This document shows positions 1 through 64,000 of a stretch of DNA of 64,000 nucleotides, one piece after another; position 1 is the first letter of the stretch; every line of letters begins with the position of its first letter. The notes beneath the pieces are model-generated. The model was not told where the DNA came from. It did no database searches and saw only the letters and a program-made list of their open reading frames with translations. The stretch is taken from assembly GCA_000092065.1 (NCBI GenBank), contig CP000582.1. The stretch is one strand, 5' to 3'. A program made the position numbers and the translations under genes. Source of the stretch: Ostreococcus lucimarinus. Lineage: Eukaryota.

Positions 1-583
1 TTGCGAACCTTCTGTGAACACAAAGTCCGGTTTCCATGCGGCCTCTTCCAGAGAATCTCTACTAGCACAAAACACTATTTCAGGCAAGTTTTCAGTTTAC
101 GAAATTGGGCCTGCTGAAGGATGAAAGTTGCTGCTGCACAGTGTACGAGTAAGCTAAGTTCGTACTTTGTTCACATGTATCTATCTACACGTAGACTCAC
201 ATAGTAACAACTCTCATTTAGCGGGACTATATTGCTACATTTCGACATTTCGCTCACTGCGATTGCCAAGATTCTATAGCAGTAAGGCAAGTATACGCAA
301 TATTTAGGTTGACAAATAAATGTAAAACGTACATGCCCACAAACAATAGCGCCGCACCTCGACGTGGGTACTAGACATCTCTCTGAAGCGCAGTACAGGA
401 TTGAATCGCACCATCTACAGTACTGATTTGACCGTTCGCAAAAAAAAATAATGTGATATCGTTTACAACACTTCGTTGTTACCGTCGCCTTCCCACAAAA
501 AAATTTGAGGGCTTGACGACTCAATAGTGAGGTGCGCAGTGGTGTTTTCAAAGTCATGGAAACATATATGTGGCAACATAATT

Positions 584-1868
584 TCACATCTTATCACGAT
601 TAAAGCTGTATTTTTTATCTAATTTGCTTACGTCCTCGAATGAAAAGGTGTTCATTTCATCGCCGCTGCCTTCTAAGAGTACTCTGAGTGAGCCTCCTGA
701 CGCATCCACGCTTATTACCGAACCGATACAACCGGCATTCTCTCCTCGTATAACTTTTATAGAAGCGCCAATGGCCTAGCTTACGCGTCAGACAAGATAG
801 AAGGCAGTGAGGACCTCTTACAGGAATTACTGTGCGTAGATGATCAGTCGATACTTTGGCTGAATTGAAAGGACCGATTCCCTCTAGCGTCGCCATCCCT
901 TTGTAAACGTTTGTGACAATGTACTTCTGTTTTGATTGCTCTCCCGGCGCGCAATAAATACGCATGATAGTTCCAACTAAGTGACTCTTGGCGAGTTGTT
1001 AGACACATGCCACCTTTTAAACTCACTTAGTCTCACCTGCTCCATCTGCGAAAGTTTCTAGAAAGAAAGGTAAGGGGAGTGCATTTCACACAATCACGTT
1101 GAAAGTCACCTCTTTGCGAGTTAAATCCATGTTAAAGCCAGTCTGCTGAAGTTTTAAGCCCGTAGGCTCATGCTGCTCAGGTTTTGCCGGTACTGCTCCT
1201 CGTTTCACCTGCCTCTCAATAAGCTGTGTTTGTTTGTGTGTTGGAACGAAAGATAAAATGAATCTTCAATTTGATTTACCTTTTCTTGCTTTCGCGCCGA
1301 TCCGTCATCCTCATGTGTTCGCTTTCGCGCCACAGCTCCTTGAAAAATCTTGCTCTCAGCATGCAAATATGTTATGAAAATCCCCTTATCGGTCTCGTCT
1401 ATCTCACAAACACCTTCTGCGACAAGGTGATGGACAAATTCAGTAAGGCTCGTCCAACGTGTCGCTGACCATGAGCATGTTAGACTGTGTAGATATGATC
1501 TTCAAAGAAGTCACCATTCATATGCACGTGCGTCTTGTTCGCTATCAACTCGTTGTAAACCTTGTTAGCTGCCACGCGTGAGTTGCGGTGGCTTAAATGA
1601 AGTCAGCAGTGAAAAAAGCTTTGGAACGATTGTCTTACTTTAATGAGAGCTCTGAGATGAACGCTGTCTTGAAGCGCGAAGAAAAGCCATCGACAACCTT
1701 TTTTTGATTCTGAGCAAAAACGGCGAGCTGGCGAACGTGCGCTGGTGAAGAGCAGTGGCACTTAAAACCGTTCTCGTCTCGGCACTGTTTCTCACACAGT
1801 TGACAATACCAACGGAGGCGTTGAAGGCCTTTCGACTTCAGTTGGTTTGATAACGATTTGGCGCTCAT
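584..1868 (-). CDS. KIN17: DNA/RNA-binding protein KIN17 homologue (multi-exon, span given)
   Basis: Exon 1 is ORF 1635..1868 (KSKGLQRLRWYCQLCEKQCRDENGFKCHC, the KIN17 zinc-finger signature). Downstream minus-strand exons are joined by ~50-nt GT..AG introns and read VYNELIANKTHVHMN|ATRWTSLTEFVHHLVAEGVCEIDETDKG. The C-terminal block reads DHLRTVIP / VIRGENAGCIGSVISVD...FSFEDVSKLD, with the stop at 584-586. Confidence 0.85.
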
Positions 1869-1996
1869 TTTAGCGTTTCATGAAACCATAGTTCAATGAG
1901 CAAACGCCCTCGCCACTTTCGCACTACGTGCTGTGTAGTAGCGACTGACCGGAATTTCCGGACTGGACCCCTCAAAATATCAAACTCACCTCGACA

Positions 1997-2025
1997 ACGT
2001 CATTACGTGAAGACGTCATTACGTG
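1997..2025. promoter_or_regulatory. Tandem duplicated 13-bp ACGT-core motif (acgtcattacgtg x2, 3-bp spacer) in the KIN17/SNW1 divergent intergenic region
   Basis: Direct reading gives acgtcattacgtg at 1997-2009 and again at 2013-2025. The site lies between the divergent start codons at 1868 (-) and 2099 (+). Confidence 0.4.
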
Positions 2026-2098
2026 CCGCTACACCGCAGCTTCATTAGTTGAGAAAACACGTTAAGAAAACACTTTAGCGCCTATCCATTGAAGACAG

Positions 2099-3210
2099 AT
2101 GGCGGTTCGAATGTTGCAATACGGCGACGAGCGAGCCTCGCGTGTTGACGACGTCGGCGGCGACGGTGGCGCTTTTCCTGAACGACGGCATATCGAAACC
2201 GGGGGCTCCCCAGCGTCGTTGGCTCAAGATTCGACACGTATAAGCCCGCATGGTGCCGTGTCGACATCGATCATAGATACAAAGGAAATATCCGTCGTTC
2301 AAAGTGATTTGCGGCTCGCTCGGTCTCAGGTAAGTTTTTTGTTGCTGTGAGCTTGTGTCTTCGACTGAGTCTCGTCTCTATCTAGATAATCACACCAGAG
2401 ACCAGGGCAAAACAACAAAAACAGCTCCAAGATGCGATCGACGGCAAGCTATACCCTCAGAAACATCTTACTGATCTGAAGGGAGGGAACACCCACGCCC
2501 AATACATCAAATATGCGCCGGTGGGTGCTCGAGAGCGAGTAATTAAAGTGCAGCAGCTACAACAAGACCCCTTGAGTCCACCAGCATTCCGCCTAAAAAA
2601 GGTTTGAAGCTTGTGGAGTGTTTCTGTTTCACATCTGAGATTTTCGATAGGCTCCTAGTGAAGCAAAGCCCACTGCAGTCGCAGTCGTTCAGAGTCCTCC
2701 ACGCAAAGTAACCGAAGAAGATAAAGAGGCATGGCGGATTCCTCCGTCAATATCGAATTGGAAAGTACGTCGAACTTTGTGTGAAGTTTATACCTTCTCA
2801 ATATTCTACTTAGAATTCGAAGGGCTACACTATACCCTTAGATAAGCGCCTTGCAGCAGATGGCCGAGGGTTAGTCGATGTGAAAATTAATGATAACTTT
2901 GCAAAATTTTCTGAGGTATCTTTACTATTGCATCGTCACTTCGGACGTGTTTGAATTGATTCATAGGCACTGTATGTTGCCGAACAATCTGCACGCGTTT
3001 CAGTTGAGACACGTGCAAATGTGCAAAAACAAGTGGCACTGCAGGAACAGATTTCGAGGGAACAAACTATTCGGCAAGTAGCGGCTCAGGCCCTTCGTGA
3101 TCAAAATGTAGAGAGCGAAGGTCTAGAGGAAAAGGTGAGTGGCATGCGAACACTACAACCTTTTATTTGACATCAAACTACAGTTAAGTCACAAGCGAAT
3201 GAAAAAATGA
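2099..3210 (+). CDS. SNW1: SNW-domain splicing/transcription cofactor (SKIP/SNW1/Prp45 homologue), multi-exon
   Basis: Exons joined by ~50-nt GT..AG introns read GDGGAFPE, HAQYIKYAP..RVIKVQQLQQDPLSPPAFRLKK, SPPRKVTEEDKEAWRIPPSISNWK and NSKGYTIPLDKRLAADGRGLVDVKINDNFAKFSE. These are the canonical SNW-domain blocks. The last exon ends in a stop at 3208-3210. Confidence 0.85.
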
Positions 3211-3242
3211 GTTGATCATTTTAGAGTTTGAAGCTTTCATGT

Positions 3243-5231
3243 TCAGAGCCTCTCCAGTGGTTCAATCCCTAACAATGAGAAAGTCAATTTCATTGTATAT
3301 AGTGTCCGCTCACACAGATAAATTCTACTTTCTTCATTGTCTCCACCTATTACTTTGCATTCCGCATAGAAGTTGTTGAAGGTACTACAAAGCGTGTAAA
3401 GGTACTCGCAGAGCTTTGAAGGTGCTAAGTCTTGTAGCGTTGTCAGTAGAGCATCTTGAAACTTGATAATCTGAATAGCTAAGAGTCGCTCTTCCTCGTG
3501 ACTGATACTGAATTGATCAGGTCGTCCTGCAAAGGAAGATTTTTGTAATATTGTCGCAACCCGCGCGTGCGAGTACTGCAGATACATAGCCGTGTTTCCC
3601 TTTAGGTCTAGCATTCTATCAAACGAAAATGTGTAGTTCGTCAGCCGATTGTTCTGAAGGTCAGCATATTTCACTGAACTCACACCTAGCACTTTGGATG
3701 CGTGCTTTATTTCGTCAGTAGTGAGATTTGTACCCTTTTCTTCTAAGAACTTAAAACATCGTTCTTCGGCCTCATCTAGTAAAGACTTCAATTTGACTGT
3801 TTCACCAGATCTCGTACGTAGACGTTTTCCATCTTCACCTAAAACAACACCAAAACCAACGTGCTCTAATGCCACTTGTGCGTCCCCCCACCCTGCTTCG
3901 TTCGCAGTTTTAAAAATTGCTTTGAAATGTTTGTGCTGCCCTTGATCTGTTACGTAAATGATTTTATCCGCCTTTTCGCTCATGATTCTGTGACGTACTG
4001 CCGCCAAATCTGTCGATGCATAGTTGAAACCCCCATCACTTTTGCGACAAATTACTGGGGTATCATCAGACTCAGTGAAAATGCAAAGCGCACCAGCATC
4101 TTCCACGATTAACCTTTTAGATTGAAGCTCATCAAGTACCGATGGGATCATATCGTTGTAGAAACTTTCTCCCTTCTCGACTATTCGGATTTTTAATCGG
4201 TCGTAGATCGTCTGAAACTCAGCTCGGCTTGCACTGCAGATTTGCCGCCACATATGTGCTGTTTCTGGATCATACGACTGAAGCTTGACGACCATATCTT
4301 TTGATTTTGCCTTGAAATCATCGTCAACATCGAATTTCTGCTTAGCTTGCTTGTAGCAAGCTTGCAGATCACTTACACTCGAGTCCGGTGATATGCCATT
4401 TTCCTTCATGAACTGAATCAACATTCCAAACTGAGTGCCCCAATCACCAACATGGTTCACGCGAGTGGTGGTATAACCACAGAATTCGAAAACATTGCAG
4501 AGAGTATCACCAATTATAGTGCTACGAAGATGACCGACATGCATTTCCTTTGCAATGTTTGGGGAAGAAAAGTCTACCAAAACGTGCCTTTTGATAGTAG
4601 GACCCAACTCTGCACTTTTGGTTTCTCTAAAAAGTTCCGAACGTATGTAGTTATCGGACAGGCGAAAGTTTATGAACCCAGGTCCGGCAATGGTGATGGA
4701 ATCAAACATTTCCCTTTCAGATATTCCGGCTACGATTTCATCAGCGACGTCACGCGGACTGCGAAAGCTAGTTTCCCCAGCTTTTGCAAGTGCAGAAAAA
4801 ATTTGCATAGCACTACTACTCTGGAAGTCGCCCAGCGAAGTATTAGCGCATTCCGCAACATCTATCGGTTTGTCGTAGTCAGGAAACCGCTCACGCACGG
4901 ACGACTCAACCATCCCTCTAAGCGTGCCGAGGATAGTATGTTCCGTCACACTAGCTTCTGCTGAACACTGTCGCCGCACGGCGCCTGGTCTTCGACGCAC
5001 GCCGCCAGTTCTTCGGCGCACAGCAGTCTGCCTTCCGGATTCAACGTGAATTCTCATATAATTCGATTGAAACGCTACATTTCGTAGCAAGCGGGCTGCG
5101 TAAACCATCGCAGACGACAACCCGGTGTTTCGGCCACGGCGCGGGGTTGACGCCAGGGCTATCCTCCTTGTTTTCTTCGATATATTCTTTTGCGTTTTTG
5201 GTTCAAATTTACAGCTGATGCTCGTAATCAA
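3243..5231 (-). CDS. Arginyl-tRNA synthetase with Arg-rich N-terminal presequence (true start may be an internal Met)
   Basis: 662-aa ORF. It carries the class I motif HVGHLRSTIIGD, the RLRTRSGETVKL block (MSTR-type) and a C-terminal DALR-like anticodon-binding region. The N-terminus MVYAARLLRN..RRRTGGVRRRPGAVRR looks like an organelle-targeting peptide. Confidence 0.9.
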   Translation of the reverse strand: MITSISCKFEPKTQKNISKKTRRIALASTPRRGRNTGLSSAMVYAARLLRNVAFQSNYMRIHVESGRQTAVRRRTGGVRRRPGAVRRQCSAEASVTEHTILGTLRGMVESSVRERFPDYDKPIDVAECANTSLGDFQSSSAMQIFSALAKAGETSFRSPRDVADEIVAGISEREMFDSITIAGPGFINFRLSDNYIRSELFRETKSAELGPTIKRHVLVDFSSPNIAKEMHVGHLRSTIIGDTLCNVFEFCGYTTTRVNHVGDWGTQFGMLIQFMKENGISPDSSVSDLQACYKQAKQKFDVDDDFKAKSKDMVVKLQSYDPETAHMWRQICSASRAEFQTIYDRLKIRIVEKGESFYNDMIPSVLDELQSKRLIVEDAGALCIFTESDDTPVICRKSDGGFNYASTDLAAVRHRIMSEKADKIIYVTDQGQHKHFKAIFKTANEAGWGDAQVALEHVGFGVVLGEDGKRLRTRSGETVKLKSLLDEAEERCFKFLEEKGTNLTTDEIKHASKVLGVSSVKYADLQNNRLTNYTFSFDRMLDLKGNTAMYLQYSHARVATILQKSSFAGRPDQFSISHEEERLLAIQIIKFQDALLTTLQDLAPSKLCEYLYTLCSTFNNFYAECKVIGGDNEESRIYLCERTLYTMKLTFSLLGIEPLERL

Positions 5232-5276
5232 ACTATTTTGTAGAGTATCTTTGATTTATAACGAGCGGCCTCGATT

Positions 5277-5729
5277 ATGTCCAGTAACGCTAAAAAACGT
5301 GCGAGGCGCCAAGGACGAGCATCACTTCGAAGCGCTTCATGGATCCGCTTTCCCCTGCGATTACGTTCTTCGACAAAGATGGCAAAGGCCGAACAAGTTA
5401 CATCGGTAGTCTAGTGCCAGATAAGCTGTTTTCTCCGATCCCAGGCCTTTGGTTCACCAACCAAGGCTCAGAGGTAACTCGTTCCAACGAACAAGCAAAA
5501 AACCTTTCGTTAGACAATAAGTCAGGTGTTGGAGCGACTGATGGATGCATACGAGAAGAATCCATATCCAGTACAAAACGAACTATGCGCACTCGCTAGA
5601 GAACTGAACGCGCCCGATTCACAAAAGGTAGGACTGTTTGGGCAATAGACGATAAGCCTTCTCTCACATTTTCAGATCGAGTCATTCTTCCGAAATATGC
5701 ACATGCGTTCGCAGCTTAGCTCTCAGTAA
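5277..5729 (+). CDS. Small multi-exon gene, degenerate homeodomain-like protein (exon structure not fully resolved)
   Basis: Spliced reading gives QVLERLMDAYEKNPYPVQNELCALARELNAPDSQK|IESFFRNMHMRSQLSSQ*. This resembles homeodomain helices 1-3, with a KKRARR basic stretch in exon 1. The upstream exon junctions are uncertain. Confidence 0.35.
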
Positions 5730-5902
5730 GCACTGGTCTAAAGATCCTGAGATGAAATAACTACTCCTGGATTACCATATACTTTTTTTTGTAATCACAG
5801 ATCGTGAAAAATTGTATACCAGCCAACTTCAAGCAGCAGCGCATGGAAATTTCATCTAAAAAGTCTATGCGCCAAAATAACTGTGCTCGTGGTGTGCTGC
5901 TG

Positions 5903-7570
5903 TCATACATTTTGTAGCATTAAATCTTGTATATCTCGAAGGAGCTCTTTCACTACTCCTCTATCCGGCAAGCCGTGAGCAAGTCCATATATAGGCGCCT
6001 TGCCTCCGGGAATCTTATCAAGGGTCCGTGATGTTTGAACAGCTTGTTTCAGATCATCAATCAAAGCATCAACAGACGAAATATTCGCTGGAGTTATACA
6101 AAAGTGAAGTGCGCTTGGATTCTGTAAAACAGCAAGTCTCCAACCTTTTGAAGATAATATATCATTGAGCACATAAACGTTGTTTGTTCGATCAGTTGTA
6201 CGCCACGCAACTACCATGGTTGCGTGTCGCCCAATCAGCTCCAAACCGTCCGTATCTGCCACCGCTTTACGGAGCTTAATCGCACTCTCAATTATTTCGT
6301 GTGCTACTCTTGAATATCCTTCGCGCCCCATATGTAACATGGCAGCCCACGTCTGTGCAATTAAACCTCCAGACCGTGAACCAGCAGGGGTTGGAGAAAT
6401 GTAGAGACCTCCTGTCCAGTCAGCAACTGAAGTATACTGAAACTGACGCAATACAGATGTTGAATACAGCACCACCGATGAACCTTTTTGTGCGTAGCCG
6501 TACTTATGCGTGTCTAAACTCATAGATGTAACACCTGCAAGTGAAAAATCAAATTTTGGGACGTGACTCTCAATCTCGCGCCCACTCAAGAACGGTAGGA
6601 TAAAGCCCCCCAAACAAGCATCAACGTGTAAGCAACACCTTTGACCTAGTGCTATATCAGAGAGCTCCTCGATCGGATCTATCACCCCATGAGGGTAAGT
6701 TGGGGCTGATGCGTATATCAAAATTGTCCGACGACTGAGTGCACGTTTTACAGCAGCCACGTTCATTTGACCATGTTCATCTGTGGGAACGCGCACGATG
6801 TTTATTTTGAAATATTCAGCTGCCTTGTACACTGCAGCGTGCGCAGAAACTGACACGATCCTATAAAAACTGTTTGTCATGATCAGCACTATTTATTTTA
6901 TAACTCAAACGTACATTTCTGGTCGAGAGATATGCTTGCTGTAGCACATAAAATCACGAGAAGCCCTGATTGCCGTAAGAATGCTTTCTGTGCCACCTGA
7001 TGTCACAGCACCACAAATTTCTGAATTGCTATCATTCGACACCAACATGCTGGTCATACTGACAACTTCAGACTCCATTCGTGCGACGCTAGGGAACGCA
7101 TCACCATGAAGTGGATTCGTATGGGCGAAATTACAGTACATCGAATTGCAGAGCTCGCGATGGGTGAGCTCCGTTGCGTATACTGTGCCGGTCATTTTTG
7201 AGGTGTGAAACAAGTGCTTACAGTCGTGTCCTTTGAGTTTATCTGCTTGTTTTAGAATCTCATGAATAGATTGACCCTCGCATGGCAAGTCTTGAGTCCT
7301 GTGTACCGGCAAAACTCCTGACTTCAAACCACTTTCAACTTCTGATAGTATTTTCTCTTTAGAACGCGCCACGAGATTCCGCACACCCGGTAGACTTCGC
7401 GCCAATCGAAAGAGCTTCTCCACATCTTGTCTTTGAGTTCTAAGTAATCCGTCGAGGATCTTGCACACGCCCGTAGCGAGAATATAGATCAGGAGTCCAC
7501 AAACCAACAATATTGGACTGACTCCACGTTCAAGGAGCGGAAACAAAGTTTGAAAAAAGTACCCGCACAC
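5903..7570 (-). CDS. DPL1: Sphingosine-1-phosphate lyase (PLP-dependent group II decarboxylase family), 2 exons
   Basis: ORFs 6905..7570 and 5903..6889 are joined by a 54-nt GT..AG intron, giving ..ISRPEM|IVSVSAHAAVYKAAEYF. Motifs include TSGGTESILTAIRASRD and SMSLDTHKYGYAQKG (PLP lysine), plus an N-terminal hydrophobic anchor. Confidence 0.85.
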
Positions 7571-7947
7571 GTTGACTGTGACGTAACATTAGATGGCATG
7601 AACAGGACGAAGGAAAACTAGGTGGCTTACGATGCAGAACACTTGCGCGAACTACTAAAACTATCATCGTAGTTGTAGCGGGCCGGCGCCTTCCAGTTAC
7701 ACAGTTACTGTTTCTCAGTTTCAGAGGCGACTGCAAAAGTATGCTTATGTCTACAGCTACATATGATATAGACCCATAGAGTAGTCGTAGGAAAGCTAAA
7801 CCCTCCTTCTCCCACCCCCGAGCGATAGAGGTAGTCGCTATAGGCTAGAGCTAGTACGCCTTCGTTCAGGAAGCTGTATCATTGCACGAAGCAATCAGAC
7901 GCGCAGTTTGTGGAGAGACCTGAAAGCCATCGCGCGCCGTTCTCGAC

Positions 7948-8413
7948 ATGGGCGCCAACCGTTCTGCATCTGAGGTCCGAAAGTTGGCTGAAGCTCCGTT
8001 AAACTTTGGCAAGGGCTCCCGCGCTTGTCTTTATTGCAAGCTAGTTCAGACGTACGAGCAGGTAAGTTGCTCACATACATTCGTTGTCTACTGAGTAACT
8101 GGACAATTTAAGTTCATCGACAACGGGTGCGGAAACTGTGTTACTTTGAACATGAAGGGGGACAAGGATCGTGTATCTGAACTAACAACGTCAAATTATT
8201 CTGGGTACGATGATCAGTCGCTTCTCCATTCTACACATTGAATATTCCTCAGGATGGTGTCACTATTAGATGGACGCGCGTCCTGGGTCGGCAAATGGCT
8301 AAGACTAGGTACTTGTGCTGAATGTTGAGACTCTCCTGGCTGATCACGCAACAGATACCTGTGTTCCTGGTTGTTATGCCCTTAGTTTGCATAGTTCTAC
8401 GTCCATTCGATGA
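7948..8413 (+). CDS. SPT4: Transcription elongation factor SPT4, 4 exons
   Basis: Spliced reading is ..GSRACLYCKLVQTYEQ|FIDNGCGNCVTLNMKGDKDRVSELTTSNYSG|MVSLLDGRASWVGKWLRL|DTCVPGCYALS... It has the four-Cys zinc ribbon and the NGN-binding region. The three introns are ~46-51 nt. Confidence 0.85.
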
Positions 8414-8510
8414 TTTGGATCTTGCTGATTTTGAATCACACTTGTATTCTACATCATCAGCACTCGTATGCGTCACATTTCGATAGCAAGTCTTGGAGAA
8501 CTGCACGAGG

Positions 8511-8542
8511 ACACACACACGCACACACGCACATACACACAC
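8511..8542. repeat. Imperfect (AC)n microsatellite in the SPT4/SufE convergent 3' intergenic region
   Basis: Direct reading: acacacacacgcacacacgcacatacacacac. Confidence 0.9.
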
Positions 8543-8565
8543 GGACTTGTAGAACTCAGTACGCA

Positions 8566-9335
8566 TCAAATGAAGCTACGCGCTTGCATTTGCATAAGAT
8601 TGAGCATATTAAGGAGTCCATTAGTCCGAGACGGCGTCAGAGCCGTTTTTAAACCTAGTTCCCCAAGGAATTCCGGTTTCACTTCTGCTATGTCTTGTGG
8701 TGAATTTCCACTCAAGCCTTTAATAAGCAGTGCCGCTAAACCTTTCGTGAGCTGAGAATCTGACTCCGCTTCGTAATAGACCAAACCTCCTCTGAAAGAA
8801 GGCACTATCCAAACCTTCATACGCTTAAAAATAGTCATGAAAAAGTGCGTTTAACGCGTACCTGCGACACACACCCCGGAACCTGCAAAAGTATCAGAGT
8901 TGGCCATTCAGTTGTATGCAGTACATACCTTGTAACGATCATCTAGAGCTTCCTGTTGATACGAATATAATTCCGATCGAGAATATCGAAAACGAACTCA
9001 CGGTGGATAATGGCTTCAGGGCCTTTGCCATGAACAAAAGTTGCCGGTATCTTTGCATGGGGTCAGGAACCTAGACGAGCCTGGAAAGTGAACCTGTGAT
9101 AACGTCGAAAGTAACGTGCCCATACCGCTTGAAATGACTGAACCAGCGCTGATAGGCTCTCCGGCATACTTTCGCGGTCTATTGCCTTAACTCTCGTCAA
9201 GTATGTGCGTAAACGTGCGTGTGCCGTATGTCGACACCTAAAGCGAGCGAAATTCGTGTTCGGAGTGGCTGTGGTTTGGTTCGTGCTCACACGTGTCGTC
9301 AACATGGACATAGACACCCCTAGTCGCCGGAACAA
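8566..9335 (-). CDS. SUFE: SufE-domain Fe-S cluster assembly protein with N-terminal presequence, multi-exon
   Basis: The last exon is ORF 8566..8838 (YYEAESDSQLTKGLAALLIKGLSGNSPQDI..LTPSRTNGLLNML). Upstream exons read LSALVQSFQAV, DPMQRYRQLLFMAKALKPLS and EALDDRYKVPGCVSQ, which contains the conserved SufE Cys. Confidence 0.8.
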
Positions 9336-9519
9336 GCAACGTGGCTATCCAGCACCCGCGTTCGCGCGTGTGTGTGTGGCTGGAATACGGCAGGGAGTGG
9401 GCAGAAAGAACGTTTTAGAAAAACAGATAGGCATCACTTTTCCACAGTATTACAAAAGCGGAGACAACAAAACATTACATTCGTGCGACGGAACGAAGCT
9501 CGTCGCCAGTCTGATGTGG

Positions 9520-11110
9520 CTAAATTCCTTCTTTTTTATTCGAAACGCTTGGGAACATCGTCATCGCCGTTGCTTCGTCGCTCCGTGGAGTATGTGTTTG
9601 CGGCAGACCTGTGGCCGATATCGGTAAATCATGACTCTTCTCAGAGCTCGGTGTGTTCTCCATAATAGAGATCGTCGAGCTCGGGATATCATCTCGTACA
9701 ACCATACTTTGTTGACGACGCAGAGCCGCGACGTGACGCTCATTCTCGTATTGAGATTTATCAAGGCTGGCTGAGAAGCCCTTTTCGCTCTTTTCGCTAA
9801 TATGCTCGACGTCAACACTGACATTACGAGTATTAGTCGAATCACGTGGTACTTCGTGGAAAGGCACACTGGGTTTGCAGGTCATCTTCGACAGGTTTTC
9901 CAAAAGATGTGCTCGAACCCCTTCAAGATATTCGCGAGTATTTTGATTCTCCATGTTGCTCGGTTGGATATGCAGTGTGTGAGTTGGGCCAAAATATTCT
10001 GAGTAGTCGTTTTGTGGCATAGCATCTACCAGTTCTCGATCAAGTAAGCAACCCGTTTCGTATGCCCAGCATCTGGCTACGTTCCGTATCGTGTAACCAC
10101 CGCCCCCAAGTACAAGTAAAGGTACGTTGAACGTAGTCATGTATTTGAGGCACTCTGCGTGACCTTTGATGGACAGATTGAAACAACCCAAACGGTCTCC
10201 AGAAAGAGAGTCTGCCCCAGATTGAAATACAACTGCATCGGGCTGATAGATCTCCATGACTTTTGACATCAACGGCTTGTAGAGAAGCTCGTAGCTTTCA
10301 TCATCTATTCCATCCTTTAGGGGTACGTTGACACTATAGTACTTGCCAGCATGTTGGCCGATGTCCTGCAAGTGCCCAGTCCCTGGGAAATATTCGCCGA
10401 ATTTGTGAAACGAAACCGTCATTACTCTGTCTGTCGTGTAAAACGCTTCTTCAACCCCGTCACCGTGATGAATATCTATATCAATGTACAAAACCCGCTG
10501 ATGTTGCTTGAGTAACTCCAATATCGCAAGTACAATATCGTTAACATAGCAAAACCCACTTGCTTCACTCTTTTTTGCGTGATGAAGCCCGCCAGACCAA
10601 TTTATGACAGTTTCTGATAGTCCATGATTCAAGCGGACAGCCCCTCCAACAGAGCCGCCTGTGTACAGTTGGCAGAAGCGGAACAGTCCGTCAAATACCG
10701 GGCAGTCCTCAGCAACATTGAACCTCTTCAACTGGCGCATGTGTTCATGCTGATTATCAGGGGTGACAAGGCGTAGAAATTCAATGTATTCGTCGCTATG
10801 AAATTGCGTCATGTCATCGGCTTGCGCGGGCGTGGGTTGAAACACCTACACGTGGAGAGTCAAGATCATGGAACACGTGATTTTCAACGGCTAGTCCACC
10901 GCTATCATCGCAACAACGTACCTCCATGTCTTTGTACAAATCGTAGTGTAAGAGCAGATTATGTGTCATTCTCATACGGTGCGGTTTCATTGGATGTCCC
11001 TACGAACGTAACAATCAGAAGCTGTTGCGTGATCCCTCTTCGTTTCTCACCTGTCCGTAGTAGAAGTTTCCCACTTCTTGGTCATAAAAGTATGCAATTT
11101 TCTTCTTCAT
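9520..11110 (-). CDS. RPD3: Class I histone deacetylase (RPD3/HDAC1-like), 3 exons
   Basis: Spliced reading is [20 protein letters not shown]|[26 protein letters not shown]|VFQPTP... The body of the ORF carries [19 protein letters not shown] and [15 protein letters not shown]. Confidence 0.92.
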
Positions 11111-11385
11111 CGCTGTCCCAGAATGATCCCTACGATATGGCGTTGCGTGTGCGTTCGCTCTCCAGGTTGCGTCCAGTAGTCGCGCGGCTGCGTTTCGCAG
11201 TTCTTCGGGCGAGAACCTTTTCCAGTTTGACTTGCGCGAAGCGCGAAACATAGCTTTCAAATAATCTATATATTGTATCTTTAGAGGCCGCTGACAAATT
11301 CAGCTCCAGTTGGTGTCTACAGTTGCCAGGTCGAGCACGTCGCGCTTCATACGTCGAGTACGCACATTTGTCCTCGTATGGGCCA

Positions 11386-11910
11386 ATGTTGATCGCGCGG
11401 GGTGCATTTTTCGGGTTTGCGGGTGCGACATTTTGTCTAGTACTATCATGTACGTCTACAATCGTGCTTTGATTTGATAACGAAACTTACTAATACTTCT
11501 GACGCCTAGGTTTGGGTGCTGCGTATGGTACGTCGCAAGCTGGGATCGGGCTGTGCAGAGGATCCGCAAAACGTCCGTCCGTCACTATAAAAGCGATAAT
11601 ACCAGTTGCCATGGCTGGTGTTCGAGGGATTTATGGACTAGTTCTGAGCATAATCATCTTAGCAAGTGCTACAAGTGCTGGGGAAAGCTACTCTGAATTC
11701 AGTGGTCTACTGCATCTATGTGCAGGCGTTTGTTGTGGTATGGCGCAGTTCGCGAGCGGAATTACAGTTGGAGTAATCGGTGAGAGCTCAACGCAAGCTA
11801 TTGTCACAAGACCAAGGCTGTTTGCACCCGCCATTTTGATTCTCATTTTCTCCGAAGCTCTTGCACTGTATGGACTGATTTCTGGTATGATTCTTGTGCA
11901 AACTAGCTAG
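11386..11910 (+). CDS. VMA3: V-type ATPase 16-kDa proteolipid subunit c, 2 exons
   Basis: Exon 1 reads MLIARGAFFGFAGATFCLVLS. Exon 2 reads ..GAAYGTSQAGIGL..IIPVAMAGVRGIYGLV.. and contains ILIFSEALALYGLI, the essential TM4 Glu. Confidence 0.85.
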
Positions 11911-12032
11911 CAAAATGAAATGCAGCAGCGCGGCATTATACGGAAGTGCGAGGAAACGCTTTCAACTAAATCACTGCAGACTAGTCGTCCCCTGATCTTG
12001 CATGCTTAGATTCTGCATACTTGACGGCACGT

Positions 12033-14198
12033 CTATTTGCTACTAGACGAAAGCTCTTCACTCAACTCATCTTTACTTATAAAACGTGCCACGGCTGCAA
12101 ATCTTAACAAGCTTGGCGTTGCCCGAAAAAGTGTAGGTGTAAAAATCAGACTTAGGGCTGTAGTTCCGAGGAGTAGAAGATAGAGCTTTCTCTCAACAAG
12201 GTTTGCACCAGAGGCTCTTGAAAGCAAAACGAAAGACAATTCACCCACTTGTGCGAGAGATACCCCAACTGTAAAACTAGTGTACAAATTATACCCGAAC
12301 GCCCGCACTACTACTGCGATCAAAGTTGTCTTAAATATAATTACGGCGAAAACTGACATGACCAGCACGTCCAAGTGTAACCATAGGAAATATGGGTTCA
12401 TGATAAGTCCAATCGATGTTAGAAAAAGCGCCGTAAAGATGTTACGAAAGGGTTCGAGACTATGGAGCGTCTGATCGGCGTAAGGCGTCGCCGACACCGC
12501 GACGCCAGCGACGAAAGCACCCAGTTCCATGGAAAGTCCTAGACGCTCCGAGGCACAGGCTACGATCAAGCAAAACGCAACACCCGTTAATTGATAACTC
12601 TCGTCACTGTGAGCTGCTACGAATCTGAATATTCGTTTAGTGATAATTCCAGAAAGGAGTGTAAATACTAGCACAAATATTATCATCTTCACAACAACGC
12701 CCGCAAAGCTCCAAAGTGTGGAGCCCTGGCTACTAGCAAGAACTGGTATAAGTGCGAACAACAAGCCTATAGTGCAGTCCTGCAAAATCAATGTCCCCAT
12801 TGTGATTTGTCCACAGAGCGTTCGGAGATTGTCTCTTTCTATCAAACACTTACCGACGACAGCTGTCGAACTCACGGAGAGAAAGGCACCGACAAATATT
12901 CCTTCTTTGGCAGATGCACCGGCAAAGTCACTCACTACACCGCAAACGAGCATCGAAAGAAGCATTTGAAGAAACCCACCATATACGGCCACACTTTGCA
13001 CTTGTCGAAGTTTCGTGATGTCAAACTCTAGACCAAGGCCAAACAGAAGAAAAATTATACCAAATTGGGCAAAGGTCTCAACTTGAACTAGTTCTACTAT
13101 CATGCCAAACCCACCAGGACCAACTAGTGAACCCGCAACAAGATAACCGGTGATTAGCGGCTGTTGTAAAAGGGCAAACAAAGAACCACCAGCAGCAGCT
13201 GAGCAGAGCATAATGACAAGGTCATTTATAAGTCTTAAATCTTGTTGTAGTTCCATCGTTCCCCGCTTTGGATTGGATATCACGAACTCGTTGTCGGCGG
13301 CATCGACTAAGCGGTCAACGTCTTCGGAGTTTTCCTTGTTCGCTCCAAACGCACGATCTATATCGCGTTTAACACCGACGAGCTGCGTCAGCAACGTGGT
13401 TTCTCTTCTGTTTGCCTGTTGACTATCTTCTGCCCCCTCCATACTCAACTGTTCCAGAGCTTTTTCTGCCTGGATATGTGTCTTTGTTTCTCCAACTGTT
13501 GCTTCATTTCGTTGTGTTGATACGCTCTCCACAACTTTATGAGATGCGTCGTCCTTCAGGTCTCTGGTGGCATCGTCAGAAGGTTCCGTAGCTACTTCTC
13601 CTCCGCGTGGCCTGTGAAGTCTAATGACAGTCTCCAGTGTTCCGCCTTCACTTCGAACGGTATTACTGAAACTTCTCCCTGCACCAGTTGCTGTTCCATG
13701 TACCGCCGTCTCCTCGTCTTCGAACTCTTTTTGTAAAAGTGTGTTGAATTGGGCCGCGATAGTCTTGTTGAAGACTCGCTCCTTGTCGGTATCCGCGGCA
13801 GCGAGTTCACTGTCCAGCAACTGACGGGCAAACGTACCACGTCCGTGTGCGCACGCCGGAAGCACTAGTACGACGATGAAACACAAACGCCAACATTGCA
13901 TGCTGCAAGCACGACTGTGCGCAGCGCTCGAGCGTGCAATTATTCCGCGGAAACCTGAACGACACAAGCGATCGTCGAAATTTTCGACTCGGAGACGAAA
14001 GTAGATTTTCCACAGAGAAAAATATAGAGACAAGTGAGCCATTAACATTATACTAGTATAAAATCCGCGAAATATAGCATAATTCCGCGTAATATATGAA
14101 AATCTATATCTACGTGAACCATGATCGCACCCTTTCCTTTCGCAAGAAAACCTTGGTACATTTAGATCATGATATACATCGGCGGCCTTCACACCCAC
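12033..14198 (-). CDS. CPA2-family K+(Na+)/H+ antiporter (KEA/Kef-like); likely true start at Met 13901 (signal-peptide-like MQCWRLCFIVVLVLPACAHG)
   Basis: 721-aa intronless ORF. The C-terminal ~400 aa is a polytopic membrane domain with the FLLFGLGLEF motif typical of Kef/KEA exchangers. The N-terminal half is a soluble acidic region. Confidence 0.75.
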   Translation of the reverse strand: MGVKAADVYHDLNVPRFSCERKGCDHGSRRYRFSYITRNYAIFRGFYTSIMLMAHLSLYFSLWKIYFRLRVENFDDRLCRSGFRGIIARSSAAHSRACSMQCWRLCFIVVLVLPACAHGRGTFARQLLDSELAAADTDKERVFNKTIAAQFNTLLQKEFEDEETAVHGTATGAGRSFSNTVRSEGGTLETVIRLHRPRGGEVATEPSDDATRDLKDDASHKVVESVSTQRNEATVGETKTHIQAEKALEQLSMEGAEDSQQANRRETTLLTQLVGVKRDIDRAFGANKENSEDVDRLVDAADNEFVISNPKRGTMELQQDLRLINDLVIMLCSAAAGGSLFALLQQPLITGYLVAGSLVGPGGFGMIVELVQVETFAQFGIIFLLFGLGLEFDITKLRQVQSVAVYGGFLQMLLSMLVCGVVSDFAGASAKEGIFVGAFLSVSSTAVVGKCLIERDNLRTLCGQITMGTLILQDCTIGLLFALIPVLASSQGSTLWSFAGVVVKMIIFVLVFTLLSGIITKRIFRFVAAHSDESYQLTGVAFCLIVACASERLGLSMELGAFVAGVAVSATPYADQTLHSLEPFRNIFTALFLTSIGLIMNPYFLWLHLDVLVMSVFAVIIFKTTLIAVVVRAFGYNLYTSFTVGVSLAQVGELSFVLLSRASGANLVERKLYLLLLGTTALSLIFTPTLFRATPSLLRFAAVARFISKDELSEELSSSSK

Positions 14199-14231
14199 GC
14201 CTTGTGTGAAACATAGGTAATTCTTTTACAC

Positions 14232-15197
14232 ATGATCGTACGCTGCCACGGTCCGCCAGCGTCACGTGTATTCTCACGACTTGGACGTATTCGTACGGCT
14301 CGAACGAGGACGGCTTTGAAGGGAGTAAGAGCCTTAGACGCGGCGCAGCCTTTTGACGGCGAGAACAAGCAACGGATGAGGGAACATAAAATAAAGTTGA
14401 AAATTGGCATTATAGGCTTCGGCAACTTCGGGCAATTTCTTTCGAAGCACTTCGTCGATCAAGGACATACAGTGATAGCTACATCGCGAGGCAACTATTC
14501 AGACATAGCCAAAGATCTGCGAGTTAGATTCTACCGAGATGCCGATGACTTTTGTGAGGAGCATCCAGACGTTGTGGTTGTCTGCACGAGTATACTGTCT
14601 ACTGACGCGACTCTGAGGAACTTCCCTCTACAGAGACTCAAAAGAAGTACTCTTTTTTGTGATGTGCTATCAGTGAAACAGTTTCCAAAGCAACTTTTCC
14701 AGCAACTCTTACCACCTGATTTTGATATATTGTGCTTGCACCCGATGTTTGGTCCGGATAGCGGCAAGCACGGTTGGAGAGACTTGCCTCTCGTTTTCGA
14801 TAAGGTTCGAATTGGGACCGAACCTTGCAGAGAAGAACGCTGCGCGAGACTCCTTGGAATTTTTGAGGCTGCTGGCTGTCGAATGGTGGAGATGTCGTGT
14901 GAAGAACATGATCGCCAAGCGGCCTCTTCTCAGTTCATAACCCATACAGTGGGCCGAATGCTCGGTACGATGGAGCTTACAGAAACAACGATTAGCACGA
15001 AGGGTTTTGAATCACTCCTATCACTTGTCGACAATACCTACAACGATTCGTTTGAACTCTATTATGGGTTATTCATGTATAACAAAAATGCAACTGCTGA
15101 GCTTTCTCGACTTGAGCTTGCATTTACAAAAGTGAAGGGTGAGTTATTCGATCGTCTGCATGAACGCATACGAAACGATATATTTGAGGAAAGTTGA
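14232..15197 (+). CDS. TYRA: Arogenate/prephenate dehydrogenase (TyrA), possibly with transit peptide
   Basis: KIGIIGFGNFGQFLSKHFVDQGHTVIATSR is a Rossmann motif almost identical in pattern to plant arogenate dehydrogenases. LCLHPMFGPDSG is also present. The ORF is intronless. Confidence 0.85.
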   Translation: MIVRCHGPPASRVFSRLGRIRTARTRTALKGVRALDAAQPFDGENKQRMREHKIKLKIGIIGFGNFGQFLSKHFVDQGHTVIATSRGNYSDIAKDLRVRFYRDADDFCEEHPDVVVVCTSILSTDATLRNFPLQRLKRSTLFCDVLSVKQFPKQLFQQLLPPDFDILCLHPMFGPDSGKHGWRDLPLVFDKVRIGTEPCREERCARLLGIFEAAGCRMVEMSCEEHDRQAASSQFITHTVGRMLGTMELTETTISTKGFESLLSLVDNTYNDSFELYYGLFMYNKNATAELSRLELAFTKVKGELFDRLHERIRNDIFEES

Positions 15198-15214
15198 GAG
15201 GATTTGCATATTAT

Positions 15215-18200
15215 TTAACACTGGCGATCGCTCCAAGAGAGACAAACCGTTGCTCCATTGAGGGAAATGTCTTTCATTTCACCGCGAAATAATTCGCCAG
15301 CGACAGTGCAGTATTCACGTGCACTTAAAATAGCCTCGATCTCGTCCACTTTCGAAGAACCTTGCACACTGACACTATCCATTTTGATCTTTGGTCGAAC
15401 AACGCTTATATTCATACAAAGTGCCGATGATATCTCAAAATTGTCCCGGCCAAACACAACGTGTCCGTCATCTTTCTCTATGGTTGGTATGCAACCTAGA
15501 GACTTAGAAATATAGTCACCTTGAGAGTCCAGCATTTGGTGGATGAATTCTTCGTCGCCGTCTCCCGTAATAGTGTAAAGCACTTGAACTTGATCGTTTG
15601 TACGAAGTCCAGCACTTTTACGTAGCTTTTGGACACGGTTCACAAGCAGGCGAGCAGATGCTGAGAACAAAATAGAACTGTCGACGCTTAGATCCAGTAT
15701 GACCATACCTCCATCGTCCACTGTAGCATAAGCTACGTTAGCATCCTCTTGATGATTGAAATGATACTTAACGATGATATCCGAAGAAGTAAGTTCATGA
15801 CCTGCAATTACGGTTGACTTGCCACTCTGAAAAGTCGCAATTTTGAACGGATCCCATGATTTGATTTCTTGTGAAATTTCTTTCATGGACTTGCCTACTC
15901 GTTTACCCAACGCGGCAAAATTAGGTTCGGCTTTTAGCGTCGCAAACTTTGCCGGGTCGGAGCTCACCTCCACACGTCTCACATTCAGCTCATCTCTCAA
16001 GTATGATAGAAGTGCGTTCTGCGAGTCCTCAAGAAACTCAGTGTCAGAGTCGACAATCGTTATTGCTGATAAAGGCATTTTCAGTGGCTTTCCGGTACGT
16101 TCGCGTACAGCTCGAACGGTCTCTATCACAGCCTGCATCTTTGAGACGGAGCTCTCGATGCGAGGGGAGGAGCTTTGATTGAACCGAGGGAATTCACAGA
16201 GGTGAATACTTTCCTCTGATTCTGGCAGACAACGGCGTAAGTTCTGGTACATATTTTCCACAAAGAAAGGTGTGAACGGAGCCATTGTCTTGCATATAGT
16301 GAGAAGGACGTTGAACAACACGTCCAGGGCACATCTTGACTCGTCCCCGCCGTCTTTTCCTTTCAACCTACCCCGGTTGTAACGAACGTATACATTAGTC
16401 AACTGACTTATAAAAGAAATCAGCCTTGGCACAACGGTGTACAACCTGTAGCTATGCATCTCTTCGGTGACAAATTGTACGAGCGAGTTGGTTGAAGACA
16501 GTATCCATATATCGAGCACGTTTTTTGACGTCGGCTCTCCTTCACTCGGTGTAAAAGGGATCGATGCGGTTTCCTCAAGAAGACGAACGTTTTGCACGAG
16601 AAAGCGATACGCATTGTACCAAGGTAAGAAGACATCCTTCAAGACTCCAAAAACACCCTCCTCTTTGAACCTGAGAGGTTCAGCTCGCACAACAGGACTA
16701 TCAATCAGATATAAGCGAAGAGCATCTGCTCCGTACTTGTCTAAGATGGTGTTCGGATCAGGATAATTCTTCAGTGACTTGGACATCTTCTTCCCGTCTG
16801 AAGCCAGTACCAGACCATTGCAAATCAAATTTTTAAACGCAGGTTTGTCGAACAAAGCAGTTGAAAGCACCATCAGAGTATAGAACCAACCTCGGGTCTG
16901 ATCTAGACCCTCTGCTACAAAGTCTGCTGGAAAAGCGCTTTCAAACCTTTCTTTATTCTCAAACGGATAGTGTTGTTGGGCATATGGCATACTTCCACTT
17001 TCGAACCAACAATCAAAAACATCTTCGACGCGACGAAGTGGTGGGAACTCTGGACCGCGACTCGATGGTATTTCAAGATGGTCAATGAAATGACGATGTA
17101 AGTCGGTCACAACTTTCCCAGTTAGTTTCTCAAGCTCTGCAATTGAACCCACCACAATAGTCTCATCACCAGATGGAGAGGACCACACAGGTATGGGTGT
17201 CCCCCAATATCGATTTCTAGATATTGACCAATCATGTGCACTTTCAAGCCAGTTGTGGAAACGTTTTTCTTTCACGTATGTCGGCACCCACTCAGTTTGC
17301 AAATTGTTTGCGACAAGTCGCTCTTTGATCTCCTCTACTTTCACAAAAAACGAGGCCACTGCCCTGTAGATGAGAGGCGTTCTTGAACGCCAGCAGAAAG
17401 GGTAAGAGTGCACAATTCTCGCATTATCAATCAGACGACCACATTCTTTCGCCTGCTGAATTAGTAGTTTATCAGCATCTTTGATGTACATGCCTATGTA
17501 CGGTTGGGCCGCTGGTTCCATAAAACACCCATTCGCATCCACCGGGTCAGGAAGCGCGTCATCTTTTTGGAGAACATTATTTTCAATGCACACACGATAA
17601 TCATCTTCACCATACGCGGGAGCTTGATGCACAACACCCGTCCCTGAGTCATCTGTCACATAAGAATCACAACACACAGTGAACGCTTTTGGTCCCAAAG
17701 AACCCTCAAACCAGTCAAATATCGGTTTATACTTCAAACCTGAAAGTGAACGACCACTGACTGATTTTAAAATGCACCACTCATCGTTTAGAACCTTAGT
17801 AATTCCCTTGCTTTTTTTTGTTGCATGAGGTAAGCTTTCCATGCGAGCCTCGGCCACGATATAAACATTGCCTTCTGGGTCCTTAAGGTAAACGTATTGT
17901 AATTCTGGATTGACACATAGCGCTGTGTTTGACGGAAGCGTCCATGGAGTTGTTGTCCACGCTACAAGCGACGCTCCAAGTTCACAGCCAACGACTGGAA
18001 ACGCAATCTGCGCAGAATATGATTTCACAATACCAAGCTGAAATAGACGAGCTTACCATAACCGCTGGGTCAGACACATCTCTGTAGTCCAGGCCAGCCT
18101 CAAAGTTTGATAGGGGGGTGTTACAGGCAGTAGAATATGGCATAACTTTAAATCCCTTGTAAATCTACCGAAGCGTTTTAAAAATGGGCTACATCATCAC

Positions 18201-19088
18201 GTGAAGGAAGTTAATACCAGTTTTTTATCGTCCAATGACTTGAAAACCCACCATATGCTTTCCTGCGCAACGCAATAAGAACATGCTACTTGTACTACCA
18301 GAAGACGTACCATGAAGTTTGGATCCATCGTTTTGTAATCATTTTCGAAGTCGATCCATCGGCCTATTCTTTTAACTGTTTTCTCCCACTCTGCAGAATA
18401 CCGAAGGACAATACTTCTACACTCTTCGTTGTAGTTTCCGATACCCATTTTAAGAACGTCTTCTCTCCCACCAATTTCTGAAATTTGACAGTGTGAATAC
18501 GATGTTCGTATTTTCAGAAACAAACGCACTTAATTTTTTGTCTATCTCATGCTCCACCGGTAGGCCGTGGCAGTCCCAGCCGAAGCGTCTCACGACGTGC
18601 TTCCCAGTTGTAGATGCAAATCGGGTCACGATATCCTATAATCGGATGAAACTGCTGTCGAACACGTCCCAAGCAACACAAACCTTGATGGTACCCGCCA
18701 AAAGGTGGCCATAGTGAGGAAGACCAGTCGCAAACGGAGGACCATCGTAGAAGACAAACCTGTAGAAATCAGTCAAGCAGTTGAAGTTTGAGAGGAGAAC
18801 GAGACTTACTCGGGTTTGCCCTCAGTGCGGCGTAGCTGTTCGCCAAACGCATCAATGTCGTCCCATAGTTTCAAGATGCGTAGCTCCTACGTCGAGTGCG
18901 TGAATTTGGCGCAGTTTACAGCGTTTCGTTGGGTCTCGCACTTCGTCGGGAAAAGAGTATTGCTGCCCTTCGACGACCTCATATAACGTCATTCTGGGCG
19001 ATGACGCAGAAAGCTCCTTTGAAAGCTGCTGTCGAAGTTTTCGTCGTCTTGAAGCCGTGCCGCTTCGTGAGGAGGGCTTTGTGTACAC
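15215..19088 (-). CDS. IARS1: Cytoplasmic-type isoleucyl-tRNA synthetase, multi-exon
   Basis: The main ORF 15215..18028 carries [14 protein letters not shown] (KMSKS). Upstream exons read [25 protein letters not shown] (HIGH), [19 protein letters not shown] and [30 protein letters not shown]. The start is either Met 19088 or the internal MTLYEV. Confidence 0.9.
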
Positions 19089-19347
19089 CGCGTTGAGGTT
19101 TTGGCCCTTCCGAGGTATTTATTACTGTTCGTATTTTTCGACTTGTAGCCACAAATCTACATGGTATAGCCTGAAAACGCCATCATGAAAAAACAACATC
19201 CTTCGTACTTACACAGAAAATCCATCTTCTTCACCCACACACCGCGAACTAACTATAGTAACTAGTACAGTACAGATCTACCTGTTCTGTGCCTGTAACA
19301 CGCGCGCGCCCGCCGCCACACCTGTCGTCAGCGAGGGACGACGAGCT

Positions 19348-20532
19348 ATGGGCGATACGAGCATGGTGCTGGAGCGCGCATCGCAAGATTTGATGAAACT
19401 AGAACTCGCTGGTATCATCACACCGCAGGAACGTAAGCATATATTTTCAACGCGCTCCAAACATGAGAATTCGCTGGCACGGCAGCGTGGTTCCAGTGAA
19501 CGCGCTTTTCTTGCATACAGTTCGTATGAGCTCGCTCTTGAGACTACGCTGCGGCTACGAATGAGAAAGAGCCGACATCACGCTCTCGCATCGACAGTCC
19601 AACAGCACGTACGCCGAGTCCTGGGTCGCGCTGTTCGTCAAAATACTTCGAGCCTTCATCTCTGGTACGTATTTGTACAGTACTGCGAGAAGCATGGTAG
19701 CAACAAATTATTATCTCGTGTGCTTGCGAAAGCGCTGAGATATCACACCGACAGCGTTGGACTTTGGTTGTATGCCGCAACCTTCGAGTTTCAGAAAAAC
19801 CTCAATGTGAATGCTGCTCGAGCTATCTTGCAACGTGCGCTGCGAAACTGCGCCGAAAAAGGCGACATCTGGTTAGCTTACTTCAAGATGGAAATTATGT
19901 ATGCGAACGTCATCAAGTCTCGGAAAGCGGCGCTACTATCCCAAAGTTTGACCGAAGCGACTGAGAGTAGCAAGGGTGGGATCCAACTGAAGGTTGAAGA
20001 TGGCGCGATTGCATTTCTGGTCTTTCACAAGGGCGCGTCTCAACAAGAACGAGATTCAAACTTGTGCCTGAGGATGCTCTGTGCTGCCATGGGCCTACAT
20101 CACGCTAGTACACTAATCGAGCGCATGCTCGCATCACGCATAGCATACGAGCAAGAGACAGCTACGGTAGCAAATTTTATTCTTCATAAGAAACGAACTC
20201 GTGCTACTTATCGCAGCTTGCATAAGTTGCTTAGTACGCGCGACGTATCAGCGCACATGGTGAACCAACTTCATGCCCTCCGGCGGACCCTGGAAGAATC
20301 TGAACTCAGCACCAGTACCTGGAGTAAATTATCTTTCCTATTAAAACGTGTCCATTATTCGGTGGAAGAAAAAGCCTTGCAAATGTTGAACAAGGCGCTC
20401 GTACTGCATTCGCTTGGTGTGGACACAAGATTTTCAAAGAGGCAGGGCGCACACGCAATGATAACATGTTTCAACTTTGAAGAACACGAATTTCTACAAA
20501 AAGGGCACTTTTTCAGTGCCCGAATGTATTGA
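19348..20532 (+). CDS. UTP6: U3 snoRNP / SSU processome protein UTP6 (HAT repeats)
   Basis: The N-terminus LERASQDLMKLELAGIITPQERKHIFSTRSKHENSL..FLAYSSYELALETTLRLRMRK and the following HAT repeats (LWYVFVQYCEK, LWLYAATFEFQ, IWLAYFKMEI) are colinear with UTP6. Confidence 0.7.
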   Translation: MGDTSMVLERASQDLMKLELAGIITPQERKHIFSTRSKHENSLARQRGSSERAFLAYSSYELALETTLRLRMRKSRHHALASTVQQHVRRVLGRAVRQNTSSLHLWYVFVQYCEKHGSNKLLSRVLAKALRYHTDSVGLWLYAATFEFQKNLNVNAARAILQRALRNCAEKGDIWLAYFKMEIMYANVIKSRKAALLSQSLTEATESSKGGIQLKVEDGAIAFLVFHKGASQQERDSNLCLRMLCAAMGLHHASTLIERMLASRIAYEQETATVANFILHKKRTRATYRSLHKLLSTRDVSAHMVNQLHALRRTLEESELSTSTWSKLSFLLKRVHYSVEEKALQMLNKALVLHSLGVDTRFSKRQGAHAMITCFNFEEHEFLQKGHFFSARMY

Positions 20533-20625
20533 CTCATAAATAACCACCGCTTATACCTACCATCTGAAACAGAATCACATTGCAGAAGTTGGAAAATAAG
20601 AGTCGTGCAGTCACGTGTTACCAGT

Positions 20626-23600
20626 TCAACATCGGTACTTCAGTTCCTGTGTTCGACATATCGATGTGGGTACTCCGTAAATTATGGGTGCCGCTCCAAC
20701 AAGGTACTTTAGCTGACACGCGTATCGTGCAACTCGTACAGCATCACTCGCACATTGGAACTCCGGAGATTCGTTCATAGAGTACGATAACCACTGCTCT
20801 AGCAATCGCGAAGAGAACCTATCAATGTCGCGATCAGTGACGTCCCACATATTAGCTATCACGATGGGAGCGCCAGCAAGTAGATATAGCATAGAGATAC
20901 TAGATAGTGATGAACACTCCATAATATCATATACACCACTCGAACAGCCCATTAATACCGTTGCAGTACAAATTGAAGCATCCTGGAAGGAGCCCGTCTT
21001 CAAAATATCTTGTCCTCCACCATGACCGAAATAAAGGTAGAAATCAAAGCTCTGGAGTGATTGGATCAATTCACTTGCGGTAGGCGACGTTCCGCTGACA
21101 CCATCCCACCCTGCTTTTGTCAGCAAAGGTTCAAGCTGTTGCTGTGTGCCGAGTAGATCGCCAGTCGGATTCAAAACAAAAAAAGTACTACTAATATTCT
21201 TTGCATGTCTTGTGTTGCTCTGGAAATCAGCGATACTTTGAGCGATAGCAACTGAGGGCGTTCTATATATGCGCTGATTATTTAAAGAATCAAGAGATTC
21301 CCAGGTGAAATGTCGCGTGACATCGTCAAGTGAAACAATGACAGCACTCCGCTGCAAAAAGCAACCAGCATTTGTCAGAGAAGTAGTTCTCTTCAGTTCA
21401 GCCAGATATTTCCGCGCAAAAGTGACCATGTCAGCAACATGTTCGCACGTGGATATTTTCTGTAACACGCTTTGTTTATCAGAAGATAAAACTAGGCACA
21501 CTGGAGCTGATTTATGTTCGCATGGATTCAACAGAAGAGACGAAAGTGCGAGCCTGAACTCGTCGTCTGTCATGCAATCTAAGCCATGGATAAGTAGCCG
21601 GAGCAGCTGCGAAGCTGATGCAACAAGCTGTAAATCTAGCTTTGATGCAAGAATCCGAAGTCTAGACATGAGTTCATCGTATAAATCTCGAAGTTGTTGT
21701 TGTTGCTGCAGCACTAAATCACCAAGTAATAGAACCCTCCACGCACCAAGTACGTCTATGTCAAGTTGAGAAAGTATCTTGCGGAGGCTAGCATCAAGTT
21801 GAAGTCGCTTTTCCCACCAGACAATTTTTGAACTTCTGCTGTCCACCGAAGTAGGTAGATTTTTCTGTTCTTTGATGATCCGTGAAAAGTTATGAAATAT
21901 TTCGCTAAGAAATGGGTTGGCGATTTGAACACAAAGCGCAGATCCGTCGACGCCACTTACTCTGGAGATGATCAGTTTGTCGCGGCGATTATCGTTGTCG
22001 GTGTGAGTGCACTTCACTATCCCTATTGTCAGCACCGGTGAACCCGTGATCGCTGTCTGTCGACATTTTTCTCCCAAGGCATTGTCTACACCAGCAAGTT
22101 CAGCGATTTCTTCACGAGATACTTGAAGACACTGGACTGCAGACGCAAACTGAGGAAATTGATCGCATTTCATCTTTCTCATCTTCCGAACGAAAGCCTC
22201 GTCGCACTGTAGCCACTTGACGGTTTTGAGCGTCAGTAAAGCTAGATACTGACTCCTTGTGACTGCTCCGTAGCAAGTTTGTAATCCGCTTGCTACTTTA
22301 CAGGGACTTTGTGTGTGATCAGAAATCATCAACGACAGAAGTCTCGACTGTAGTTCCCAAAGGATGATAGGAGTGTCACGACATCGCCATAACAGCTCCA
22401 TTACTTTGTTTCTCATTTCTATGGACATGCACACTGCGGGAGAGCGTGAATCCAAGCCCGGGCGAGGCATATCAAGTGGAAGGACTATTGAAAAGTCAAG
22501 CTTCAGTTCACATGAAAGTGAGAGAGCAACCAAAATTGGCTCATAATTCCGACAATCTTTCAACAGAGCCCCCAGGAGTGAAAATGATGTATCTGTATCT
22601 GGATCGTCCGAAGGTGTTAGAACTCCAAGATATAATAGCCTCGCATAAATTGAGCGAAAAGGACCCAACAACGAGGCACAAAGTGAGTGTTGTAAATGGT
22701 CAACATGCGCATTCACCTGACACCCACGTGACTCTGCCCTTCTATGCACAACGGCAGATATTTCGGCTATGGTTTCTCTAACTCGTGATATGTTCGTACC
22801 ACGAAACTCGGACTTATGCTCGTTTTCACAACACGAGCACTCTATGATTGAAGATAAAACCTTCGCATACACGTCCATCCTGGTATCGAAGATACTTTCT
22901 TGCGTTCTTCGGAAAAGGGCTCCATCGATAACCTCATGATAAGTCAAAAGCTCATCTCTAGCTTCTGTCAACCTTCCAAGTCGTTGATAAGTACCCGCCT
23001 TGCGTAAGTGTACAGCTCCTTGCAACGCATGCGAGCATACTCGGCGAGATAATTTCAAAGCTTCATCAAATGCGTGCAGGCTGGAAGACACCATGCCTAT
23101 CTCAGCGCAGATAGTTGCTTTCGTGCAGAGCGCTGATATGTAAGTCCCGACCACAAAAAAGTAGGAAACTTTTGGATCACATATACTTGCTTCTCCAGTT
23201 ACCTCTTTCACCGAGTCATGGTAGGAGCTGAGGCAATTTCGCAGGGAAGAAAGAGCAATTTCCACATAAGAGAATGCCTCGCTAATATGTCCTCTTTCTG
23301 CAGCAACACCTGCTAGAAGAAGTTTGGATCTCCCCTGATGAGCGCTACACGTTTTGGATATGCGTCTCTGCCACGGACGATGTCTATGAAGCGATAGTAG
23401 TAGACATGGCGCCGGAATTGGTGCCAGAAGAATAGCAGCAACATGGCTTGTTGTCTCCGGACAAATGAAATGTCTTAGCCTGTTTGATAAATGAGTAGAA
23501 CCTAAGGTATTCAACTTCTCGCAAATGTCTTGTATAGCTTCGAACATGCGTCGAACACCGTCTGAACTTTTTGCATTCAAGTGCTCTTCAAACACGCGAC

Positions 23601-25878
23601 AAAATTTTTCCAACTCGTGCAAACTGATTTCTTCCTGGATAAACATTTGTGCATGTTTAAAAGCTCCGCTTTCGTTGATGCTGATCAAAGCTAACGCAGT
23701 ACGACATGCGAACTCAATTGAAACCGCTAGGCGCAAGTATTCAGCATCAATTGCGCGCGCAACTTTCAGTAAGACATCATGATACACTTGTATTATTCCC
23801 GACTGTCCACACACCGCACATGCGCGGGTACGACACTGTCCAGATCCATGCGACACAGGAGGGAACATAACTTGGAGAAGATCAGAAACAGCTGCGATAT
23901 GCGCTGAGCTATAATTAATTCGCAACTTTTGCCAATCACTGAGCACTTCGATTGCGAATGTGAACAATGCGCTTTTCAACTGATGCCTCAAACACATGGA
24001 AATATTTGAACTGTCCCAAAATAGACATTCCTCAATAATTCTGATCAATATCTCGACAGTTTTCTCACGCTCTACTAATTGGGGAATGAAAGGTTTGAAT
24101 GTTTCCTTGTTTCCTGCAAAGCTGGTTGAGATTTCGGCATAAAGTACCAATATTGCTTTGAAAGGCATTTCAGACGTTCCGTAGTGATGCGATTCACTTA
24201 ACAAGAGTTTGACAGCATTTTCTTTTGACGTTTTGTGCAAGTGGTGGAATAGAGTTTTGATTCGACCATGTCTTTCGCCGCTTGTGTTGACTTCATTTGC
24301 TTCGAAACCACCCAAATGATCGCAACACCGCAAAGTTGTCCTGTAAAGTGCCTCTGCGGCTTCTTGGTGTCCTGTCTCGGCGCACTTCTGTGCAAGCGTG
24401 TGGATAGATCTACGTGTGGCTAAAGTATTGAAGCCATTCAAAAGCACGAGTTGACTCAAGGTGTGCATCGCAATCGAATCGTGTGTGAACTTGTGTTCCA
24501 AGTTATTCGTCTCGAGCTGAATGGCAAGCAGAGCGTTTGATAAGCATAGACTTGGCAATGCAGCACAGAAAGCATGGGGTGTTGTATCAATTTTCAGGCT
24601 ATACTCTGCAAGCTGCGCTCCGATTATAGCGAACTGTCGTATTTGGCATAAGAAGTCTGCGGTGCAATTCAAGTCTGCAGCACCTGCATCATATGCAAAG
24701 CGTTGGACTTCTCGTGCAAGTAAACAAAATGTGTGAAACAAATACTGAGGGTGGTCCAATTCTAATGCTCGTGAAAGCTCAACATTTGCGCACGCCAGTT
24801 CGCGCGACAAAACATTCTGATTGGACCGCAGAGTAAAATGAAGTGCAGTTTTTAGGGTCACAAGAAGCCAAGGTTCAACAGCACTTGGCAACATCGTATC
24901 AAGAAGTCGGAGGGCCTCAGCTTGAGTATCTGTTTTAACCGCTTGCTGCATAAGCTGCTTATAAATTGAAAAGAGCATGTCTTGCGTCATAAGCGCTTGC
25001 ATACGCGTCAAAGTTTCTCTTGAGATATCCTTGGCGCTACTATAGCATACAAGTTTCGTCGAAACTTGGAGCAAATATTCTTTGTTAAAGGTAGAGTTTT
25101 CCAGACAAAAGAGTATGACTTGAACAAATTTCTGCCGCGTATACATGGCCTCAGAAGAATTAGTCAAGCCTGATATCACGATGAAAGCTTTCAAGGCACT
25201 GTTTGTAAAACTGCGAACATATTTATCGGCGAAATCCCCAGACTGAGCAAGAACAAGTTTGAGGACAGGCTGCATGATGTTTGATACCTGTAGATAACCG
25301 TCCACCAGAATTTCCCTTCTATCTGGACTTGCTATCAGCGCGCTGATCAAATTCAAAACCAATCCAATAACCATCGTCACAAAAAGTTTATCTCCTCGTC
25401 GTTCGCCACAAATTTTCTCTACTTGAGATAGATCAAAGTTCTCAGTGCGCAACTGTTGAAAAAGATCTTTGAGTAACGCCCAGCAGTTGTGGATTGTCTT
25501 GTCATTTTCATGTAACGCGGCTAATCTTCGGATCAAAGTATATCGCAGACCAGAAATATTATCATCGTCGCCAGGTTTTCTCAACACCCAGAGCACATCA
25601 CACAGTTTTTCAGCAGCTGCCAAAAAACGTTGACGCTGTGACTTTGATTGTAGCGAAGTGCCAGCCAATAGCTTCAACGTGTCTTGTACTGCAGTAAACA
25701 TGTCTTGCATAAGATGATCTGATAGTGTCTGCAACTGCGATCGGTCTACTCTGATGAGTAAGTTGCAAGCTTCTGTAGTGAGAGCCTCAAAGTTCAGACA
25801 AGCTTTTCCGTATTCTGCTTGAGTGTGCGCGGCGGAATACTGACGGACAAGCCTTGCTATCTGTGCGTGCGAGTCCAT
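20626..25878 (-). CDS. ESP1: Separase (ESP1, peptidase C50), intronless 1750 aa
   Basis: The C-terminal caspase-like domain has the catalytic dyad context YLYFGHGGGQDIL ... VLMGCSSGVY. The long N-terminus is helical-repeat, as in separases. Confidence 0.85.
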   Translation of the reverse strand: MDSHAQIARLVRQYSAAHTQAEYGKACLNFEALTTEACNLLIRVDRSQLQTLSDHLMQDMFTAVQDTLKLLAGTSLQSKSQRQRFLAAAEKLCDVLWVLRKPGDDDNISGLRYTLIRRLAALHENDKTIHNCWALLKDLFQQLRTENFDLSQVEKICGERRGDKLFVTMVIGLVLNLISALIASPDRREILVDGYLQVSNIMQPVLKLVLAQSGDFADKYVRSFTNSALKAFIVISGLTNSSEAMYTRQKFVQVILFCLENSTFNKEYLLQVSTKLVCYSSAKDISRETLTRMQALMTQDMLFSIYKQLMQQAVKTDTQAEALRLLDTMLPSAVEPWLLVTLKTALHFTLRSNQNVLSRELACANVELSRALELDHPQYLFHTFCLLAREVQRFAYDAGAADLNCTADFLCQIRQFAIIGAQLAEYSLKIDTTPHAFCAALPSLCLSNALLAIQLETNNLEHKFTHDSIAMHTLSQLVLLNGFNTLATRRSIHTLAQKCAETGHQEAAEALYRTTLRCCDHLGGFEANEVNTSGERHGRIKTLFHHLHKTSKENAVKLLLSESHHYGTSEMPFKAILVLYAEISTSFAGNKETFKPFIPQLVEREKTVEILIRIIEECLFWDSSNISMCLRHQLKSALFTFAIEVLSDWQKLRINYSSAHIAAVSDLLQVMFPPVSHGSGQCRTRACAVCGQSGIIQVYHDVLLKVARAIDAEYLRLAVSIEFACRTALALISINESGAFKHAQMFIQEEISLHELEKFCRVFEEHLNAKSSDGVRRMFEAIQDICEKLNTLGSTHLSNRLRHFICPETTSHVAAILLAPIPAPCLLLSLHRHRPWQRRISKTCSAHQGRSKLLLAGVAAERGHISEAFSYVEIALSSLRNCLSSYHDSVKEVTGEASICDPKVSYFFVVGTYISALCTKATICAEIGMVSSSLHAFDEALKLSRRVCSHALQGAVHLRKAGTYQRLGRLTEARDELLTYHEVIDGALFRRTQESIFDTRMDVYAKVLSSIIECSCCENEHKSEFRGTNISRVRETIAEISAVVHRRAESRGCQVNAHVDHLQHSLCASLLGPFRSIYARLLYLGVLTPSDDPDTDTSFSLLGALLKDCRNYEPILVALSLSCELKLDFSIVLPLDMPRPGLDSRSPAVCMSIEMRNKVMELLWRCRDTPIILWELQSRLLSLMISDHTQSPCKVASGLQTCYGAVTRSQYLALLTLKTVKWLQCDEAFVRKMRKMKCDQFPQFASAVQCLQVSREEIAELAGVDNALGEKCRQTAITGSPVLTIGIVKCTHTDNDNRRDKLIISRVSGVDGSALCVQIANPFLSEIFHNFSRIIKEQKNLPTSVDSRSSKIVWWEKRLQLDASLRKILSQLDIDVLGAWRVLLLGDLVLQQQQQLRDLYDELMSRLRILASKLDLQLVASASQLLRLLIHGLDCMTDDEFRLALSSLLLNPCEHKSAPVCLVLSSDKQSVLQKISTCEHVADMVTFARKYLAELKRTTSLTNAGCFLQRSAVIVSLDDVTRHFTWESLDSLNNQRIYRTPSVAIAQSIADFQSNTRHAKNISSTFFVLNPTGDLLGTQQQLEPLLTKAGWDGVSGTSPTASELIQSLQSFDFYLYFGHGGGQDILKTGSFQDASICTATVLMGCSSGVYDIMECSSLSSISMLYLLAGAPIVIANMWDVTDRDIDRFSSRLLEQWLSYSMNESPEFQCASDAVRVARYACQLKYLVGAAPIIYGVPTSICRTQELKYRC

Positions 25879-26247
25879 CCCGACTGTGGTACTCTACTCG
25901 CGCATATCTAACTCCATTCTTTTCTCTTTTTCGCTGCTTCCTTTCAGCAGTGACGGCGTTGCCCGAGAGCTGTTTTTTTGAATTCCCTCGCTTGCTCTGG
26001 TGCGCGCTCTCGGCGGTTATCTCTCTCGTTCGAGAGCCGGTGCTTACTGGCGTGAGAACATATATTAACAATCTCTAGTACTATATATTGTATATTTCCA
26101 CTTTTTCGGGTAAATCATGTTATCTCCGCTTTAGTAAAAAAGAGGAGCACATCCACCTGCCATACATATAATGTGGCAAGATATGTCAAACTTTGCCTTT
26201 CTACGTTGGGATTTTGAATCGCCTGTTTTCGAGTAAATTGAACGATA

Positions 26248-26879
26248 TCAAACGGTGTACCGATCCTTTGCCCTACGCTCCAGTCGAATGGCATCATCGT
26301 GTACCATGTACCCGATTTTCTCACTTTCAGGGATGTCCAAAATGTCTTTCAAATGTCGACCAATAGCTACCTGTTCAGGTTCGCTTGACGCTGTCTTTGT
26401 CCACAAGGCGATTCGATGCTGCTTCTGCCGCACACTGATGACGGCTCCGCAAACTTCGGTGGTTTCACTGAATTGCTCGCCAATCATACACAAAAGAAGA
26501 TTCAACCAACTTTCGTCAAGCTCTTCCCCATCTTTCTGCTTTGGGACATAATATGTCCATTTGCCACCTTTTGCGCATGTCTCATCTTCCCACTTTGGCT
26601 CGATGCCCTCCTTGAACAAATGAAAATCCGTACCCATGATTAATTTGGAAGGTGTAAGGATGTTGTTGTACAGACACCAAAAGTCTTCCACAGTGTTGAA
26701 AGTATATACACTCCGAAGTGTTTGTCCCCATGTGGTCTGCTTCTGGCGACTGTGTGCTTCATCATCAATTCGGAATAACTAATTTGATGGAATGTGACTC
26801 ACCCGTTTGGATTATCAAACCACAAAGTCCACGTGTGTTCGAGGGGGTGCTTCGTCATTTGTTTGAAACCCTCGCTCAT
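26248..26879 (-). CDS. EIF4E: Translation initiation factor eIF4E, 2 exons
   Basis: Exon 1 reads MSEGFKQMTKHPLEHTWTLWFDNPNG. Exon 2 reads ..TVEDFWCLYNNILTPSKL..FKEGIEPKWEDETCAKGGKW.., which carries the cap-binding Trp residues. Confidence 0.9.
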
Positions 26880-27220
26880 GTTCGCTCTCGGGTTCGCACG
26901 AGCCCGGGATATTTGACGATATATGTGTACGCGCGCGTGGCGTAGCGGTCTACGTAGCTGTAGAGCGTTCCTGAGCAAACACGGGGTGCGGCGAGCGCAA
27001 GTGTCGGATCTTCCCGAGAAGGGACATACACGACCTGCGTTGCCAACTCTTTTTACACCACACTCTGTACTCAAACGTGAACTCCTCACAACTGATTAGG
27101 GTTTCATCGAAGTGTTTATTTTACACAAATAATAAAAATAAATAAACGAAGAGAGACGCGTCGCGAACCCACGCACGGTTCGCTCGTAGTTCTGCATCGC
27201 CGTGCAAACACACGCGCGAG

Positions 27221-30200
27221 ATGTCGCCGGGCGACGAGGAGTTCGTGCCGCTGGGTGAAGTCGAGGATGACTTGGTCACTTTCGACGAGGAGGTGAGCTT
27301 TCGCTGTACATCAAACAATTCCAGCAATGACGGTCGTTCACTAACAGGCGGCAATGGTGACTCAAGATGAGCAGAAAGCAGAGCTATTGGAATTAAAAGC
27401 GGAGGGAGAACTTCCACTAGATCAGCTACTTCTTCGATACGGAATTCAGCACGCGATTGATAAAGGGGGCAACACGAAGCAAGAGTCGAGGGAAACAGGG
27501 GCAGCTCGACAACCAACAGTTTCCTTGCGCTCCTTAAAAGTGGAGCCCCAGGCAGTAGCTGACAATACTGTTGCGTACAACGAAGCGGTATCCATCGCAG
27601 CTGAAATCACCAGTGAAGAGAACATAATACGTAGCTTCGAAAAGTTGTTGCACAAGACGGAATCGACAAAACCACTCCCACATTTTCCAGAGCCAACGAA
27701 AACGAAAAGTCACTGGCTTCACACGTTGGAGGAAATGTCTTGGCTTTCAGGCGACTTTTCGCGAGAGCGAAAATGGAGGTAAGGAATTCTAAAACCCGAC
27801 AATCTCACGTTTTAAATAAATAATTGACGCTAGGAAACGTTCGGCTTTGAAGGTGGCAACAACACTTTCAAAAATTCGTAAACGAGAAGTTCAAACCGAC
27901 ATGAAAAAGGCACACGAAGAATTAGTACTAGCCCGTAAGACGGCAAAAGCAATCGCAGGGTCTATTCTCACATTTTGGAACAAGGCTAACAAGGTATGCT
28001 TCGAAATTTGCCGCTTTTTTATCAACTCAGATGGCGTTTAGGTATTGTCGTTGCAACGCCAAGCAGCCGACGCACAAGCGCAGAAGATGAAGCTCGACGC
28101 ACAGTTAGGTATAAAACTTACACCTGTCAGAAATTTCACGCCTTACATATCAGTAGATGAGCTCGTCAAGGTCACAGAAGCCTACTCAGCGCGACTCGCC
28201 GCAAAGTTGAATACAAATCAGCCTTTTCCTTGCTACGGTGGAAACGTACGCACAGAGCAAAAACATAACATTGAACCTTCTATTGGCAGTGGATCAAACC
28301 TTTCTGTTCAGACTAGGAGTAACTGTTCTTCTACTGATATACTAGACTTTTCATTGCTCAAACATAGTTTACGTGACTATCAGCTGGAGGGTGTCAGGTG
28401 GTTAAGAAATTGCTATATCAATAATTTGAACGTACTATTGGCAGATGAAATGGGCTTGGGTAAAACTATTCAGACTATCGCTCTTCTTTCTATGCTCGCG
28501 ACCGAGTTTGGAAACTGGGGACCACACTTGATTGTTGTACCCACATCTGTTATGCTCAACTGGGAGGTTGAATTTAAGAAGTGGTGCCCAGCTTTGAAAG
28601 TGTTCACCTATTTTGGTTCTGTTCGCGAGAGGCGTTTGAAGCGGCATGGGTGGAGTAAGCCGAATAGTTTCCACGTTTGCATAACTTCTTATCGCATTGT
28701 TACTCAGGATCAGAGTATCTTTCGACGTAAAAATTGGGAGTATCTAATACTGGATGAGGCCCACATGATAAAGAATTGGCGATCACAGCGTTGGCAAGTA
28801 CTCTTAAATTTTAGTACGAAGCGTAGGCTCTTGATCACTGGCACTCCACTGCAGAATGAATTGATGGAACTGTGGGCGCTGATGCACTTTCTGATGCCAG
28901 ACTTATTTGGATCTCACTCTGAATTCAAAGACTGGTTTGCGAATCCAATGAGTGCTATGGTGGACGGCACTCAGTCGGTAAATGAGTTGATAGTTACCCG
29001 TCTACATTCTATCCTCCGACCATTTATTTTGCGTAGGTTGAAAATGGACGTCGAAAAGACGCTTCCAGAGAAACACGAACACATCGTGAAATGCGTCCTA
29101 TCCCGCCGGCAAAGGCGCCTGTACGAGGAGTACATATCCTCTAACAACACACTCAGGACACTAGCAAGCGGGAACGTCATGGGTGTGATGAACTGTCTCA
29201 TGCAGCTTAGAAAGGTTTGCAATCACCCAGACTTGTTCGCCGGAAGGCAGATATGTAGTCCATTTGATGTGAAACATGTATGTTGGCTATCATATTTCGT
29301 GTTGCTCACGAGTGCGCGCCTCAAATCGGCAAGATGCGGGATTAATCTTCGACTCAGTGGACCAAATGTGGCCGGCAATGGAAAAGAATTGAACCGCTAT
29401 AGATCGCGAGATCGAATTGAAGAACAGCATAATGTCGGCACTTCTTTCATGGAAAATATCGTGCTTCCATTATCAGAAGTACGAGCCGAACGCACAACAT
29501 TTCAAGCGACAAGTCTATCATTTTATGCCGCTCAAGCTCTACTGTCCAATATCACGGCACATACACGTTACGCAACAACTATATTCCCCAAAACAAAACA
29601 TCTATCACAGTTCGGTAGAATTGGCCAATTAGCTTGGTTTGAAGACTCAGCTGTCATAGATAATTTGATTCGCTTCACATTTATTATCCCAAATGTGAGA
29701 TCAACAACGCCATCCGTATGGTCTCTCAATGAATCAACACACTCTAGTGGTGGTCGATTTGAAGAATGCGCTCTCGGTCTTATGGCCCCAATCAGGAAAT
29801 TCGTCGCCAGGCAAAGTATGTTCGTTCCAGATAAACGCTTAGTACAGTTCGATTGCGGTAAATTGCAGATTTTGGCAACACTACTCCGAAAGCTGAAACA
29901 GGACGGTCACAAAGCATTGATATTCACCCAAATGACAAAAATGCTGGATGTATTAGAAGCATTTCTGAACTTGCACGGCTACACATATTGTCGCCTTGAT
30001 GGTAGCACCGGTGCTGAGCAGCGCCAGTTACTCATGCAACGGTTCAATAGCGATAAAAGACTTTTTGTCTTTATTTTGTCAACACGTTCCGGCGGATTTG
30101 GTATCAACTTAACAGGAGCAGACACCGTTATTTTTTATGATTCTGATTGGAATCCGGCGATGGACCAGCAAGCTCAAGATCGCTGCCATCGTATCGGTCA

Positions 30201-30588
30201 GACGCGGGAAGTGCATATTTACCGTTTGATAAGCGAAGGGACAATTGAAGAGAGTATACTTCAGAAAGCGGTCCAGAAACGTGAATTAGACAACATGGCG
30301 ATCCAATTGGGCAATTTCAATACGACGTCATTCAGTACACAGCAGGCACATTCGCAACAACATGCTGTCTCTGGTGAGACTTTGGAAAATGAGGCTATGT
30401 TTGAGCAAAAAAGATTTGAACGAATACATGATGTTGCAGCGCTAGGGGAGAGCGCTGCCGCCCACACGACTGAAAATACTGTAGACGAACACTACAAATC
30501 ACAACTACAGAGTGAAGATACGTTTGACCTGCAAGCACTCTTACCAGTTGAAAAGTATGCGCTCCTCAAGTGCGCTGCACAAAGTTGA
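27221..30588 (+). CDS. SWR1: SWR1/SRCAP-type SNF2 chromatin remodelling ATPase, at least 3 introns at the 5' end
   Basis: HSA domain: KSHWLHTLEEMSWLSGDFSRERKWR. Helicase motifs: LADEMGLGKTIQTIALL, LILDEAHMIKN and DWNPAMDQQAQDRCHRIGQTREV. A long insertion splits the two RecA lobes, as in the SWR1/INO80 class. Confidence 0.85.
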
Positions 30589-30728
30589 GTGTGAGAAACC
30601 GATGCGAGAGTGTGAGAAACTCTCAGAGTGATGCTTCGATCCATGTCACTTTGAGAGCTCGAAGCTCGAGTTTTATCTCTCAGAGTTTTCAAGATATGCT
30701 TTGAATTACATATAACTATAAATGGTTT

Positions 30729-31850
30729 CTATATGTACCCAAAGATGTTCACTGTTCTACTGAGGTTCTGGACAAAAGTAAAATATATATCTCCATGGAA
30801 AATACCAGTAATCACTTACCTGATCTGTTCATATTCAATCTCCCGTTGTAGACGGCGCTGGCGGATTTTCCGCGGAGTTTTGGTTTCTGGACTTCCCATT
30901 TTCCTTGTTCCCTGTCGCAGAGAGAAGCGTTAGATACAATCCAATATTTTTGCGAGTCTGGCCTACCTCTAAAGCATGTGAGTATCTAGCCGTAGAAAAT
31001 TGGTAGCTAGATTCGTAGACGCCAGCGTTCAATCGTTCCTACATATCGTTTCTCAAATTCGCGCCGTCATAACCTGGAGTAAGGCATACCAGCAACTCAT
31101 TTTCAATACTCGAGTCCAAACGCGCCGCCACTTGAGCCTTGTTTTCACGAAAGTTAATATTCGTATGCAAATTGTGTGCGCGAGAGACTTTACCTTACTT
31201 TCCGCTCTCGCATCGCGCTGTGTATGTCGTGCTGGCATTGTTTGGATTTTTTCCCTAAAGTCAGAGTAAATGAACTCGTCACGAACCAGTTGCACCTGAC
31301 TCACCTCCCAACTTTTTCTAATTTCCTTGAACGTATGAGTAGCTGAGTCAACTTTGTCAGACGTTGCTTGCTCTTGTGAACTAGAAACTTTGGCCTAATC
31401 CGCTTATCACGATCCTGTTCAAACGTTTCGGAATTTACTCACCAATGTCTCAGAGAAGAGTTTATCTGTTCCAGAGCTTCCGCATATTTGGGACTGAGTT
31501 CCGTCTTCTCCCACAACTTTGAAGGCATATGTGAACGCTCTACAGTCTTTGTGTATAGGTTGAGGATGCCTAGTTGAGTAAGTGAATTTCAGAACTTCAC
31601 AGTTCGCTAAGAGTAGCTCACCACACTCTTCTCGAATCGTCGCGTACTGACTGTTTGAAAGTGGACAAGAACTTCGGTTGCACATTCCAGTCAAGCTAAA
31701 TTCATTCCGACAAAAATTGGACGTCTCTGATGTAGCCCTATAGCTACATTGTCCATGGTTAATGATCTGTGTTATAGTATGGATGACGGGAAGAGTAGGA
31801 TCAAAAGTATCGTGCGGGCGCACCTGCCAAACTACTTCGTCACTTTGCAT
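30729..31850 (-). CDS. MAK16: Ribosome biogenesis protein MAK16, ~8 small exons
   Basis: Spliced reading is MQSDEVVWQ|[49 protein letters not shown]|[36 protein letters not shown].. Downstream basic/acidic exons follow. Introns are ~35-58 nt. Confidence 0.8.
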
Positions 31851-32043
31851 GGCTTTCGCCAAAGAGGAGAGAGAAGCGCGCGCAGCGGTAGGCTTATATA
31901 TATTCGACGGTATCGACCGATCGGCCAGCGAGCTTCGCTTGTCGTCGAAGATTGACTCGCCAGTACAACCTGCACTCAAAAGACGAGAACGTGCGCGGCG
32001 GCGGAACTAGGAAAAGTATTTTGTCCTTGTCATCTGATTGGAC

Positions 32044-32155
32044 TAGGCACTTTAGTGATCGTAACCTAGGCACTAAAGTGCCTAGGTTACGATTCAAATA
32101 GCTTTATATTATATTGTTATATGTATGATATGATATGATATCATATCATACATAT
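32044..32155. promoter_or_regulatory. Two palindromes in the MAK16/GR divergent promoter
   Basis: 32058-32093 is atcgtaacctaggcact-aa-agtgcctaggttacgat (17-bp arms). An extra copy of ctaggcactttagtg sits at 32044-32058. 32129-32150 is tatgatatgatatcatatcata, a 22-bp perfect palindrome centred on GATATC within a symmetric ATGAT/ATCAT block at 32121-32155. Confidence 0.8.
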
Positions 32156-32253
32156 CGTGGTACCACGTGTATGTTTTGTGGAGCCTCGACGGCGCGGTGT
32201 GGCCGACCAGGTATGTTCTTTGTCTTTCACGCGGCCGAACTTGACGCATTCGA

Positions 32254-33914
32254 ATGTTAGTCGCTAAACTATCATCACAAGGATTTAATCTCGTTCGTTT
32301 TCAAAAACGGACGGCGCTCCGGGTCGTCGCTTCTGCGAAAAATACGGAGGGTGCCCGCGTGATGCGTACAGCGGCCGTGAGGGGAGCTTCCTCAGAACAT
32401 GGTTTCGACTACGATATTTTCGTCATCGGTAAGTCATACTTTCACATCGCGCGTTTCTAAATCGAATGAATATTGGTAGGTGGGGGATCTGGCGGAGTTC
32501 GCGCGTCGCGAATGGCTTCAAGCGCGGGTGCAAAAGTTGGACTCTGTGAAATGCCTTACGACCCAATAAGTTCAGATAGGACTGGTGGGCTCGGCGGCAC
32601 TTGTGTAATTCGAGGTTGCGTTCCGAAGAAACTATTCGTCTTTGGAAGCGGATTTTCTGCCGATTTCGAAGACGCAAGTGGATTCGGATGGGTGTTGAGT
32701 GAACCCAAGCTAGACTGGAAGAGGCTACTCGACGCAAAATTGAAGGAAACAGAGCGTTTAAATGGGATTTATGAAAGGTTACTTGATGGTTCAGGTGTCA
32801 CATCCTACGTAGGCGCTGGGAAATTATTGGACAATCACACAGTCGAGATAACTGGACAAGAGGTACGAGAAGTTTTTTTCTCTAAACGTGTGCGTGTTGA
32901 AAATGAATATAGGGCTCAAAGGAAAGCGTGACTGCGAGAGATATCCTCATCGCCACCGGGGGGAGAGCTTATGTGCCCGACATCCCTGGTGCAGAGCTTG
33001 GCATAACGTCGGATGAAGCCCTAAACTTGACCGAGCTACCGAAGAAAATGGTGATAGTGGGTAGTGGTTACATTGCAGTCGAGTTTGCTGGTATTTTCGC
33101 TGGACTTGGCGTGGAAGTCGACTTGGTTTATCGTCAAGCCCTTCCTCTTAGAGGCTTTGACGATGATATACGCAGCACAGTCTACTCTAACTTGAAAGAG
33201 AGAGGAATTAATCAAATTTCTAGCTGTCAACTCGTCAGTTTGGACAAACAGTCGGATGGTCGGTTGTTGTTAAGAACGTCTACTGAAGAATTAGAAACGG
33301 ATGTAGTTATCTTTGCGACAGGAAGGATACCAAATACAACTAGACCGAAACTTGGGCTAGAAAGTGTGGGGGTCGAACTTTCTGCAACGGGTGCCATAAA
33401 AGTGGATGAATACAGTAGAACTACGGTGAGCAATATATGGGCTGTTGGTGATGTTACCGATAGAGTCAATTTGACACCGGTTGCGCTTATGGAAGGGATG
33501 GCCTTTGTAGACACAGTCGTAAGGGGTAATCCGACTAAACCGGATTATGAGAATATACCATGTGCAGTATTCTCTCAACCGCCCGTTGCGACCGTCGGTT
33601 TATCAGAAAACGATGCGATTATGAGGGGGGTTCGATGCGATGTTTTCATGTCTTCTTTCACTCCGATGAAATATTCTCTCTCTGGGCGTAAAGAGAAAGC
33701 TCTGATGAAACTGGTAGTTGATTCAGTCAGTCAAAGGGTATTAGGTGTGCACATGGTAGGCCCCGATGCGGCAGAAATACTTCAAGGTTTCGCAACAGCT
33801 CTGAAATGTGGAGCTACCAAGCAGCACTTCGATCAGACTGTTGGTATCCATCCCTCTAGTGCTGAAGAGTTCGTGACAATGCGTTCGTTGACGCGGACAG
33901 TGGGGGGCGAATAG
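32254..33914 (+). CDS. GR: Glutathione reductase (plant/organellar type) with N-terminal presequence, 3 exons
   Basis: Spliced reading is FDYDIFVIG|[50 protein letters not shown], which contains the redox-active disulfide. [26 protein letters not shown] and the [12 protein letters not shown]-terminal motif are also present. Confidence 0.92.
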
Positions 33915-34151
33915 GATGTAGGTAAGAATCATGGGCAGCGTTCTCAAGCATCAGGCAAGTACGCACGTTAGTCACACGCGAATTCATCATGAACAACCAA
34001 AGGAAAATCATTTGTCGCTTTGGCTCCATAGTCATGTATCGGCTCTACACTCATATTTAGTTTTAATACGACAACGAATCTAAATACCAGTCAAGCCTAC
34101 TCTCGCTGAACGAGAAAATCATCTGTTTTCGCACAGCATACTCGTAATATA

Positions 34152-35066
34152 TTAGCCAAACAGCACATTCAACGGATCAACTCTAGGAACAATCGACGTA
34201 ACCTGAGCATATTTATGTTCAGAATACTTTTCATGAATTGCTTGAAACTGATCTGGCTCATAAGCCATCATATCGGCATGAAGGATGTCGATGCACTGTC
34301 GCAATTTTGGTGTGTCTAAATCTACCAAGAACGGTATAATTTGTGGCTTTTCTCTACACAAGTAAAATTCTGCAAGGACAGTAGCTGCGGCGGCAATAAC
34401 CGCGGGAGGAAATTGCAGAAAAACACTTCGCATCAGCGTTACTTCAGACAAAAATGATGCCAAATGTGAGCACAACTGATCCGCTTTGATTTTCGATAGA
34501 TAAATTGTGAGAAATGTTTTCGTCGTCGTCAGCGTGACAGAGAAATCCAAACATTTTAATATGATTCGTTCCATCTCGATAATCTGAGATCGATCGTACG
34601 AGTTATCTGTTATAAAGCACAACTCTTCGATCTGTGGTGCATAGATTTCCTCATATTTTGCGGCTATGAATACGCATGTTATCCCCAACAACTGAAGTTT
34701 TGAACGACTTATTGGTAGCTGTTGCAAACACATATCCGTGTACGCCACGCTTAAAAATAGTGTTTCGGGTACGAGCTTATACTCTTCTGCAACTTCTATC
34801 ATCCAATCGACTAAAATACGTCTCATACTCATACTGATATCTGGGGAAGAAAGCCCAAGTTTGCTGGGAGGTTCCCGCTGCGACTTCAGAAGGTTGATGT
34901 AAATATCGTCTACAGTTGAGAACTTGTTAGACATTCTAACGTTATTCCCAGTCAGAGATGCCGCGGATACATCTTTGGCGTATCCCTGGCTCGCGCTCTT
35001 GTGAACCTGGTCTTCGGACGCAGAAGTTGATGGTGCTGAACCTGCTAATTTTGAGCTCTCTTTCAA
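34152..35066 (-). CDS. A/B-type mitotic cyclin
   Basis: The cyclin box MRRILVDWMIEVAEEYKLVPETLFLSVAYTDMCL is followed by a second cyclin fold. An additional 5' exon cannot be excluded. Confidence 0.85.
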   Translation of the reverse strand: MKESSKLAGSAPSTSASEDQVHKSASQGYAKDVSAASLTGNNVRMSNKFSTVDDIYINLLKSQREPPSKLGLSSPDISMSMRRILVDWMIEVAEEYKLVPETLFLSVAYTDMCLQQLPISRSKLQLLGITCVFIAAKYEEIYAPQIEELCFITDNSYDRSQIIEMERIILKCLDFSVTLTTTKTFLTIYLSKIKADQLCSHLASFLSEVTLMRSVFLQFPPAVIAAAATVLAEFYLCREKPQIIPFLVDLDTPKLRQCIDILHADMMAYEPDQFQAIHEKYSEHKYAQVTSIVPRVDPLNVLFG

Positions 35067-35428
35067 AAGAAAGCGGTTTGTGCTCGAGTTCGTGACATCG
35101 CGTAGTATTGTCAGGTGTCCCTAATTGAGAGCAAAACATGAGAAGATGCGGTTTTGCGTTGTTTTAACATCCGTACCGATTCGTCCACTACACCAGGAAC
35201 CATGTCGCGCCACGAGACTCCGTTTTTTTGAATTTGCCGACTTTCACTGCGACTGGCGAACGGTAGAGGGACCGCAGAGCGACGAAGGAGCGACGAAGGA
35301 GCGATCGTAGATCGTAGATTGCGTCCTCTGCAAGACCGCAAATGTCTTAAGGAATCGAGCTTGTGTAACGTGTTGCGATGTGAGTCGTCTGCGATTTTGA
35401 ACGGCGGGGTTCGTTTCGTTCCCAGCAC

Positions 35429-35518
35429 GGAAAAATTTATATATCGCCCCTTTAGAGAGTACCTACACACATGACGAGTCATGAACCGTGGATATATACG
35501 TATTTTACACCGTTTAGT
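35429..35518 (+). repeat. Inverted-repeat arm L (pairs with 36192..36279)
   Basis: ggaaaaatttatatatcgcccctttagagagtacctacacacatgacgagtcatgaaccgtggatatatacgtattttacaccgtttagt is the reverse complement of 36192..36279, apart from one 2-bp TA indel. Confidence 0.92.
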
Positions 35519-35519
35519 T

Positions 35520-36086
35520 CTAAAAGTTTGATTCTACAACATCTACGAGGTACTTACTAATGCTAATTTGCTCGCCTTTGCTTGCCTTGCGTTTGTGTTC
35601 ATCGACCATCTTCTCGTGCCAGCCCCTCTTCCTGCTCAACGCCGTATCACCCGCCGCGCCTCTCATAGGAATCGCAACCAGGTTCGACATACCGAGCACA
35701 CCATCGCCGTCCATTTTGCTATTCTTGGACATGTTTTGAGACATCTCTCTGTGTGTCTTCAAGTTGTGCATGAAACGTTGAAGTTTGTCGAGCGCGTCTG
35801 TGATGTGTGCGGCTTCATCAGGCTCGAACGTAAACTCCGGATCGAGTGCGAGTTGTATCATCTCGGTACACGATTGAACCCAGCGTGACTTTACACTCAC
35901 GTTGTCGAAAGCTGCTCCAAGGCTTCTCCGATGAGTTGGTAGAGAGGCTTCAACATTATCTGGAATCGCTGGAGTCACGTGTCTCCTGGAATCGCTGGAG
36001 TCACGTGTCTCCTGGAGCCCGGACGATACGTGAAGAGCATCACCGAACGGATCGTCGAAGGGATCATCGTCGCACTCGTCTTCCAT
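35520..36086 (-). CDS. Hypothetical 188-aa acidic protein enclosed by the inverted repeats (no recognisable family)
   Basis: The ORF fills most of the 673-bp interior between the IR arms. It contains a 26-bp tandem duplication (35961-36012) that switches reading frame yet leaves a long ORF. Confidence 0.35.
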   Translation of the reverse strand: MEDECDDDPFDDPFGDALHVSSGLQETRDSSDSRRHVTPAIPDNVEASLPTHRRSLGAAFDNVSVKSRWVQSCTEMIQLALDPEFTFEPDEAAHITDALDKLQRFMHNLKTHREMSQNMSKNSKMDGDGVLGMSNLVAIPMRGAAGDTALSRKRGWHEKMVDEHKRKASKGEQISISKYLVDVVESNF

Positions 36087-36191
36087 CCGACCATCGCCCG
36101 CACGCGCGACGACAACTGGCGCGACAGGCGTGGAAAAGACACGAGGCGAACGTGTTTTTCACCAAGGTAGGAATACTCTATTGTAGATGGC

Positions 36192-36279
36192 ACTAAACGG
36201 TGTAAAATACGTATATATCCACGGTTCATGACTCGTCATGTGTGTAGGTACTCTCTAAAGGGGCGATATAAATTTTTCC
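36192..36279 (-). repeat. Inverted-repeat arm R (pairs with 35429..35518)
   Basis: See arm L. The arm contains TATATA-like boxes and ATG codons, and lies between the divergent ORFs starting at 36086 (-) and 36446 (+). Confidence 0.92.
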
Positions 36280-36445
36280 CCCCGAACGCGTTTTTTGAAC
36301 GCGCCGGGGTTTAGCGAAACGCGATGGCGCAACCGTCGCGTTCGCGCGCCCGCCAGTGCGCGGTGCGGCCGCGGCCGCCCGCGGGTGCGCGTGAGTAGTT
36401 CGAGGTGATTCCGACGCGTCGCGTCCGCACGTCGTCGCGCGCCGA

Positions 36446-38239
36446 ATGCCTCGCACGTGCGTGTGCACGAACCCGAACTGCGACAAAGATGTCGAGCGAT
36501 TCGCGTTCCAACTCGGCAAGCACTGGAAAGACGACGTGCTCAAATCGATTCTATCGAGTCTCAGACCCGGAGCGGATGCTGATGACGTAGAAAAATACTT
36601 TTTGCGCGCGATGACGAAGCCCGATGGTGTTCGAGTGTCCTCGCAGCACTTCTTCTGGTACCATTTAGCATGGTCTCGAGGAGACCGCCCGAAGCTGGTC
36701 TTCAAAGATGGCGCGCACGTCCGGCCGACGTACATGCTCCATTCGAATCGGCCGACGTACGCGGGCGAACGAATCGTCGATCCGGCTCGTGTAGAATGTT
36801 TATCACCGCGCGAGACGCGTCTGCGCGTGAAGGCGCCGGCACGGGCGCCCCTTTCAGAGATTTCAAATTTGAATGAGGACGACGTGCATGCGACACAAGC
36901 TGGTGTCAGAGTTGGGATTAAACGGCGACGATCTGCTCCTGCGGCAATTTGCTCGCACAATCGCGCGCAAAACATGTCTTTGAACTCGTTTGAACGGGGA
37001 AGGCCGGGGGAAGAGACGTGCCGCGTGCAAGAAGGGACTATCCACAAGTTACGCTGTGATGAGTTGAAGTTGAGCGAGGCGCTGCGGGAAGAGCGTCAGC
37101 ACGCAGACGACGCGCGCGAGGACGTTCGTTTGCTCACGGAAGAACTTGAACGTATTCAAGAAGAAATGCACGACCAGGATCGAAAATCCTCGTTCGTAAC
37201 TATGCGATACTTGCGGGCGACGAGAGCTAGTGATAAGCAAATCAAAGCGCTTACTGGGTGGCCAACTTTGAAAACATTCGATGCTTTGTGGCGTTTCGTC
37301 AACGCGGGCGACCGCAATGCGACGCAAAACTTGTCGATTGTCAAACGAAAATGGAGGGGCGATTCGACGAGCGCGACGGGTTCGCATGGAACGGTCGTTC
37401 CGCGGAAAAAGAGCTTCAAATGGGAAGATGTATTTTTGGCGTGGTGGATGAGAGCGAAGATGGACTTGACCGCGGATCAACTTGCATACTTCGTCGGAAT
37501 ACACAAATCGACGCTTACACGTGCGCTACATCAAATGACATCATTTTTAACGGTTTTTATACGTGCTTACGGTGGCGACCCGATCGATCCCGAATGGATC
37601 CAGATGACAACAGGGGAGGATTGGAAAGAAGCATACGGGCAGAAACCTTATGAGATTATCGACGTGACTGAAGTGCCCATGGAGACTCCAGATGACCCAT
37701 ATATGCAGCGTTTGTTTTACAGTCATTATAAGAAGCGCTACGTGTGCAAATTTCTTGGCGCCTGTCACTCAAATTGTCTTGCCGCTTTCTGTTCAGTTGG
37801 GTTCCCTGGATCCATTTTTGACAATGAAATTTGCTTTGCTGGAAAGGATCATCCGATGCTTAATCATGCGGTACACCGAGCCAGCATCCGCCGGAGGACG
37901 TTCACAGACGAGAACGACGAAAATGTAGTCGTTCCCGAAACAATTGCAGCTGATCGTGGCTTTTGCGAAGGGTTGAATAGACAGTTTGAACGGGATGCGT
38001 TCAGGCTTGTGCACCCTGCGTTTTCAAGAGGCAAGAATGTGGCCTTCTCCAAGGAGGACATTCTCGACACCAGGGCGCAAGCATGTCGCCGAGTGCTAAT
38101 TGAAAATGCTTTCGGTCGCGTCAAGACGATTTGGAAGCGTATGCGCGGTCCAATAGCTATCTCCAAGCTGAAATCGGTGCATCAGGAGTGGCCAATAATA
38201 TTTTTCCTAGCGCTAGATTTACAAGCTTCGCTAAGGTAG
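36446..38239 (+). CDS. PIF/Harbinger-superfamily DDE transposase (DDE_Tnp_4 type), intronless
   Basis: HTH block: DLTADQLAYFVGIHKSTLTRALHQMTSFL. Catalytic blocks: EIIDVTEVPMETP (D), YSHYKKRYVCKF, GFPGSIFDNEI (D) and TIAADRGFCEG (D/E position). RRVLIENAFGRVKTIWKRM matches the R..VE..FG.LK..W..L signature. The N-terminus has a Cys/His pattern (CVCTNPNC ... SSQHF) reminiscent of a THAP-like finger; that last point is speculative. Confidence 0.8.
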   Translation: MPRTCVCTNPNCDKDVERFAFQLGKHWKDDVLKSILSSLRPGADADDVEKYFLRAMTKPDGVRVSSQHFFWYHLAWSRGDRPKLVFKDGAHVRPTYMLHSNRPTYAGERIVDPARVECLSPRETRLRVKAPARAPLSEISNLNEDDVHATQAGVRVGIKRRRSAPAAICSHNRAQNMSLNSFERGRPGEETCRVQEGTIHKLRCDELKLSEALREERQHADDAREDVRLLTEELERIQEEMHDQDRKSSFVTMRYLRATRASDKQIKALTGWPTLKTFDALWRFVNAGDRNATQNLSIVKRKWRGDSTSATGSHGTVVPRKKSFKWEDVFLAWWMRAKMDLTADQLAYFVGIHKSTLTRALHQMTSFLTVFIRAYGGDPIDPEWIQMTTGEDWKEAYGQKPYEIIDVTEVPMETPDDPYMQRLFYSHYKKRYVCKFLGACHSNCLAAFCSVGFPGSIFDNEICFAGKDHPMLNHAVHRASIRRRTFTDENDENVVVPETIAADRGFCEGLNRQFERDAFRLVHPAFSRGKNVAFSKEDILDTRAQACRRVLIENAFGRVKTIWKRMRGPIAISKLKSVHQEWPIIFFLALDLQASLR

Positions 38240-40336
38240 ATTCCGCGTCTCGCACGCGTCTGTAACCCTGTGTAAAGTACATTTGTGATTGTTCTCTTTT
38301 TCATATACGTCGAAATACTCCCTGAGAAGTGTTGATGGCTTGTTTCGCGACCACATCGCGCTTACATCAGGTGCAACTTCAGGGAGCTCCAAATCACCGT
38401 CACCGCGAGTGTCCACAGTGCATCGTCGCTTTGCGCGCCCAGCTTCGAATCGATTAAAGTCAATGTTGCTAAGAGGATTTTTGCGATTCATCGGATCCCC
38501 TTCGCCACTCGTGCCGAACCACTCACTTTCGAGCGACGTGCATGGATCAGCTGGTCGTTGCAACTTGGCAAAATACCAGAGCGCTGCGATGACATGGATG
38601 CACCCTCCGAAGTCTCCGCCCGCTCCCGCCTTGCACGCGCACGTCCCACGCTCGACACTGACGACATGGTCATGGACATGTTCATTCGTTTCTTCGTCGA
38701 TGCACCCATACTTGCATAACAAGCATACAGCGACGGCATAACGCTCTGCTTTGAGTGATGCCGGAATACCAACTCGGAACCACACGCGGAAGTGAGTTTG
38801 CATCCACGGATGCCCCACGTGCGCAAAACGAATCGGAAGGGGCGTCCGGGCGTGTATTCGTGCGTATCCTTGTCGATACGCTTTGGATCGAACCGGGTCG
38901 CCGTAAACGGACATCCCCGCGAGCCACGTCGTGATGATGTCCTCACCCATAAGCGGTGACGTCTCGCGGAAAAGCTCAACGTCAGTGCTCCACACTTCAG
39001 CATCCATTGGTGCGTCCAGATCGGGATCTAGCTCAGGGAATTGCGTCACCGGAAGATGAAAATGATGAACCAAATATGTATGAAGACTTTTCCCTTCTGG
39101 ATCCTGGACGTCGCCGTCGACGTCGATATCTAGCTCCTCGTACCGACGCTCAAGCTCCATCCTCTGTATGACCTCTGAGATGATGACATCTTTGTCCCGA
39201 ATATCCTGACATCCGCGGCGGCGATCGTTCCTACGCACGTTCAGCCAACGTATTAAATCCGATTTGGAGTTGTCCTCGACTCTCTTTTCCGGTAAAACGG
39301 CGCCTTTGATGAGATACTTGGGGATTCGTCTCGCCCGTGTTTCACCATGTCTAAAAAGGGCAGCCACTGCAACCAATTCAACGGGTTCGTGAGTATCCGC
39401 ATCGCGCAAACCTAAAGCGAATTCTTCGTTTTCTGAGTGATTTGCGTTGAATATGGTTGCGTCATTGAGCCAGCGTCTCTCTTTCGTCCGCATATCGTAC
39501 ACGATTGCTCGCTCAAAGCCCGCCAGGCTTTCCTCAAGTTTGAGAATTTGCGTGTCCTCATCACTCGCGTCGACGACGTCCTTCTTGACGAGGTATTTCA
39601 CAAAAGAGCGGATACTGAGAGTCTCTGCACTCTGTATGCACGCTACAATGGCTTTCAGAGCCGTTTGGGGTCCAAGTCCGGGAACTTTCCCCTCCCTGTA
39701 ATCACACCCGCTCGCCGCCGCCCACAAGCGCATGGCGGCGTCGCCGTGCATGCACATGAGCTCCGCAACTGTGTTCACCTCGTTCGTGTCTACCGGCATC
39801 CTCAGGTTGTTTCTGTTAAAAACGTTGCACTTTAACGTCGAAACGCTCCAAGACACCTTGTGGACGACCTTGGCGCACCCGAGCACCACTGCATCTGTGT
39901 CATCCGTCAACACGAAATCAACGAGACCACTCGACTCCATGTACTTCAACTGGTGATCTGATTCGTTTGGCGCCACGACGTACACGAATCCACGCTTCCG
40001 CACTTCATTCAGTATCCGAGGCAAATAACATCGTTCGAATTTTTCACCTATCGTACCTGCTCGCTTCGCGTGCGTCTCCTTCTTGTGTGCAGTCCTCGCA
40101 CCGTCGAAAACAAGGACTGGGAAGACACCTGCATTCACGAGCTTCGTAGCGCGCGAAATGACCGTTTCTACAGACGAATCCAGTTTATCCTGAACAGAAC
40201 CAGTTTTTCGCATCGCCCACCCCTGGTGTATCCAGATGTTTGCGTCTACCCCCGCTTTCGCGTTGGCGAACTCGCCGCCGATGGACGTGCGGACGACCGC
40301 ATCGTCGAACGCTTTCCACCCTGCGTCGACGCCCAT
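38231..40336 (-). CDS. EXO1/XPG/FEN1-family structure-specific 5' nuclease fused to a C-terminal SWIM zinc finger, intronless
   Basis: The probable start MGVDAGWKAF is at 40336. XPG-N: GVDANIWIHQ and PVLVFDGARTAHKKETHAKR. XPG-I: VVAPNESDHQLKYMESSGLVDFVLTDDTDAVVLGC. H3TH: GCDYREGKVPGLGPQTALKAI. SWIM: CACKAGAGGDFGGCIHVIAALWY. All acidic catalytic positions appear to be retained. Confidence 0.8.
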   Translation of the reverse strand: MGVDAGWKAFDDAVVRTSIGGEFANAKAGVDANIWIHQGWAMRKTGSVQDKLDSSVETVISRATKLVNAGVFPVLVFDGARTAHKKETHAKRAGTIGEKFERCYLPRILNEVRKRGFVYVVAPNESDHQLKYMESSGLVDFVLTDDTDAVVLGCAKVVHKVSWSVSTLKCNVFNRNNLRMPVDTNEVNTVAELMCMHGDAAMRLWAAASGCDYREGKVPGLGPQTALKAIVACIQSAETLSIRSFVKYLVKKDVVDASDEDTQILKLEESLAGFERAIVYDMRTKERRWLNDATIFNANHSENEEFALGLRDADTHEPVELVAVAALFRHGETRARRIPKYLIKGAVLPEKRVEDNSKSDLIRWLNVRRNDRRRGCQDIRDKDVIISEVIQRMELERRYEELDIDVDGDVQDPEGKSLHTYLVHHFHLPVTQFPELDPDLDAPMDAEVWSTDVELFRETSPLMGEDIITTWLAGMSVYGDPVRSKAYRQGYARIHARTPLPIRFAHVGHPWMQTHFRVWFRVGIPASLKAERYAVAVCLLCKYGCIDEETNEHVHDHVVSVERGTCACKAGAGGDFGGCIHVIAALWYFAKLQRPADPCTSLESEWFGTSGEGDPMNRKNPLSNIDFNRFEAGRAKRRCTVDTRGDGDLELPEVAPDVSAMWSRNKPSTLLREYFDVYEKENNHKCTLHRVTDACETRNLP

Positions 40337-40672
40337 ACGCACCAGAATTTGCAAACACGGCTACAACTCGATCAGAAATACATTTTGTCACCTGTTCATG
40401 TGCCTCCGCGATGCCCGACGCGCGTGCGCGCCACGACAGCAGCGTGAAAGTGACGGGGATGCGCGACGGGCCGAGCGAGTTCAAAAAAAGGACGAAAGGG
40501 CACCGGATTCGAGGTTTTCGTCGACAGTGGGTCATGACGAGTCACAAACGTTCGACTTAAATATGTAAAATGATAGGAAAACCTTAATGCAATGGGTCAT
40601 AATAGCTGAATATATATGGTTTCTCGTCGTAATGGACAAAAGTTGCTTTCATAAAAATAAGGATGTAGTTGT

Positions 40673-40789
40673 TACTGAGAGTGGGGTTCGAACCCACGCA
40701 GTCAATGACTACCAGAAATCTCACCAGTTTTTTCGGTGAAGCTTATTCGCACTTGAGTCTGGCCCCTTAGACCACTCGGGCATCCCAGC
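40673..40789 (-). tRNA. trnL-CAA: tRNA-Leu (anticodon CAA) with a ~34-nt intron after position 37
   Basis: Hand fold on the minus strand. Acceptor GCTGGGA/TCTCAGT (with G-U pairs). D arm CCC-GAGTGGTCTAA-GGG. Anticodon stem CCAGA/TCTGG with loop CT-CAA-G[intron]T. Long variable arm TAGTCATTGACTGC. T arm GTGGG-TTCGAAC-CCCAC. Discriminator A. A TTTTT run lies downstream (Pol III terminator). Confidence 0.85.
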
Positions 40790-40993
40790 ATGCGCAAAGT
40801 GTACAGCTCGCCGAACAAGTACTGTTGTCCCCCCCCATACTGCAGAAAAAAAGTATGGACTCTCATACATCCATGTGACTGACGCGCACGTTCTTACTCG
40901 TTCTTACTGAGTTCATCTTCGCAATGTATGGAGGCCGAAGAGTAATTATATTTTGTAGTTGAGCGCGGTTTTCTGTTCCATCAACGAATATCG

Positions 40994-42454
40994 CTAATCA
41001 AAAAAGCTATGGCTGATTGCGTCTAGTGCACTGATACGATCTTCTCGTTTGGGTGTGAGTAGCGCTGTCGCAAGCGCCCATCCCGCACCTTGTGCTGCGT
41101 CAAGTAAAGCCTCTCCCCTACAGCTTGAGCTCACGACCACACGATCATGTGTTCGCCACTCACTCAGATCATAACGATGGCGAGCAACTTCGTTCTTGAA
41201 TGTTAGTAAGCGTTCAGAATCACGGAGATACGGGAAACATAGCTGTAGCATGACGATACCCACGCTGAACATGTCGAATTTTCCAGGTTGATATATTTCC
41301 CAAAGTTCACTTAAATTGTCTGCAGTTGGTTGTGGTGCAGTCGAAGGAAGCAAATATATATCATCTGCAGAGCAGTATCTAGGGTCGGCTGGTCCTTCAC
41401 CGGGAACATAGTTTTTAGGAACTCCCAAGCACTGAGCAGCGGCACCCAGGTCGATGAACACAACTCCACCTTCTTCTGAGAAAACTATATTATCTGGCTT
41501 GATGTCTCGATGTACAATACCCACCGAATGTAAACTCTCCAAATTCTTCAGAATCGAACGCAGAACGAGTTTTATCATCTCACACTCAGTTGTACTTTGT
41601 GAAAGATTGTAAGCTTTGCGAGTAATTGTTTCGAGTGTTTCAGGTTTACGCAATGCTTCCCCAAGAGTAACCGAGCCACAGTATTCCCACATTAGCCAAA
41701 GGCCAGCTGGTAGCGTACCGTTGTAGATCTGACCTTCTTGACGCTGATCTATTTCGCAACAGCCGAAGAATCGAGCACACGATCCCTTCGCCAACTTGTG
41801 AACTGCCTCGTTCAGCTCAAGCTCTGCGTCTAAGAGCTCAGTCGCACCATACACATTTCTTTTTGCACATTTTAACACGACATCTCTTTCCTTCCACGTA
41901 CCACGGAACACAGTGCCAAAACTACCTTCACCAAGTGGTCCTGATTTTGATATTCGTATATCCTCGGGCTGCACGCCAACCGTTCGACGCAAGACAGCTG
42001 GACTATTCAACCTTTCATTTCGCTTCTTTTCCCAATAAGAGGCCATGTCTTCAGATTCTATCGAAAAAGTCTCAGGTCGTGAAAACGTGAGCTTGACTTG
42101 CACACTTTTTTGAGTAGATATGAAGGAGATGATGTCGTCGAAGTACACACCACTACAACCCGTCAAAGCGACGTTGTTTATTTCAATCGCATCAATAATA
42201 TCACCCACCGAAATAATACCACAATCAGCCGCGTGACTTCTTGGAGAGATGTCGGCAACATAAGCACCCTTATCGTCGTTCTGTGGCTGCAAAATTAAGC
42301 CCAAAGGCCTCTTCAGCGTCGTTTGAAATGACTCTTGTCTTGAGGAACCGCACGTTACACGTTTTCTACCACTGGACAACTTTTTGTTTTTCAACTGTAC
42401 TTTTTTCGATGTCGCCGCATTTACAATAGCGACTAGTGCTAAGCTGCGATTCAT
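40994..42454 (-). CDS. STN7/STN8/Stt7-family Ser/Thr protein kinase with N-terminal PDZ-like domain
   Basis: Kinase blocks IVHRDIKPDNIVF and FIDLGAAAQCLGVPKNYVPGEGPADPRYCSADDIYLLPSTAPQP ... FDMFSVGIVMLQLCFPYLRDSERLLTFKNEV..YDLSEWR are colinear with plant STN7 ([29 protein letters not shown]...). PDZ-like region: RPLGLILQP..GAYVADISPRSHAADCGIISVGDIIDAIE. Confidence 0.8.
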   Translation of the reverse strand: MNRSLALVAIVNAATSKKVQLKNKKLSSGRKRVTCGSSRQESFQTTLKRPLGLILQPQNDDKGAYVADISPRSHAADCGIISVGDIIDAIEINNVALTGCSGVYFDDIISFISTQKSVQVKLTFSRPETFSIESEDMASYWEKKRNERLNSPAVLRRTVGVQPEDIRISKSGPLGEGSFGTVFRGTWKERDVVLKCAKRNVYGATELLDAELELNEAVHKLAKGSCARFFGCCEIDQRQEGQIYNGTLPAGLWLMWEYCGSVTLGEALRKPETLETITRKAYNLSQSTTECEMIKLVLRSILKNLESLHSVGIVHRDIKPDNIVFSEEGGVVFIDLGAAAQCLGVPKNYVPGEGPADPRYCSADDIYLLPSTAPQPTADNLSELWEIYQPGKFDMFSVGIVMLQLCFPYLRDSERLLTFKNEVARHRYDLSEWRTHDRVVVSSSCRGEALLDAAQGAGWALATALLTPKREDRISALDAISHSFFD

Positions 42455-42646
42455 CTGCGACCGGGTGCACGCGTGGATCGAAAAGCGAGCAACTGTTCAG
42501 CTGTTTTTTGCATCTTACGTTGAGGAAGGGAGGTTTCGCGGGTTCGCTTAGTTTCTTAGTCGTCTTTTCCGTCTTGTCGAAGTGCTCGACGTTAAGTAAT
42601 TTAATATATTTGACATCAGAAATAAATATTTATTTCTTGTGATATA

Positions 42647-45600
42647 GTGACATATGACATCGTATTACAACGTTTTACCCCCACTTCGCAAGGACCGACC
42701 ACCCCATATCCATGTGCTATAAAAGCTAACTCAAAATGGAAGCTCGTACGTCTGAAACGCTTGGCGCTCGAGCGTTTCCGATGTCCGATGTTAACGCGCC
42801 ACAAACCGGAGAGCGTTCAGAATGGTACGCCCCGAAATGAATCACGAATGAGCAATCTAGACACACGCGCTATGTCGAACCCTTACTTTCAGGTCGGGCG
42901 ATGGGACTGCACGGACGAGCTCGAGGGGTGTCAATTCTCCGCGCCACATACGTCGGTGTCAGTTCCTAATTTCGAAGAGATTCAGACCCTTCACTACACC
43001 TGCGTGTATGAAGTGGCGATCACGTGTACACAGCGGCATGATATGCATAACGATGAGTTCGCGCATGTACTTAGTTCTGTCATCGAGCTCGCAAATCGCG
43101 TTGACCTGACACGACTTAGGCAACATCACTCCATAGATAACTTTGCCACACACGTTCTCACTTTTCGGTTCATTCTGGACCTGTTGAGGCAAACTTATCA
43201 GGAATACATCAAAGGAAGCATAGAAAATAATTCGTTTGAGCATGTCGAATTTACTTTCAACAATTGCATGGATGGTACGCACGGAATGGCAACATGCTTT
43301 AAACCGAATAAAAAGCATAGTCACCTTTGTTACATTTTGGATATTTCGCAGGCAGAAAGAAGTTGCAATGGTCGTACTGATGACACAAAATGCGTGCACG
43401 ACAAAATTACTATGAACGATCGCGTTCTTTCCGCGGCTAAGATCCCAGACAACGCAGTGAATAAACAATTCAGTGCTAGTATACTCAATGATGTGTATGG
43501 TTTCGATTCAAGTCTGTTCCATATTTCTCAGTCGGAAACCCTCTGCATGGACCCACAACAACGACTATTACTTCTTGCAGCAGCAGACTTATACCTGAGT
43601 AACACACGTGTTTGTCAACACGACGACTCCTTCTGCGTGCACGTCGGTGTATCGTGGAATGACTTTGAGGAAATTCGCAGAAAGTATAGTGCAGACTTTT
43701 TCTCCACTTATGATTCGACGGGAACATCAATAAGTGTCGCATCGGGTAGAATTGCGTATTATTTTGATTTCAAAGGGTGTGCTGTGACGATTGATACGGC
43801 TTGTTCATCATCTTTGGTTGCGTTGCATCAATCCATGTACGCAGCTGGCTCGCTCCGTGAATCAAGTGCACTTGTATGTGGCATCAACTTGATTTTGACA
43901 ACCACGATGACACATCGATTTCAGCTTGCTGGAATGATGTCTTCAGAGCATCGATGTATGACATTTGATGCACGCGCGGATGGCTACGTCCGGAGTGAGG
44001 CATGCAACATCGTACTCTTACACTTCAATGGCTTCACAAAAACTCATAGGAATGTACTGCGGCATGACGTTCATATGTCATGCGTCGTCAATCAAGATGG
44101 AACATCAACTGGACTTACGGCACCTAATGGAACAGCTCAGCGGAACCTGATGAATGAGTTACTATCGGACGTTTATAACCCTTCAAAACACGTTGGTGCT
44201 AAAATACATGCCCACGGCACAGGTACGCCTCTTGGGGATCCGATAGAGGTGTTTGCTATCAATTCTGCCCTCTCGTTTTCGTCACTGTGCAGGCTGTATG
44301 TGTCAGAAAAGTCGATGCGAGGGCACACAGAACCTGCTTCAGGTCTATGCAGCACCATACTTGCTTTCGTATCAGGTGCACAGTGCAAGCTACATGGTCA
44401 ACCACATTTACAGCAGTTAAACAATCATATACTAACATCGGTTGATGAAAGTATTTTTCAGCGTTCACTGCATTCCAGTTTTCCCTTAACTTCTATGGCG
44501 AGTGTCACCACAGTAAGCTCCTTCGCGTTCCAAGGGACGAACGCAATGGCTTCACTGACATATATCGACAAATGCAGTATTAGAGTGATTCGCAACACGT
44601 CAGGTCTGAGATCTTTGGTCAAGTTGGAGACTGAATCCCCTGTAAGACTCCCGTACACATTTTCTTGCCTTAGCATCGTCAATGGGAAAATGATACAGCT
44701 AACTTCAATGATTCACGACAAAACATTGAAGCGACTTTTGGATCATCGTGTAGCTGATATGCATCTTATGCCAGCCACAGGCCATCTTGAACTTGAAAGA
44801 GAGCTCACGAAGTGCGCTCTCGTAAGGAATGAACCATATCTTCTGACAAAGATCGCATTTATGCTGCCTCTCAAGCTTGATGAAAGCAATCAACTTATCA
44901 CAGAGATGAACACACATGGTCGCTTACGCGTTGGATGTGGCTCTGGCATATCCAATTACTGGTGTAGTACTGCACGACTTCAAATACCAGTAGGACGTGC
45001 CTGGTGCACGGACCGTACTTTTTATCTGACTAGTAAACTCGTTTCTCGGCGTTTCAAAGGTGCGACCGCAACAATAGCAGGGACGACGCCAATTCTCGAT
45101 TCACAAAATGTCGTGAATCCGTGTATCCAGGATGCGAGTCTACAATGCTCTGCATACGTCTTGAACACGTCAGCTTTCGCATCTGATACAACCTACATGG
45201 ACTGCGTATCGTTACTTAAGCTACCAACAACAATTCAAGACGTCATAGTTGTTAATCAGACAGGAAAAATACTTGTTAGATCGACGCATGTTGACATGTT
45301 GCAGAAGACGCAGCATGTGACTGAAAGTAATAACTCTGTCACAAGTAACTCTTCGAGTAACAATAAAACGCAGACATGGATACATCGTTTACTGTGTAAA
45401 GTATCAACCGTACGGATGAAAGCTGGCTTACGCACTCGCACATGCTTGGAACTCGCGAGATTGTTGTACCACGCGAGACAACAAAGAGTGCTGATATCAA
45501 ATATGCAAAACTTGCGTGAAGTAGGCAGTTTACATGCTCCAGAACTGATGCCCATCATGCGCGAAATGGGTCGTAAGTCAATGCAAGATATTAATTCGGC

Positions 45601-48600
45601 TAGTGCCTCTCTTTGCGCGGTTGCGCTGCTGCAGGCTTGCGGCGCTCGTGCGCGCGTTTCCGGCGCCCACGTGCGTGCAAACGACATCGTCCACGAGGAC
45701 GCTTCGGCCGCGCCCGCAGTCTGTGGATCGTGCGTGCGCGCCACCGTGCAATCTTCCGCGCAGGAACGCAGCGAGCCATTGGTGCTGAGTGTCGCGAGCG
45801 CCCCGCACACCGCGCCAGCCCGAGCGTTGCGATCGATCGCCGCCGGGGCGTCGATCGCCGGGGCGCTGTGCGTTGAGCGGCTGCTTCCGGCGTTCGGTCG
45901 CCGGACGCCCGCCGCGTCGCGCGACGGCGCGGCGACGACCACGGCGTCGCCGGCACCGAAAGTCTCGAGCGTGTTCGTGACTGGCGGTCTGGGCGCGTTG
46001 GGTCAGACTTCGGCGGCGTGGTACGCGCATCGAGGCGTTCGCCACGCCTACTTGACTGGTCGCCGCGGGCGCGGAGAGTCCCTTCTGCTGCGATGGTCGT
46101 CGCGCGGCGGTACCGACGTGAGCGCATTGCACGTGCTTCGCGTCGACGCGTGTGCGACCGACGAGGCGTCGTACGGCGGTGCGCGCGCGCACGCGCGCGT
46201 GCGCGCACACGGCGTGCTGCACGCGGGCGGCGTGCTACGCGACTCTTTGACTGCTCGCCAATCCGCGTCGGCCCATCGATACGTGTGGTCGTCCAAAGTA
46301 GTGTCCGCGCACGCATTGCTCCGCCAGTGCGTCGGCGTCGAGCGCGGCGCGCGTCACATCGCGCTGTTCTCGTCGGTGGCGGCGCTGCTGGGGAGTCCAG
46401 GGCAATGCAACTACAGCGCGGCCAACGCCGCGCTGGACGCGCGAGCCGCACACGAGTGGTGCCGCGGGTACGCGGTGCAATCCGTGCAGTGGGGCGCGTG
46501 GGACGGCGCGGGAATGGCGCTGACAAACGCGTCTGTACTCAGGAACGCGCGCACGACAGGCATCGGCGTGCTCGATCCGCAAGCCGGGCTCGGGGCCGTA
46601 CACGTCGCGCTTCAGGGCGCATCAGTGACGGGTCGCTGGCGGGCAATCCAAGGCGTCCTGGCCGTCGTCCCGTTCCAGTGGTCCGTGCTCGCGCGCGCGC
46701 AGCGCTCGCGCGCGCTGATTGCGGAGTACCGCGCGGAGTCGGCGCGGTCGAGCGCTCCAGTCGCCGTCCATCCGGGCGCCGAGGAAGACGCGGCGCGCGA
46801 TGTGTCAGATGAGAGCGTGCGGCAGATCGTGGCCTCCGCCGTGACGCGCGCGCTCGGCAGAGACGTGTCGGTGGACGCGTCGCTCATGGAAGAGGGCCTA
46901 GACTCGCTCGCGGCGGTCGAGCTCGGAGGGGCGTTACAAAAGGAAACGGGCGTGAACATGCCGGCCACGCTGGCATTTGACTACCCGACGATCACCGCGA
47001 TATCTGGGTACCTGAAGGGTGCGATGCTGGCGCGATCGCGTGCGCGCCAATCGAGCGGCGCGGCGTCCAGCGCCGCTCGCACGCGCGCCGCGAGCGGCGC
47101 GGTCGCGCATTCGCGCGACTCGATGCCAGGTATTGCATCCAACGCGCGCGAAATCTTGGGTCTTGCGCCCGTTGTTATGGCCATCAGACGGAGCGTGCGA
47201 CGACTCGACGCGGATGATCGAGAGCCAAAGCCTGCTCGACATGGCGGCTCGGCGTTGTTTTCATCGTTCGTGAGGTGCGTCATGGCAGAGCGAGCCTCTG
47301 AAGATCGCTTCGACACGCCATCGTTGGGCAGGCAGCCGAGCGCGACAGCGCGCGTGGTCTCCTTGACGAAAGCCAGAGATTTCACTACACAAGCTCTCGA
47401 CAGCATGCCGAAATGCAACGAGATTGAGCTGAGCGTCGTCAGCGCTGTGTCGAGTAAGGCATCAGGCGCGCACGATGCCGTGCGTGTGAACAACATGCGA
47501 CATGCGTGCGGCGAAGTGTGTGATCCACAAAGCTCAAAATCGCACGAGTTCGTCGCTCGGCGTCTTGTGCAGTTTGGGTACTTCATCGAGCGCAGCTTGT
47601 TTGACGGGGAGCAGTTCTCCGTAACGGCGCACGAGGCGCGGTTGATGGACCCGCAGCAGCGCGTGCTCCTGGAGAACGCGCTCGCCGCGACGAGTGCGAC
47701 GCCGCACAGCGCGCCGAAGCCAGCCACAGCCGTGTCCGTCGGCGCTTGGACGTCTCAGTACGCAGACATGTGCCGCGTGTACGAGCCAACGCCGGGGCCG
47801 TACTCTGGCGTTGCTTCCGCCTTGAGCGTGCTGTGCGGTCGCGTATCGTACACGTTTGGTATGCGTGGCCCGTCCGTGTGTGTCGACACCGCGTGCTCCT
47901 CCTCGCTCGTGGCCGCGCATGTTGCGAGCTCTCACTTGCGCGATGGATCGTGCGAGGACGCCCTCGTCGCCGGCGTGAGCGTGAACGTCGGCATCGGCAC
48001 CTTCCTCGTGGCCACCGCCGCGAGCATGCTATCGTTCGATGGTCGGTGCAAAACCTTGGATGCCAGCGCCGACGGTTACGCCAAGGGCGAGTGCTGCGTG
48101 GTCCTGCGCGTGTCGGTGGACGGGGCGAGCGCTGGAGCGCCCAAAGCGCCCGATCTTCCAAACGCCGAGTCTCCCTCTCTCGCTCTTCTCGAACAGACCG
48201 GTGTGAACCAGGATGGACGGTCGAGCTCGCTCACCGCACCAAACGGGCCGTCGCAGCAGGCACTCGTGGCCGATGCGCTTCTCCGCTCGGGGCTGCACGG
48301 CGACGCGCTCGGCAGGCTGGAGATGCACGGCACGGGTACTTCGCTGGGAGATCCGATAGAGGTCGGCGCCGCGCTTGAGGTTCTCGCGCCGCCGACGCGC
48401 GCGGACCGGGCGCCGTCCAGGGGCCCCGCGCTCACGCTTGAGGGCGTGAAGCCACGCGCTGGCCACTGCGAACCAGGGGCTGGCGCGGTTGGGTTGCTGT
48501 TTGCGATGGCAAACTTGACGGAGCGAGCCGTCGCGTCCCTCGTCCACCTGCGCCAGCTCAACCCTCACGTCGAGGCCGCGACGCGCCGAAACGCACCGTC

Positions 48601-51600
48601 GCCGCATGCGCGCGCGCCGGTGCTCGCGCGACAAGGCATGCCGCGACCGGATGACGGCGCGTCTGAGGCTGGAGCAGCGGACGCTGCTCGAGCGCGCGTG
48701 CGGCGATCCGGCGTGAGCGGCTTCGCGTTCCAGGGCACAAACGCGCACGCAATCATGGCCCGGGGACCCGGACAGGCGACTGCGCCCGGGTACACGGGAA
48801 GCACGCACACGGCGGCGCGTGCGTGGGAGCGTCAGCGCCACTGGTGCGCGCCAGAACGGCACTGCCTCATCGAGTCCGTGCGCGCTCTGCATCCTCGCGA
48901 GGGAGACTCGAGCGCGTTGGCGCGGTCGTGCGTGCGCCTGTGTCGGTCCGCGTCGCTCGCTGGCATGCTTGATCACGCCGTCGGGCTCCGGACGCTGCTA
49001 CCAGGCACAGCGCACGTCGAGATATGTCGAGCCATGGCGGGCGCGCTGGCAGACCAGCCGCTCGCCGACATCTCGCTGTCGCACGTATCTTTTGCAGCGC
49101 CCCTCGAGCTTCGAGCGCCGACGACCGACGTGCTGTGCGACGTCACGCCGCAAGGCGTGGCCCGCGTGGGCGTGCGCGTGTCGTCGTCCTCTGCCGCCGC
49201 GCCGTTCCTCGCGGGCGCGCTCAGCCGCAGAAGCGCCTCAAGAATTACTGCGTCTCCGGCGCACCTCTCGCGAGGACCGGCGATGCCCGCGCTGGACGTG
49301 CAGCCTTGTGTTCACGGCGCGAGCTGGCTGCGCTCGTCGCAGCGACGAGGCCCGGGCGCGGAGCACCGCGTGTACGGCGACATACGCGCGCGTCAGATGT
49401 CCACGCTGTCGGCTGCGGCGTATCACTCGCCGCCCGCAGTGCTCGATGCCGCGCTGCACGCGCTCAGCGCGTGCGCGCCGCCGCCGGGTAGCGATGCGAC
49501 AGAAGAGAGCCCGCACGTCCCGGCCACGATCGGCGGCGTCCGCACGCGAGGCGGGCACTCGGACATATACCGCGCCCGGTTCGCGCTCGCGACGGCTCCG
49601 CCTGAGCGCGGGGAGCGGAACGCGTCCACGCGCAGATCTCGTCACCACCTGTGGGACTGGTCGAGTCTTTCGGCGGCGCATCGAGGGTGCGTGGTGCACG
49701 CGCTGGAGTCTCGACGACTCGGTGGCGCCGCGGTCGTGCGCTCGCGAGCACAACAGCGCTCGAGGGCACCGCCGCCGCGTCGCGCGGCCGCGCCGCGTGT
49801 GCTTTATGGAGTCGGGCAACAGCGCGCGTGCGGCGCGGCGGATGGCCAGGGCGCGCGTCGACGCTCAACCCTCAACTCGCAGTGCTTTGTGGACGACGCG
49901 TCGCACCGCCGCGAGCTGATGGAGACCCACGCGTCACCATCGATCGCGCAAGGCAGCACGCGAAGCAGCACGCGCGCCTCTCTTTGCGCGGTTGCGCTGC
50001 TGCAGGCTTGCGGCGCTCGTGCGCGCGTTTCCGGCGCCCACGTGCGTGCAAACGACATCGTCCACGAGGACGCTTCGGCCGCGCCCGCAGTCTGTGGATC
50101 GTGCGTGCGCGCCACCGTGCAGTCTTCCGCGCAGGAACGCAGCGAGCCATTGGTGCTGAGTGTCGCGAGCGCCCCGCACACCGCGCCAGCCCGAGCGTTG
50201 CGATCGATCGCCGCCGGGGCGTCGATCGCCGGGGCGCTGTGCGTTGAGCGTCTGCTTCCGACGTTCGGTCGCCGGACGCCCGCCGCGTCGCGCGACGGCG
50301 CGGCGACGACCACGGCGTCGCCGGCACCGAAAGTCTCGAGCGTGTTCGTGACTGGCGGTCTGGGCGCGTTGGGTCAGACTTCGGCGGCGTGGTACGCGCA
50401 TCGAGGCGTTCGCCACGCCTACTTGACTGGTCGCCGCGGGCGCGGAGAGTCCCTTCTGCTGCGATGGTCGTCGCGCGGCGGTACCGACGTGAGCGCATTG
50501 CACGTGCTTCGCGTCGACGCGTGTGCGACCGACGAGGCGTCGTACGGCGGTGCGCGCGCGCACGCGCGCGTGCGCGCACACGGCGTGCTGCACGCGGGCG
50601 GCGTGCTACGCGACTCTTTGACTGCTCGCCAATCCGCGTCGGCCCATCGATACGTGTGGTCGTCCAAAGTAGTGTCCGCGCACGCATTGCTCCGCCAGTG
50701 CGTCGGCGTCGAGCGCGGCGCGCGTCACATCGCGCTGTTCTCGTCGGTGGCGGCGCTGCTGGGGAGTCCAGGGCAATGCAACTACAGCGCGGCCAACGCC
50801 GCGCTGGACGCGCGAGCCGCACACGAGTGGTGCCGCGGGTACGCGGTGCAATCCGTGCAGTGGGGCGCGTGGGACGGCGCGGGAATGGCGCTGACAAACG
50901 CGTCTGTACTCAGGAACGCGCGCACGACAGGCATCGGCGTGCTCGATCCGCAAGCCGGGCTCGGGGCCGTACACGTCGCGCTTCAGGGCGCATCAGTGAC
51001 GGGTCGCTGGCGGGCAATCCAAGGCGTCCTGGCCGTCGTCCCGTTCCAGTGGTCCGTGCTCGCGCGCGCGCAGCGCTCGCGCGCGCTGATTGCGGAGTAC
51101 CGCGCGGAGTCGGCGCGGTCGAGCGCTCCAGTCGCCGTCCATCCGGGCGCCGAGGAAGACGCGGCGCGCGATGTGTCAGATGAGAGCGTGCGGCAGATCG
51201 TGGCCTCCGCCGTGACGCGCGCGCTCGGCAGAGACGTGTCGGTGGACGCGTCGCTCATGGAAGAGGGCCTAGACTCGCTCGCGGCGGTCGAGCTCGGAGG
51301 GGCGTTACAAAAGGAAACGGGCGTGAACATGCCGGCCACGCTGGCATTTGACTACCCGACGATCACCGCGATATCTGGGTACCTGAAGGGTGCGATGCTG
51401 GCGCGATCGCGTGCGCGCCAATCGAGCGGCGCGGCGTCCAGCGCCGCTCGCACGCGCGCCGCGAGCGGCGCGGTCGCGCATTCGCGACGTACAACCATTA
51501 CTCAGCTCCCTCGTCTACGTCTATCATACGTTCCGCATGAAGTCAGCCGACGAACGACTCTTGGCATTAGCGGTCAATATTCTCACGAGCTTAGACACTT

Positions 51601-54600
51601 TAGCTCTGCGGGACCTTCGACCAGTAACTTTGAGGGAGTCCTCTTTGTTCGCATTCATAACTCCACCAAGCCCTTACCCGTGCATCCATATTTCATTGGC
51701 AACTTTTTGCGTTGTGACGAACTCGAGTTCGGCTTGTTTGGCGCACCGCACAGCGAATGGACTACTCTGGACGCGCGGCAGATTCTCTTGATTGAGAGTG
51801 TACACACTATCCAGCTGAACAACAGTTCAGACGTTTCATTGCGCACTCTAGAGACGACGGCTGTTCTTGTTGGAGCACAAGCGGTAGATTCAACTGACGA
51901 GCATAGCGTTGAGATACAGTACAACGCCTACTCTGGCGTTGCTTCCGCCTTGAGCGTGCTGTGCGGTCGCGTATCGTACACGTTTGGTATGCGTGGCCCG
52001 TCCGTGTGTGTCGACACCGCGTGCTCCTCCTCGCTCGTGGCCGCGCATGTTGCGAGCTCTCACTTGCGCGATGGATCGTGCGAGGACGCCCTCGTCGCCG
52101 GCGTGAGCGTGAACGTCGGCATCGGCACCTTCCTCGTGGCCACCGCCGCGAGCATGCTATCGTTCGATGGTCGGTGCAAAACCTTGGATGCCAGCGCCGA
52201 CGGTTACGCCAAGGGCGAGTGCTGCGTGGTCCTGCGCGTGTCGGTGGACGGGGCGAGCGCTGGAGCGCCCAAAGCGCCCGATCTTCCAAACGCCGAGTCT
52301 CCCTCTCTCGCTCTTCTCGAACAGACCGGTGTGAACCAGGATGGACGGTCGAGCTCGCTCACCGCACCAAACGGGCCGTCGCAGCAGGCACTCGTGGCCG
52401 ATGCGCTTCTCCGCTCGGGGCTGCACGGCGACGCGCTCGGCAGGCTGGAGATGCACGGCACGGGTACTTCGCTGGGAGATCCGATAGAGGTCGGCGCCGC
52501 GCTTGAGGTTCTCGCGCCGCCGACGCGCGCGGACCGGGCGCCGTCCAGGGGCCCCGCGCTCACGCTTGAGGGCGTGAAGCCACGCGCTGGCCACTGCGAA
52601 CCAGGGGCTGGCGCGGTTGGGTTGCTGTTTGCGATGGCAAACTTGACGGAGCGAGCCGTCGCGTCCCTCGTCCACCTGCGCCAGCTCAACCCTCACGTCG
52701 AGGCCGCGACGCGCCGAAACGCACCGTCGCCGCATGCGCGCGCGCCGGTGCTCGCGCGACAAGGCATGCCGCGACCGGATGACGGCGCGTCTGAGGCTGG
52801 AGCAGCGGACGCTGCTCGAGCGCGCGTGCGGCGATCCGGCGTGAGCGGCTTCGCGTTCCAGGGCACAAACGCGCACGCAATCATGGCCCGGGGACCCGGA
52901 CAGGCGACTGCGCCCGGGTACACGGGAAGCACGCACACGGCGGCGCGTGCGTGGGAGCGTCAGCGCCACTGGTGCGCGCCAGAACGGCACTGCCTCATCG
53001 AGTCCGTGCGCGCTCTTCATCCTCGCGAGGGAGACTCGAGCGCGTTGGCGCGGTCGTGCGTGCGCCTGTGTCGGTCCGCGTCGCTCGCTGGCATGCTTGA
53101 TCACGCCATCGGGCTCCGGACGCTACTACCAGGCACAGCGCACGTCGAGATATGTCGAGCCATGGCGGGCGCGCTGGCAGACCAGCCGCTCGCCGACATC
53201 TCGCTGTCGCACGTATCTTTTGCAGCGCCCCTCGAGCTTCGAGCGCCGACGACCGACGTGCTGTGCGACGTCACGCCGCAAGGCGTGGCCCGCGTGGGCG
53301 TGCGCGTGTCGTCGTCCTCTGCCGCCGCGCCGTTCCTCGCGGGCGCGCTCAGCCGCAGAAGCGCCTCAAGAATTACTGCGTCTCCGGCGCACCTCTCGCG
53401 AGGACCGGCGATGCCCGCGCTGGACGTGCAGCCTTGTGTTCACGGCGCCATCAGACGGAGCGTGCGACGACTCGACGCGGATGATCGAGAGCCAAAGCCT
53501 GCTCGACATGGCGGCTCGGCGTTGTTTTCATCGTTCGTGAGGTGCGTCATGGCAGAGCGAGCCTCTGAAGATCGCTTCGACACGCCATCGTTGGGCAGGC
53601 AGCCGAGCGCGACAGCGCGCGTGGTCTCCTTGACGAAAGCCAGAGATTTCACTACACAAGCTCTCGACAGCATGCCGAAATGCAACGAGATTGAGCTGAG
53701 CGTCGTCAGCGCTGTGTCGAGTAAGGCATCAGGCGCGCACGATGCTGTGCGTGTGAACAACATGCGACATGCGTGCGGCGAAGTGTGTGATCCACAAAGC
53801 TCAAAATCGCACGAGTTCGTCGCTCGGCATCTTGTGCAGTTTGGGTACTTCATCGAGCGCAGCTTGTTTGACGGGGAGCAGTTCTCCGTAACGGCGCACG
53901 AGGCGCGGTTGATGGACCCGCAGCAGCGCGTGCTCCTGGAGAACGCGCTCGCCGCGACGAGCGCGACGCCGCACAGCGCGCCGAAGCCAGCCACAGCCGT
54001 GTCCGTCGGCGCTTGGACGTCTCAGTACGCAGACATGTGCCGCGTGTACGAGCCAACGCCGGGGCCGTACTCTGGCGTTGCTTCCGCCTTGAGCGTGCTG
54101 TGCGGTCGCGTATCGTACACGTTTGGTATGCGTGGCCCGTCCGTGTGTGTCGACACCGCGTGCTCCTCCTCGCTCGTGGCCGCGCATGTTGCGAGCTCTC
54201 ACTTGCGCGATGGATCGTGCGAGGACGCCCTCGTCGCCGGCGTGAGCGTGAACGTCGGCATCGGCACCTTCCTCGTGGCCACCGCCGCGAGCATGCTATC
54301 GTTCGATGGTCGGTGCAAAACCTTGGATGCCAGCGCCGACGGTTACGCCAAGGGCGAGTGCTGCGTGGTCCTGCGCGTGTCGGTGGACGGGGCGAGCGCT
54401 GGAGCGCCCAAAGCGCCCGATCTTCCAAACGCCGAGTCTCCCTCTCTCGCTCTTCTCGAACAGACCGGTGTGAACCAGGATGGACGGTCGAGCTCGCTCA
54501 CCGCACCAAACGGGCCGTCGCAGCAGGCACTCGTGGCCGATGCGCTTCTCCGCTCGGGGCTGCACGGCGACGCGCTCGGCAGGCTGGAGATGCACGGCAC

Positions 54601-56623
54601 AGGTACTTCGCTGGGAGATCCGATAGAGGTCGGCGCCGCGCTTGAGGTTCTCGCGCCGCCGACGCGCGCGGACCGGGCGCCGTCCAGGCCCCCCGCGCTC
54701 ACGCTTGAGGGCGTGAAGCCACGCGCTGGCCACTGCGAACCAGGGGCTGGCGCGGTTGGGTTGCTGTTTGCGATGGCAAACTTGACGGAGCGAGCCGTCG
54801 CGTCCCTCGTCCACCTGCGCCAGCTCAACCCTCACGTCGAGGCCGCGACGCGCCGAAACGCACCGTCGCCGCATGCGCGCGCGCCGGTGCTCGCGCGACA
54901 AGGCATGCCGCGACCGGATGACGGCGCGTCTGAGGCTGGAGCAGCGGACGCTGCTCGAGCGCGCGTGCGGCGATCCGGCGTGAGCGGCTTCGCGTTCCAG
55001 GGCACAAACGCGCACGCAATCATGGCCCGGGGACCCGGACAGGCGACTGCGCCCGGGTACACGGGAAGCACGCACACGGCGGCGCGTGCGTGGGAGCGTC
55101 AGCGCCACTGGTGCGCGCCAGAACGGCACTGCCTCATCGAGTCCGTGCGCGCTCTTCATCCTCGCGAGGGAGACTCGAGCGCGTTGGCGCGGTCGTGCGT
55201 GCGCCTGTGTCGGTCCGCGTCGCTCGCTGGCATGCTTGATCACGCCATCGGGCTCCGGACGCTACTACCAGGCACAGCGCACGTCGAGATATGTCGAGCC
55301 ATGGCGGGCGCGCTGGCAGACCAGCCGCTCGCCGACATCTCGCTGTCGCACGTATCTTTTGCAGCGCCCCTCGAGCTTCGAGCGCCGACGACCGACGTGC
55401 TGTGCGACGTCACGCCGCAAGGCGTGGCCCGCGTGGGCGTGCGCGTGTCGTCGTCCTCTGCCGCCGCGCCGTTCCTCGCGGGCGCGCTCAGCCGCAGAAG
55501 CGCCTCAAGAATTACTGCGTCTCCGGCGCACCTCTCGCGAGGACCGGCGATGCCCGCGCTGGACGTGCAGCCTTGTGTTCACGGCGCGAGCTGGCTGCGC
55601 TCGTCGCAGCGACGAGGCCCGGGCGCGGAGCACCGCGTGTACGGCGACATACGCGCGCGTCAGATGTCCACGCTGTCGGCTGCGGCGTATCACTCGCCGC
55701 CCGCAGTGCTCGATGCCGCGCTGCACGCGCTCAGCGCGTGCGCGCCGCCGCCGGGTAGCGATGCGACAGAAGAGAGCCCGCACGTCCCGGCCACGATCGG
55801 CGGCGTCCGCACGCGAGGCGGGCACTCGGACATGTACCGCGCCCGGTTCGCGCTCGCGACGGCTCCGCCTGAGCGCGGGGAGCGGAACGCGTCCACGCGC
55901 AGATCTCGTCACCACCTGTGGGACTGGTCGAGTCTTTCGGCGGCGCATCGAGGGTGCGTGGTGCACGCGCTGGAGTCTCGACGACTCGGTGGCCTCACGA
56001 CGAATTCATTTTATCATAGCTTTACGTCTACGCAGGCATATAAGTTGGCTCATATTCCACGGCCAGACATCCTATCGCAGTCTTTCACTTCAATGAAGAC
56101 TATAAATGCTGTCGACAAAGCTAGCAGCACATTTACAGAACGCAGTAGTGATGCGATGGAAATTGTTAACGCCGTGCAACGCGAGATTTTGGAAATTTTA
56201 TCAACATTAACGACCAGTCCTGTAAGTTTAGATGATACACTTGCGAGCCACGGATTGGACTCACTGGGCATTGCATATTTTTTTATTCAAGTTGGCAAAC
56301 GGTTCAATGTTGAAGTGACTGTTGACAGTCTTGGCACGAACACCACAGTCAGTAGTATAGTGCATCAGATATCACAGATGCTTAGTGCAAGGGTGATTTT
56401 CCTACACACCAAGGACCTGGTGCGCGAGCGAAAAGCCGACAGCTCCTCAAGAAGAGGAAGGAGCACTGCGATCACATCGATGGTGTCTGCATACCGTCGA
56501 CACTTGCAGTCAACTGAATTCGAGCCCAAAGCCTGTTTTGCAAGAGGCGTACTTGCTTGCGCAATATTTACTATATTTATCATTGCGTACGGATATCACG
56601 CACACAGATTCGACATGTTTTAG
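42647..56623 (+). CDS. Giant modular type I polyketide synthase, apparently AT-less: (N-term unknown)-KS-DH-KR-ACP-KS-DH-KR-ACP-KS-DH(truncated)-KS-DH-ACP-TM helix; 4658 aa, single ORF
   Basis: 4x KS (DTACSSSL Cys, HGTGT, G-H). 4x DH-like (LLDHRVADMHLMP / MLDHA[VI]GLRTLLP, plus NPCIQDASLQ / AVLDAALHA). 2x KR (VFVTGGLGALGQ ... GQCNYSAANAALDA). 3x ACP (EEGLDSLAAVEL x2, SHGLDSLGIAYF). I could find no GHSxG/AFHS acyltransferase signature, and the KS-to-DH linkers are only ~28 aa. The first in-frame Met is 42647; a later Met start is possible. Confidence 0.9.
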   Translation: MTYDIVLQRFTPTSQGPTTPYPCAIKANSKWKLVRLKRLALERFRCPMLTRHKPESVQNGTPRNESRMSNLDTRAMSNPYFQVGRWDCTDELEGCQFSAPHTSVSVPNFEEIQTLHYTCVYEVAITCTQRHDMHNDEFAHVLSSVIELANRVDLTRLRQHHSIDNFATHVLTFRFILDLLRQTYQEYIKGSIENNSFEHVEFTFNNCMDGTHGMATCFKPNKKHSHLCYILDISQAERSCNGRTDDTKCVHDKITMNDRVLSAAKIPDNAVNKQFSASILNDVYGFDSSLFHISQSETLCMDPQQRLLLLAAADLYLSNTRVCQHDDSFCVHVGVSWNDFEEIRRKYSADFFSTYDSTGTSISVASGRIAYYFDFKGCAVTIDTACSSSLVALHQSMYAAGSLRESSALVCGINLILTTTMTHRFQLAGMMSSEHRCMTFDARADGYVRSEACNIVLLHFNGFTKTHRNVLRHDVHMSCVVNQDGTSTGLTAPNGTAQRNLMNELLSDVYNPSKHVGAKIHAHGTGTPLGDPIEVFAINSALSFSSLCRLYVSEKSMRGHTEPASGLCSTILAFVSGAQCKLHGQPHLQQLNNHILTSVDESIFQRSLHSSFPLTSMASVTTVSSFAFQGTNAMASLTYIDKCSIRVIRNTSGLRSLVKLETESPVRLPYTFSCLSIVNGKMIQLTSMIHDKTLKRLLDHRVADMHLMPATGHLELERELTKCALVRNEPYLLTKIAFMLPLKLDESNQLITEMNTHGRLRVGCGSGISNYWCSTARLQIPVGRAWCTDRTFYLTSKLVSRRFKGATATIAGTTPILDSQNVVNPCIQDASLQCSAYVLNTSAFASDTTYMDCVSLLKLPTTIQDVIVVNQTGKILVRSTHVDMLQKTQHVTESNNSVTSNSSSNNKTQTWIHRLLCKVSTVRMKAGLRTRTCLELARLLYHARQQRVLISNMQNLREVGSLHAPELMPIMREMGRKSMQDINSASASLCAVALLQACGARARVSGAHVRANDIVHEDASAAPAVCGSCVRATVQSSAQERSEPLVLSVASAPHTAPARALRSIAAGASIAGALCVERLLPAFGRRTPAASRDGAATTTASPAPKVSSVFVTGGLGALGQTSAAWYAHRGVRHAYLTGRRGRGESLLLRWSSRGGTDVSALHVLRVDACATDEASYGGARAHARVRAHGVLHAGGVLRDSLTARQSASAHRYVWSSKVVSAHALLRQCVGVERGARHIALFSSVAALLGSPGQCNYSAANAALDARAAHEWCRGYAVQSVQWGAWDGAGMALTNASVLRNARTTGIGVLDPQAGLGAVHVALQGASVTGRWRAIQGVLAVVPFQWSVLARAQRSRALIAEYRAESARSSAPVAVHPGAEEDAARDVSDESVRQIVASAVTRALGRDVSVDASLMEEGLDSLAAVELGGALQKETGVNMPATLAFDYPTITAISGYLKGAMLARSRARQSSGAASSAARTRAASGAVAHSRDSMPGIASNAREILGLAPVVMAIRRSVRRLDADDREPKPARHGGSALFSSFVRCVMAERASEDRFDTPSLGRQPSATARVVSLTKARDFTTQALDSMPKCNEIELSVVSAVSSKASGAHDAVRVNNMRHACGEVCDPQSSKSHEFVARRLVQFGYFIERSLFDGEQFSVTAHEARLMDPQQRVLLENALAATSATPHSAPKPATAVSVGAWTSQYADMCRVYEPTPGPYSGVASALSVLCGRVSYTFGMRGPSVCVDTACSSSLVAAHVASSHLRDGSCEDALVAGVSVNVGIGTFLVATAASMLSFDGRCKTLDASADGYAKGECCVVLRVSVDGASAGAPKAPDLPNAESPSLALLEQTGVNQDGRSSSLTAPNGPSQQALVADALLRSGLHGDALGRLEMHGTGTSLGDPIEVGAALEVLAPPTRADRAPSRGPALTLEGVKPRAGHCEPGAGAVGLLFAMANLTERAVASLVHLRQLNPHVEAATRRNAPSPHARAPVLARQGMPRPDDGASEAGAADAARARVRRSGVSGFAFQGTNAHAIMARGPGQATAPGYTGSTHTAARAWERQRHWCAPERHCLIESVRALHPREGDSSALARSCVRLCRSASLAGMLDHAVGLRTLLPGTAHVEICRAMAGALADQPLADISLSHVSFAAPLELRAPTTDVLCDVTPQGVARVGVRVSSSSAAAPFLAGALSRRSASRITASPAHLSRGPAMPALDVQPCVHGASWLRSSQRRGPGAEHRVYGDIRARQMSTLSAAAYHSPPAVLDAALHALSACAPPPGSDATEESPHVPATIGGVRTRGGHSDIYRARFALATAPPERGERNASTRRSRHHLWDWSSLSAAHRGCVVHALESRRLGGAAVVRSRAQQRSRAPPPRRAAAPRVLYGVGQQRACGAADGQGARRRSTLNSQCFVDDASHRRELMETHASPSIAQGSTRSSTRASLCAVALLQACGARARVSGAHVRANDIVHEDASAAPAVCGSCVRATVQSSAQERSEPLVLSVASAPHTAPARALRSIAAGASIAGALCVERLLPTFGRRTPAASRDGAATTTASPAPKVSSVFVTGGLGALGQTSAAWYAHRGVRHAYLTGRRGRGESLLLRWSSRGGTDVSALHVLRVDACATDEASYGGARAHARVRAHGVLHAGGVLRDSLTARQSASAHRYVWSSKVVSAHALLRQCVGVERGARHIALFSSVAALLGSPGQCNYSAANAALDARAAHEWCRGYAVQSVQWGAWDGAGMALTNASVLRNARTTGIGVLDPQAGLGAVHVALQGASVTGRWRAIQGVLAVVPFQWSVLARAQRSRALIAEYRAESARSSAPVAVHPGAEEDAARDVSDESVRQIVASAVTRALGRDVSVDASLMEEGLDSLAAVELGGALQKETGVNMPATLAFDYPTITAISGYLKGAMLARSRARQSSGAASSAARTRAASGAVAHSRRTTITQLPRLRLSYVPHEVSRRTTLGISGQYSHELRHFSSAGPSTSNFEGVLFVRIHNSTKPLPVHPYFIGNFLRCDELEFGLFGAPHSEWTTLDARQILLIESVHTIQLNNSSDVSLRTLETTAVLVGAQAVDSTDEHSVEIQYNAYSGVASALSVLCGRVSYTFGMRGPSVCVDTACSSSLVAAHVASSHLRDGSCEDALVAGVSVNVGIGTFLVATAASMLSFDGRCKTLDASADGYAKGECCVVLRVSVDGASAGAPKAPDLPNAESPSLALLEQTGVNQDGRSSSLTAPNGPSQQALVADALLRSGLHGDALGRLEMHGTGTSLGDPIEVGAALEVLAPPTRADRAPSRGPALTLEGVKPRAGHCEPGAGAVGLLFAMANLTERAVASLVHLRQLNPHVEAATRRNAPSPHARAPVLARQGMPRPDDGASEAGAADAARARVRRSGVSGFAFQGTNAHAIMARGPGQATAPGYTGSTHTAARAWERQRHWCAPERHCLIESVRALHPREGDSSALARSCVRLCRSASLAGMLDHAIGLRTLLPGTAHVEICRAMAGALADQPLADISLSHVSFAAPLELRAPTTDVLCDVTPQGVARVGVRVSSSSAAAPFLAGALSRRSASRITASPAHLSRGPAMPALDVQPCVHGAIRRSVRRLDADDREPKPARHGGSALFSSFVRCVMAERASEDRFDTPSLGRQPSATARVVSLTKARDFTTQALDSMPKCNEIELSVVSAVSSKASGAHDAVRVNNMRHACGEVCDPQSSKSHEFVARHLVQFGYFIERSLFDGEQFSVTAHEARLMDPQQRVLLENALAATSATPHSAPKPATAVSVGAWTSQYADMCRVYEPTPGPYSGVASALSVLCGRVSYTFGMRGPSVCVDTACSSSLVAAHVASSHLRDGSCEDALVAGVSVNVGIGTFLVATAASMLSFDGRCKTLDASADGYAKGECCVVLRVSVDGASAGAPKAPDLPNAESPSLALLEQTGVNQDGRSSSLTAPNGPSQQALVADALLRSGLHGDALGRLEMHGTGTSLGDPIEVGAALEVLAPPTRADRAPSRPPALTLEGVKPRAGHCEPGAGAVGLLFAMANLTERAVASLVHLRQLNPHVEAATRRNAPSPHARAPVLARQGMPRPDDGASEAGAADAARARVRRSGVSGFAFQGTNAHAIMARGPGQATAPGYTGSTHTAARAWERQRHWCAPERHCLIESVRALHPREGDSSALARSCVRLCRSASLAGMLDHAIGLRTLLPGTAHVEICRAMAGALADQPLADISLSHVSFAAPLELRAPTTDVLCDVTPQGVARVGVRVSSSSAAAPFLAGALSRRSASRITASPAHLSRGPAMPALDVQPCVHGASWLRSSQRRGPGAEHRVYGDIRARQMSTLSAAAYHSPPAVLDAALHALSACAPPPGSDATEESPHVPATIGGVRTRGGHSDMYRARFALATAPPERGERNASTRRSRHHLWDWSSLSAAHRGCVVHALESRRLGGLTTNSFYHSFTSTQAYKLAHIPRPDILSQSFTSMKTINAVDKASSTFTERSSDAMEIVNAVQREILEILSTLTTSPVSLDDTLASHGLDSLGIAYFFIQVGKRFNVEVTVDSLGTNTTVSSIVHQISQMLSARVIFLHTKDLVRERKADSSSRRGRSTAITSMVSAYRRHLQSTEFEPKACFARGVLACAIFTIFIIAYGYHAHRFDMF
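43480..44560 (+). other. PKS KS1 domain (AT-moderate composition)
   Basis: FDSSLFHISQSETLCMDPQQRLLL; TIDTACSSSLVALHQS (Cys codon near 43801); HAHGTGTPLGDPIE; SMRGHTEPASG; SSFAFQGTNAMASL. Confidence 0.85.
44600..45290 (+). other. PKS DH1 domain (AT-moderate composition)
   Basis: LLDHRVADMHLMPATGHLE (the HxxxGxxxxP variant with D) and NPCIQDASLQ (the DxxxQ motif). Confidence 0.65.
45960..46560 (+). other. PKS KR1 catalytic subdomain (GC-rich, repeat A copy 1)
   Basis: VFVTGGLGALGQTSAAWYAHRG; FSSVAALLGSPGQCNYSAANAALDA. Confidence 0.8.
46817..47013 (+). other. PKS ACP1
   Basis: VRQIVASAVTRALG..SLMEEGLDSLAAVELGGALQ..LAFDYPTITAISGYL. Confidence 0.85.
47560..48757 (+). other. PKS KS2 (GC-rich, repeat B copy 1)
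   Basis: FDGEQFSVTAHEARLMDPQQRVLLE; VCVDTACSSSLVAAHVA; EMHGTGTSLGDPIE; PRAGHCEPGAG; SGFAFQGTNAHAIM. Confidence 0.85.
48840..49726 (+). other. PKS DH2 (complete)
   Basis: MLDHAVGLRTLLPGTAHVE and YHSPPAVLDAALHALS. Confidence 0.65.
49976..51486 (+). repeat. PKS intragenic repeat A, copy 2
   Basis: See copy 1. Confidence 0.92.
50331..51384 (+). other. PKS KR2 + ACP2 (repeat A copy 2, offset +4371 from KR1/ACP1)
   Basis: Translation is identical to KR1/ACP1 except for LLPAFG->LLPTFG upstream. Confidence 0.85.
51684..52885 (+). other. PKS KS3, chimeric: divergent AT-moderate N-terminal part (to 51928) fused in-frame to GC-rich repeat B from 51929
   Basis: HPYFIGNFLRCDELEFGLFGAPHSEWTTLDARQILLIESV aligns with FGYFIERSLFDGEQFSVTAHEARLMDPQQRVLLENA of KS2/KS4. 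From Y|SGVASALS onward the sequence is identical to KS2/KS4. Confidence 0.8.
51929..53448 (+). repeat. PKS intragenic repeat B, partial copy 2 (1520 bp, from mid-KS to mid-DH)
   Basis: See copy 1. Both ends fall inside domains. Confidence 0.92.
52968..53448 (+). other. PKS DH3, truncated after the first half at the repeat junction (lacks the LDAALH half)
   Basis: MLDHAIGLRTLLP is present. At ..QPCVHGA|IRRSVRRLD the sequence jumps directly into the inter-module linker of repeat B copy 3. Confidence 0.7.
53447..55993 (+). repeat. PKS intragenic repeat B, copy 3
   Basis: See copy 1. It abuts partial copy 2 with a 2-bp microhomology (gc). Confidence 0.92.
53827..55993 (+). other. PKS KS4 + DH4 (repeat B copy 3, offset +6267 from KS2/DH2)
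   Basis: The motifs are the same as in KS2/DH2. Substitutions seen: ARRLVQ->ARHLVQ, SRGPAL->SRPPAL, DHAVG->DHAIG, HSDIY->HSDMY. Confidence 0.85.
56154..56385 (+). other. PKS terminal ACP3 (AT-moderate composition)
   Basis: AMEIVNAVQREILEIL..LDDTLASHGLDSLGIAYFFIQVGKRF..IVHQISQML. Confidence 0.8.
56531..56600 (+). other. C-terminal hydrophobic helix of the PKS (putative membrane anchor)
   Basis: ACFARGVLACAIFTIFIIAYGY is followed by HAHRFDMF and the stop. No thioesterase or reductase release domain is present. Confidence 0.5.
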
Positions 56624-56726
56624 TTACCAACGTCACGGCGGTAGGCTCATTGCCCTTGTAATTCAACTCCGTTCTCAAAAAGTTGTCTGTTAAGTACTTT
56701 GAGCACTGTTCAGCTCTCACCGCTGA

Positions 56727-56795
56727 CTCCCGACAGGAGTTAGCTAAAACTCCTGACAGGAGTTAGCTAAAACTCCTGACAGGAGTTAGCGAAAG
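56727..56795 (+). repeat. 3 x 23-bp tandem repeat, each unit = 13-bp palindrome CTCCTGaCAGGAG + 8-bp palindrome TTAGCTAA + AA
   Basis: Direct reading: ctcccgacaggagttagctaaaa / ctcctgacaggagttagctaaaa / ctcctgacaggagttagcgaaag. The array ends 3 nt before the ATG at 56799. Confidence 0.9.
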
Positions 56796-56798
56796 GTG

Positions 56799-57677
56799 AT
56801 GCCGAGGCGCACATCATTAGCCAACGGCAGCTCGCTGTACGACGGGTTGCGATTTAAGTCGAGCGGGTTCAAGCGTTCGGGCAGGAAAGTGAACTTTTAC
56901 ACGTGTAGTACGATCGACGACTCGGACAGAAACGCGTCCTCGACGGGGAGATGCACGTTCGAGGCGGAGATCCGGCACAGAGCCGCGACGGACGAGTACT
57001 TCATCACCAAGTACGTCGGCCATTCGTTCGGTTGCACCGCGCTCTCGCCCCACATCGACGGGGAAACGCGAGCCGAGCTCGTCGATGACGTGCAAATGCA
57101 AGCCATATCCCTGCAACGAGGTCGCGTCGCTGTACAATCGTGTATCGATTACGTGTTCCGGCGCTACTCGTACGTCGTCGACGAAGCGCCGGCTGCGTCG
57201 TTACTTCAGTGCGTGCGGCGACGAAGTTCGGTGGCCACTCGCAGAGAGGCTCTTAAGCGCTTCGCTCAGACGAAAGTGCGATCGAAATTACAGGGCGAAC
57301 TCATGACCTGCATCGCGCACTCGCGCCAAGTCATAACCTCGTTGAGCCTGACCGAACGCCCGACGTCACGCGACATTCGAAAGTATTATCATGTGTTCGG
57401 ATTGCTGCACACGCACTGCAGTCGTCTTCCGGAGTTCGACTCGCTCGCAACCGTATGGATGGCCGCAGATACGACTAGCAGCGCCGCGCTCATTCATGCG
57501 CTCGAGCTCGGCATCAAAAAATTCGACAACGCACTGCGCACCGTTCGCCCCGCGACTGCCTCACAAACTGAAGCCTTGCACAACGCTCACGGCCATCTTC
57601 CTCCTTACGATCTCAGTGAAGCCGAGGCGTTGACGGCTCTTCGTAGTATAGCGCGTTCTGCCCAAACACGTTCGTAG
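56799..57677 (+). CDS. GC-rich intronless orphan protein with N-terminal WRKY/FLYWCH/FAR1-like zinc-finger signature (possibly transposon-derived)
   Basis: YDGLRFKSSGFKRSGRKVNFYTCS...GRCTFEAEIRH...YFITKYVGHSFGC fits the beta-strand C..C...H.(H/C) pattern of WRKY-GCM1 superfamily DNA-binding domains. The rest of the protein has no recognisable family. An imperfect hairpin lies at 57690-57714, just after the stop. Confidence 0.4.
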   Translation: MPRRTSLANGSSLYDGLRFKSSGFKRSGRKVNFYTCSTIDDSDRNASSTGRCTFEAEIRHRAATDEYFITKYVGHSFGCTALSPHIDGETRAELVDDVQMQAISLQRGRVAVQSCIDYVFRRYSYVVDEAPAASLLQCVRRRSSVATRREALKRFAQTKVRSKLQGELMTCIAHSRQVITSLSLTERPTSRDIRKYYHVFGLLHTHCSRLPEFDSLATVWMAADTTSSAALIHALELGIKKFDNALRTVRPATASQTEALHNAHGHLPPYDLSEAEALTALRSIARSAQTRS

Positions 57678-58074
57678 CGAAGCTTCTTTGTTAAAGATGT
57701 CAAACATCGTTAACTATGTCATCTTTCCATAGTTTAAACCTCGTTTGCCTTTTTCACCATCAAGCGAAGCGAACCTATTGGATTTCACAACCCTCGTTGA
57801 CGTGTCACTTGAGGTCCAGCTCAGCTCGCCGTCATCGTCAGGACGCGGAAGAATCACACTGCGTTGCGCGCTGACCGGACTTCAAGAGCAAGAACAAAAT
57901 TGGTCGCTAATCCACAGCCAGTGCAACGATAGCAGTACAGTTCCTCTCTTCCGACAGCTCTGGTGTGTTTCCCAGCTCATGCCTGGCTCAGAGCCGCCGC
58001 CCACCATGGACCGGACGGACATAGCCACGTCTAGAAAACTCAGCCCGGAAGGCACGAGTCAAGGCGACCGTGAA

Positions 58075-61000
58075 ATGATGAGCTGGAGCCTTGCTTACGC
58101 GAGCAGGATACTACATACTCGAAAAAAATCGAAAGGGAAGCGCAAGTTCACATTTCAAGTGCGTGCTTTTATTACTTCATATTTTTTTCCTTAAATGTGC
58201 CGACAGCCAGTTGCCGACCAGCTTACAGCGATCAATATCGCCCCGTATCCTGACAGTGCGTTTGATCTCAATGTGCGACAACAGGCATTCGGTACTTGTC
58301 TACAACACGCCTTGCTTCACTGGCAGGAATTATGTTGCTCAAACGACTTCAACAGTTTCGCAGCAAAGGCTTCTATCAGGTGCCTCAGTCTACCTCAGCT
58401 CATTTTACACAAAAAGGAAGTAATGGGAGCTCTTTTGAATGGCATTAGATCAGGAAAATGCTATTCTCTTGAAGCGCTCTTTCATTGTCTCGTTGCCATA
58501 GCGAAAGATCTTGGTGCTAGCTTTGTCACATATTTTCCACTTTCAGTTGAGGCAATCACTTGCTGTCTGGAAGGAACTATGGAATTGGACGCGAACCACG
58601 TGGAGTCGGCGTTTCGGTGCCTCGCTACGCTCTGCACATTACTATGGCGGTCAGGCAAAGTTACAATGCTGCATATTTTAGAGTGTACGCGGCATATTAG
58701 AAACCATCCAAAGCAACATGTGCGCAAACTAGCAGCCCAAGCGGTTGCTCCGGCTGTACGAAGTTCGACTAATGAAATCATCTTAGCTAGTGTCAGAAAT
58801 CTCATCATGGAACACTCTATACTGTGTGAGTCAAGTCAGCAGGAACACAGGATAGAAGCAACGACATTCATGTTACACTACATTGCTGTTGGTCATGCGA
58901 GCGCGCTTCACTCAAAGTCGGACAGCGTGCTGAGAGCAGTTTTCGATCCAGACTTCGTACCTGAGGTACGGGGAACTGTCCGTCTAGTCATAGTTCAGAA
59001 CTTACTTGTTTCACTTGATGCATCTCTACCCAAGAGCGCCTTCAAAGAACTATGGAATTCATTTTTACATGTTATCAGTTCTTGTGCTGCTCAAGTGGGT
59101 AACAAGAACATATCAGAAGTCATGTACTTATCTGAGATAGCTATATCCATATGTTCTACAAGGTTCGAATTGTGTACAGATAGCTACAATAAGCTTTCTG
59201 ATTTCGTACACGCTTACTTCTTGTTTTGTACAACCAGTGCAAAACCAGTTGAGCAATCAAGTGTCACTACTTTTGTGCGGCTGCTGGCGGCACTTTCTTC
59301 ACGTAACGAGTTCAAAGCAATGCCAGTGTTAACATCTTTTCCTTGGTGTGATCTGATACGGACTATTGACAACTCTTCGATTACGCTGATACTAAGGGTG
59401 CTGATACAAAACATTGAACTGGGATGCGTCACAGCTCATTACATGAGTGAAGCCTTACTGATAGATTCGTCGCACTTGATTTTTCTTAGAGGATTCGAAA
59501 ACTCTTTAATGTTGGGCAAGATTATTCAAAAGGTGGCAGAATTTTCGAAGGATTTACACTCGAAGTTGATGCGAATCGACGATGCACTCTTGAAGTGGCA
59601 CTTCGAGTGTAAGCTGACATCGCTTGATTTTAGTGAAATATGGTCAACTCTCCAAATTTTACCGTATTTTGCCGACACTCGACTGGTGCAGAGCGTCATT
59701 ACTACCATGGTCTCATATGTCAAGCGTTCAAAAGAGGCAAGTGTGGATCAAAATGCCCTTTCCAGTGGTGCATCGGCTCTTCTCATGTCTTCACTTGAAG
59801 CTGATATACTTTGTCGAGAACTTGATACATCTTCAAATTGCAAGTTCTCGTTTGAACTTATTCGTTTCACTCTCTCATGTCGTATTTCTTCGCCGGCTGT
59901 GTGGTCTTCGTTAGCACGTCTAACTTCTTTGATTATACGGCGAGCCGATGAAATACCAGCCGAACTTATGCCAAGTGATCTGACAGAATGCATACGATCC
60001 CAAAATCGTCTTTTAAGGGTTTCTGTTCTTGAGTATTTAGCGATTATTGCAAACAATCATATGGGCATGTCACCCAAGTCGACTGAGTGTGTTACAGCCT
60101 TTTTGTATATGAACAGGTTGTCTCGTGATAGTGGAAGTATACTCGAATATTCCAGGAAGAGTATCAATTTGATCAGATCCTTGACTCGGAAACTCAGCGA
60201 CTTTGATGCCTCTGATCACGTTGCGGTGTTGAATATGGCTCTGGGAGCGTTGTATCTTCGTTTCAATCCACTATGGGATCCACTTGTAGAACTGATTGGT
60301 GTCTTGAGTGGATCCGATTCTACAGCGCTTCAGTTATTACAGGCAGAAATCCTTCGAACCAAGCAGGAAGTAATTGCTGACCACGATGTCCAAGAAACGA
60401 TTATTTTGTTCCCCACCGACAGCGATCAGACACGTGATGAAGTTTGTGAAGCTCTCAATCCTCAAGAGCGGAGTGTAGAACAGTCTCAACGTTTACAGCT
60501 GTTGATTACGTCTCTGCAGTACTGCACACTTATGGACCAAACTTTTGTACTTGATCTCTTTTTGGATGTTTATTCAGTCTGCCGTAGAAATGAATATAGA
60601 TATGTTGCTACACGGTATTCAGGCATAATTTTAGCTCTCTTAAAGCTTATGCAGAGTAAAGATGAGGTTCGTTCTCTCCTTCTTCGGACAAAATTAGATG
60701 CGCATCAGTTATACGAAGGCGTTTTCACAGCTTTGAAAGCTTTAGTGGGTGATGACAACGCGAACTTGGCATCAGAAGCGCTGAAGTGTATGGGCCTTTT
60801 GAAGTTAGATTATCTCCCTAATATTAGAGTTTCGCAACTATGCTTGCTGACGGATGTTCAGTCAGTGAAGCGCGCGTTAACTTCAATACAATTCGAAGAA
60901 GGTTCAGAGGATTCTGAAGTTTCACATGAGTTTCCTAAGATCCAAGAACGGCACCGGGAGGATGTCATCAGTATCATAGTAAGCATCCTGTCAAAATATA

Positions 61001-64000
61001 TTCTCTCAGGGAAAACTTCATTTAGCTCACTAAAGTCGATCATTTTGAGATGGTTCAGCTGTTTGAGATGTGCTGAAATGGAACCATTTATACATGGGCT
61101 GTTTGTACCCTTGATGAGACCTCATGAAATCAGACTACGTCATGGTACTACTGTATTCTCTACTCAAGCGATAAACTCAGCGATATCAGAAGCTTCACAT
61201 GGTACCTTGATCGCATTGATGTCACAGCTGCGAGAAGTGCATAAAGCGGTACCAATGCATTTGAGAAACTCCACGGATCTTATTCTTTCGGTGATGTTCC
61301 AAATTTTCATGAGAGCATGCAAGCGTCAAGATATCCAAAATGATGAGTTGCTTCGACTTAAAATCTTGCGGTCAAATTCGCTTCGGATGATTGCGCGCAT
61401 TATACCGATTGTGAAGTTCGAAGGTATAGAGCGCCATTGGCTCGATGCGAGTGAATGTTTGATAAATACTGTTAAGGGCTTGGAAAACGAATGCTCCGGC
61501 TCACAAGAACCCGCAGTGCTGTGCCTGCTTTCTTCAATCACACAACGTGTAGATCTCATCAAACTCCTCGAAACTCCCACCGGTCACAAACTTCTCGAAT
61601 ATGTTTTCGCTGTATTGAGCAGCCCAAAGACATCTGAACCATGTAGAAGAACAATTTTGAGCATGATCACCATGCTCCTCAACTCCGTAAATTCTGAGTT
61701 GGGTAATGATTGCACTGTCGCAAATCTGTCCGAAAAAATCGCTGCAGGCGTTCGTATGTCACTTATAAACGAGCTAAAACGCGGAAGAATACCGACATCA
61801 AAGCAATTTGGCGAAGATATGCTCTCTGAAATTCAGATTCTTGAACAATTAAGCAAATTTGAACGCTGCAGTCCGTGGAATATTTGTATGTTCAAAGATG
61901 TGTTAGAGATGGCGTGTACGAAACGTCTGAACAGTGGAAAACGTACTGAGTTGCTCGTTATGTTAAACTCTATACTTTCAGCACTATCTTTGGATGAGCA
62001 ACTCAGACGTGAGTCAGTTGAGAGGTTAGCATTTTTATATGCGACATTGAGAGCACCGTGCTCTAGGAGAGCATTGTTAGATCTCTTCAAAGCACTCGAT
62101 TATTCGCAAGACGGATATAGAGTTCGCATACTTCATGATTTGAATGCTTACTTGGATGGGCGCATTGGCGAAGTGGATCACGGTAGAAGAATTCGGGCAT
62201 ACGCCAAGTTGCAATCACGCTGGGGTGGAGAAGATGAAACATCAATGCAACTGTGGATTTATAACTCGCTGCATGATATATGTTCAAATGACAGCATTCT
62301 TCGTAATTCTGCAAAACTATTGATATATCGGTGTTTGGAAGTTGGTTCAACAGCGTCCTACAACTTCCAGCATGGGCCAAGTTCACGGCTAGTGGTGAAC
62401 ACTGTGTTGCCCTGGGTCGCAGAGCTACTCGGTAGACGGGACCCTCTTATTCGCAATTGTGGTATAGAACTATTAAGATATGCGGTGGTCCGAGGGCATA
62501 TTCTTGATTTTTGCTGTTTGTGTGATCAGAATGAAGAAGTCGATGTATTTCTGAACCTGTGCCACATCCAATCTCACAGGAGAGCCCGGGCAATACGACA
62601 ACTGCATGCGCCTGAAGTTTTAAGCTCTGTGGAGCCCAGACTATATTGGACGTATGTGATTCCTCTTTTCATGGTGTTTTTGGGCGATCCAAGTGCAGAT
62701 GTCGCAGCTACGGCCGTAGATGCTTTGGGTCACACGGTAAAAATACTCGAGTCTGCGGAATATGTCAAGGTTATTTGCCGCCTGTTGCACCTTGCGCACA
62801 GGGCCTCAGAATTACAGAAATTTCATCTGCGCGGTGCGACTTGCATGCTAGAAAATTTGAGAACACACTATGAACCTTACGGCGATTTTGATGATCGGTT
62901 AGTTCGCCGTGGTGAAGCGGCAGATTTGGGGGCTTTATATTCCACTGCACTTCCACTGGCACAGGCATGTATTACTTTGAGACGTGACGCTCAAAGTAGC
63001 GAACAAGGCTCAAGTCAATATCTACAGACAAGTGCAATTTCATGTGTTTCGAGTATGTTGGCACTTTTTGATCATGAAAAATCCGAAGCAGGGACACTTT
63101 GTATGCTCAAGTTCATCATCGAAAACATGAGCAGTCGGTCAGAGAAGTTGCGCGATAATGCAATGACAGCTCTCAAGTTCATTTCAATCAAATTGGGCGA
63201 AAGGCACTTGCCGTTGATCATTCGTGTTCTGCGAAATGGACGGACAACAGGCTTCCATCTCCATGTTCTCGGCAAAGCGATTCATGTGTTAGTGAGTAAC
63301 TGTGTGAACATGTCTCCAGAAATCGCCACAGTCGTTTTTGTGGAAATTGTTCCTACCCTGCAAGCAAATCTCTTCGGAAGCGCGCGAGATCGTATGGATT
63401 CAAAATCTACCAAACCCGTTGTTGAGGCTAAACCAAGTTATTCCTTGAAAACCATAAGCTTAATTGCCGCACTTTTGAAGGACGGAGATTCTTTGATCAA
63501 GTTTGTTCGTACATTTGTTAGGATGCTACCAGAGTCACCAGACAGCAGAAGTCAAAAGAATTTCGAGCTAATTTTACACGCTTTACATGAAGGATTGTTG
63601 CGAAATGCAAGTCTAGGGGTTCAAAATCTTACTTATCTTGCTGGTTCGCTCGTTGAAGAATACATCACTTCCTCCACCGTGGATACCGATTGTGATACGG
63701 ACACAAGTTTGCTTGCGTCAGAGTATTGTGTGAAAATTCATCAATTCGCAATCAGTTTACTATATGATGCACTCAAGTGTGCGGAAAAATTGCGTGATGA
63801 AAGACTTCCATGTGAAAGCGACCTCGAGGCTTTGAAAACGACGATCGCTTTGATGATGCGATGCTTGCTGAGCACGTCATATGAAGTACAGGTCGGGGCA
63901 ACGCGCATCTTAGCAAAACTTTTACGCTCCGGCTTGCTCGCGAAAGAAATTTCCGCAGAAAACTTAACTAAACGGATTATTCGTACACTTAAGTCGTGCA
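58075..64000 (+). CDS. UTP20: SSU processome component UTP20 (DRIM, HEAT/ARM repeats), 5' part; ORF runs off the window end
   Basis: This gene is absent from the supplied ORF track because it has no stop in the window. Exon 1 (58075-58158) reads ..KKSKGKRKFTFQ. A 48-nt GT..AG intron (58159-58206) carries an in-frame stop. Exon 2 starts at 58207 and reads PVADQLTAINI..LLHWQELCCSNDFNSFAAKASIRCLSLPQLILHKKEVMGALL.. It stays open in one frame to 64000, which I checked by hand translation. It contains the UTP20-typical FLNLCHIQSHRRARAIRQL block. Confidence 0.8.

Follow-up and report, generated by a model that had tools for sequence, protein, structure and literature searches.

Three GC-rich segments of unrelated kinds in the low-GC BOC1 region of Ostreococcus lucimarinus, one of them an array of near-identical polyketide synthase modules

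Why does a stretch of algal chromosome with a background GC of 0.454 rise in GC at three places, and do the three elevations have a common cause? The window analysed here comprises 64,000 nucleotides of contig CP000582.1 from Ostreococcus lucimarinus. A first-pass annotation had described three GC-rich islands of intronless coding sequence in it, holding a transposon (island 1), polyketide synthase (PKS) modules (island 2) and an orphan gene (island 3), and had suggested that they share a source or mechanism such as a GC-rich mobilome, horizontal acquisition or GC-biased gene conversion (gBGC). The elevations are real though unequal. Measured against the background in 500-nt windows (sd 0.026, maximum 0.524), island 1 (35429-40604) has a GC of 0.526 and a mean z of 2.8, with 60% of its windows above the background maximum, while island 2 (45605-55993) reaches 0.685 and a z of 8.9 with all windows above that maximum, and island 3 (56796-57677) 0.580 and a z of 5.2. 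The long spurious reading frames were also recovered, 30 of the 58 ORFs with 150 aa or more lying at 45.2-56.1 kb, not counting the real gene; stop density over six frames is 0.012 in island 2 versus 0.042 in the background. GC-ending codons are present to an unequal extent, with a GC3 of 0.56-0.58, 0.78 and 0.68 in islands 1, 2 and 3, respectively, versus 0.38-0.50 in the flanking housekeeping genes.

The window lies inside BOC1, the low-GC and intron-rich part of chromosome 2 of O. lucimarinus CCE9901. Three of its ORF products are exactly identical to proteins of this strain (XP_001416425, XP_001416426 and XP_001416427), and the contig bearing them is one that we take to be chromosome 2. 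The background GC is clearly under the genome average of 60% G+C (PMC3491373, Table 1), an average to which BOC1, with its low GC and many small introns, is the exception (PMC3491373), and it likewise falls below the 0.57-0.64 of genes beside one standard-chromosome O. lucimarinus gene. Introns of about 50 nt in the flanking genes, as previously annotated, were borne out for the one gene on which small-intron density was checked, glutathione reductase: tblastn with the annotated 519-aa protein places a 50-nt intron at 32863-32912, and an alignment gap of about 51 nt, located more 5', would fit a second one. BOC1 is regarded in the literature as non-recombining, and its low GC has been ascribed to missing recombination and hence to missing gBGC, a process inferred for O. 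tauri (PMC5498103). The anomaly is the 'AT-moderate' neighbourhood, not the islands.

This bears directly on the proposal of a single GC-rich mobilome behind all three islands, in which transposons brought the PKS modules. Codon usage (RSCU) correlates between the islands with r 0.63-0.81 (0.66 for transposon genes and PKS modules, 0.81 for PKS modules and island 3), the transposon sits 2 kb upstream of the PKS gene, and MULE elements have been reported beside PKS loci of O. tauri (bioRxiv 10.1101/2025.04.21.649811). However, the islands correlate equally well with ordinary standard-chromosome genes of O. lucimarinus (r 0.74-0.83), so that their mutual similarity reflects the normal GC-ending usage of the host rather than a mobilome signature, and their absolute composition is unequal (GC3 0.57, 0.78 and 0.68). 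Many haplotypes keep the PKS junction yet carry no transposon, and a scan that covered the 90-nt terminal repeat of the transposon alone did not find it in the PKS gene or elsewhere in the window. The supposed tie between module gain and transposons is also not supported by the position of the modules, which stand in frame within an ancient gene and whose edges are limits of inter-module homology within the ORF, as opposed to ends of a transposon. A common mobilome is therefore highly unlikely. Moreover, the first-pass annotation had itself named GC-rich intronless genes, if common among host genes, as an argument against its proposal, and in this alga such genes are the rule (60% G+C; PMC3491373). 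The three islands are unrelated kinds of sequence, each nearer to the standard 60%-GC composition for its own reason; island 1 is mobile DNA and island 3 probably so, but a transposon origin is not supported for the modules in island 2. The features are listed in the table.

Table. Features of the window, with coordinates, strand and the evidence or composition of each
Feature	Position	Strand	Evidence or composition
Low-GC BOC1 background	1-35428		GC 0.42-0.50 per kb; housekeeping genes, short introns
Island 1, composite DNA transposon insertion, ~5.2 kb	35429-40604		Empty-site alleles, second locus; GC 0.526
851-bp sub-element	35429-36279		Terminal inverted repeats of 86-90 nt at 35433-35518 and 36192-36277
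188-aa ORF in sub-element	35520-36086	-	Equals XP_001416425
Transposase ORF, 597 aa, PIF/Harbinger type	36446-38239	+	DDE_Tnp_4 PF13359; GC3 0.56
XPG/FEN-family nuclease ORF	38231-40354	-	XPG_N and XPG_I; annotated 701-aa form starts at 40336
Type I PKS, single unbroken ORF, 4658 codons	42647-56623	+	Stop-free translation
Low-GC 5' part: N-terminus, KS1 (about 43712-44566), DH1	42647-45604	+	GC 0.453, GC3 0.443
Repeat A1 (KR-ACP)	45605-47115	+	GC 0.71; 99.8% identical to A2, self-BLAST
Repeat B1 (linker-KS-DH)	47180-49726	+	GC 0.68; 99.6% identical to B3; KS GC3 0.77
Linker 'u', DH-to-KR, single-copy	49727-49975	+	GC 0.73; part of 4371-bp tandem unit A-B-u
Repeat A2 (KR-ACP)	49976-51486	+	Self-BLAST
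Low-GC inlay: single-copy linker and diverged KS N-terminus	51487-51925	+	Composition; GC 0.49, GC3 0.43
Repeat B'2: KS core and truncated DH	51926-53448	+	B1/B3 mosaic
Repeat B3 (linker-KS-DH)	53447-55993	+	Self-BLAST, 99.6% identical to B1
Low-GC 3' tail: terminal ACP (PP-binding) and hydrophobic end	55994-56623	+	GC 0.444, GC3 0.448
Three tandem 23-nt units, each with palindrome ACTCCTGACAGGAGT	56726-56794		Directly upstream of island-3 ORF
Island 3, orphan ORF, 292 aa from ATG at 56799	56796-57677	+	GC 0.58, GC3 0.68

Island 1 is a composite transposon of PIF/Harbinger-like type that inserted recently and is still polymorphic in natural populations. Metagenome contigs L003-L005 represent the empty site and connect window position 35429 to 40599 via a 61-nt filler that the occupied allele does not have, and the core recurs at a second locus with 99.7-99.9% identity (L009-L012, L016, L017). 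Empty and occupied alleles together with near-identical copies in a second context indicate that the element is mobile. The transposase matches PF13359 with an E value of 4.5e-18 (65.8 bits, cutoff 24.8). The inverted repeat arms of the sub-element are 97% complementary and its ORF has no Pfam family; in L011, L016 and L017 the sub-element is flipped with respect to the core, and L010 (2882-3113) contains a derivative of about 230 bp that consists of the two repeat arms only. The nuclease, an exact match to XP_001416426 ('Exodeoxyribonuclease I'), is found as an identical protein in two genomic contexts, and its gene is either cargo of the transposon or its second gene. Its earlier designation 'nuclease-SWIM' holds for the XPG nuclease domains identified by Pfam, whereas the SWIM part has no Pfam match and corresponds to a C-terminal CxC...CxH motif recognized by eye only. 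In common with known PIF/Harbinger elements, island 1 has DDE_Tnp_4, two genes, an AT-rich right flank and presence/absence polymorphism. It departs from them in that the second gene encodes an XPG/FEN-family nuclease instead of a Myb/SANT protein, a 3-bp target-site duplication (TWA) is not visible, and the long inverted repeats enclose the 851-bp sub-unit and not the element as a whole, for which terminal inverted repeats were not found, the far end (about 40533-40598) sharing only a 17-nt motif with the repeats. The intermediate GC of island 1 may be that of a transposon family inhabiting the whole genome.

The gene of island 3 is an orphan restricted to its lineage and has standard-like codon usage. 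Only three homologue clusters were found among 5.8 billion sequences, and Pfam lends no support to the label 'zinc-finger orphan', given that no family matched the ORF even at E<=10. Wherever an O. lucimarinus-type contig shows both neighbours, the gene is located between the PKS gene and UTP20, and the orthologous site in L006 carries no homologue. The stretch 57074-57780 of the window is 96.2% identical to a 710-bp segment of L028, from another species and in a different context; island 3 thus looks recently moved or introgressed.

Island 2 is indeed a GC-rich block, but it is not self-contained as its listing as a separate island had implied: it lies in the middle of a single ORF and forms the KR-ACP-KS-DH module array in the interior of this PKS gene, not a separate insert. 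The domain order is KS-DH / KR-ACP-KS-DH-KR-ACP-KS-DH(truncated)-KS-DH / ACP, with four KS (KS_N and KS_C), two KR, three PP-binding and four PKS_DH_N domains in Pfam and the motifs DTACSSS, HGTGT, GHxEP, LDSL, YSAAN and HxxxGxxxxP in the translation. The KS Cys-His-His residues, the serine of the ACP DSL motif and the modular order of KR and DH identify a type I modular PKS. In contrast to cis-AT synthases, which have an AT in each module, it gives no match to Acyl_transf_1 anywhere in the 4658 aa and would need an AT in trans. Both ends of the gene outside island 2 (3 kb at the 5' side and 0.6 kb at the 3' side) are low in GC. KS1 has a GC3 of 0.418 and is 31% identical to the GC-rich KS, and Gly, Ala, Arg and Pro account for 42% of the residues in the modules versus 21% in the unconverted parts of the protein.

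The repeat copies within the gene are 99.6-99.8% identical according to self-BLAST, A1 and A2 differing at 3 sites, and the core of B1 (47797-49320) is present in three copies. B'2 is a mosaic that follows B1 at three sites in 52462-52551 and B3 at three sites in 53017-53125, and at 51925/51926 a chimeric KS joins a diverged low-GC N-terminus to a homogenised core. Eleven of the 13 sites that differ between module copies are W/S and not polarisable. The GC change points at 45615, 51480, 51991 and 56003 correspond to homology boundaries at 45605, 51486, 51926 and 55993; three of the four are at most 10 nt away from the boundary and the fourth is 65 nt away, so the GC edges of island 2 would be the places where homology between modules ends. 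The 439-nt inlay within island 2 provides the module array with an unconverted control. By eye it resembles the linker and N-terminal KS portion of PKS fragment P0063 from O. tauri chromosome 2, in a region which on inspection is rich in AT-encoded residues; it does not occur in the metagenome loci examined.

Near-identical repeats of 1.5-2.5 kb assemble poorly, and module arrangements vary among metagenome contigs, in which copy number may be collapsed when short reads were used. The GC-rich block might accordingly be suspected to be an assembly artefact, either a contaminant chimera or a mis-resolved repeat. We give this practically no credence, as reading frame and PKS domain logic are unbroken across every junction, other taxa show the same pattern, and both outer junctions recur in independent assemblies from unrelated samples (45605 in L002-L005, L029 and L030; 55993 in L019, L029 and L030).

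The closest relatives of the PKS are Ostreococcus orthologues with 54-60% identity, and everything else is at most 44% identical. At least three further Ostreococcus-like taxa, O. tauri among them, carry orthologues, and those on O. tauri chromosome 2 and two metagenomic Ostreococcus-like ones are 54-67% identical. With a GC of 0.70, a GC3 of 0.78 and 42% Gly, Ala, Arg and Pro, the modules look actinomycete-like, their compositional edges are sharp and many Streptomyces PKSs appear among the matches, which would suit a recent horizontal acquisition from a GC-rich bacterium (actinomycete, myxobacterium) or another GC-rich organism with splicing in frame. Nevertheless, the top bacterial matches do not exceed about 40% identity over about 27% of the query, and module codon usage fits the standard genes of the host (r 0.83). 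At 400-nt resolution, coordinate mapping places the GC switch of the orthologue L006 at the homologous position, and GC-type and AT-type amino-acid composition alternates in the same order, judged by eye, in the O. tauri fragment. Since synonymous sites between O. lucimarinus and L006 are saturated (pS 0.69-0.81), an import would have to be older than speciation and should have decayed. The combination of atypical composition and a foreign relative that marks a horizontally acquired island was not found (r 0.74-0.83; no foreign relative of the PKS modules above 44%). Horizontal import of the modules is largely refuted and retains a very slim chance.

The source could also be closer to home, if the modules were recent copies of a paralogous PKS on a normal 60%-GC chromosome, transferred by ectopic recombination or conversion and not yet decayed. 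Their standard-like codon usage would fit, as would the fact that O. tauri has large type I PKS genes on its standard chromosomes (PMC5498103). Yet the database, including the O. lucimarinus proteome, holds no paralogue above 44%, too diverged for a conversion donor, and the mosaic is common to species with saturated synonymous sites. Furthermore, island 2 lies above the standard sample, with a GC2 of 0.60 versus 0.40-0.52 and 42% versus 31% Gly, Ala, Arg and Pro. We consider this origin quite improbable.

In the comparison of O. lucimarinus with L006, GC3 is 0.78-0.80 in the modules versus 0.41-0.42 in the first module and tail, and the persistence of this contrast despite saturated synonymous divergence indicates that the high GC of the modules is actively maintained. 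The B linker has a GC3 of 0.73 in O. lucimarinus, where it is inside the repeat, and of 0.45 in L006, where it is single-copy. Module GC is 0.70 with two to three copies (O. lucimarinus), 0.62 with at least two (L031) and about 0.58 with one (L006), a series of three taxa only. Seven algal PKS loci contain both repeated and unique KSs, and in all seven each repeated KS exceeds each unique KS in GC3, by +0.07 to +0.35 (sign test by hand, p = 0.008), although four orthologous loci among them are not fully independent tests. In these four (L040, L046, L065, L076) the middle KS pair is 100% identical in amino acids per taxon and 48-59% across taxa, while the flanking KSs behave like normal orthologues, a textbook picture of concerted evolution. 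The repeated KS and the in-repeat B linker are thus richer in synonymous-site GC than their unique counterparts, as is characteristic of gBGC. Copies within a taxon are 99.6-99.8% (O. lucimarinus) or 99.95% (L031) identical compared with 59-60% amino-acid identity to the L006 orthologue; such an excess of within-species over between-species identity, together with the mosaic copies, marks the modules, at the level of sequence, as evolving in concert.

A role of natural selection in keeping module GC high, through mRNA structure or stability, translation of a long transcript, chromatin or amino acids, with the repeats being incidental, would account for the raised GC in single-copy modules of L006 and L026, and the PKS regions of BOC1 do have distinct MNase and CpG-methylation profiles (bioRxiv 10.1101/2025.04.21.649811). 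We nevertheless hold it to be unlikely: GC3 is at background level in the terminal ACP and in the first KS-DH module, both parts of the same transcript, within single genes GC3 is raised in the homogenised KS pair only (7/7 loci), one and the same linker is GC-rich inside the repeat and AT-rich outside, and the change points follow limits of homology, not of domains.

Taken together, the alignments show the PKS modules to be kept near-identical, evidently by intragenic unequal recombination and gene conversion. Island 2 would then be an array in a giant type I PKS gene of old, vertical descent, in which GC-biased conversion may drive synonymous sites, and even non-synonymous ones, to high GC, whereas modules and linkers without a conversion partner would decay to the regional AT-rich level. 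The GC bias of the conversion is inferred from composition. The earlier suggestion of gBGC is thereby retained as the best explanation for island 2, but not as a mechanism common to all islands. A joint reading of the window as a transposon, GC-biased intragenic conversion in an old PKS array and a lineage-restricted orphan gene, all within BOC1, appears fairly probable to us. For the wider proposition that module-to-module conversion in giant algal PKS genes is a strong GC-biased drive without meiotic crossing-over, which overrides decay towards AT in a non-recombining, mating-type-like region and re-codes the enzyme, we see about even chances.

Two observations run counter to a strict dependence on present copies. 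In L006 and L026, modules present as a single copy nonetheless exceed the GC of their flanks by about 0.10, which means that repeats in cis are not strictly required at present and that the explanation must draw on copies that existed in the past or exist in other haplotypes, or else on a different force. The 249-nt linker 'u' is GC-rich though single-copy in the window; it is 100% identical in L018, L019 and L030.

Published genome architecture, namely BOC1 and a GC-rich intronless norm, explains most of the finding. Beyond this, one reading frame passes from 45% to 70% GC and back at the limits of near-identical modules, and at least seven PKS loci of several picoeukaryote taxa repeat the association of homogenised modules with higher GC3. 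If our interpretation is true, a single ORF with converted and unconverted states provides an internal quantitative control for the view that the low GC of BOC1 results from missing recombination, and local GC is a read-out of PKS modules being homogenised across picoeukaryotes. The gene would be a natural experiment on the determinants of GC in a candidate mating-type region, recombination-linked bias or AT-biased mutation. Conversion may also shift the amino-acid make-up of a biosynthetic enzyme, a non-adaptive protein change, and local GC could mark PKS modules in concerted evolution, which is relevant to the prediction of polyketide structures from sequence.

The window closely resembles what has been described for BOC1 and its giant type I PKS genes, being from the same organism and chromosome and sharing low GC, short introns and housekeeping genes as well as a structurally variable giant PKS locus plus transposons. 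The BOC1 papers searched cover variation in PKS size and modules and an altered chromatin, and they do not apply the terms 'GC-rich' or 'high-GC' to PKS modules (PMC3491373; PMC5498103; bioRxiv 10.1101/2025.04.21.649811). Judging by titles and abstracts, no link between PKS genes and gene conversion is apparent in the Ostreococcus papers searched. The GC mosaic within one ORF and its fit to homogenised repeats are therefore apparently undescribed.

Multicopy genes subject to GC-biased conversion include the ampliconic gene HINTW on the avian W chromosome and the mammalian histone genes. In the palindromes of the human Y, GC-biased gene conversion takes place between copies on a non-recombining sex chromosome (PMC5591018). 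As in the PKS array, near-identical copies exist without crossing-over, and intrachromosomal conversion preserves their identity and favours G/C against AT-biased mutation. The PKS copies differ in being tandem modules of a single coding sequence instead of palindrome arms or separate genes, and the effect is very large (GC3 +0.35, with GC2 raised too), its bias being read from composition rather than from counted conversions. Bacterial modular PKSs likewise undergo concerted evolution and gene conversion among modules, for example KS homogenisation in Streptomyces, and GRINS elements have reportedly been connected with such homogenisation by Nivina et al. in 2021. In both settings adjacent modules are homogenised, with boundaries in or near KS domains that give rise to chimeric KSs, as at 51925/51926. 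Unlike its bacterial counterparts, island 2 shows no strong GC or AT skew, belongs to a eukaryotic host and is set in a locally AT-rich background, against which homogenisation leaves a visible compositional footprint.

The three GC elevations described in the first-pass annotation are real, though unequal (see the table), against a mean GC of 0.454 in the window without the islands. The six-frame stop density per codon drops to 0.012 in island 2 versus 0.042 in the background, and for this reason 30 spurious ORFs with a length of 150 aa or more are found at 45.2-56.1 kb, in agreement with the long spurious ORFs reported there. The claimed use of GC-ending codons likewise holds, with a GC3 of 0.56-0.58 in island 1, 0.78 in island 2 and 0.68 in island 3. 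Three ORFs of the window are identical at the protein level to O. lucimarinus CCE9901 XP_001416427 (STN7-like kinase), XP_001416426 ('Exodeoxyribonuclease I') and XP_001416425 (predicted protein), whose 895,087-bp contig we take to be chromosome 2. The background GC, the GC3 of 0.38-0.50 in genes of the non-island window and the short introns (one of 50 nt and a probable second of ~51 nt in the glutathione reductase gene) fit the published picture of BOC1, the part of the Mamiellales big outlier chromosome that is marked by low GC and many introns (PMC3491373; PMC5498103), in a genome of 60% G+C (PMC3491373, Table 1). BOC1 is thought to be mating-type-like and non-recombining, and its low GC has been ascribed to absent GC-biased gene conversion, gBGC (PMC3491373; PMC5498103). 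The odd compartment is therefore the AT-richer BOC1 neighbourhood rather than the islands, and the three-island finding as framed is mostly accounted for by known genome architecture.

Coordinates and properties of the features discussed (window positions unless a contig is named)
Feature	Position	Strand	Properties
Island 1	35429-40604		GC 0.526; mean z 2.8
Island 2	45605-55993		GC 0.685; mean z 8.9
Island 3	56796-57677		GC 0.580; mean z 5.2
851-bp left unit of island 1	35429-36279		86-90-nt inverted repeats and 188-aa ORF; distinct from core
26-nt tandem duplication	35960-36011		perfect; within the 188-aa ORF
Transposon core	36280-40604		
Transposon nuclease	38231-40354	minus	
Type I PKS ORF	42647-56623	+	open for 4658 codons
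Repeat A1	45605-47115		99.8% identical to A2
Repeat A2	49976-51486		99.8% identical to A1
Repeat B1	47180-49726		99.6% identical to B3
Repeat B3	53447-55993		99.6% identical to B1
B core	47797-49320		third copy is B'2
B'2	51926-53448		third copy of the B core
Inlay	51487-51925		439 nt; single-copy; GC3 0.43; between A2 and B'2
23-nt tandem units	56726-56794		three units
Middle KS pair, L040/L046/L065	~10001 and ~13750		
Middle KS pair, L076	6299 and 10001		

A common foreign or mobile source of the islands, as had been proposed, is not supported. Codon usage (RSCU) correlates between islands (r 0.63-0.81) and shows no correlation with BOC1 genes (r -0.26 to 0.10), and the correlation is equally high with genes on the GC-rich flank of the metagenome contig L009 (r 0.74-0.83). 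Given that the islands match standard-type genes as well as each other, their common signal is the host's ordinary GC-ending usage, while their absolute composition differs; ordinary host genes are commonly both GC-rich and intronless, an outcome that the first-pass annotation had itself named as speaking against its reading. Island 2 goes beyond the standard genes in its composition (GC2 0.60; Gly/Ala/Arg/Pro 42% vs 31%). Tetranucleotide deviation profiles normalised for base composition did not clearly separate the islands from the background (r 0.55-0.84), and the compositional signal of the islands is essentially GC content and codon third positions. The L009 contig carries a transposon copy with BOC1-like low-GC genes on one flank (SMP, MCM3; GC 0.46-0.47) and genes with a GC of 0.57-0.64 on the other, one of them exactly O. 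lucimarinus XP_001421857. We take this second flank to be of standard-chromosome type, as XP_001421857 lies on a 428-kb contig and not on the 895-kb one. The switch from low GC to GC-rich at the transposon (L009 1-19158) reflects a boundary between compartments or else a misjoin across the repeat.

Island 1 is a transposon that is polymorphic for presence. Three metagenome contigs (L003-L005) represent the empty site, in which 35429 is connected to 40599 via 61 nt of other sequence and the kinase adjoins the cyclin gene, and the 5.2 kb absent from them carries genes for a DDE_Tnp_4 transposase of PIF/Harbinger type and for a nuclease with XPG_N and XPG_I domains. The core was found again in contigs L009-L012 next to MCM3 and PsbP-like genes, with 99.7-99.9% identity and an identical nuclease protein. 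Neither a target-site duplication relative to the empty allele nor terminal repeats spanning the whole element were found; the insertion goes along with the 61-nt difference from the empty allele. While the usual second protein of PIF/Harbinger elements is Myb-like, island 1 encodes a nuclease of the XPG/FEN family, with a CxC...CxH motif resembling SWIM, which GenBank labels a host 'Exodeoxyribonuclease I'. The 851-bp left unit is flipped relative to the core in contigs L011 (11063-11916), L016 and L017, and a ~230-bp derivative in L010 (2882-3113) consists of only the two repeat arms; the unit is a segment able to invert, or else an independent foldback element lying nested in the end of the transposon. 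Its 188-aa ORF includes the tandem duplication (CTGGAATCGCTGGAGTCACGTGTCTC twice), other members of the ORF's cluster have 180-181 aa, and no similarity to a 180-aa gene in contig L028 was observed. In contig L002 (10312-11501), an assembly with many small indels, ~1.2 kb within the transposon stand against ~260 bp in the window (36958-37219), a structural variation within the element itself.

The label 'zinc finger' given earlier to the 292-aa ORF of island 3 finds no support in Pfam, where no family matched even at E<=10. Only three homologue clusters of this protein exist among 5.8 billion sequences, and distant homologues were not found. The ORF is located between the PKS gene and UTP20 in all O. 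lucimarinus-type contigs showing both neighbours; a counterpart is absent from the orthologous site of L006, the locus with the sister-species PKS orthologue. In L028, which belongs to another Ostreococcus-like species with a glutathione reductase gene only 66% identical to that of the window, 710 bp (10345-11054) are 96.2% identical to window positions 57074-57780 in a different gene context, and this identity points to a segment that has probably moved or been introgressed recently. Directly upstream of the ORF, the palindrome ACTCCTGACAGGAGT is present in each of the 23-nt units, which could form an array for regulation or protein binding.

Island 2 forms the central part of a single gene, a type I PKS with the domain order KS-DH / KR-ACP-KS-DH-KR-ACP-KS-DH(truncated)-KS-DH / ACP and a hydrophobic stretch at the C-terminal end beyond the last ACP; no acyltransferase domain was detected in any of its modules, and no thioesterase in the protein. 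Its repeats, A (KR-ACP) and B (linker-KS-DH), are arranged as A1-B1-u-A2-inlay-B'2-B3, with u as a single-copy linker. GC change points placed by maximum likelihood at 45615, 51480, 51991 and 56003 compare with homology boundaries at 45605, 51486, 51926 and 55993. The inlay encodes a diverged linker and KS N-terminus, and as the rest of that KS is homogenised, the KS (51487-52894) is a chimera; B'2 itself is a mosaic matching B1 first and B3 after. A chimeric assembly of the GC-rich block was ruled out by its outer junctions, which are present again in assemblies made independently from unrelated samples (45605 in L002-L005, L029 and L030; 55993 in L019, L029 and L030). The low-GC inlay and the B'2/B3 junction are absent from all metagenome contigs fetched, and the number of PKS units is one in L029 and two in both L030 and L018. 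These unit counts, as well as the junctions in L018, could reflect either true alleles or repeats that were collapsed or resolved wrongly. L018, part of the same 360-kb metagenome contig as L001 and L008 (Ga0494219_00130), joins 44836 to 45605 (L018 1497-1499) and 55442 to 56238 (L018 9440) with a broken frame, so that its PKS lacks both low/high-GC transition zones (44837-45604 and 55443-56237) and is divided between two frames that overlap; this may represent a decayed allele or a misassembly.

The GC-rich PKS modules are not an import. A homology search with 45605-49975 retrieved as nearest relatives an O. tauri PKS fragment (60%), on a 1.07-Mb contig that we take to be chromosome 2, and the PKS protein P0062 in L006 (54%). 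A bacterial or foreign origin was rejected, since identities above 44% were confined to Ostreococcus orthologues, with bacteria and all others at 44% or less; a donor paralogue on a standard chromosome was searched for with the same query and none was found. In L006, the kinase is also located upstream of the PKS, which has one internal module. Along this gene GC is 0.42-0.48 until roughly the homologous position, where it climbs to 0.54-0.605; it is lower again over the linker and returns to a low level in the tail. The O. tauri fragment (P0063), compared by eye and by amino-acid composition only, shows the same alternation and has its own equivalent of the low-GC inlay. Although O. lucimarinus and L006 have reached saturation at synonymous sites (pS 0.69-0.81), the modules keep a GC3 of 0.78-0.80, as opposed to 0.41-0.42 for the first module and the tail. 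A sequence imported once would have decayed across such divergence, and the high GC is therefore maintained by something. The B linker has a GC3 of 0.73 within the O. lucimarinus repeat vs 0.45 as single copy in L006, and in L031 and L032, from a third Ostreococcus-like species, the modules number two or more, are 99.95% identical and have a GC of 0.60-0.65 vs 0.41-0.48 in the flanks.

Scanning metagenome contigs with a KS alignment yielded 73 loci. Near-identical internal repeats were GC-richer than unique PKS sequence in eight of nine loci, the exception being a locus in a GC-rich genome, and each repeated KS lay above each unique KS in GC3 in all seven loci with both kinds (+0.07 to +0.35; hand-worked sign test, p = 0.008). 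L052 and L043 hint that GC3 rises with the identity between module copies in low-GC regions, and little or not at all against a GC-rich background. In L027, from a much more AT-rich taxon, GC is 0.46 in the repeats, 0.36-0.42 in unique PKS sequence and 0.36 in the flanks. Four loci from different picoeukaryote taxa (L040, L046, L065, L076) are orthologous five-KS genes in which KS2 and KS5 pair across taxa with 46-69% identity, whereas the middle KS pair is 100% identical in amino acids per taxon (99.2-100% in nucleotides over 1.3-1.7 kb) and 48-59% between taxa. This pattern of identities is textbook concerted evolution at a conserved position, and in each locus high GC3 goes with the homogenised pair.

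BOC1 is known to carry giant, structurally hypervariable type I PKS genes, with MNase coverage and CpG methylation raised in PKS regions (bioRxiv 10.1101/2025.04.21.649811); the wording 'GC-rich' or 'high-GC' is absent from that text. No link between PKS genes and conversion is apparent in the Ostreococcus titles and abstracts searched, whose coverage is incomplete, and we assert no priority. The PKS array is the one part of the three-island finding worth attention; it offers a clean example, apparently not described before, of concerted evolution that leaves a large footprint in GC within a region of low recombination. Intragenic recombination homogenises the PKS modules, and the extent of their GC-rich state matches that of the homogenised tracts; this state survives saturating divergence. 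Conversion between tandem modules could act in a region without crossing-over, as it does not need the homologous chromosome. The copies of the PKS repeats differ at only 13 sites, too few for polarising changes from A,T to G,C. The single-copy modules of L006 and L026 are still moderately GC-elevated, which counts against GC-biased conversion as the cause, and selection could also be the force behind the high module GC. We infer that the homogenising conversion would be GC-biased, as it is in Y-chromosome palindromes (PMC5591018), and genome-wide gBGC has already been inferred in O. tauri (PMC5498103).

Follow-up and report, generated by a model that had tools for sequence, protein, structure and literature searches.

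Mu1 and dMuDR of maize are deletion derivatives of MuDR, an autonomous element encoding a MULE-type DDE transposase. They carry long terminal inverted repeats (~200 bp in Mu), are flanked by 9-bp target-site duplications, depend on transposase supplied in trans, insert near the 5′ ends of genes and have a short duplicated sequence at the deletion junction. In MuDR itself, promoters are located in the terminal repeats. Among other plant MULEs, the KI-MULEs of Arabidopsis carry an Ulp1 protease. In Mamiellales, a recent preprint reports that MULEs flank giant PKS genes in low-GC outlier regions (bioRxiv 10.1101/2025.04.21.649811).

We analysed a 64,000-nt stretch of the Ostreococcus lucimarinus genome (contig CP000582.1; the window), in which an 851-bp unit with inverted-repeat arms very probably represents a non-autonomous, internally deleted Mutator-like (MULE) cut-and-paste DNA transposon of Ostreococcus. 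Like Mu1 and dMuDR, the unit belongs with long terminal inverted repeats and 9-bp duplications, is an internally deleted form of an autonomous element encoding a MULE-type DDE transposase, lies near the 5′ end of a gene, has a short duplicated sequence at its deletion junction and, judged from sequence, would depend on transposase in trans. It differs from maize Mu in its host, a prasinophyte picoalga, in its shorter repeats (~90 bp), in a deletion that leaves an in-frame mini-ORF joining N and C terminus, and in that the window copy is without a target-site duplication. The association of Ulp1/C48 and MULE domains is common to KI-MULEs and the autonomous relatives of the unit; unlike in KI-MULEs, both domains lie in one ~1,360-aa ORF in the Ostreococcus family, and the window copy has lost both. 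As with MITEs, the family includes arm-to-arm derivatives of 110–290 bp with 9-bp duplications (loci L069 and L071); unlike MITEs, the window unit is 851 bp long and has kept a transposase-derived ORF, making it a deletion derivative and not a miniature. The MULEs of the Mamiellales preprint come from the same organism group and probably the same compartment as the unit, which also has a PKS gene nearby, and are described there at class level; in the available parts of the preprint we found no description of the unit's family, its deletion series or its ORF. The unit and its immediate context comprise the following features, in window coordinates.

35429–35518, no strand assigned: left arm (90 nt), the terminal inverted repeat 3′ of the ORF
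35470–35483, plus strand: core motif CATGACGAGTCATG in the left arm, a near-palindrome and conserved repeat block
35520–36086, minus strand: ORF188, a truncated MULE transposase made of N- and C-terminal pieces of an Ulp1–MULE protein
35960–36011, no strand assigned: a 26-bp unit present twice in tandem, inside ORF188 at the internal-deletion junction
36087–36191, minus strand: 5′ leader from the right arm to the ATG, common to longer family members
36192–36279, no strand assigned: right arm (88 nt), the terminal inverted repeat 5′ of the ORF
36280–40598, no strand assigned: rest of a second mobile block with DDE_Tnp_4 and XPG genes (context, not part of the unit)
36446–38239, plus strand: DDE_Tnp_4 gene (Pfam)
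38231–40354, minus strand: XPG_N/XPG_I nuclease gene (Pfam)

The two arms are reverse complements of each other save for one TA unit in a TATATA run (repeat search and blastn; E = 3e-39 within the window), as the earlier note on this DNA had described. The right arm of the window copy has one TA unit fewer than all other copies examined, including L001. The outer tip of the left arm, GGAAAAATTTATAT, is the terminus of the element, and matches at other loci end exactly there. Both arms contain the core CATGACGAGTCATG, whose central GA is asymmetric within the near-palindrome. Across subfamilies, the conserved blocks of the arm are the terminal ~14 nt, TTYAGAGAGT and TGACGAGTCATGAAC, the last being the form in which the core is retained even in arms of only 80–85% identity. 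From its sequence the core is presumed to be a candidate transposase-binding or promoter element, and, by likeness to maize MuDR only, the right arm could plausibly act as a bidirectional promoter. Between the arms, the 673-bp interior holds a single 188-aa minus-strand ORF, as previously noted; 1 nt separates its stop codon from the left arm, and 105 nt lie between its ATG and the right arm.

Complete copies of the unit occur at L002, L003, L013–L022, L030, L038 and other loci, with similarity ending exactly at positions corresponding to 35429 and 36279. The complete unit was recovered from many independent assemblies by look-ups of exact proteins and by an arm-pattern scan, which found 59 metagenome stretches. 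We counted 44 distinct arm/flank junctions; in 30 of them, identity to the window arm is 93% or more. The arms occur at dozens of sites, so that the refuting case named in the earlier note, arms confined to this locus, clearly does not apply; its reading of them as the terminal inverted repeats of a unit that is discrete and was active recently is borne out. The near-identity of the two arms, which had been taken as a possible sign of a local inverted duplication or gene conversion, is instead a property of the family, in which arms are 97–100% identical between loci. No arm match was found in IMG/VR, where we looked for a viral origin.

Symmetry is all that would favour a fold-back artefact of assembly, which the earlier note had also raised, or an inverted duplication specific to this locus. 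We consider the probability of either negligible. Different assemblers have recovered the unit in more than 20 independent assemblies, and the arrangement seen in the window recurs in L004, L005 and L001, a 360-kb JGI contig 99.97% identical to it. The arms are shorter than the k-mer sizes given in contig names (k119–k141), so a fold-back join would not be required. GenBank numbering of the reference is also compatible with the arrangement: cyclin, ORF188, XPG and STN7 are consecutive (ABO94717–94720), which, if numbering follows strand, would place them on one strand in the reference.

Perfect 9-bp target-site duplications flank five insertions, which include full units, variants and miniatures; three further cases are weaker.

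AAATATGAA: L013, L014 and L019 (three assemblies), 9 bp, perfect
AACGCGTTT: L016 and L022, 9 bp, perfect
CTCTTGACG: L026, 9 bp, perfect
CTCGAGTAC: L071, 9 bp, perfect
GCATCCTTT: L095, 9 bp, perfect
CCCCGAACG: L089 and L090, weaker case, read across two contigs
TTGTCAGAC / TTGTCCGAC: L069, weaker case, 8 of 9 positions
TCGGATCG: L038, weaker case, 8 bp

The earlier statement that no target-site duplication is visible holds for the window copy, whose flanks (left …TCCCAGCAC, right CCCCGAACG…) form no direct repeat, and fails for the family, which makes duplications of 9 bp. Arrival of the window copy by transposition would follow from the evidence of the family, its own duplication being absent. 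In many metagenome contigs the flanks are paired in shuffled combinations, which might reflect true recombination among copies or, alternatively, contigs chimerically assembled across the 851-bp repeat; these contigs were not used as a basis for conclusions.

The family can be followed to a full-length form. Locus L096 (81–4578) carries an element of 4,498 bp with arms at both ends that are 83–85% identical to the window arm; this copy has no target-site duplication at its ends. Its single ORF, P0189, scores 68.8 bits against Peptidase_C48 and 45.2 bits against MULE PF10551, for which the gathering threshold is 27.6. Full-length proteins of the family are 1,356–1,407 aa long (roughly 1,360 aa; protein-cluster look-ups) and consist of an acidic N terminus, a cysteine-rich putative DNA-binding region, an Ulp1/C48 protease, a MULE DDE transposase, a CxC motif and a conserved C-terminal tail. 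The C48/Ulp1 and MULE domains are combined in the autonomous relatives P0189, P0153 and O. tauri XP_022840218.1, the last being an example of the O. tauri reference proteins in the same clusters that are annotated ‘Peptidase C48’. At L077, an open frame of 660 aa extends beyond the edge of the locus and ends C-terminally in the region homologous to ORF188; the frame matches MULE PF10551 at 43.5 bits (threshold 27.6), and an arm of the unit's type (89% identical) follows directly after the transposase stop codon.

The marks of a MULE are accordingly present: long terminal inverted repeats, every family member examined having the same arms; relatives (L096 and L077) that share these termini and encode a MULE-type DDE transposase; target-site duplications of 9 bp, within the 8–11 bp typical of MULEs, for the family and not for the window copy; and an interior that is the deletion product of an autonomous element, devoid of its catalytic domain. 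The 3-bp TWA duplication and related short terminal repeats of PIF/Harbinger elements were not found, the duplications here being 9 bp, and the interior of the window unit is transposase-derived, not host-gene-derived as in a Pack-MULE. A sister variant at L026 (1366–2499) carries an unrelated 233-aa ORF.

ORF188 is identical to XP_001416425.1, a ‘predicted protein’ of O. lucimarinus CCE9901. It is not the orphan it had been taken for: it is a truncated MULE transposase that matches both ends of the full-length protein. Residues 1–31 are identical to residues 1–31 of P0154 at 29 of 31 positions and 97% identical to residues 50–80 of P0189, and residues 39–180 are 83% identical to P0189 residues 1265–1406; the C-terminal part also matches residues 513–659 of the L077 frame (78%). 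ORF188 has lost all of the DNA-binding, Ulp1, DDE and CxC regions, and its own Pfam matches stay below threshold, no MULE domain being detected.

At the DNA level, the unit corresponds to a full-length element minus ~3.55 kb of coding sequence and minus a second, small stretch between the stop codon and the 3′ arm. Unit positions 1–287 align with the 5′ ends of L056, L095 and L096. The same arms enclose a graded series of deletions, with ORFs of 457 aa at L095 (still including the cysteine-rich N-terminal region), 339 aa at L056, 223 aa at L012 and 188 or 181 aa in the unit, and, at the extreme, arm-to-arm miniature forms of 110–290 bp at L015, L023, L065, L066, L069 and L071. Diverged ORF188 homologues without paired arms (L008–L012) were at first read as evidence that the repeats are not conserved; they are fragments.

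The window copy very probably arose through an internal deletion of ~3.55 kb, spanning codons ~81–1264, together with the small second deletion. What escaped were the two repeats with the 5′ leader, as well as 31 codons from the N terminus and ~150 from the C terminus, and the 26-bp tandem duplication at the junction joined the two coding pieces in frame as ORF188. As read from the sequence, one 26-bp unit leads the frame to a stop, and two keep the N- and C-terminal pieces in frame; two units are present in 21 of the 22 copies, with L030 having one. Because ORF188 is without the catalytic and DNA-binding parts, the unit would be movable only with transposase in trans. Such a transposase, from a full-length family member, would bind the repeat blocks and excise the unit, which would insert elsewhere through a 9-bp staggered cut. 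Indirectly, near-identical copies (97–100%) at different sites suggest that the family transposase may mobilise the unit in this way; within the 64-kb window itself there is no autonomous copy.

ORF188 could instead be a functional truncated transposase with the 5′ terminal repeat driving its expression, perhaps regulating its family as the KP repressor of the P element does, and several observations speak for this. The 26-bp duplication holds both parts in frame in nearly all copies, the C-terminal 60 residues are almost invariant across the family, and an AlphaFold model predicts residues 62–121 as a confident helical hairpin. Polymorphisms among unit-type copies show a mild synonymous excess (pN/pS 0.47, one-sided p = 0.03), which comes partly from poorly aligned stretches. 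Against this, the 21 two-unit copies probably descend from one progenitor and hence are not independent evidence, relatives with stop codons are known (L040 and L044), and ORF188 has neither the DNA-binding nor the catalytic region and is mostly predicted to be disordered. The hairpin is the only confident part of the model (mean pLDDT 58.5, pTM 0.30), which was judged too poor for a fold search; a PDB sequence search with the related protein P0151 as query gave no match. Measured against the deeply diverged P0151 lineage, dN/dS is ~0.3–0.35, a value that fits purifying selection acting on the transposase tail during the longer divergence. Pairwise among the non-autonomous, unit-type copies it is 0.4–1.2, which means relaxed constraint and also speaks against a functional ORF. 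A functional ORF188 thus appears unlikely. A more specific proposal, that the ORF is maintained, is promoted from the terminal repeat and acts in trans on the Ulp1–MULE family through its N-terminal tail and C-terminal helical/basic region, as a dominant inhibitor or multimerisation partner, we regard as doubtful; if it were so, the frame-restoring 26-bp duplication would have been selected and not accidental. We favour reading ORF188 as a largely relaxed remnant, with a residual regulatory role possible.

The right arm adjoins a palindromic stretch, CCCCGAACGCGTTTTTTGAACGCGCCGGGG, 166 bp upstream of the DDE_Tnp_4 gene. The same palindrome was also the target of the 72%-diverged P0151 MULE, with duplication CCCCGAACG, and forms a hot spot for insertion. 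The neighbouring transposase, DDE_Tnp_4 (PIF/Harbinger/IS5-like), is from a superfamily other than MULE and is not the expected mover of the unit. In allele L006, position 35428 is joined to position 40599 through 62 unrelated bp, the block 35429–40598 being absent.

The whole 5,170-bp block (35429–40598) might therefore be viewed as one composite element that moved here as such, bounded on one side by the unit's outer arm and on the other by a cryptic site near 40.5 kb resembling an arm. In favour of this, alleles either have the entire block or, like L006, have the 62 unrelated bp instead; one of its boundaries falls exactly at an arm tip; and CATGACGAGTCA, which resembles the core, is found 55 bp from the other boundary. 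This last similarity had been described as a degenerate third copy of the arm. It amounts to 12 nt of core identity with a weak extension, and is compatible with chance given the size of the window. Local alignment gave a score of 16 against 8.5 ± 1.6 in shuffles (4/2000, for one pre-chosen 120-nt segment), which is within chance after multiple testing, and 1 extra core-like match was observed in the 64 kb where 0.49 is expected by chance. Its central orientation is, moreover, opposite to that expected for an inverted end. The block has no flanking 9-bp duplication, and 62 bp of target are gone.

Other loci also weigh against a composite. On L082, a 531-kb contig, the same DDE-side junction occurs with the unit reversed, at a locus between a tRNA paralogue and a PsbP-like gene; this locus is also represented by L002, L016, L022 and L085, and the unit there has the duplication AACGCGTTT. 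The right end of the block meets a flank different from that of the window in L002, L016, L022 and L082. At this PsbP-side locus the block has the same right boundary (…GGGTC) and reaches ~0.95 kb further left than the unit (L082:8003–14153); since the right boundary is reused, it belongs to the DDE/XPG block itself. Since the block continues past the unit, which has its own duplication AACGCGTTT, the unit represents an insertion within this second mobile block. A composite element of 5,170 bp is thus very unlikely. The related idea that the unit forms the left end of a 5.17-kb Harbinger-like element was dropped for the same reason, as flank b of L002, L018 and L082 shows the block extending past the unit. 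Comparison of the ends of the DDE/XPG block with the arms and with each other revealed no significant similarity, and shuffle tests for terminal repeats of the block, and for the 62-bp filler as a relic of its end, both suspected on visual inspection, were non-significant (310/5000, 1191/5000 and 3289/5000). A candidate likeness between the cyclin-side flank and the sequence upstream of DDE_Tnp_4 came down to a match of only 17 of 19 nt and was discarded.

The reversed unit in L002 first suggested a further possibility, that of an invertible segment: in the manner of the Hin/Gin or yeast 2-micron FLP systems, the arms would recombine and so reverse the ORF with respect to the DDE_Tnp_4 gene. 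At the identical DDE-side junction, one orientation is found in the window, L001, L004 and L005, and the opposite in L002, L016, L022, L023, L082 and L085; the diverged P0151 element also occurs in both orientations at this site (L089 versus L090), and the core is a near-palindrome with an asymmetric centre. Orientation is nevertheless constant for each locus, all cyclin-side contigs having one state and all PsbP-side contigs the other, and the two states differ in the outer flank too, making them different loci or products of rearrangement. Neither the unit nor its immediate surroundings showed a gene for a serine or tyrosine recombinase, and we found no single locus with both orientations of the unit. 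Because the arms are identical, a flip would leave the sequence upstream of the ORF unchanged. Finally, the unit stands alone at many other sites, with target-site duplications. A switch is, for these reasons, highly improbable, and was abandoned in favour of a dispersed transposon.

Reading the unit as a MULE inserted into the DDE/XPG block leaves the missing duplication of the window copy to be accounted for. In the window, the left part of the block is missing and the cyclin-side flank stands directly at the arm tip; the copy has no duplication because this outer flank is not the original one. Most likely, the original flank was lost through a rearrangement with its breakpoint exactly at the repeat tip. 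As the simplest route, we propose that the DDE/XPG block, already bearing the unit, lay beside the tRNA; that a second copy of the unit inserted ~1 kb away; and that a crossover within the 90-bp arms removed the intervening DNA, which would leave the interior reversed relative to the copies that keep the duplication.

The general concepts of MULE biology are unchanged by these results; their value is mainly one of annotation, for a well-defined MULE family. XP_001416425.1, a ‘predicted protein’ of O. lucimarinus, and its metagenome homologues can now be annotated as transposon remnants. In the smallest free-living eukaryotes, a young MULE family now has defined termini, a known full-length form and a target duplication established as 9 bp, which will be of use in repeat annotation and in reading structural variation in hypervariable low-GC regions and around giant PKS genes.

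The window is ~45% GC and gene-dense, with a richer stretch (50–57% GC) at 35.1–40.6 kb, and a giant PKS gene (a 4,658-aa ORF at 42647–56623) lies 6 kb from the unit. It is probably a low-GC outlier region of these algae, consistent with the Mamiellales preprint (bioRxiv 10.1101/2025.04.21.649811). Five neighbouring proteins, together with ORF188, match O. lucimarinus CCE9901 proteins exactly. A tRNA with an intron, for which ARAGORN gave no hit, was found in the window by Rfam.

The unit, an 851-bp non-autonomous MULE transposon, lies beside a second mobile block, the DDE/XPG block, whose presence or absence varies between alleles. Another allele, L006, lacks both.

Window 36280-40598: DDE/XPG block (complete copy at L082:8003-14153)
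L006:142-202: 62-bp sequence, allele of window 35428/40599
Window 40673-40789, minus strand: tRNA gene, 117 nt (Rfam RF00005, 42.4 bits)

In the 'empty' allele, 5,170 bp of the window correspond to 62 bp (GACCCGGTGTTCAGGTAAAAAAAGTCCCTTTTGTACGGAATCGGCACCGGAACCTATAATTA), and the two alleles differ by sequence replacement rather than by a clean insertion. Within the block, two separate genes encode a DDE_Tnp_4 transposase (PIF/Harbinger/IS5-like) and an XPG_N/XPG_I nuclease with a CxC...CxH motif at its C-terminus. Academ transposons are known to carry XPG nucleases (PMC7165386); we found no description of such a nuclease paired with a DDE_Tnp_4 transposase. The ends of the block are sharp and carry no significant terminal repeats, and in L082 it has TATTAT on either side. 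At two loci the same position 3′ of a tRNA gene adjoins the block, with the block in opposite orientations. In L018 and L082, the neighbour at the block's other end is a paralogue of the window's tRNA gene with an 86% identical flank. The tRNA gene in the window, detected by Rfam although missed by ARAGORN, presumably contains an intron because of its length.

The copy of the block in L002, another contig, carries an extra insertion in its left part that is not present in L015 or L018.

L002:319-2757: insertion, 2.4 kb

This insertion codes for a pogo/Tc5-like transposase (DDE_1 and HTH_Tnp_Tc5), so that DNA transposons from three superfamilies are nested at the locus.

Upstream of the DDE_Tnp_4 gene, a palindromic stretch is a MULE insertion hot spot.

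Window 36280-36309: palindromic stretch, CCCCGAACGCGTTTTTTGAACGCGCCGGGG

Insertion occurred at AACGCGTTT in L016 and L022, and in L089/L090 the P0151 element, a diverged MULE relative of the unit, is inserted at CCCCGAACG; the junctions in the window and L002 look like a hybrid of these two insertions. The arm tip is partly duplicated (33 bp) at the hot spot in L016, L022 and L082. Across contigs L013-L022 and L088-L093, the two flanks of the unit are combined in many shuffled ways (a-a′, a-e, b-a′, b-f, c-e, c-h and others), with matching duplications in only some of the pairs. Either ectopic recombination between copies of the unit is frequent, or the repeat has given rise to chimeras during metagenome assembly.

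One variant element has the same arms as the unit and a 9-bp duplication.

L026:1366-2499: variant element, 1,134 bp (further copies in L053, L067 and L075)

Of the transposase it keeps no more than the final ~40 codons, and its cargo is an unrelated 233-aa ORF, which belongs to a cluster of 78 sequences and has no Pfam domain. The element may represent gene capture.

Two further genes lie in the window.

Window 32473-33914: glutathione-reductase-like gene (label from Pfam families in the L001 gene calls)
Window 42647-56623: giant PKS ORF, 4,658 aa

The first consists of two overlapping ORFs (152 and 328 aa) in different frames, an arrangement that points to either a frameshift or a short intron. 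The giant PKS ORF has a GC content of ~45% at its ends and 64-72% in its core, which is made of near-identical repeated modules; L001:1-1247 aligns to two places in this ORF at 99.8-99.9%.

What the first reader, a model, noticed from the sequence alone, without database searches (positions are those of the whole stretch)
36192..40600. Harbinger-type transposase paired with an intact EXO1/XPG-family nuclease-SWIM fusion instead of the usual Myb-like partner
Seen: two intronless, GC-rich ORFs lie tail-to-tail with stop codons overlapping by 9 bp (38231-38239). One has the full PIF/Harbinger DDE_Tnp_4 block structure plus the HTH. The other has the XPG-N, XPG-I and H3TH motifs of structure-specific 5' nucleases with all acidic catalytic positions conserved (VDAN, FDG, NESD, TDDTD), followed ~350 aa later by a CxC..CxH SWIM finger. 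Established: canonical PIF/Harbinger elements encode a transposase plus a Myb/SANT/trihelix DNA-binding protein. From memory (to be checked), XPG-type nucleases have been listed as accessory proteins of a different DNA-transposon superfamily (Academ), not of Harbinger. Inference: this may be an undescribed two-component transposon. In it a flap/5' nuclease with a SWIM DNA-binding module would replace the Myb partner, perhaps processing hairpin or flap intermediates. Alternatively a host nuclease gene has been captured.
Basis: partly seen in the sequence, partly recalled or inferred. Interest (0 to 1): 0.75.

Follow-up and report, generated by a model that had tools for sequence, protein, structure and literature searches.

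The report
Alga transposon carrying its own EXO1-like nuclease
This is a copy (missing its left end) of a 4.4-kb cut-and-paste transposon of the marine green alga Ostreococcus. Its Harbinger-type transposase is always partnered with an EXO1/XPG-type 5' nuclease instead of the usual Myb-like protein, a pairing I found in no paper I could search.

Summary
Window 36446-38239(+) encodes a 597-aa DDE_Tnp_4 transposase. Window 38231-40336(-) encodes a 701-aa XPG_N/XPG_I nuclease with all seven EXO1 acidic residues and a conserved roughly 370-aa C-terminal module containing CxC..CxH. Their stop codons overlap by 9 bp.

It is a mobile element:
- The same gene pair, with the same overlap, is on every sufficiently long contig for relatives at 99, 88, 62 and 27% identity.
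- Both genes have dN/dS of 0.12-0.24.
- Three complete copies of about 4.41 kb have 18-24-nt terminal inverted repeats (AGACCCATTGCA...).
- Natural Ostreococcus lucimarinus-like haplotypes have an empty site at this exact locus.

The flanks fit a 2-bp AT duplication, as in the ISL2EU group, and not Harbinger's 3-bp TWA. No Myb ORF exists.

The window copy has lost its left terminal repeat and about 103 bp. It abuts an 851-bp inverted-repeat unit (35429-36279) that also occurs alone elsewhere. So 36192 is not a terminus, and the true right end is 40598.

Verdict: a new variant of a known kind. The likely role of the nuclease, 5'-strand processing at transposase-made breaks, is inferred and not shown.

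The parts
36446..38239 (+). Transposase gene, 597 aa. N-terminal conserved Cys3-His region (aa 5-68), coiled-coil-like stretch (about aa 200-250), HTH (about aa 331-368) and DDE_Tnp_4 domain (aa 405-580; D406, D503, E553).
   Evidence: Pfam DDE_Tnp_4 E=4.5e-18, weak HTH hits. D406/D503/E553 and C5/C7/C12/H68 are invariant from 88% to 25% identical relatives. dN/dS 0.18-0.24.
38231..40336 (-). Nuclease gene, 701 aa from the ATG at 40336 (an in-frame TTG at 40354 would give 707 aa). XPG_N (40058-40336), XPG_I with the start of H3TH (39701-39991), and a conserved C-terminal module (38234-39334).
   Evidence: Pfam XPG_N 6e-12, XPG_I 4e-15. Best PDB hit is EXO1 at 9e-12, with D30/D78/E150/D152/D171/D173/D225 equivalents present. 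dN/dS 0.12-0.20 in all three thirds. 100% identical protein at a second locus.
38231..38239 (.). 9-bp overlap of the two convergent stop codons (CTAAGGTAG).
   Evidence: Same overlap in L001, L003, L004, L009/L002 (CTACGGTAG in the 62% family). The 27% family overlaps by 46 bp.
38594..38641 (-). SWIM-like CxCx10CxH (CACKAGAGGDFGGCIH, aa 566-581). It lies inside the most conserved block of the protein.
   Evidence: Block VVSVERGTCACKAGAGGDFGGCIHVIAALWYFAKLQRPADPCTSLESEWFG is identical between 67%-identical proteins. The second Cys of CxC, and the Cys and His of CxH, are invariant in 12 relatives of 17-73% identity. The first Cys of CxC was not reported invariant in that alignment. Pfam SWIM only E=0.07.
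39230..39259 (-). SAP-like L..WL..R motif (DLIRWLNVRR) at the start of the C-terminal module.
   Evidence: Conserved pattern across the family alignment. Only one weak Pfam SAP hit in a relative (E=0.03-0.08). Inference.
40582..40598 (-). Right (nuclease-side) terminal inverted repeat, GACCCATTGCATTAAGG read inward. The element ends at 40598.
   Evidence: Only match in the window. Homology with the second locus and with the empty-site haplotypes ends exactly here. An element-sized contig, L015, ends here.
40337..40581 (.). Nuclease-side subterminal region (5' leader or promoter of the nuclease gene). Contains CATGACGAGTCA (40533-40544) and GTTCAAAAAAA (40478-40488), motifs mirrored at the other end.
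   Evidence: Inverted matches I7 and I15. End-to-end alignments in three subfamilies.
36280..36445 (.). What remains of the transposase-side subterminal region (starts CCCCGAACGCGTTTTTTGAACGCG). The terminal roughly 103 bp and the left terminal repeat are missing in this copy.
   Evidence: The complete copy L028 has TAGACCCATTGCACTAAGG plus 103 bp to the left of this point. The empty-site comparison shows the window lacks them, together with 61 bp of host DNA.
35429..36279 (.). 851-bp unit with 90-bp inverted arms (35429-35518 and 36192-36279) around a 188-aa ORF (35520-36086, minus strand). It is nested in, or abuts, the element's left end, and is part of the DNA absent from empty-site haplotypes.
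   Evidence: Arms 97% complementary. The unit occurs alone next to unrelated host genes in L029, and in the opposite orientation in L028 and L014. In L028 it is flanked by the direct repeat CCCGAACGCGTTT. No Pfam domain.
40599..40600 (.). AT next to the right terminus: candidate copy of a 2-bp target-site duplication.
   Evidence: AT|AGACCC...GGGTCT|AT in all three complete copies (L003, L009, L028). Empty site ..AATTA AT AATAGC, with some haplotypes carrying AT AT. The window end reads GGGTC|AT, one T short of the model.

Best explanation
The region is a copy of an autonomous-type, two-gene cut-and-paste DNA transposon. It belongs to the PIF/Harbinger-ISL2EU-Spy ('PHIS', IS5-like DDE) superfamily and lives in Ostreococcus lucimarinus-like green algae.

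Structure of a complete element (about 4.41 kb):
- 18-24-nt terminal inverted repeats (5'-AGACCCATTGCA...).
- A transposase gene and, convergent with it, an EXO1/XPG-family nuclease gene. The nuclease's C-terminal roughly 370 aa form a conserved SAP-like/SWIM-like module.
- No Myb-like gene.
- Insertion into A/T-rich palindromic sites, with what looks like a 2-bp AT duplication.

The window copy has both genes intact. It has lost its left terminal repeat, and an 851-bp inverted-repeat unit sits at that edge. It can probably supply proteins but is unlikely to be excised normally.

How it most likely works (inferred, not shown):
1. The DDE transposase binds the ends and makes the 3'-OH nicks and the strand transfer.
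2. The nuclease is an obligatory cofactor. It acts on the 5' strands at those breaks by 5'-flap or 5'-to-3' exonucleolytic cutting of the non-transferred strand, of the donor break, or of both.
3. Its C-terminal module supplies the DNA or transposase tethering that the Myb-like protein supplies in canonical Harbinger elements.
For: Shown:
- Domain identities.
- Catalytic residues: all seven EXO1 acidic positions plus K85/R92 are invariant in close relatives and a host-type EXO1. The DDE triad is invariant down to 25% identity.
- The same tail-to-tail pair is on every contig long enough, for relatives at 99/88/87/62% identity. It is also on a 27%-identical family, where transposase and nuclease have diverged in step.
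- dN/dS is 0.12-0.24 for both genes, and low across all three thirds of the nuclease, C-terminal module included.
- There are at least three insertion contexts for the 99% subfamily and others for the 88% and 62% subfamilies, between ordinary host genes.
- Three complete copies are 4412-4413 bp (5277 bp with the nested unit), with clean terminal repeats and AT on both sides.
- Five contigs with 99.4-99.8% identical flanks lack the whole insert at this locus. The right junction falls exactly at the repeat end.
- The clusters are large: 114 and 144 members, with one transposase sequence on 89 contigs. One cluster holds an Ostreococcus RCC789 sequence from the MMETSP collection, which I take to be a transcript.
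- No other ORF in the element has any Pfam domain.
- Host identity: the window's ArgRS is identical to O. lucimarinus CCE9901 XP_001416415.

Supporting the mechanism by analogy:
- ISL2EU elements pair the same transposase type with a YqaJ 5'-3' exonuclease (PMC4482050).
- AcademX fuses an XPG nuclease to its transposase (PMC7165386).
Against: - No activity, interaction or excision product has been observed, so the role of the nuclease rests on analogy.
- The window copy lacks a left terminal repeat and may itself be immobile.
- The AT-versus-TA reading of the duplication depends on where the terminus is drawn. The window's right end is one base off either model. The 'AT AT' allele could be simple slippage.
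- SWIM, SAP and THAP-like features are below profile thresholds.
- The structure model was unusable (pLDDT 39.8).
- For all but one of the distant nuclease relatives the genomic context could not be fetched. Universality of the pairing rests on five lineages, four of them closely related.
- Repbase could not be searched, so a prior database entry cannot be excluded.
Confidence: 0.8

Rival explanations
1. Same element, different job for the nuclease. It takes no part in the cleavage chemistry. Instead it resects the double-strand break left at the donor site (EXO1's normal activity). Repair then goes through homologous recombination from the sister or homologue, which restores the element and gives a net copy gain.
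For: The closest solved relative is EXO1, the resection enzyme. The unrelated partner in ISL2EU, YqaJ/lambda-exonuclease type, is also a 5'-3' resection nuclease. The AcademH paper proposes a repair-coupled role for XPG and helicase partners.
Against: The host has its own repair machinery, so the selective need is less obvious. The conserved C-terminal DNA-binding-like module and the absence of any Myb-like recruiter suggest a role at the element's own ends. Nothing here distinguishes the two roles, and they are not mutually exclusive.
Confidence: 0.3
2. The nuclease is a passenger: a host EXO1/XPG-type repair gene captured by a Harbinger-type element, not needed for transposition.
For: DNA transposons do capture host genes. 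The N-terminal 230 aa are ordinary XPG-family sequence.
Against: The nearest non-element protein is about 26% identical (E=2e-6). The C-terminal module is shared only with other metagenomic XPG proteins and groups them apart from the bulk of EXO1-like proteins (the NJ tree has no support values). The pair, its orientation and the overlapping stops persist to 27% identity, with co-divergence. The nuclease is more conserved than the transposase (96% against 88%, 68% against 62%), with dN/dS of 0.12-0.20. No alternative DNA-binding partner is encoded.
Confidence: 0.06
3. Not a transposon: a pair of host (or domesticated) genes lying in the rearrangement-prone low-GC region of chromosome 2. Copies would arise by segmental duplication.
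For: The window copy lacks one terminal repeat. The region shows inversions, deletions and nested repeats. One extra copy (L005) shares 123 bp of neighbouring sequence, as a segmental duplication would.
Against: Complete copies have matched terminal repeats and a constant length of 4412-4413 bp, in unrelated gene neighbourhoods. Homology between loci stops exactly at the repeat ends. There is a clean presence/absence polymorphism. Several diverged subfamilies are present across marine metagenome samples.
Confidence: 0.03

Closest known systems
ISL2EU group of the PHIS (PIF/Harbinger-ISL2EU-Spy) superfamily
   Same: Both have a DDE_Tnp_4-type transposase with an HTH and an N-terminal Cys/His region. 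Both have two ORFs, the second encoding a 5'-3' exonuclease-class protein rather than a Myb protein. Both have a 2-bp AT duplication in an A|AT|T-like target (2 of 3 complete copies here) and a size of 4.4-4.8 kb.
   Different: The ISL2EU partner is a YqaJ (lambda-exonuclease/PD-(D/E)XK) protein. Here it is an XPG/FEN1/EXO1-fold nuclease with a SWIM-like C-terminal module, and no YqaJ hit appears. ISL2EU repeats usually start with GG and the group was reported from animals only. Here the repeats start with AG and the host is a green alga. A THAP domain is not detectable by profile. The phylogenetic position of the transposase relative to ISL2EU was not testable.
Canonical PIF/Harbinger elements
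   Same: DDE_Tnp_4 transposase preceded by an HTH. Two genes between short terminal inverted repeats. About 4.1-4.4 kb. The first repeat nucleotide is A or G.
   Different: No Myb/SANT/trihelix protein. A 3-bp TWA duplication does not fit any of the three complete copies, whose flanks are ATA/TAT, TAA/TTA and TAA/TTA.
AcademX DNA transposons
   Same: An element-encoded XPG-family nuclease accompanied by a Cys-rich putative zinc finger.
   Different: In AcademX the transposase, XPG and Cys8 finger form one large protein. The transposase belongs to the Academ superfamily, the duplications are 3-4 bp, and the hosts are animals and a red alga. Here the nuclease is a separate convergent gene next to a DDE_Tnp_4 transposase. 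Homology between the two XPG domains beyond family level could not be tested, because no Academ sequences were available.
Host EXO1 (and GEN1, FEN1, XPG/Rad2)
   Same: XPG_N and XPG_I regions with all seven acidic metal ligands and the K85/R92 equivalents. Best solved match is human EXO1.
   Different: About 25 residues shorter in the helical-arch region than EXO1. It carries a roughly 370-aa C-terminal module that has no Pfam or PDB sequence match. It is multi-copy and lies inside a transposon.
Tn7 TnsA/TnsB heteromeric transposase (from general knowledge, not tested here)
   Same: Concept only: a DDE protein makes the 3' cuts and a separate nuclease cuts the 5' strands, giving full excision.
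   Different: Bacterial. TnsA is a restriction-enzyme-fold protein. No sequence relationship, and the division of labour is unproven for this element.

Membership tests
PHIS superfamily (PIF/Harbinger sensu lato) | IS5-like DDE transposase (Pfam DDE_Tnp_4) with an intact D-D-E triad | tested here: met
   E=4.5e-18 in the window and 3e-26 in the 27% relative. D406/D503/E553 are invariant. A weak IS5-family NCBIfam hit in the relative.
PHIS superfamily (PIF/Harbinger sensu lato) | HTH DNA-binding motif upstream of the DDE domain | tested here: inconclusive
   Five different HTH models hit aa 331-368, all weakly (E=0.014-0.18; HTH_Tnp_4 at 0.15).
PHIS superfamily (PIF/Harbinger sensu lato) | Terminal inverted repeats bounding the element | tested here: met
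   18-24-nt repeats in L003, L009 and L028. The window copy has only the right one.
Canonical PIF/Harbinger group | 3-bp TWA target-site duplication | tested here: not met
   With termini TAGACCC...GGGTCTA the flanking triplets are ATA/TAT, TAA/TTA and TAA/TTA, which are inverted rather than direct repeats. A 2-bp AT duplication fits all three copies.
Canonical PIF/Harbinger group | Second ORF encoding a Myb/SANT/trihelix DNA-binding protein | tested here: not met
   The second ORF is XPG_N + XPG_I. Nine other ORFs inside the element have no Pfam hit. Only 166-245 bp of non-coding DNA remain at each end.
ISL2EU group | 2-bp AT duplication, target A|AT|T | tested here: inconclusive
   AT flanks all three complete copies. 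The A|AT|T context holds in L009 and L028, while L003 has T|AT|A. The empty site is AATTA-AT-AATAGC, with an AT-AT allele in two haplotypes. The register (AT against TA) cannot be fixed without a paired filled and empty site that has both ends intact.
ISL2EU group | Second ORF with a YqaJ exonuclease domain | tested here: not met
   Pfam finds only XPG_N and XPG_I at E<=1. The partner is the same functional class (5'-3' nuclease) but a different fold.
ISL2EU group | THAP domain in the transposase | tested here: inconclusive
   C5, C7, C12, F19, F21, H68 and W76 are invariant and resemble the THAP spacing. Neither Pfam nor a PDB profile search finds THAP.
ISL2EU group | Transposase groups phylogenetically with ISL2EU transposases | not testable with these tools
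   No reference ISL2EU, Spy, Pangu or Nuwa sequences (Repbase) were available.
XPG/Rad2/FEN1/EXO1 structure-specific 5' nucleases | XPG_N and XPG_I regions with the seven conserved acidic residues | tested here: met
   D31, D78, E125, D127, D146, D148 and D212 correspond to EXO1 D30, D78, E150, D152, D171, D173 and D225.
AcademX | Academ-type transposase fused to XPG and a Cys8 finger in one protein | tested here: not met
   The transposase is DDE_Tnp_4 and is encoded by a separate gene. AcademX definition from PMC7165386.
SWIM zinc-finger proteins | CxCxnCxH motif matching the SWIM profile | tested here: inconclusive
   The motif is present in the window protein and visible across the family alignment. 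The second Cys of CxC and the CxH pair are invariant in the 12 relatives, while the first Cys is not reported invariant in that alignment. Pfam SWIM gives E=0.07 (13.1 bits, cut-off 19.6), hitting 3 of 12 members.

The most novel reading that the evidence does not exclude
The element encodes a eukaryotic two-subunit transposase. The DDE protein cuts and joins the 3' ends. The EXO1/XPG-like protein, tethered through its SAP/SWIM-like module, cuts the 5' (non-transferred) strands. This would be a TnsA/TnsB-like division of labour. Unrelated 5' nucleases (YqaJ in ISL2EU, XPG in AcademX and here) would then have been recruited independently for it, which would explain how IS5/Harbinger-type enzymes achieve double-strand excision.
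Probability: 0.25. Interest if true: 0.8.

Novelty: new variant of a known kind. Interest (0 to 1): 0.6.

Why it matters
How PIF/Harbinger-type (IS5-like) transposases cut the second DNA strand is not known to me; this is background knowledge that I did not check in the literature. Why some lineages need a second protein is equally unclear.

This lineage replaces the Myb-like recruiter with a catalytically intact EXO1-like nuclease. That parallels the YqaJ exonuclease of ISL2EU and the XPG domain of AcademX. Three independent recruitments of 5'-3' nucleases point to a common mechanistic need. This compact, intron-free, 4.4-kb two-gene element is a tractable system for testing it.

The finding also adds a green-algal branch to a group so far reported only from animals. 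It supplies a conserved, uncharacterised roughly 370-aa DNA-binding-like module. And it documents a presence/absence polymorphism for the element in natural Ostreococcus populations, in the low-GC region of chromosome 2, which suggests transposition in the recent past.

Tried and rejected
- Structure route. No fold search was run and the second job was not spent.
- C-terminal module. A profile of the module found nothing in PDB sequences even at E<=10. Pfam gave only sub-threshold SWIM and SAP hits.
- THAP in the transposase N-terminus. Not supported by Pfam or a PDB profile.
- Metagenome scan with the diverse C-terminal alignment. 
- Viral contigs. No relative of either nuclease type.
- ARAGORN. 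It missed the neighbouring tRNA, which Rfam found.
- My first reading of the left end is rejected. I took the terminus to be at about 36185-36192, with a 'solo end' at 35429-35518. The empty-site haplotypes and L028/L029 show an independent 851-bp unit and a deleted left terminal repeat.
- 3-bp TWA duplication: rejected.
- ORF188 as a hidden Myb-like third gene: rejected. It has no domain, is absent from the 88%, 62% and 27% families, and occurs alone in L029.
- Literature searches for a Harbinger plus XPG pairing, or for a description of this element in Ostreococcus, found none. Repbase is not searchable here.
Full report
**What is in the window**

ORF listing confirms two long convergent ORFs, 36446..38239(+) of 597 aa and 38231..40354(-) of 707 aa from a TTG. 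Their stop codons share the 9 bp CTAAGGTAG.

Pfam results:
- Transposase: DDE_Tnp_4 at E=4.5e-18, with a cluster of weak HTH hits at aa 331-368.
- Nuclease: XPG_N at 6e-12 and XPG_I at 4e-15.

The best solved relative of the nuclease is human EXO1 (9e-12). GEN1, Rad2 and FEN1 follow. The seven acidic residues of the XPG-family active site and the K85/R92 equivalents are present. They are invariant among the close relatives and a host-type EXO1. All called relatives start at the ATG corresponding to 40336, so the protein is most likely 701 aa.

The element body has 53% G+C against 45% in the flanks.

The SWIM claim is only partly borne out. CxCx10CxH sits in the most conserved block of the protein, and most of the motif is invariant in distant relatives. 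The Pfam SWIM model scores below its cut-off (E=0.07).

**Host**

The window encodes ordinary compact eukaryotic genes: ArgRS, separase, a SNF2 helicase, a cyclin, a kinase and a giant PKS. Its ArgRS is identical to Ostreococcus lucimarinus CCE9901 XP_001416415, apart from a 21-aa stretch missing from the annotated model. The O. tauri orthologue is only 67% identical. The low G+C fits the low-GC 'outlier' part of chromosome 2; that placement is general knowledge plus and is not proven here.

**It is a transposon, and the two genes belong together**

The nuclease has only three close relatives among 5.8 billion clustered proteins, all from marine metagenomes. The next hit is a green-algal EXO1 at E=2e-6 and 26% identity. 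The transposase has five close relatives, at 99, 88, 87, 84 and 62% identity.

Every contig long enough carries both genes tail to tail with the same 9-bp overlap. These are L001, L002/L010, L003, L004, L008, L009, L012-L015 and L028.

Selection:
- dN/dS is 0.18-0.24 for the transposase and 0.12-0.20 for the nuclease.
- The values are low across all three thirds of the nuclease, C-terminal module included.
- The nuclease is the more conserved of the two (96% against 88%, and 68% against 62%).

The 90% clusters hold 114 and 144 members. One transposase sequence is seen on 89 contigs. One member is an Ostreococcus sp. RCC789 sequence from the MMETSP collection (taxon identified), which I take to be a transcript and therefore a sign of expression.

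A reading of all 1.84 billion cluster representatives found about 18 more distant proteins, 17-30% identical. They combine an XPG nuclease with the same C-terminal module, and all are known only from metagenomes.

For one of them (P0155 type, 27% identical) I could fetch a locus, L011. It has a 733-aa nuclease and, convergent and overlapping, a 628-aa DDE_Tnp_4 protein (E=3e-26). That protein is also 27% identical to the window transposase. The pairing is therefore old, and the two genes have diverged in step.

A rough NJ tree of nuclease domains, without support values, puts the module-bearing proteins together and apart from the bulk of EXO1-like sequences.

**Ends and target**

Three complete copies were recovered:
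- L003, positions 611-5023, 4413 bp, lying between an adaptin gene and BOP1.
- L009, positions 151-4562, 4412 bp.
- L028, positions 3139-8415, 5277 bp including a nested 853-bp unit.

All three have terminal inverted repeats AGACCCATT(G/C)CA(C/T)TAAGG, matching over 18-24 nt. Mirrored subterminal motifs lie about 60 and 110 bp in.

All three read AT|AGACCC...GGGTCT|AT. If the termini are drawn two bases further out, the flanking triplets are ATA/TAT, TAA/TTA and TAA/TTA. These are inverted rather than direct repeats, so Harbinger's 3-bp TWA duplication does not fit.

A 2-bp AT duplication in an A|AT|T context is the signature reported for ISL2EU (PMC4482050). The register (AT against TA) cannot be fixed from these data.

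**Direct evidence of insertion at this locus**

A look-up of the neighbouring kinase returned contigs from several samples (L019-L023). In them the kinase and the cyclin are 820 bp apart, and the flanks are 99.4-99.8% identical to the window. Window 35430-40598 (5169 bp) is absent there and 61 bp stand in its place.

The right junction falls exactly at the end of the terminal repeat:
- Window: GGGTC|ATAATAGC.
- Empty site: ..AATTA|ATAATAGC.

Two haplotypes carry an extra AT at that point. This could be an excision footprint or mere slippage.

**The left side of the window copy is rearranged**

Window 35429-36279 is an 851-bp unit with 90-bp inverted arms around a 188-aa ORF that has no recognisable domain. 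What the related loci show:
- The unit occurs on its own beside Rhomboid and OTU genes in L029.
- In L028 it lies inside the element's left subterminal region, in the opposite orientation, flanked by the direct repeat CCCGAACGCGTTT.
- At the window's own locus it lies in the opposite orientation in another population (L014).

In L028 the element's true left repeat lies 103 bp to the left of the unit. In the window that stretch and 61 bp of host DNA are missing.

The window copy keeps both genes intact and the right end, but has no left terminal repeat.

**No Myb partner**

None of nine further ORFs inside the element has any Pfam hit. The non-coding ends are only 166 and 245 bp long. The complete 4.41-kb copies have no room for a third gene.

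**Comparison with known systems**

AcademX elements encode an XPG nuclease, but fused with an Academ-type transposase and a Cys8 finger in one protein (PMC7165386).
- The closer precedent was missed. [quoted passage not shown] They make 2-bp AT duplications, average 4.8 kb, and were reported from animals only.
- The present family shares the architecture, the size and apparently the duplication. Its nuclease, however, has the unrelated XPG/FEN fold plus a new C-terminal module, and its host is a green alga.
- A THAP domain could not be confirmed.
- None of my literature searches found a Harbinger-type element with an XPG-type partner, or a description of this element in Ostreococcus. Repbase could not be consulted.

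**Mechanism (inferred)**

The catalytic residues of both proteins are intact and under selection, so both activities are presumably used.

EXO1-type enzymes cut 5' flaps and degrade 5' strands from nicks and ends. YqaJ-type enzymes also degrade 5' strands. Related or analogous transposases have thus recruited 5' nucleases three times.

My preferred reading, at roughly 45%, has three parts:
1. The nuclease processes the 5' (non-transferred) strand at transposase-made nicks, so completing excision or trimming flaps.
2. It is held at the ends by its SAP/SWIM-like module.
3. That module also replaces the recruiting role of the Myb-like protein.

The main alternative, at roughly 30%, is resection of the donor break so that repair favours homologous recombination. 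The two roles may coexist. A passenger gene or a non-mobile host gene pair is unlikely (together under 10%).

One lineage-specific feature is a helical arch about 25 residues shorter than in EXO1. I could not pursue its meaning, because the structure model was unusable.

**Verdict**

This is a new variant of a known kind: a PHIS-superfamily transposon lineage with an XPG/EXO1-type nuclease partner. Interest is moderate to high for transposon biology, mainly as a tractable system for asking what accessory 5' nucleases do in DDE transposition.

Noticed in passing
window 35429-36279; L029 1-851; L028 3243-4095; L014 1-495: An 851-bp unit with 90-bp, 97-100% identical inverted arms around a 188-aa ORF without a known domain. 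It occurs alone beside unrelated host genes, and nested in the transposon's left end in both orientations. In L028 it is flanked by a 13-bp direct repeat (CCCGAACGCGTTT). It may be a separate non-autonomous mobile element or an invertible segment. Its arms share the motif ACG(G/T)TT..TGACTCGTCATG with the transposon's nuclease-side end.
   Followed up: partly
window 40673-40789 (-): A tRNA gene (Rfam 42.4 bits, 117 nt, so probably with an intron or a long variable arm) lies 75 bp from the transposon's right end. ARAGORN did not report it.
   Followed up: partly
window 42647-56623 (+): A single 4658-aa ORF for a multi-module type I polyketide synthase. Its central 10 kb has about 70% G+C in a 45% G+C neighbourhood. 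It contains 1.5-2.5-kb internal repeats that are 99.6-99.8% identical (for example 47180-49726 = 53447-55993).
   Followed up: partly
L019-L023, at the position corresponding to window 35430-40598: The empty-site haplotypes carry 61 bp (ACCCGGTGTTCAGG...CCTATAATTA) that the window lacks. Two of them (L020, L023) also have an extra AT exactly at the insertion point, which could be an excision footprint.
   Followed up: partly
L001, L014, L015 against window 36245-36279: A 35-bp tandem duplication (GGTACTCTCTAAAGGGGCGATATATAAATTTTTCC x2) at the inner edge of the arm in several copies. The window and L028 have one copy followed by CCCCG, and L005 has one copy without it.
   Followed up: no
L018 (reverse-complement coordinates 2036-3225), corresponding to window 36959-37218: In another strain the copy at this same locus has 260 bp of the transposase gene replaced by an unrelated 1190-bp G+C-rich segment.
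   Followed up: no
L002 1-327: Two element ends lie head to head, separated by 5 nt (GGGTC TTATA GACCC), with arms 92% identical. This suggests a second copy inserted right beside the first. The sister contig L009 lacks it.
   Followed up: partly
window 36446-38239 against L003: Synonymous divergence between the 99% and 88% subfamilies is very uneven: dS is 0.60 in the last third of the transposase, 0.13 in its first two thirds and 0.10 in the nuclease. This suggests recombination between subfamilies.
   Followed up: no
window 39990-40100 (nuclease aa 80-115): Between FDG and APNESD the nuclease is about 25 residues shorter than EXO1, in the helical-arch region, although the K85 and R92 equivalents are kept. 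More distant family members have a longer arch.
   Followed up: no
window 3246-5231 (-): The ArgRS ORF is continuous in the window. The public O. lucimarinus protein model omits 21 aa (window protein residues 464-484), apparently because an intron was predicted inside the ORF.
   Followed up: no

Follow-up and report, generated by a model that had tools for sequence, protein, structure and literature searches.

The core of the PKS gene OluPKS1 is built of modules that are nearly identical in nucleotide sequence, which raises the question of whether the copies are alike because they are young or because they continue to exchange sequence. OluPKS1 lies on chromosome 2 of Ostreococcus lucimarinus CCE9901, inside the low-GC outlier region that is the candidate mating-type locus. 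Proteins encoded in the window (the whole 64,000-nucleotide stretch that was analysed) match O. lucimarinus CCE9901 proteins exactly, and the gene neighbours are typical of the outlier region. The low-GC region of the Mamiellales big outlier chromosome is recognised by a GC content 9–17 points under that of the genome together with known trapped housekeeping genes. The window has a GC content of ∼45% versus the literature value of 60% for the O. lucimarinus genome, and its genes include an arginyl-tRNA ligase, also described for the O. tauri outlier region. An earlier sequence-only reading, which described the locus as a nested mosaic of duplicated modules, had overlooked this position. We consider it probable that the OluPKS1 core is a tandem module cassette under concerted evolution, homogenised by recurrent intragenic exchange; the cause of its GC-richness is proposed below with less confidence.

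All repeats and junctions fall within one ORF (42647–56623, 4658 codons). The mechanical ORF start is 42647, and the ATG at 42788 is the start in gene calls on environmental contigs. The locus spans ∼14 kb and is free of introns. Pfam domains in the translation comprise 4 KS, 3 ACP, 2 KR and 4 DH N-terminal halves, and the catalytic motifs DTACSSS, HGTGT and GLDSL, which carry the KS Cys and His and the serine of the ACP DSL, are readable. Acyl_transf_1 gave zero matches at E ≤ 0.01 across the 4658 amino acids, in keeping with a trans-AT protein, and a Pfam scan of the 10 neighbours in the window found no free-standing AT gene. OluPKS1 corresponds to JGI protein 119561, listed as trans-AT with the architecture KS-KR-ACP-KS-KR-ACP-KS2-ACP (PMC4661987 supplement). 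The parts of the coding sequence are:

42788..56623, plus strand: OluPKS1 coding sequence (trans-AT type I PKS; 4 KS, 2 KR, 3 ACP and 4 DH N-terminal halves, AT absent)
42788..45604, plus strand: low-GC N-terminal module, GC1/2/3 = 0.49/0.42/0.44
about 43500-44560, plus strand: KS1 in the N-terminal module, motifs DTACSSS and HGTGT
about 44693-44902, plus strand: DH N-terminal half in the N-terminal module
45605..47115, plus strand: Repeat A copy 1, with KR at about 45968-46504 and ACP at about 46829-47014; GC3 = 0.80
47116..47179, plus strand: j, the 64-bp A/B junction, belonging to the 4371-bp tandem unit
47180..49726, plus strand: Repeat B copy 1, with linker, KS at about 47552-48550 and DH at about 48965-49585; GC3 = 0.76
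49727..49975, plus strand: j', GC-rich and 249 bp long, present once in the reference assembly, completing the tandem unit
49976..51486, plus strand: Repeat A copy 2, KR-ACP
51487..51928, plus strand: u, a 442-bp low-GC (0.50) relic, with diverged ACP-KS linker and KS N-terminus
51929..53448, plus strand: B-core, the third partial copy, with the KS from profile position ∼140 through to its end and a DH N-terminal half
53447..55993, plus strand: Repeat B copy 2, joined to B-core at its 5' end by a non-homologous junction with 2–4 bp of microhomology
55994..56623, plus strand: low-GC tail (GC3 = 0.45), with ACP at about 56186-56365, ending in a hydrophobic C-terminus

Self-blastn and a repeat search reproduced to the base the two-copy Repeat A, the two-copy Repeat B and the third copy of the centre of B that had been read from the letters. 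Repeat A (45605–47115 and 49976–51486) is 1511 bp long with 3 mismatches (99.80% identity) at an offset of 4371, and Repeat B (47180–49726 and 53447–55993) is 2547 bp long with 10 mismatches (99.61%) at an offset of 6267. The 1520-bp B-core occurs at 47801–49320, 51929–53448 and 54068–55587 (offsets 4128 and 2139); the central copy differs from each full B copy at 3 bases and is followed by no ACP. Repeats of 1.5–2.5 kb that are >99.6% identical are incompatible with chance. Every offset is divisible by 3 and a single ORF runs through all repeats, so the duplications are in frame, as had been proposed. The A/T, R/H, G/P, V/I and I/M differences between copies were all found again, and there are 7 synonymous differences besides. 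Within 42–58 kb, self-blastn detected no further copies of intermediate identity. Together, A, j, B and j' form the tandem unit of 4371 bp.

The unique junctions at 47116–47179 (j), 49727–49975 (j'), 51487–51928 (u) and 53447 also hold their positions. Two junctions had been placed inside domains, and Pfam agrees on where they fall: 51929 lies within KS, at about profile position 140 of 252, and 53447 separates the N-terminal half of DH from its remainder. The mid-KS position is not, as implied, a fresh breakpoint, since the O. tauri orthologue has it. This orthologue, the outlier-region PKS XP_022840662.1, shares 73% (KR-ACP) and 75% (KS core) amino acid identity with the OluPKS1 segments, and its residues 419–512 are homologous to u at 28%. 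It too joins a low-complexity N-terminus to a conserved KS core, and the protein has the same compositional mosaic of GARP-rich and FYMINK-rich parts. Additionally, u keeps frame over 147 codons, and the KS profile continues from u into B-core. Both species have KR-ACP, u and KS core in this order, which argues that the reference order is ancestral rather than a fresh rearrangement and that the mid-KS "junction" marks a long-standing limit of homology.

The repeated block is also a sharply bounded GC3-rich island, a step-like feature coinciding with the repeats that had gone unremarked. GC rises stepwise from 45% to 70% at the block, and GC3 behaves as a step function, with values of 0.76–0.80 in the block versus 0.44–0.50 elsewhere in the gene. 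The change-points (45615, 51480, 51925 and 56003) each lie within 10 bp of a repeat boundary. Thus, synonymous GC is raised only in the putatively exchanging tract, as GC-biased conversion would have it. The low-GC sequence upstream of A1 shows no significant colinearity with j' upstream of A2 (alignment score z ∼1), and the N-terminal module shares only 28% amino acid identity with the island KS-DH and yielded at best 37% matches in an orthologue search. A young 5.2-kb insertion near OluPKS1 is also GC-richer than its background.

Variant counts bear on the cause of this composition. Polarised by the environmental consensus, the differences between copies comprise 9 GC-to-AT and 2 AT-to-GC changes, and the remaining island variants, which are unpolarised, comprise 8 and 4, respectively; both sets are small. 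The AT-to-GC excess expected of GC-biased gene conversion is absent from the copy differences and from the other island variants alike. The 9:2 bias is what mutation bias alone predicts, which counts against the GC-biased part of our explanation. Nor was the GC3 effect replicated in comparable homogenised repeats of Bathycoccus, whose outlier-region PKS modules are 99.3–99.9% identical: GC3 there is outlier-like, at 0.33–0.35 versus 0.31 in the unique parts. The excess of 9 GC points in those repeats is confined to codon positions 1 and 2, and we dropped them as a replicate of the island for this reason.

If the core is a cassette under exchange, its GC3 of about 0.78, standard-genome-like within a gene of GC3 0.44, may have been kept up by GC-biased repair during exchange or by better purging of AT-biased mutations. 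A possible reading, which we put forward tentatively, is that conversion protects the exchanging modules, holding them at standard-genome or higher GC3 within a decayed, non-recombining mating-type-like region. On the same tentative footing, the exchanging modules would be slow-evolving (73–75% amino acid identity to O. tauri) and the non-exchanging parts decayed (GC3 0.44, 28–40% identity).

Alternatively, the GC-rich cassette could be a recent immigrant, from a standard-chromosome PKS or another genome, that replaced low-GC modules, was then duplicated and still has undecayed GC3. Its GC3 of 0.78 would fit a standard-genome source, genes are known to move into the mating-type region, and O. 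tauri carries PKS genes on standard chromosomes that are subject to gain and loss. The 5.2-kb insertion nearby offers a parallel, and the Bathycoccus repeats without a GC3 gain favour this account as well. No donor was found, however, among the matches listed (none longer than ∼1640 amino acids), the closest non-self relatives of the cassette reaching 62–67% protein and about 70% DNA identity. Moreover, the closest named relative is the O. tauri outlier-region PKS, and the domain order and GARP-rich/FYMINK-rich mosaic that it shares suggest that the cassette was already resident before the species diverged. We therefore regard immigration as doubtful. Its bacterial version, whether HGT or contamination, is excluded: the nearest relatives of the 70% GC block are prasinophyte PKSs (62–67% amino acid identity), actinobacterial sequences reach only 33–38%, and independent contigs cross both compositional junctions.

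Environmental assemblies agree on the outer boundaries of the island and disagree on copy number. Nine independent short-read contigs end 93–140 nt inside the outer repeat boundaries, at 45723–45744 and 55867–55901, and further contigs cross the junctions between low-GC and GC-rich sequence, indicating that the island and its boundaries are real and species-wide. Junctions j and j' were also recovered in many independent assemblies. Besides the reference structure (W), assemblies show one of two units whose ORF encodes 3979 aa, one that is collapsed and one carrying two deletions, with flanks 99.9% identical throughout. The suspicion that copy number is uncertain was thus borne out, with independent assemblies showing one copy, two copies, or two plus a partial copy. 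These short-read assemblies reveal structural and copy-number polymorphism within the species, although short-read contigs are unable to count copies and the two-unit form may be the minimal traversal of an assembly-graph loop. Neither u (51487–51928) nor the partial third copy was found in any environmental assembly, although control sequence of the same gene was recovered. One candidate comparison, L027, was set aside as an unrelated organism of 45% GC without repeats. PKS module counts from short reads are unreliable in Mamiellales genomes and MAGs.

The relation of the copies to one another and to O. tauri speaks to how they have stayed alike. Within the species the copies are 99.6–99.8% identical in nucleotide sequence versus 73–75% amino acid identity (28% in u) to O. 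tauri; paralogues closer than orthologues are what concerted evolution classically leaves. B-core has 3 variants in common with B2 and 3 bases in common with B1, and the variants do not cluster significantly along the sequence. Any three sequences are compatible with a tree, so the paralogous variants of these three copies are unable to demonstrate recombination among them. The in-frame, near-identical module duplications are real, and we infer that recurrent exchange between modules best explains them. The 4371-bp cassette (KR-ACP, linker, KS-DH) would behave as a tandem repeat whose copies are kept alike by recurrent intragenic recombination, through unequal exchange and gene conversion, with occasional microhomology-mediated template switching, rather than as one frozen duplication. 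Homogenisation would end where homology ends: at the diverged first module, at u (the ACP-KS linker and KS N-terminus) and at the terminal ACP. The reference strain would retain the ancestral order of KR-ACP, u and KS core, together with an additional partial copy, and wild populations would carry a derived A-j-B-j'-A-j-B arrangement in which u was overwritten. One species may thus hold both the ancestral and a more homogenised state.

A single, very recent set of segmental duplications would leave the copies alike through youth, with no continuing exchange. The divergence between copies is indeed low (0.2–0.4%) and tree-compatible, and the simple microhomology at junction 53447 is what a single duplication event typically leaves. 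Yet near-identical module repeats recur independently in Bathycoccus and another prasinophyte contig (99.66% identical), as well as in PKSs published from Ostreococcus and Micromonas, so that youth would need coincident recent duplications everywhere. Additionally, the cassette segments are old (73–75% amino acid identity to an O. tauri orthologue of the same order), and the reference and wild contigs differ in structure. We find this explanation unlikely.

It is far less probable still that the reference was misassembled at the repeats or at the u plus B-core segment. Copy number is inconsistent between assemblies and none reproduces u plus B-core, as an artefact would predict, but the outer boundaries, j and j' come from many independent assemblies, and u, at only 442 bp, is within reach of single Sanger reads at both junctions. 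The reference was reportedly Sanger-sequenced and finished (Palenik 2007). Against an artefact also stand the 147 in-frame codons of u that continue the KS profile, the conservation in O. tauri of the arrangement with a u-type linker between KR-ACP and KS core, and the fact that structure W is the minimal path through all reference junctions. Lastly, that the repeats are GRINS is most improbable and was dropped: GRINS are known from some eukaryotes, and OluPKS1 has duplicated regions of >500 bp and >80% identity within one PKS and a composition recoded relative to homologous modules, but its mean absolute GC skew (0.05–0.08) and TA skew (0.14–0.16) equal the shuffle null and their correlation is not positive (r = −0.1 to −0.5), where GRINS call for correlated mean absolute GC and TA skews >0.15 in 150-nt windows.

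The proposed concerted evolution of the OluPKS1 cassette has several known counterparts. Such identity between modules had been thought rare in a eukaryote, a view that does not hold given the repeats in Bathycoccus and the other prasinophyte contig, the near-identical modules published for O. lucimarinus, O. tauri, Micromonas and Chlorella (PMC4661987), and the published structural variation of outlier-region PKSs (bioRxiv 10.1101/2025.04.21.649811). Module duplication itself has been described before in PKS genes of algae. Shelest et al. 2015 (PMC4661987) reported near-identical modules (89–100% amino acid identity) in OluPKS3, OtaPKS1 and MicPKS2 and listed OluPKS1 with an identical architecture; the species and the trans-AT gene family are the same, but that work is at the protein level, and the repeats of OluPKS1, their nucleotide identity, nesting, GC content and polymorphism lie outside it. 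Valiadi et al. (bioRxiv 10.1101/2025.04.21.649811) found that PKS genes are conserved in BOC1, the outlier region of Mamiellales, that module number varies between strains and even cultures, and that O. lucimarinus BOC1 PKS stretches have standard-like CpG methylation and MNase coverage. Their giant BOC1 loci vary structurally as OluPKS1, one of the small PKSs, does; their account leaves aside the GC content of PKS stretches and gene conversion, and our evidence comes from metagenomic contigs instead of long reads. In bacterial assembly-line PKSs, long, highly identical stretches have been attributed to gene conversion, and GRINS were described there (Nivina et al. 2021, PMC8256042). OluPKS1 likewise has long identical stretches across domain boundaries; unlike GRINS, its tract is in a eukaryotic host and stands out by G+C content, not skew.

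Modular PKSs diversify by module duplication and homogenisation, and OluPKS1 offers a compact eukaryotic case. Synonymous GC jumps by 34 points exactly at its repeat boundaries, in a region thought to be GC-poor for want of recombination, and this coincidence allows a direct test of what sets the base composition, be it GC-biased conversion, recent immigration or regional mutation. The arms of Y-chromosome palindromes undergo GC-biased conversion, which is thought to shield their genes from decay. Like those palindromes and amplicons, the OluPKS1 copies are near-identical intrachromosomal repeats in a region that is putatively non-recombining and sex-linked; the palindromes are inverted and of intergenic scale, whereas the OluPKS1 repeats are direct and intragenic, and any GC bias of their conversion is putative. 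If the conversion-protected reading is true, GC-biased, protective, intragenic ectopic conversion would be a local substitute for meiotic recombination, and OluPKS1 would be a green-algal, within-gene analogue of the Y-chromosome palindromes and a natural experiment separating gBGC from regional mutation bias.

Self-comparison of 42-58 kb exactly reproduced the sizes, copies and offsets of the repeats that a sequence-only reading had described in OluPKS1, the PKS gene studied here. The segments of the gene are:

42788-45604, low-GC N-terminal module (N)
45605-47115 and 49976-51486, repeat A (KR-ACP), 1511 bp, 3 mismatches
47116-47179, j, 64 bp
47180-49726 and 53447-55993, repeat B (linker-KS-DH), 2547 bp, 10 mismatches
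49727-49975, j', 249 bp
51487-51928, u, single-copy segment
51929-53448, third copy of B-core (the centre of B), 1520 bp, 3 mismatched bases against each full copy
55994-56623, low-GC tail

The repeat offsets (4371, 6267, 4128 and 2139) are each a multiple of three and a single ORF of 4658 codons (42647-56623) spans the whole repeat block, upholding the in-frame arrangement proposed earlier. The 13 bases at which copies differ amount to five amino-acid changes (A/T, R/H, G/P, V/I and I/M) and seven synonymous ones. Because A, j, B and j' sum to 4371 bp, a single module cassette (KR-ACP, linker, KS-DH), repeated in tandem, forms the basic structure.

OluPKS1 is JGI 119561, listed by Shelest et al. 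2015 (PMC4661987) as a trans-AT PKS; its architecture there is KS-KR-ACP-KS-KR-ACP-KS2-ACP. Pfam identified four KS, two KR and three ACP domains, four DH N-terminal halves and no AT domain. The protein ends without a thioesterase or other release domain after the last ACP; a hydrophobic stretch there (56500-56620; GVLACAIFTIFIIAYGY) may be a membrane anchor. Five neighboring ORFs are exact matches to O. lucimarinus CCE9901 proteins, and the neighboring genes include those for arginyl-tRNA ligase, separase, HDAC, SNF2 and STN7 kinase. The window, which we take to lie on chromosome 2 of O. lucimarinus CCE9901, has ~45% GC versus 60% for the genome and is therefore placed in BOC1, the low-GC big outlier chromosome region that is the candidate mating-type locus.

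Absent from the first description is a compositional island. GC jumps from 0.44 to 0.71 where the first copy of A begins, drops back where the second copy of B ends, and is low again (0.50) in u. Maximum-likelihood change-points (45615, 51480, 51925 and 56003) all lie at most 10 bp from a repeat boundary, and the shift is largest at synonymous sites.

GC at codon positions 1/2/3, or at position 3 (GC3)
Repeat A: 0.72/0.61/0.80
Repeat B: 0.70/0.59/0.76
N-terminal module: 0.49/0.42/0.44
u: GC3 0.49
Tail: GC3 0.45
Other BOC1 genes in the window: GC3 0.41-0.48

The low-GC KS1-DH1 shares only 28% amino-acid identity with the island KS-DH, and no DNA similarity between them was detectable. The minus strand and other frames of 45600-56100 hold many ORFs of 150-366 aa that recur with the copies, such as:

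48029-48976, minus strand, other-frame ORF
48819-49919, plus strand, other-frame ORF

These were rejected as genes, being an expected by-product of 70% GC. Adjoining the PKS downstream, a 292-aa ORF (56799-57677; GC 0.58, GC3 0.68) without a Pfam match forms a further islet of higher GC within the low-GC region, and the protein it encodes is identical on 13 of the 13 contigs read for it (10 fetched as loci).

Environmental contigs, found through the flanking kinase gene, the downstream ORF and a metagenome scan, are 99.9% identical to the window. Four end 119-140 nt into A (45723-45744) and five begin 93-127 nt short of the end of B (55867-55901), a pattern that de Bruijn assemblers should give at the edge of a repeat, and further contigs cross both low-GC/GC-rich junctions. 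Thus, the island is real, as are its outer boundaries, and wild populations share both. Internal structure is not the same across assemblies: five scaffolds carry a two-unit form (N-A-j-B-j'-A-j-B-tail) and one contig a collapsed form (N-A-j-B-tail). Gene calls are on record for four of the five scaffolds, each an in-frame ORF, 3979 aa long in three of them and 3770 aa in L010. Because this form is also the shortest path through an assembly-graph loop, natural copy number is at least two; together with the collapsed and reference structures, this bears out the earlier caution that copy number is uncertain.

A 360-kb contig (L011 / L001, JGI 3300047157) combines the two-unit form with two out-of-frame deletions of about 767 bp and 795 bp (window equivalents 44837-45604 and 55443-56237). 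These are clean, without microhomology, and each causes a frameshift, so that gene calling gives two pieces of 688 and 2630 aa; in the flanks the contig is 99.97-100% identical to the window. Either the allele is pseudogenised or the contig is mis-assembled. Apparent variant density, from comparison of the window with six environmental contigs, is ~3.7-fold higher in the island (17 sites/5.9 kb, 45605-51486) than in the low-GC flank (4/5.1 kb, 40476-45604), which may be due to short-read assembly mixing paralogous variants or to faster mutation of GC/CpG-rich DNA. Upstream, a 5169-bp segment of ~53% GC (35430-40598), with no obvious terminal inverted repeats seen at its ends, contains:

36446-38239, DDE_Tnp_4 transposase ORF
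38231-40354, XPG-N/XPG-I nuclease-like ORF

In five environmental contigs ~61 bp of unrelated sequence takes its place; it is therefore polymorphic, and probably a recent insertion in the reference strain.

Neither u nor the B-core-to-B junction occurs in any of these environmental assemblies. A 26-mer from u had no match in the metagenome collection, a dual IUPAC pattern (u plus a control from the same gene) returned three control sites and zero u sites, and the u peptide had no match among 5.8 billion protein clusters. Without a break, the KS profile match continues from u into B-core (profile positions 69-244, segment residues 77-249). Of the named relatives of the cassette, the nearest is O. 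tauri XP_022840662.1 (ostta02g00180), one of the listed BOC1 proteins. It has the order of the window: KR-ACP (73% identity), a diverged linker and KS N-terminus that is homologous to u and holds the equivalent position (28% over 99 aa, E = 1e-6), and KS core (75%). It also shares the compositional mosaic.

GARP/FYMINK in KR-ACP, u-type segment and KS core
O. tauri: 0.39/0.09, 0.21/0.22, 0.36/0.09
Window: 0.43/0.08, 0.22/0.18, 0.42/0.08

The continuous profile and the matching order in this BOC1 relative indicate that u is ancestral and no artefact. The mid-KS junction at 51929 is thus an old limit of homology between module types, since O. tauri likewise joins a u-type KS N-terminus to a KS core. 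By the same shared order and mosaic, the wild two-unit form is derived, with u (439 bp) replaced by j and the 5' part of B; one conversion with homology on both sides would suffice. Unlike this boundary, the 53447 junction is non-homologous (2-4 bp microhomology), joining mid-DH to linker, so that a KS with half a DH is left lacking an ACP. At about 42878-42955, the very N-terminus of the protein (NPYFQVGRWDCTDELEGCQFSAPHT) resembles part of u (HPYFIGNFLRCDELEFGLFGAPHS, 51683-51757; 48% identity across 25 aa, E = 0.001 for one comparison alone) and may be a second relic of a u-type KS N-terminus.

Why the island is GC-rich can be answered only tentatively. GC-biased conversion is a possible cause, agreeing with the island boundaries and with the conserved repeated versus decayed unique parts; however, copy differences run 9 GC-to-AT against 2 AT-to-GC, and Bathycoccus repeats have a GC excess only at codon positions 1 and 2, with no GC3 gain. 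Recent import of the cassette from a standard-chromosome PKS is also possible, at a somewhat lower probability: O. tauri has gain/loss-polymorphic PKSs on standard chromosomes and the young 5.2-kb insertion nearby is likewise GC-richer, but there is no known donor, and long residence is favored by the O. tauri BOC1 orthologue. A bacterial origin was rejected, as was GRINS, the skews equaling the shuffle null.

The structure had been considered rare at this identity in eukaryotes. Near-identical modules were, in fact, already reported in OluPKS3, OtaPKS1 and MicPKS2 (Shelest et al. 2015, PMC4661987), and BOC1 PKS genes are reported to vary greatly in structure, even between cultures of one strain (preprint, bioRxiv 10.1101/2025.04.21.649811). 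We saw near-identical module repeats in three further loci:

Bathycoccus prasinos chromosome-scale assembly (L025; OZ117185.1, 12389-28853), ~4.2-kb tandem unit, at least 4 copies, 99.3-99.8% identity
Bathycoccus-like contig, module repeats of 99.6-99.9% identity
Another prasinophyte contig, 4168-bp unit, 99.66% identity

In the Bathycoccus outlier-region PKS (L025, L026) the frame is broken into overlapping ORFs, and numerous 1-bp gaps distinguish the copies; either long-read errors or pseudogenisation could account for them.

Equivalent segments are 99.6-99.8% identical within species versus ~74% between species. This contrast, the recurrence across genera and the structural polymorphism within species support continuing concerted evolution; of the two origins first offered, continuing exchange is favored and a single recent duplication disfavored. 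The three B-core copies fit a tree, as any three do. Most worth pursuing are the GC step and the reference-versus-wild polymorphism. Module repeats of this kind are known and common in this algal group; OluPKS1, a gene already catalogued, adds a new, well-resolved case of a known process.
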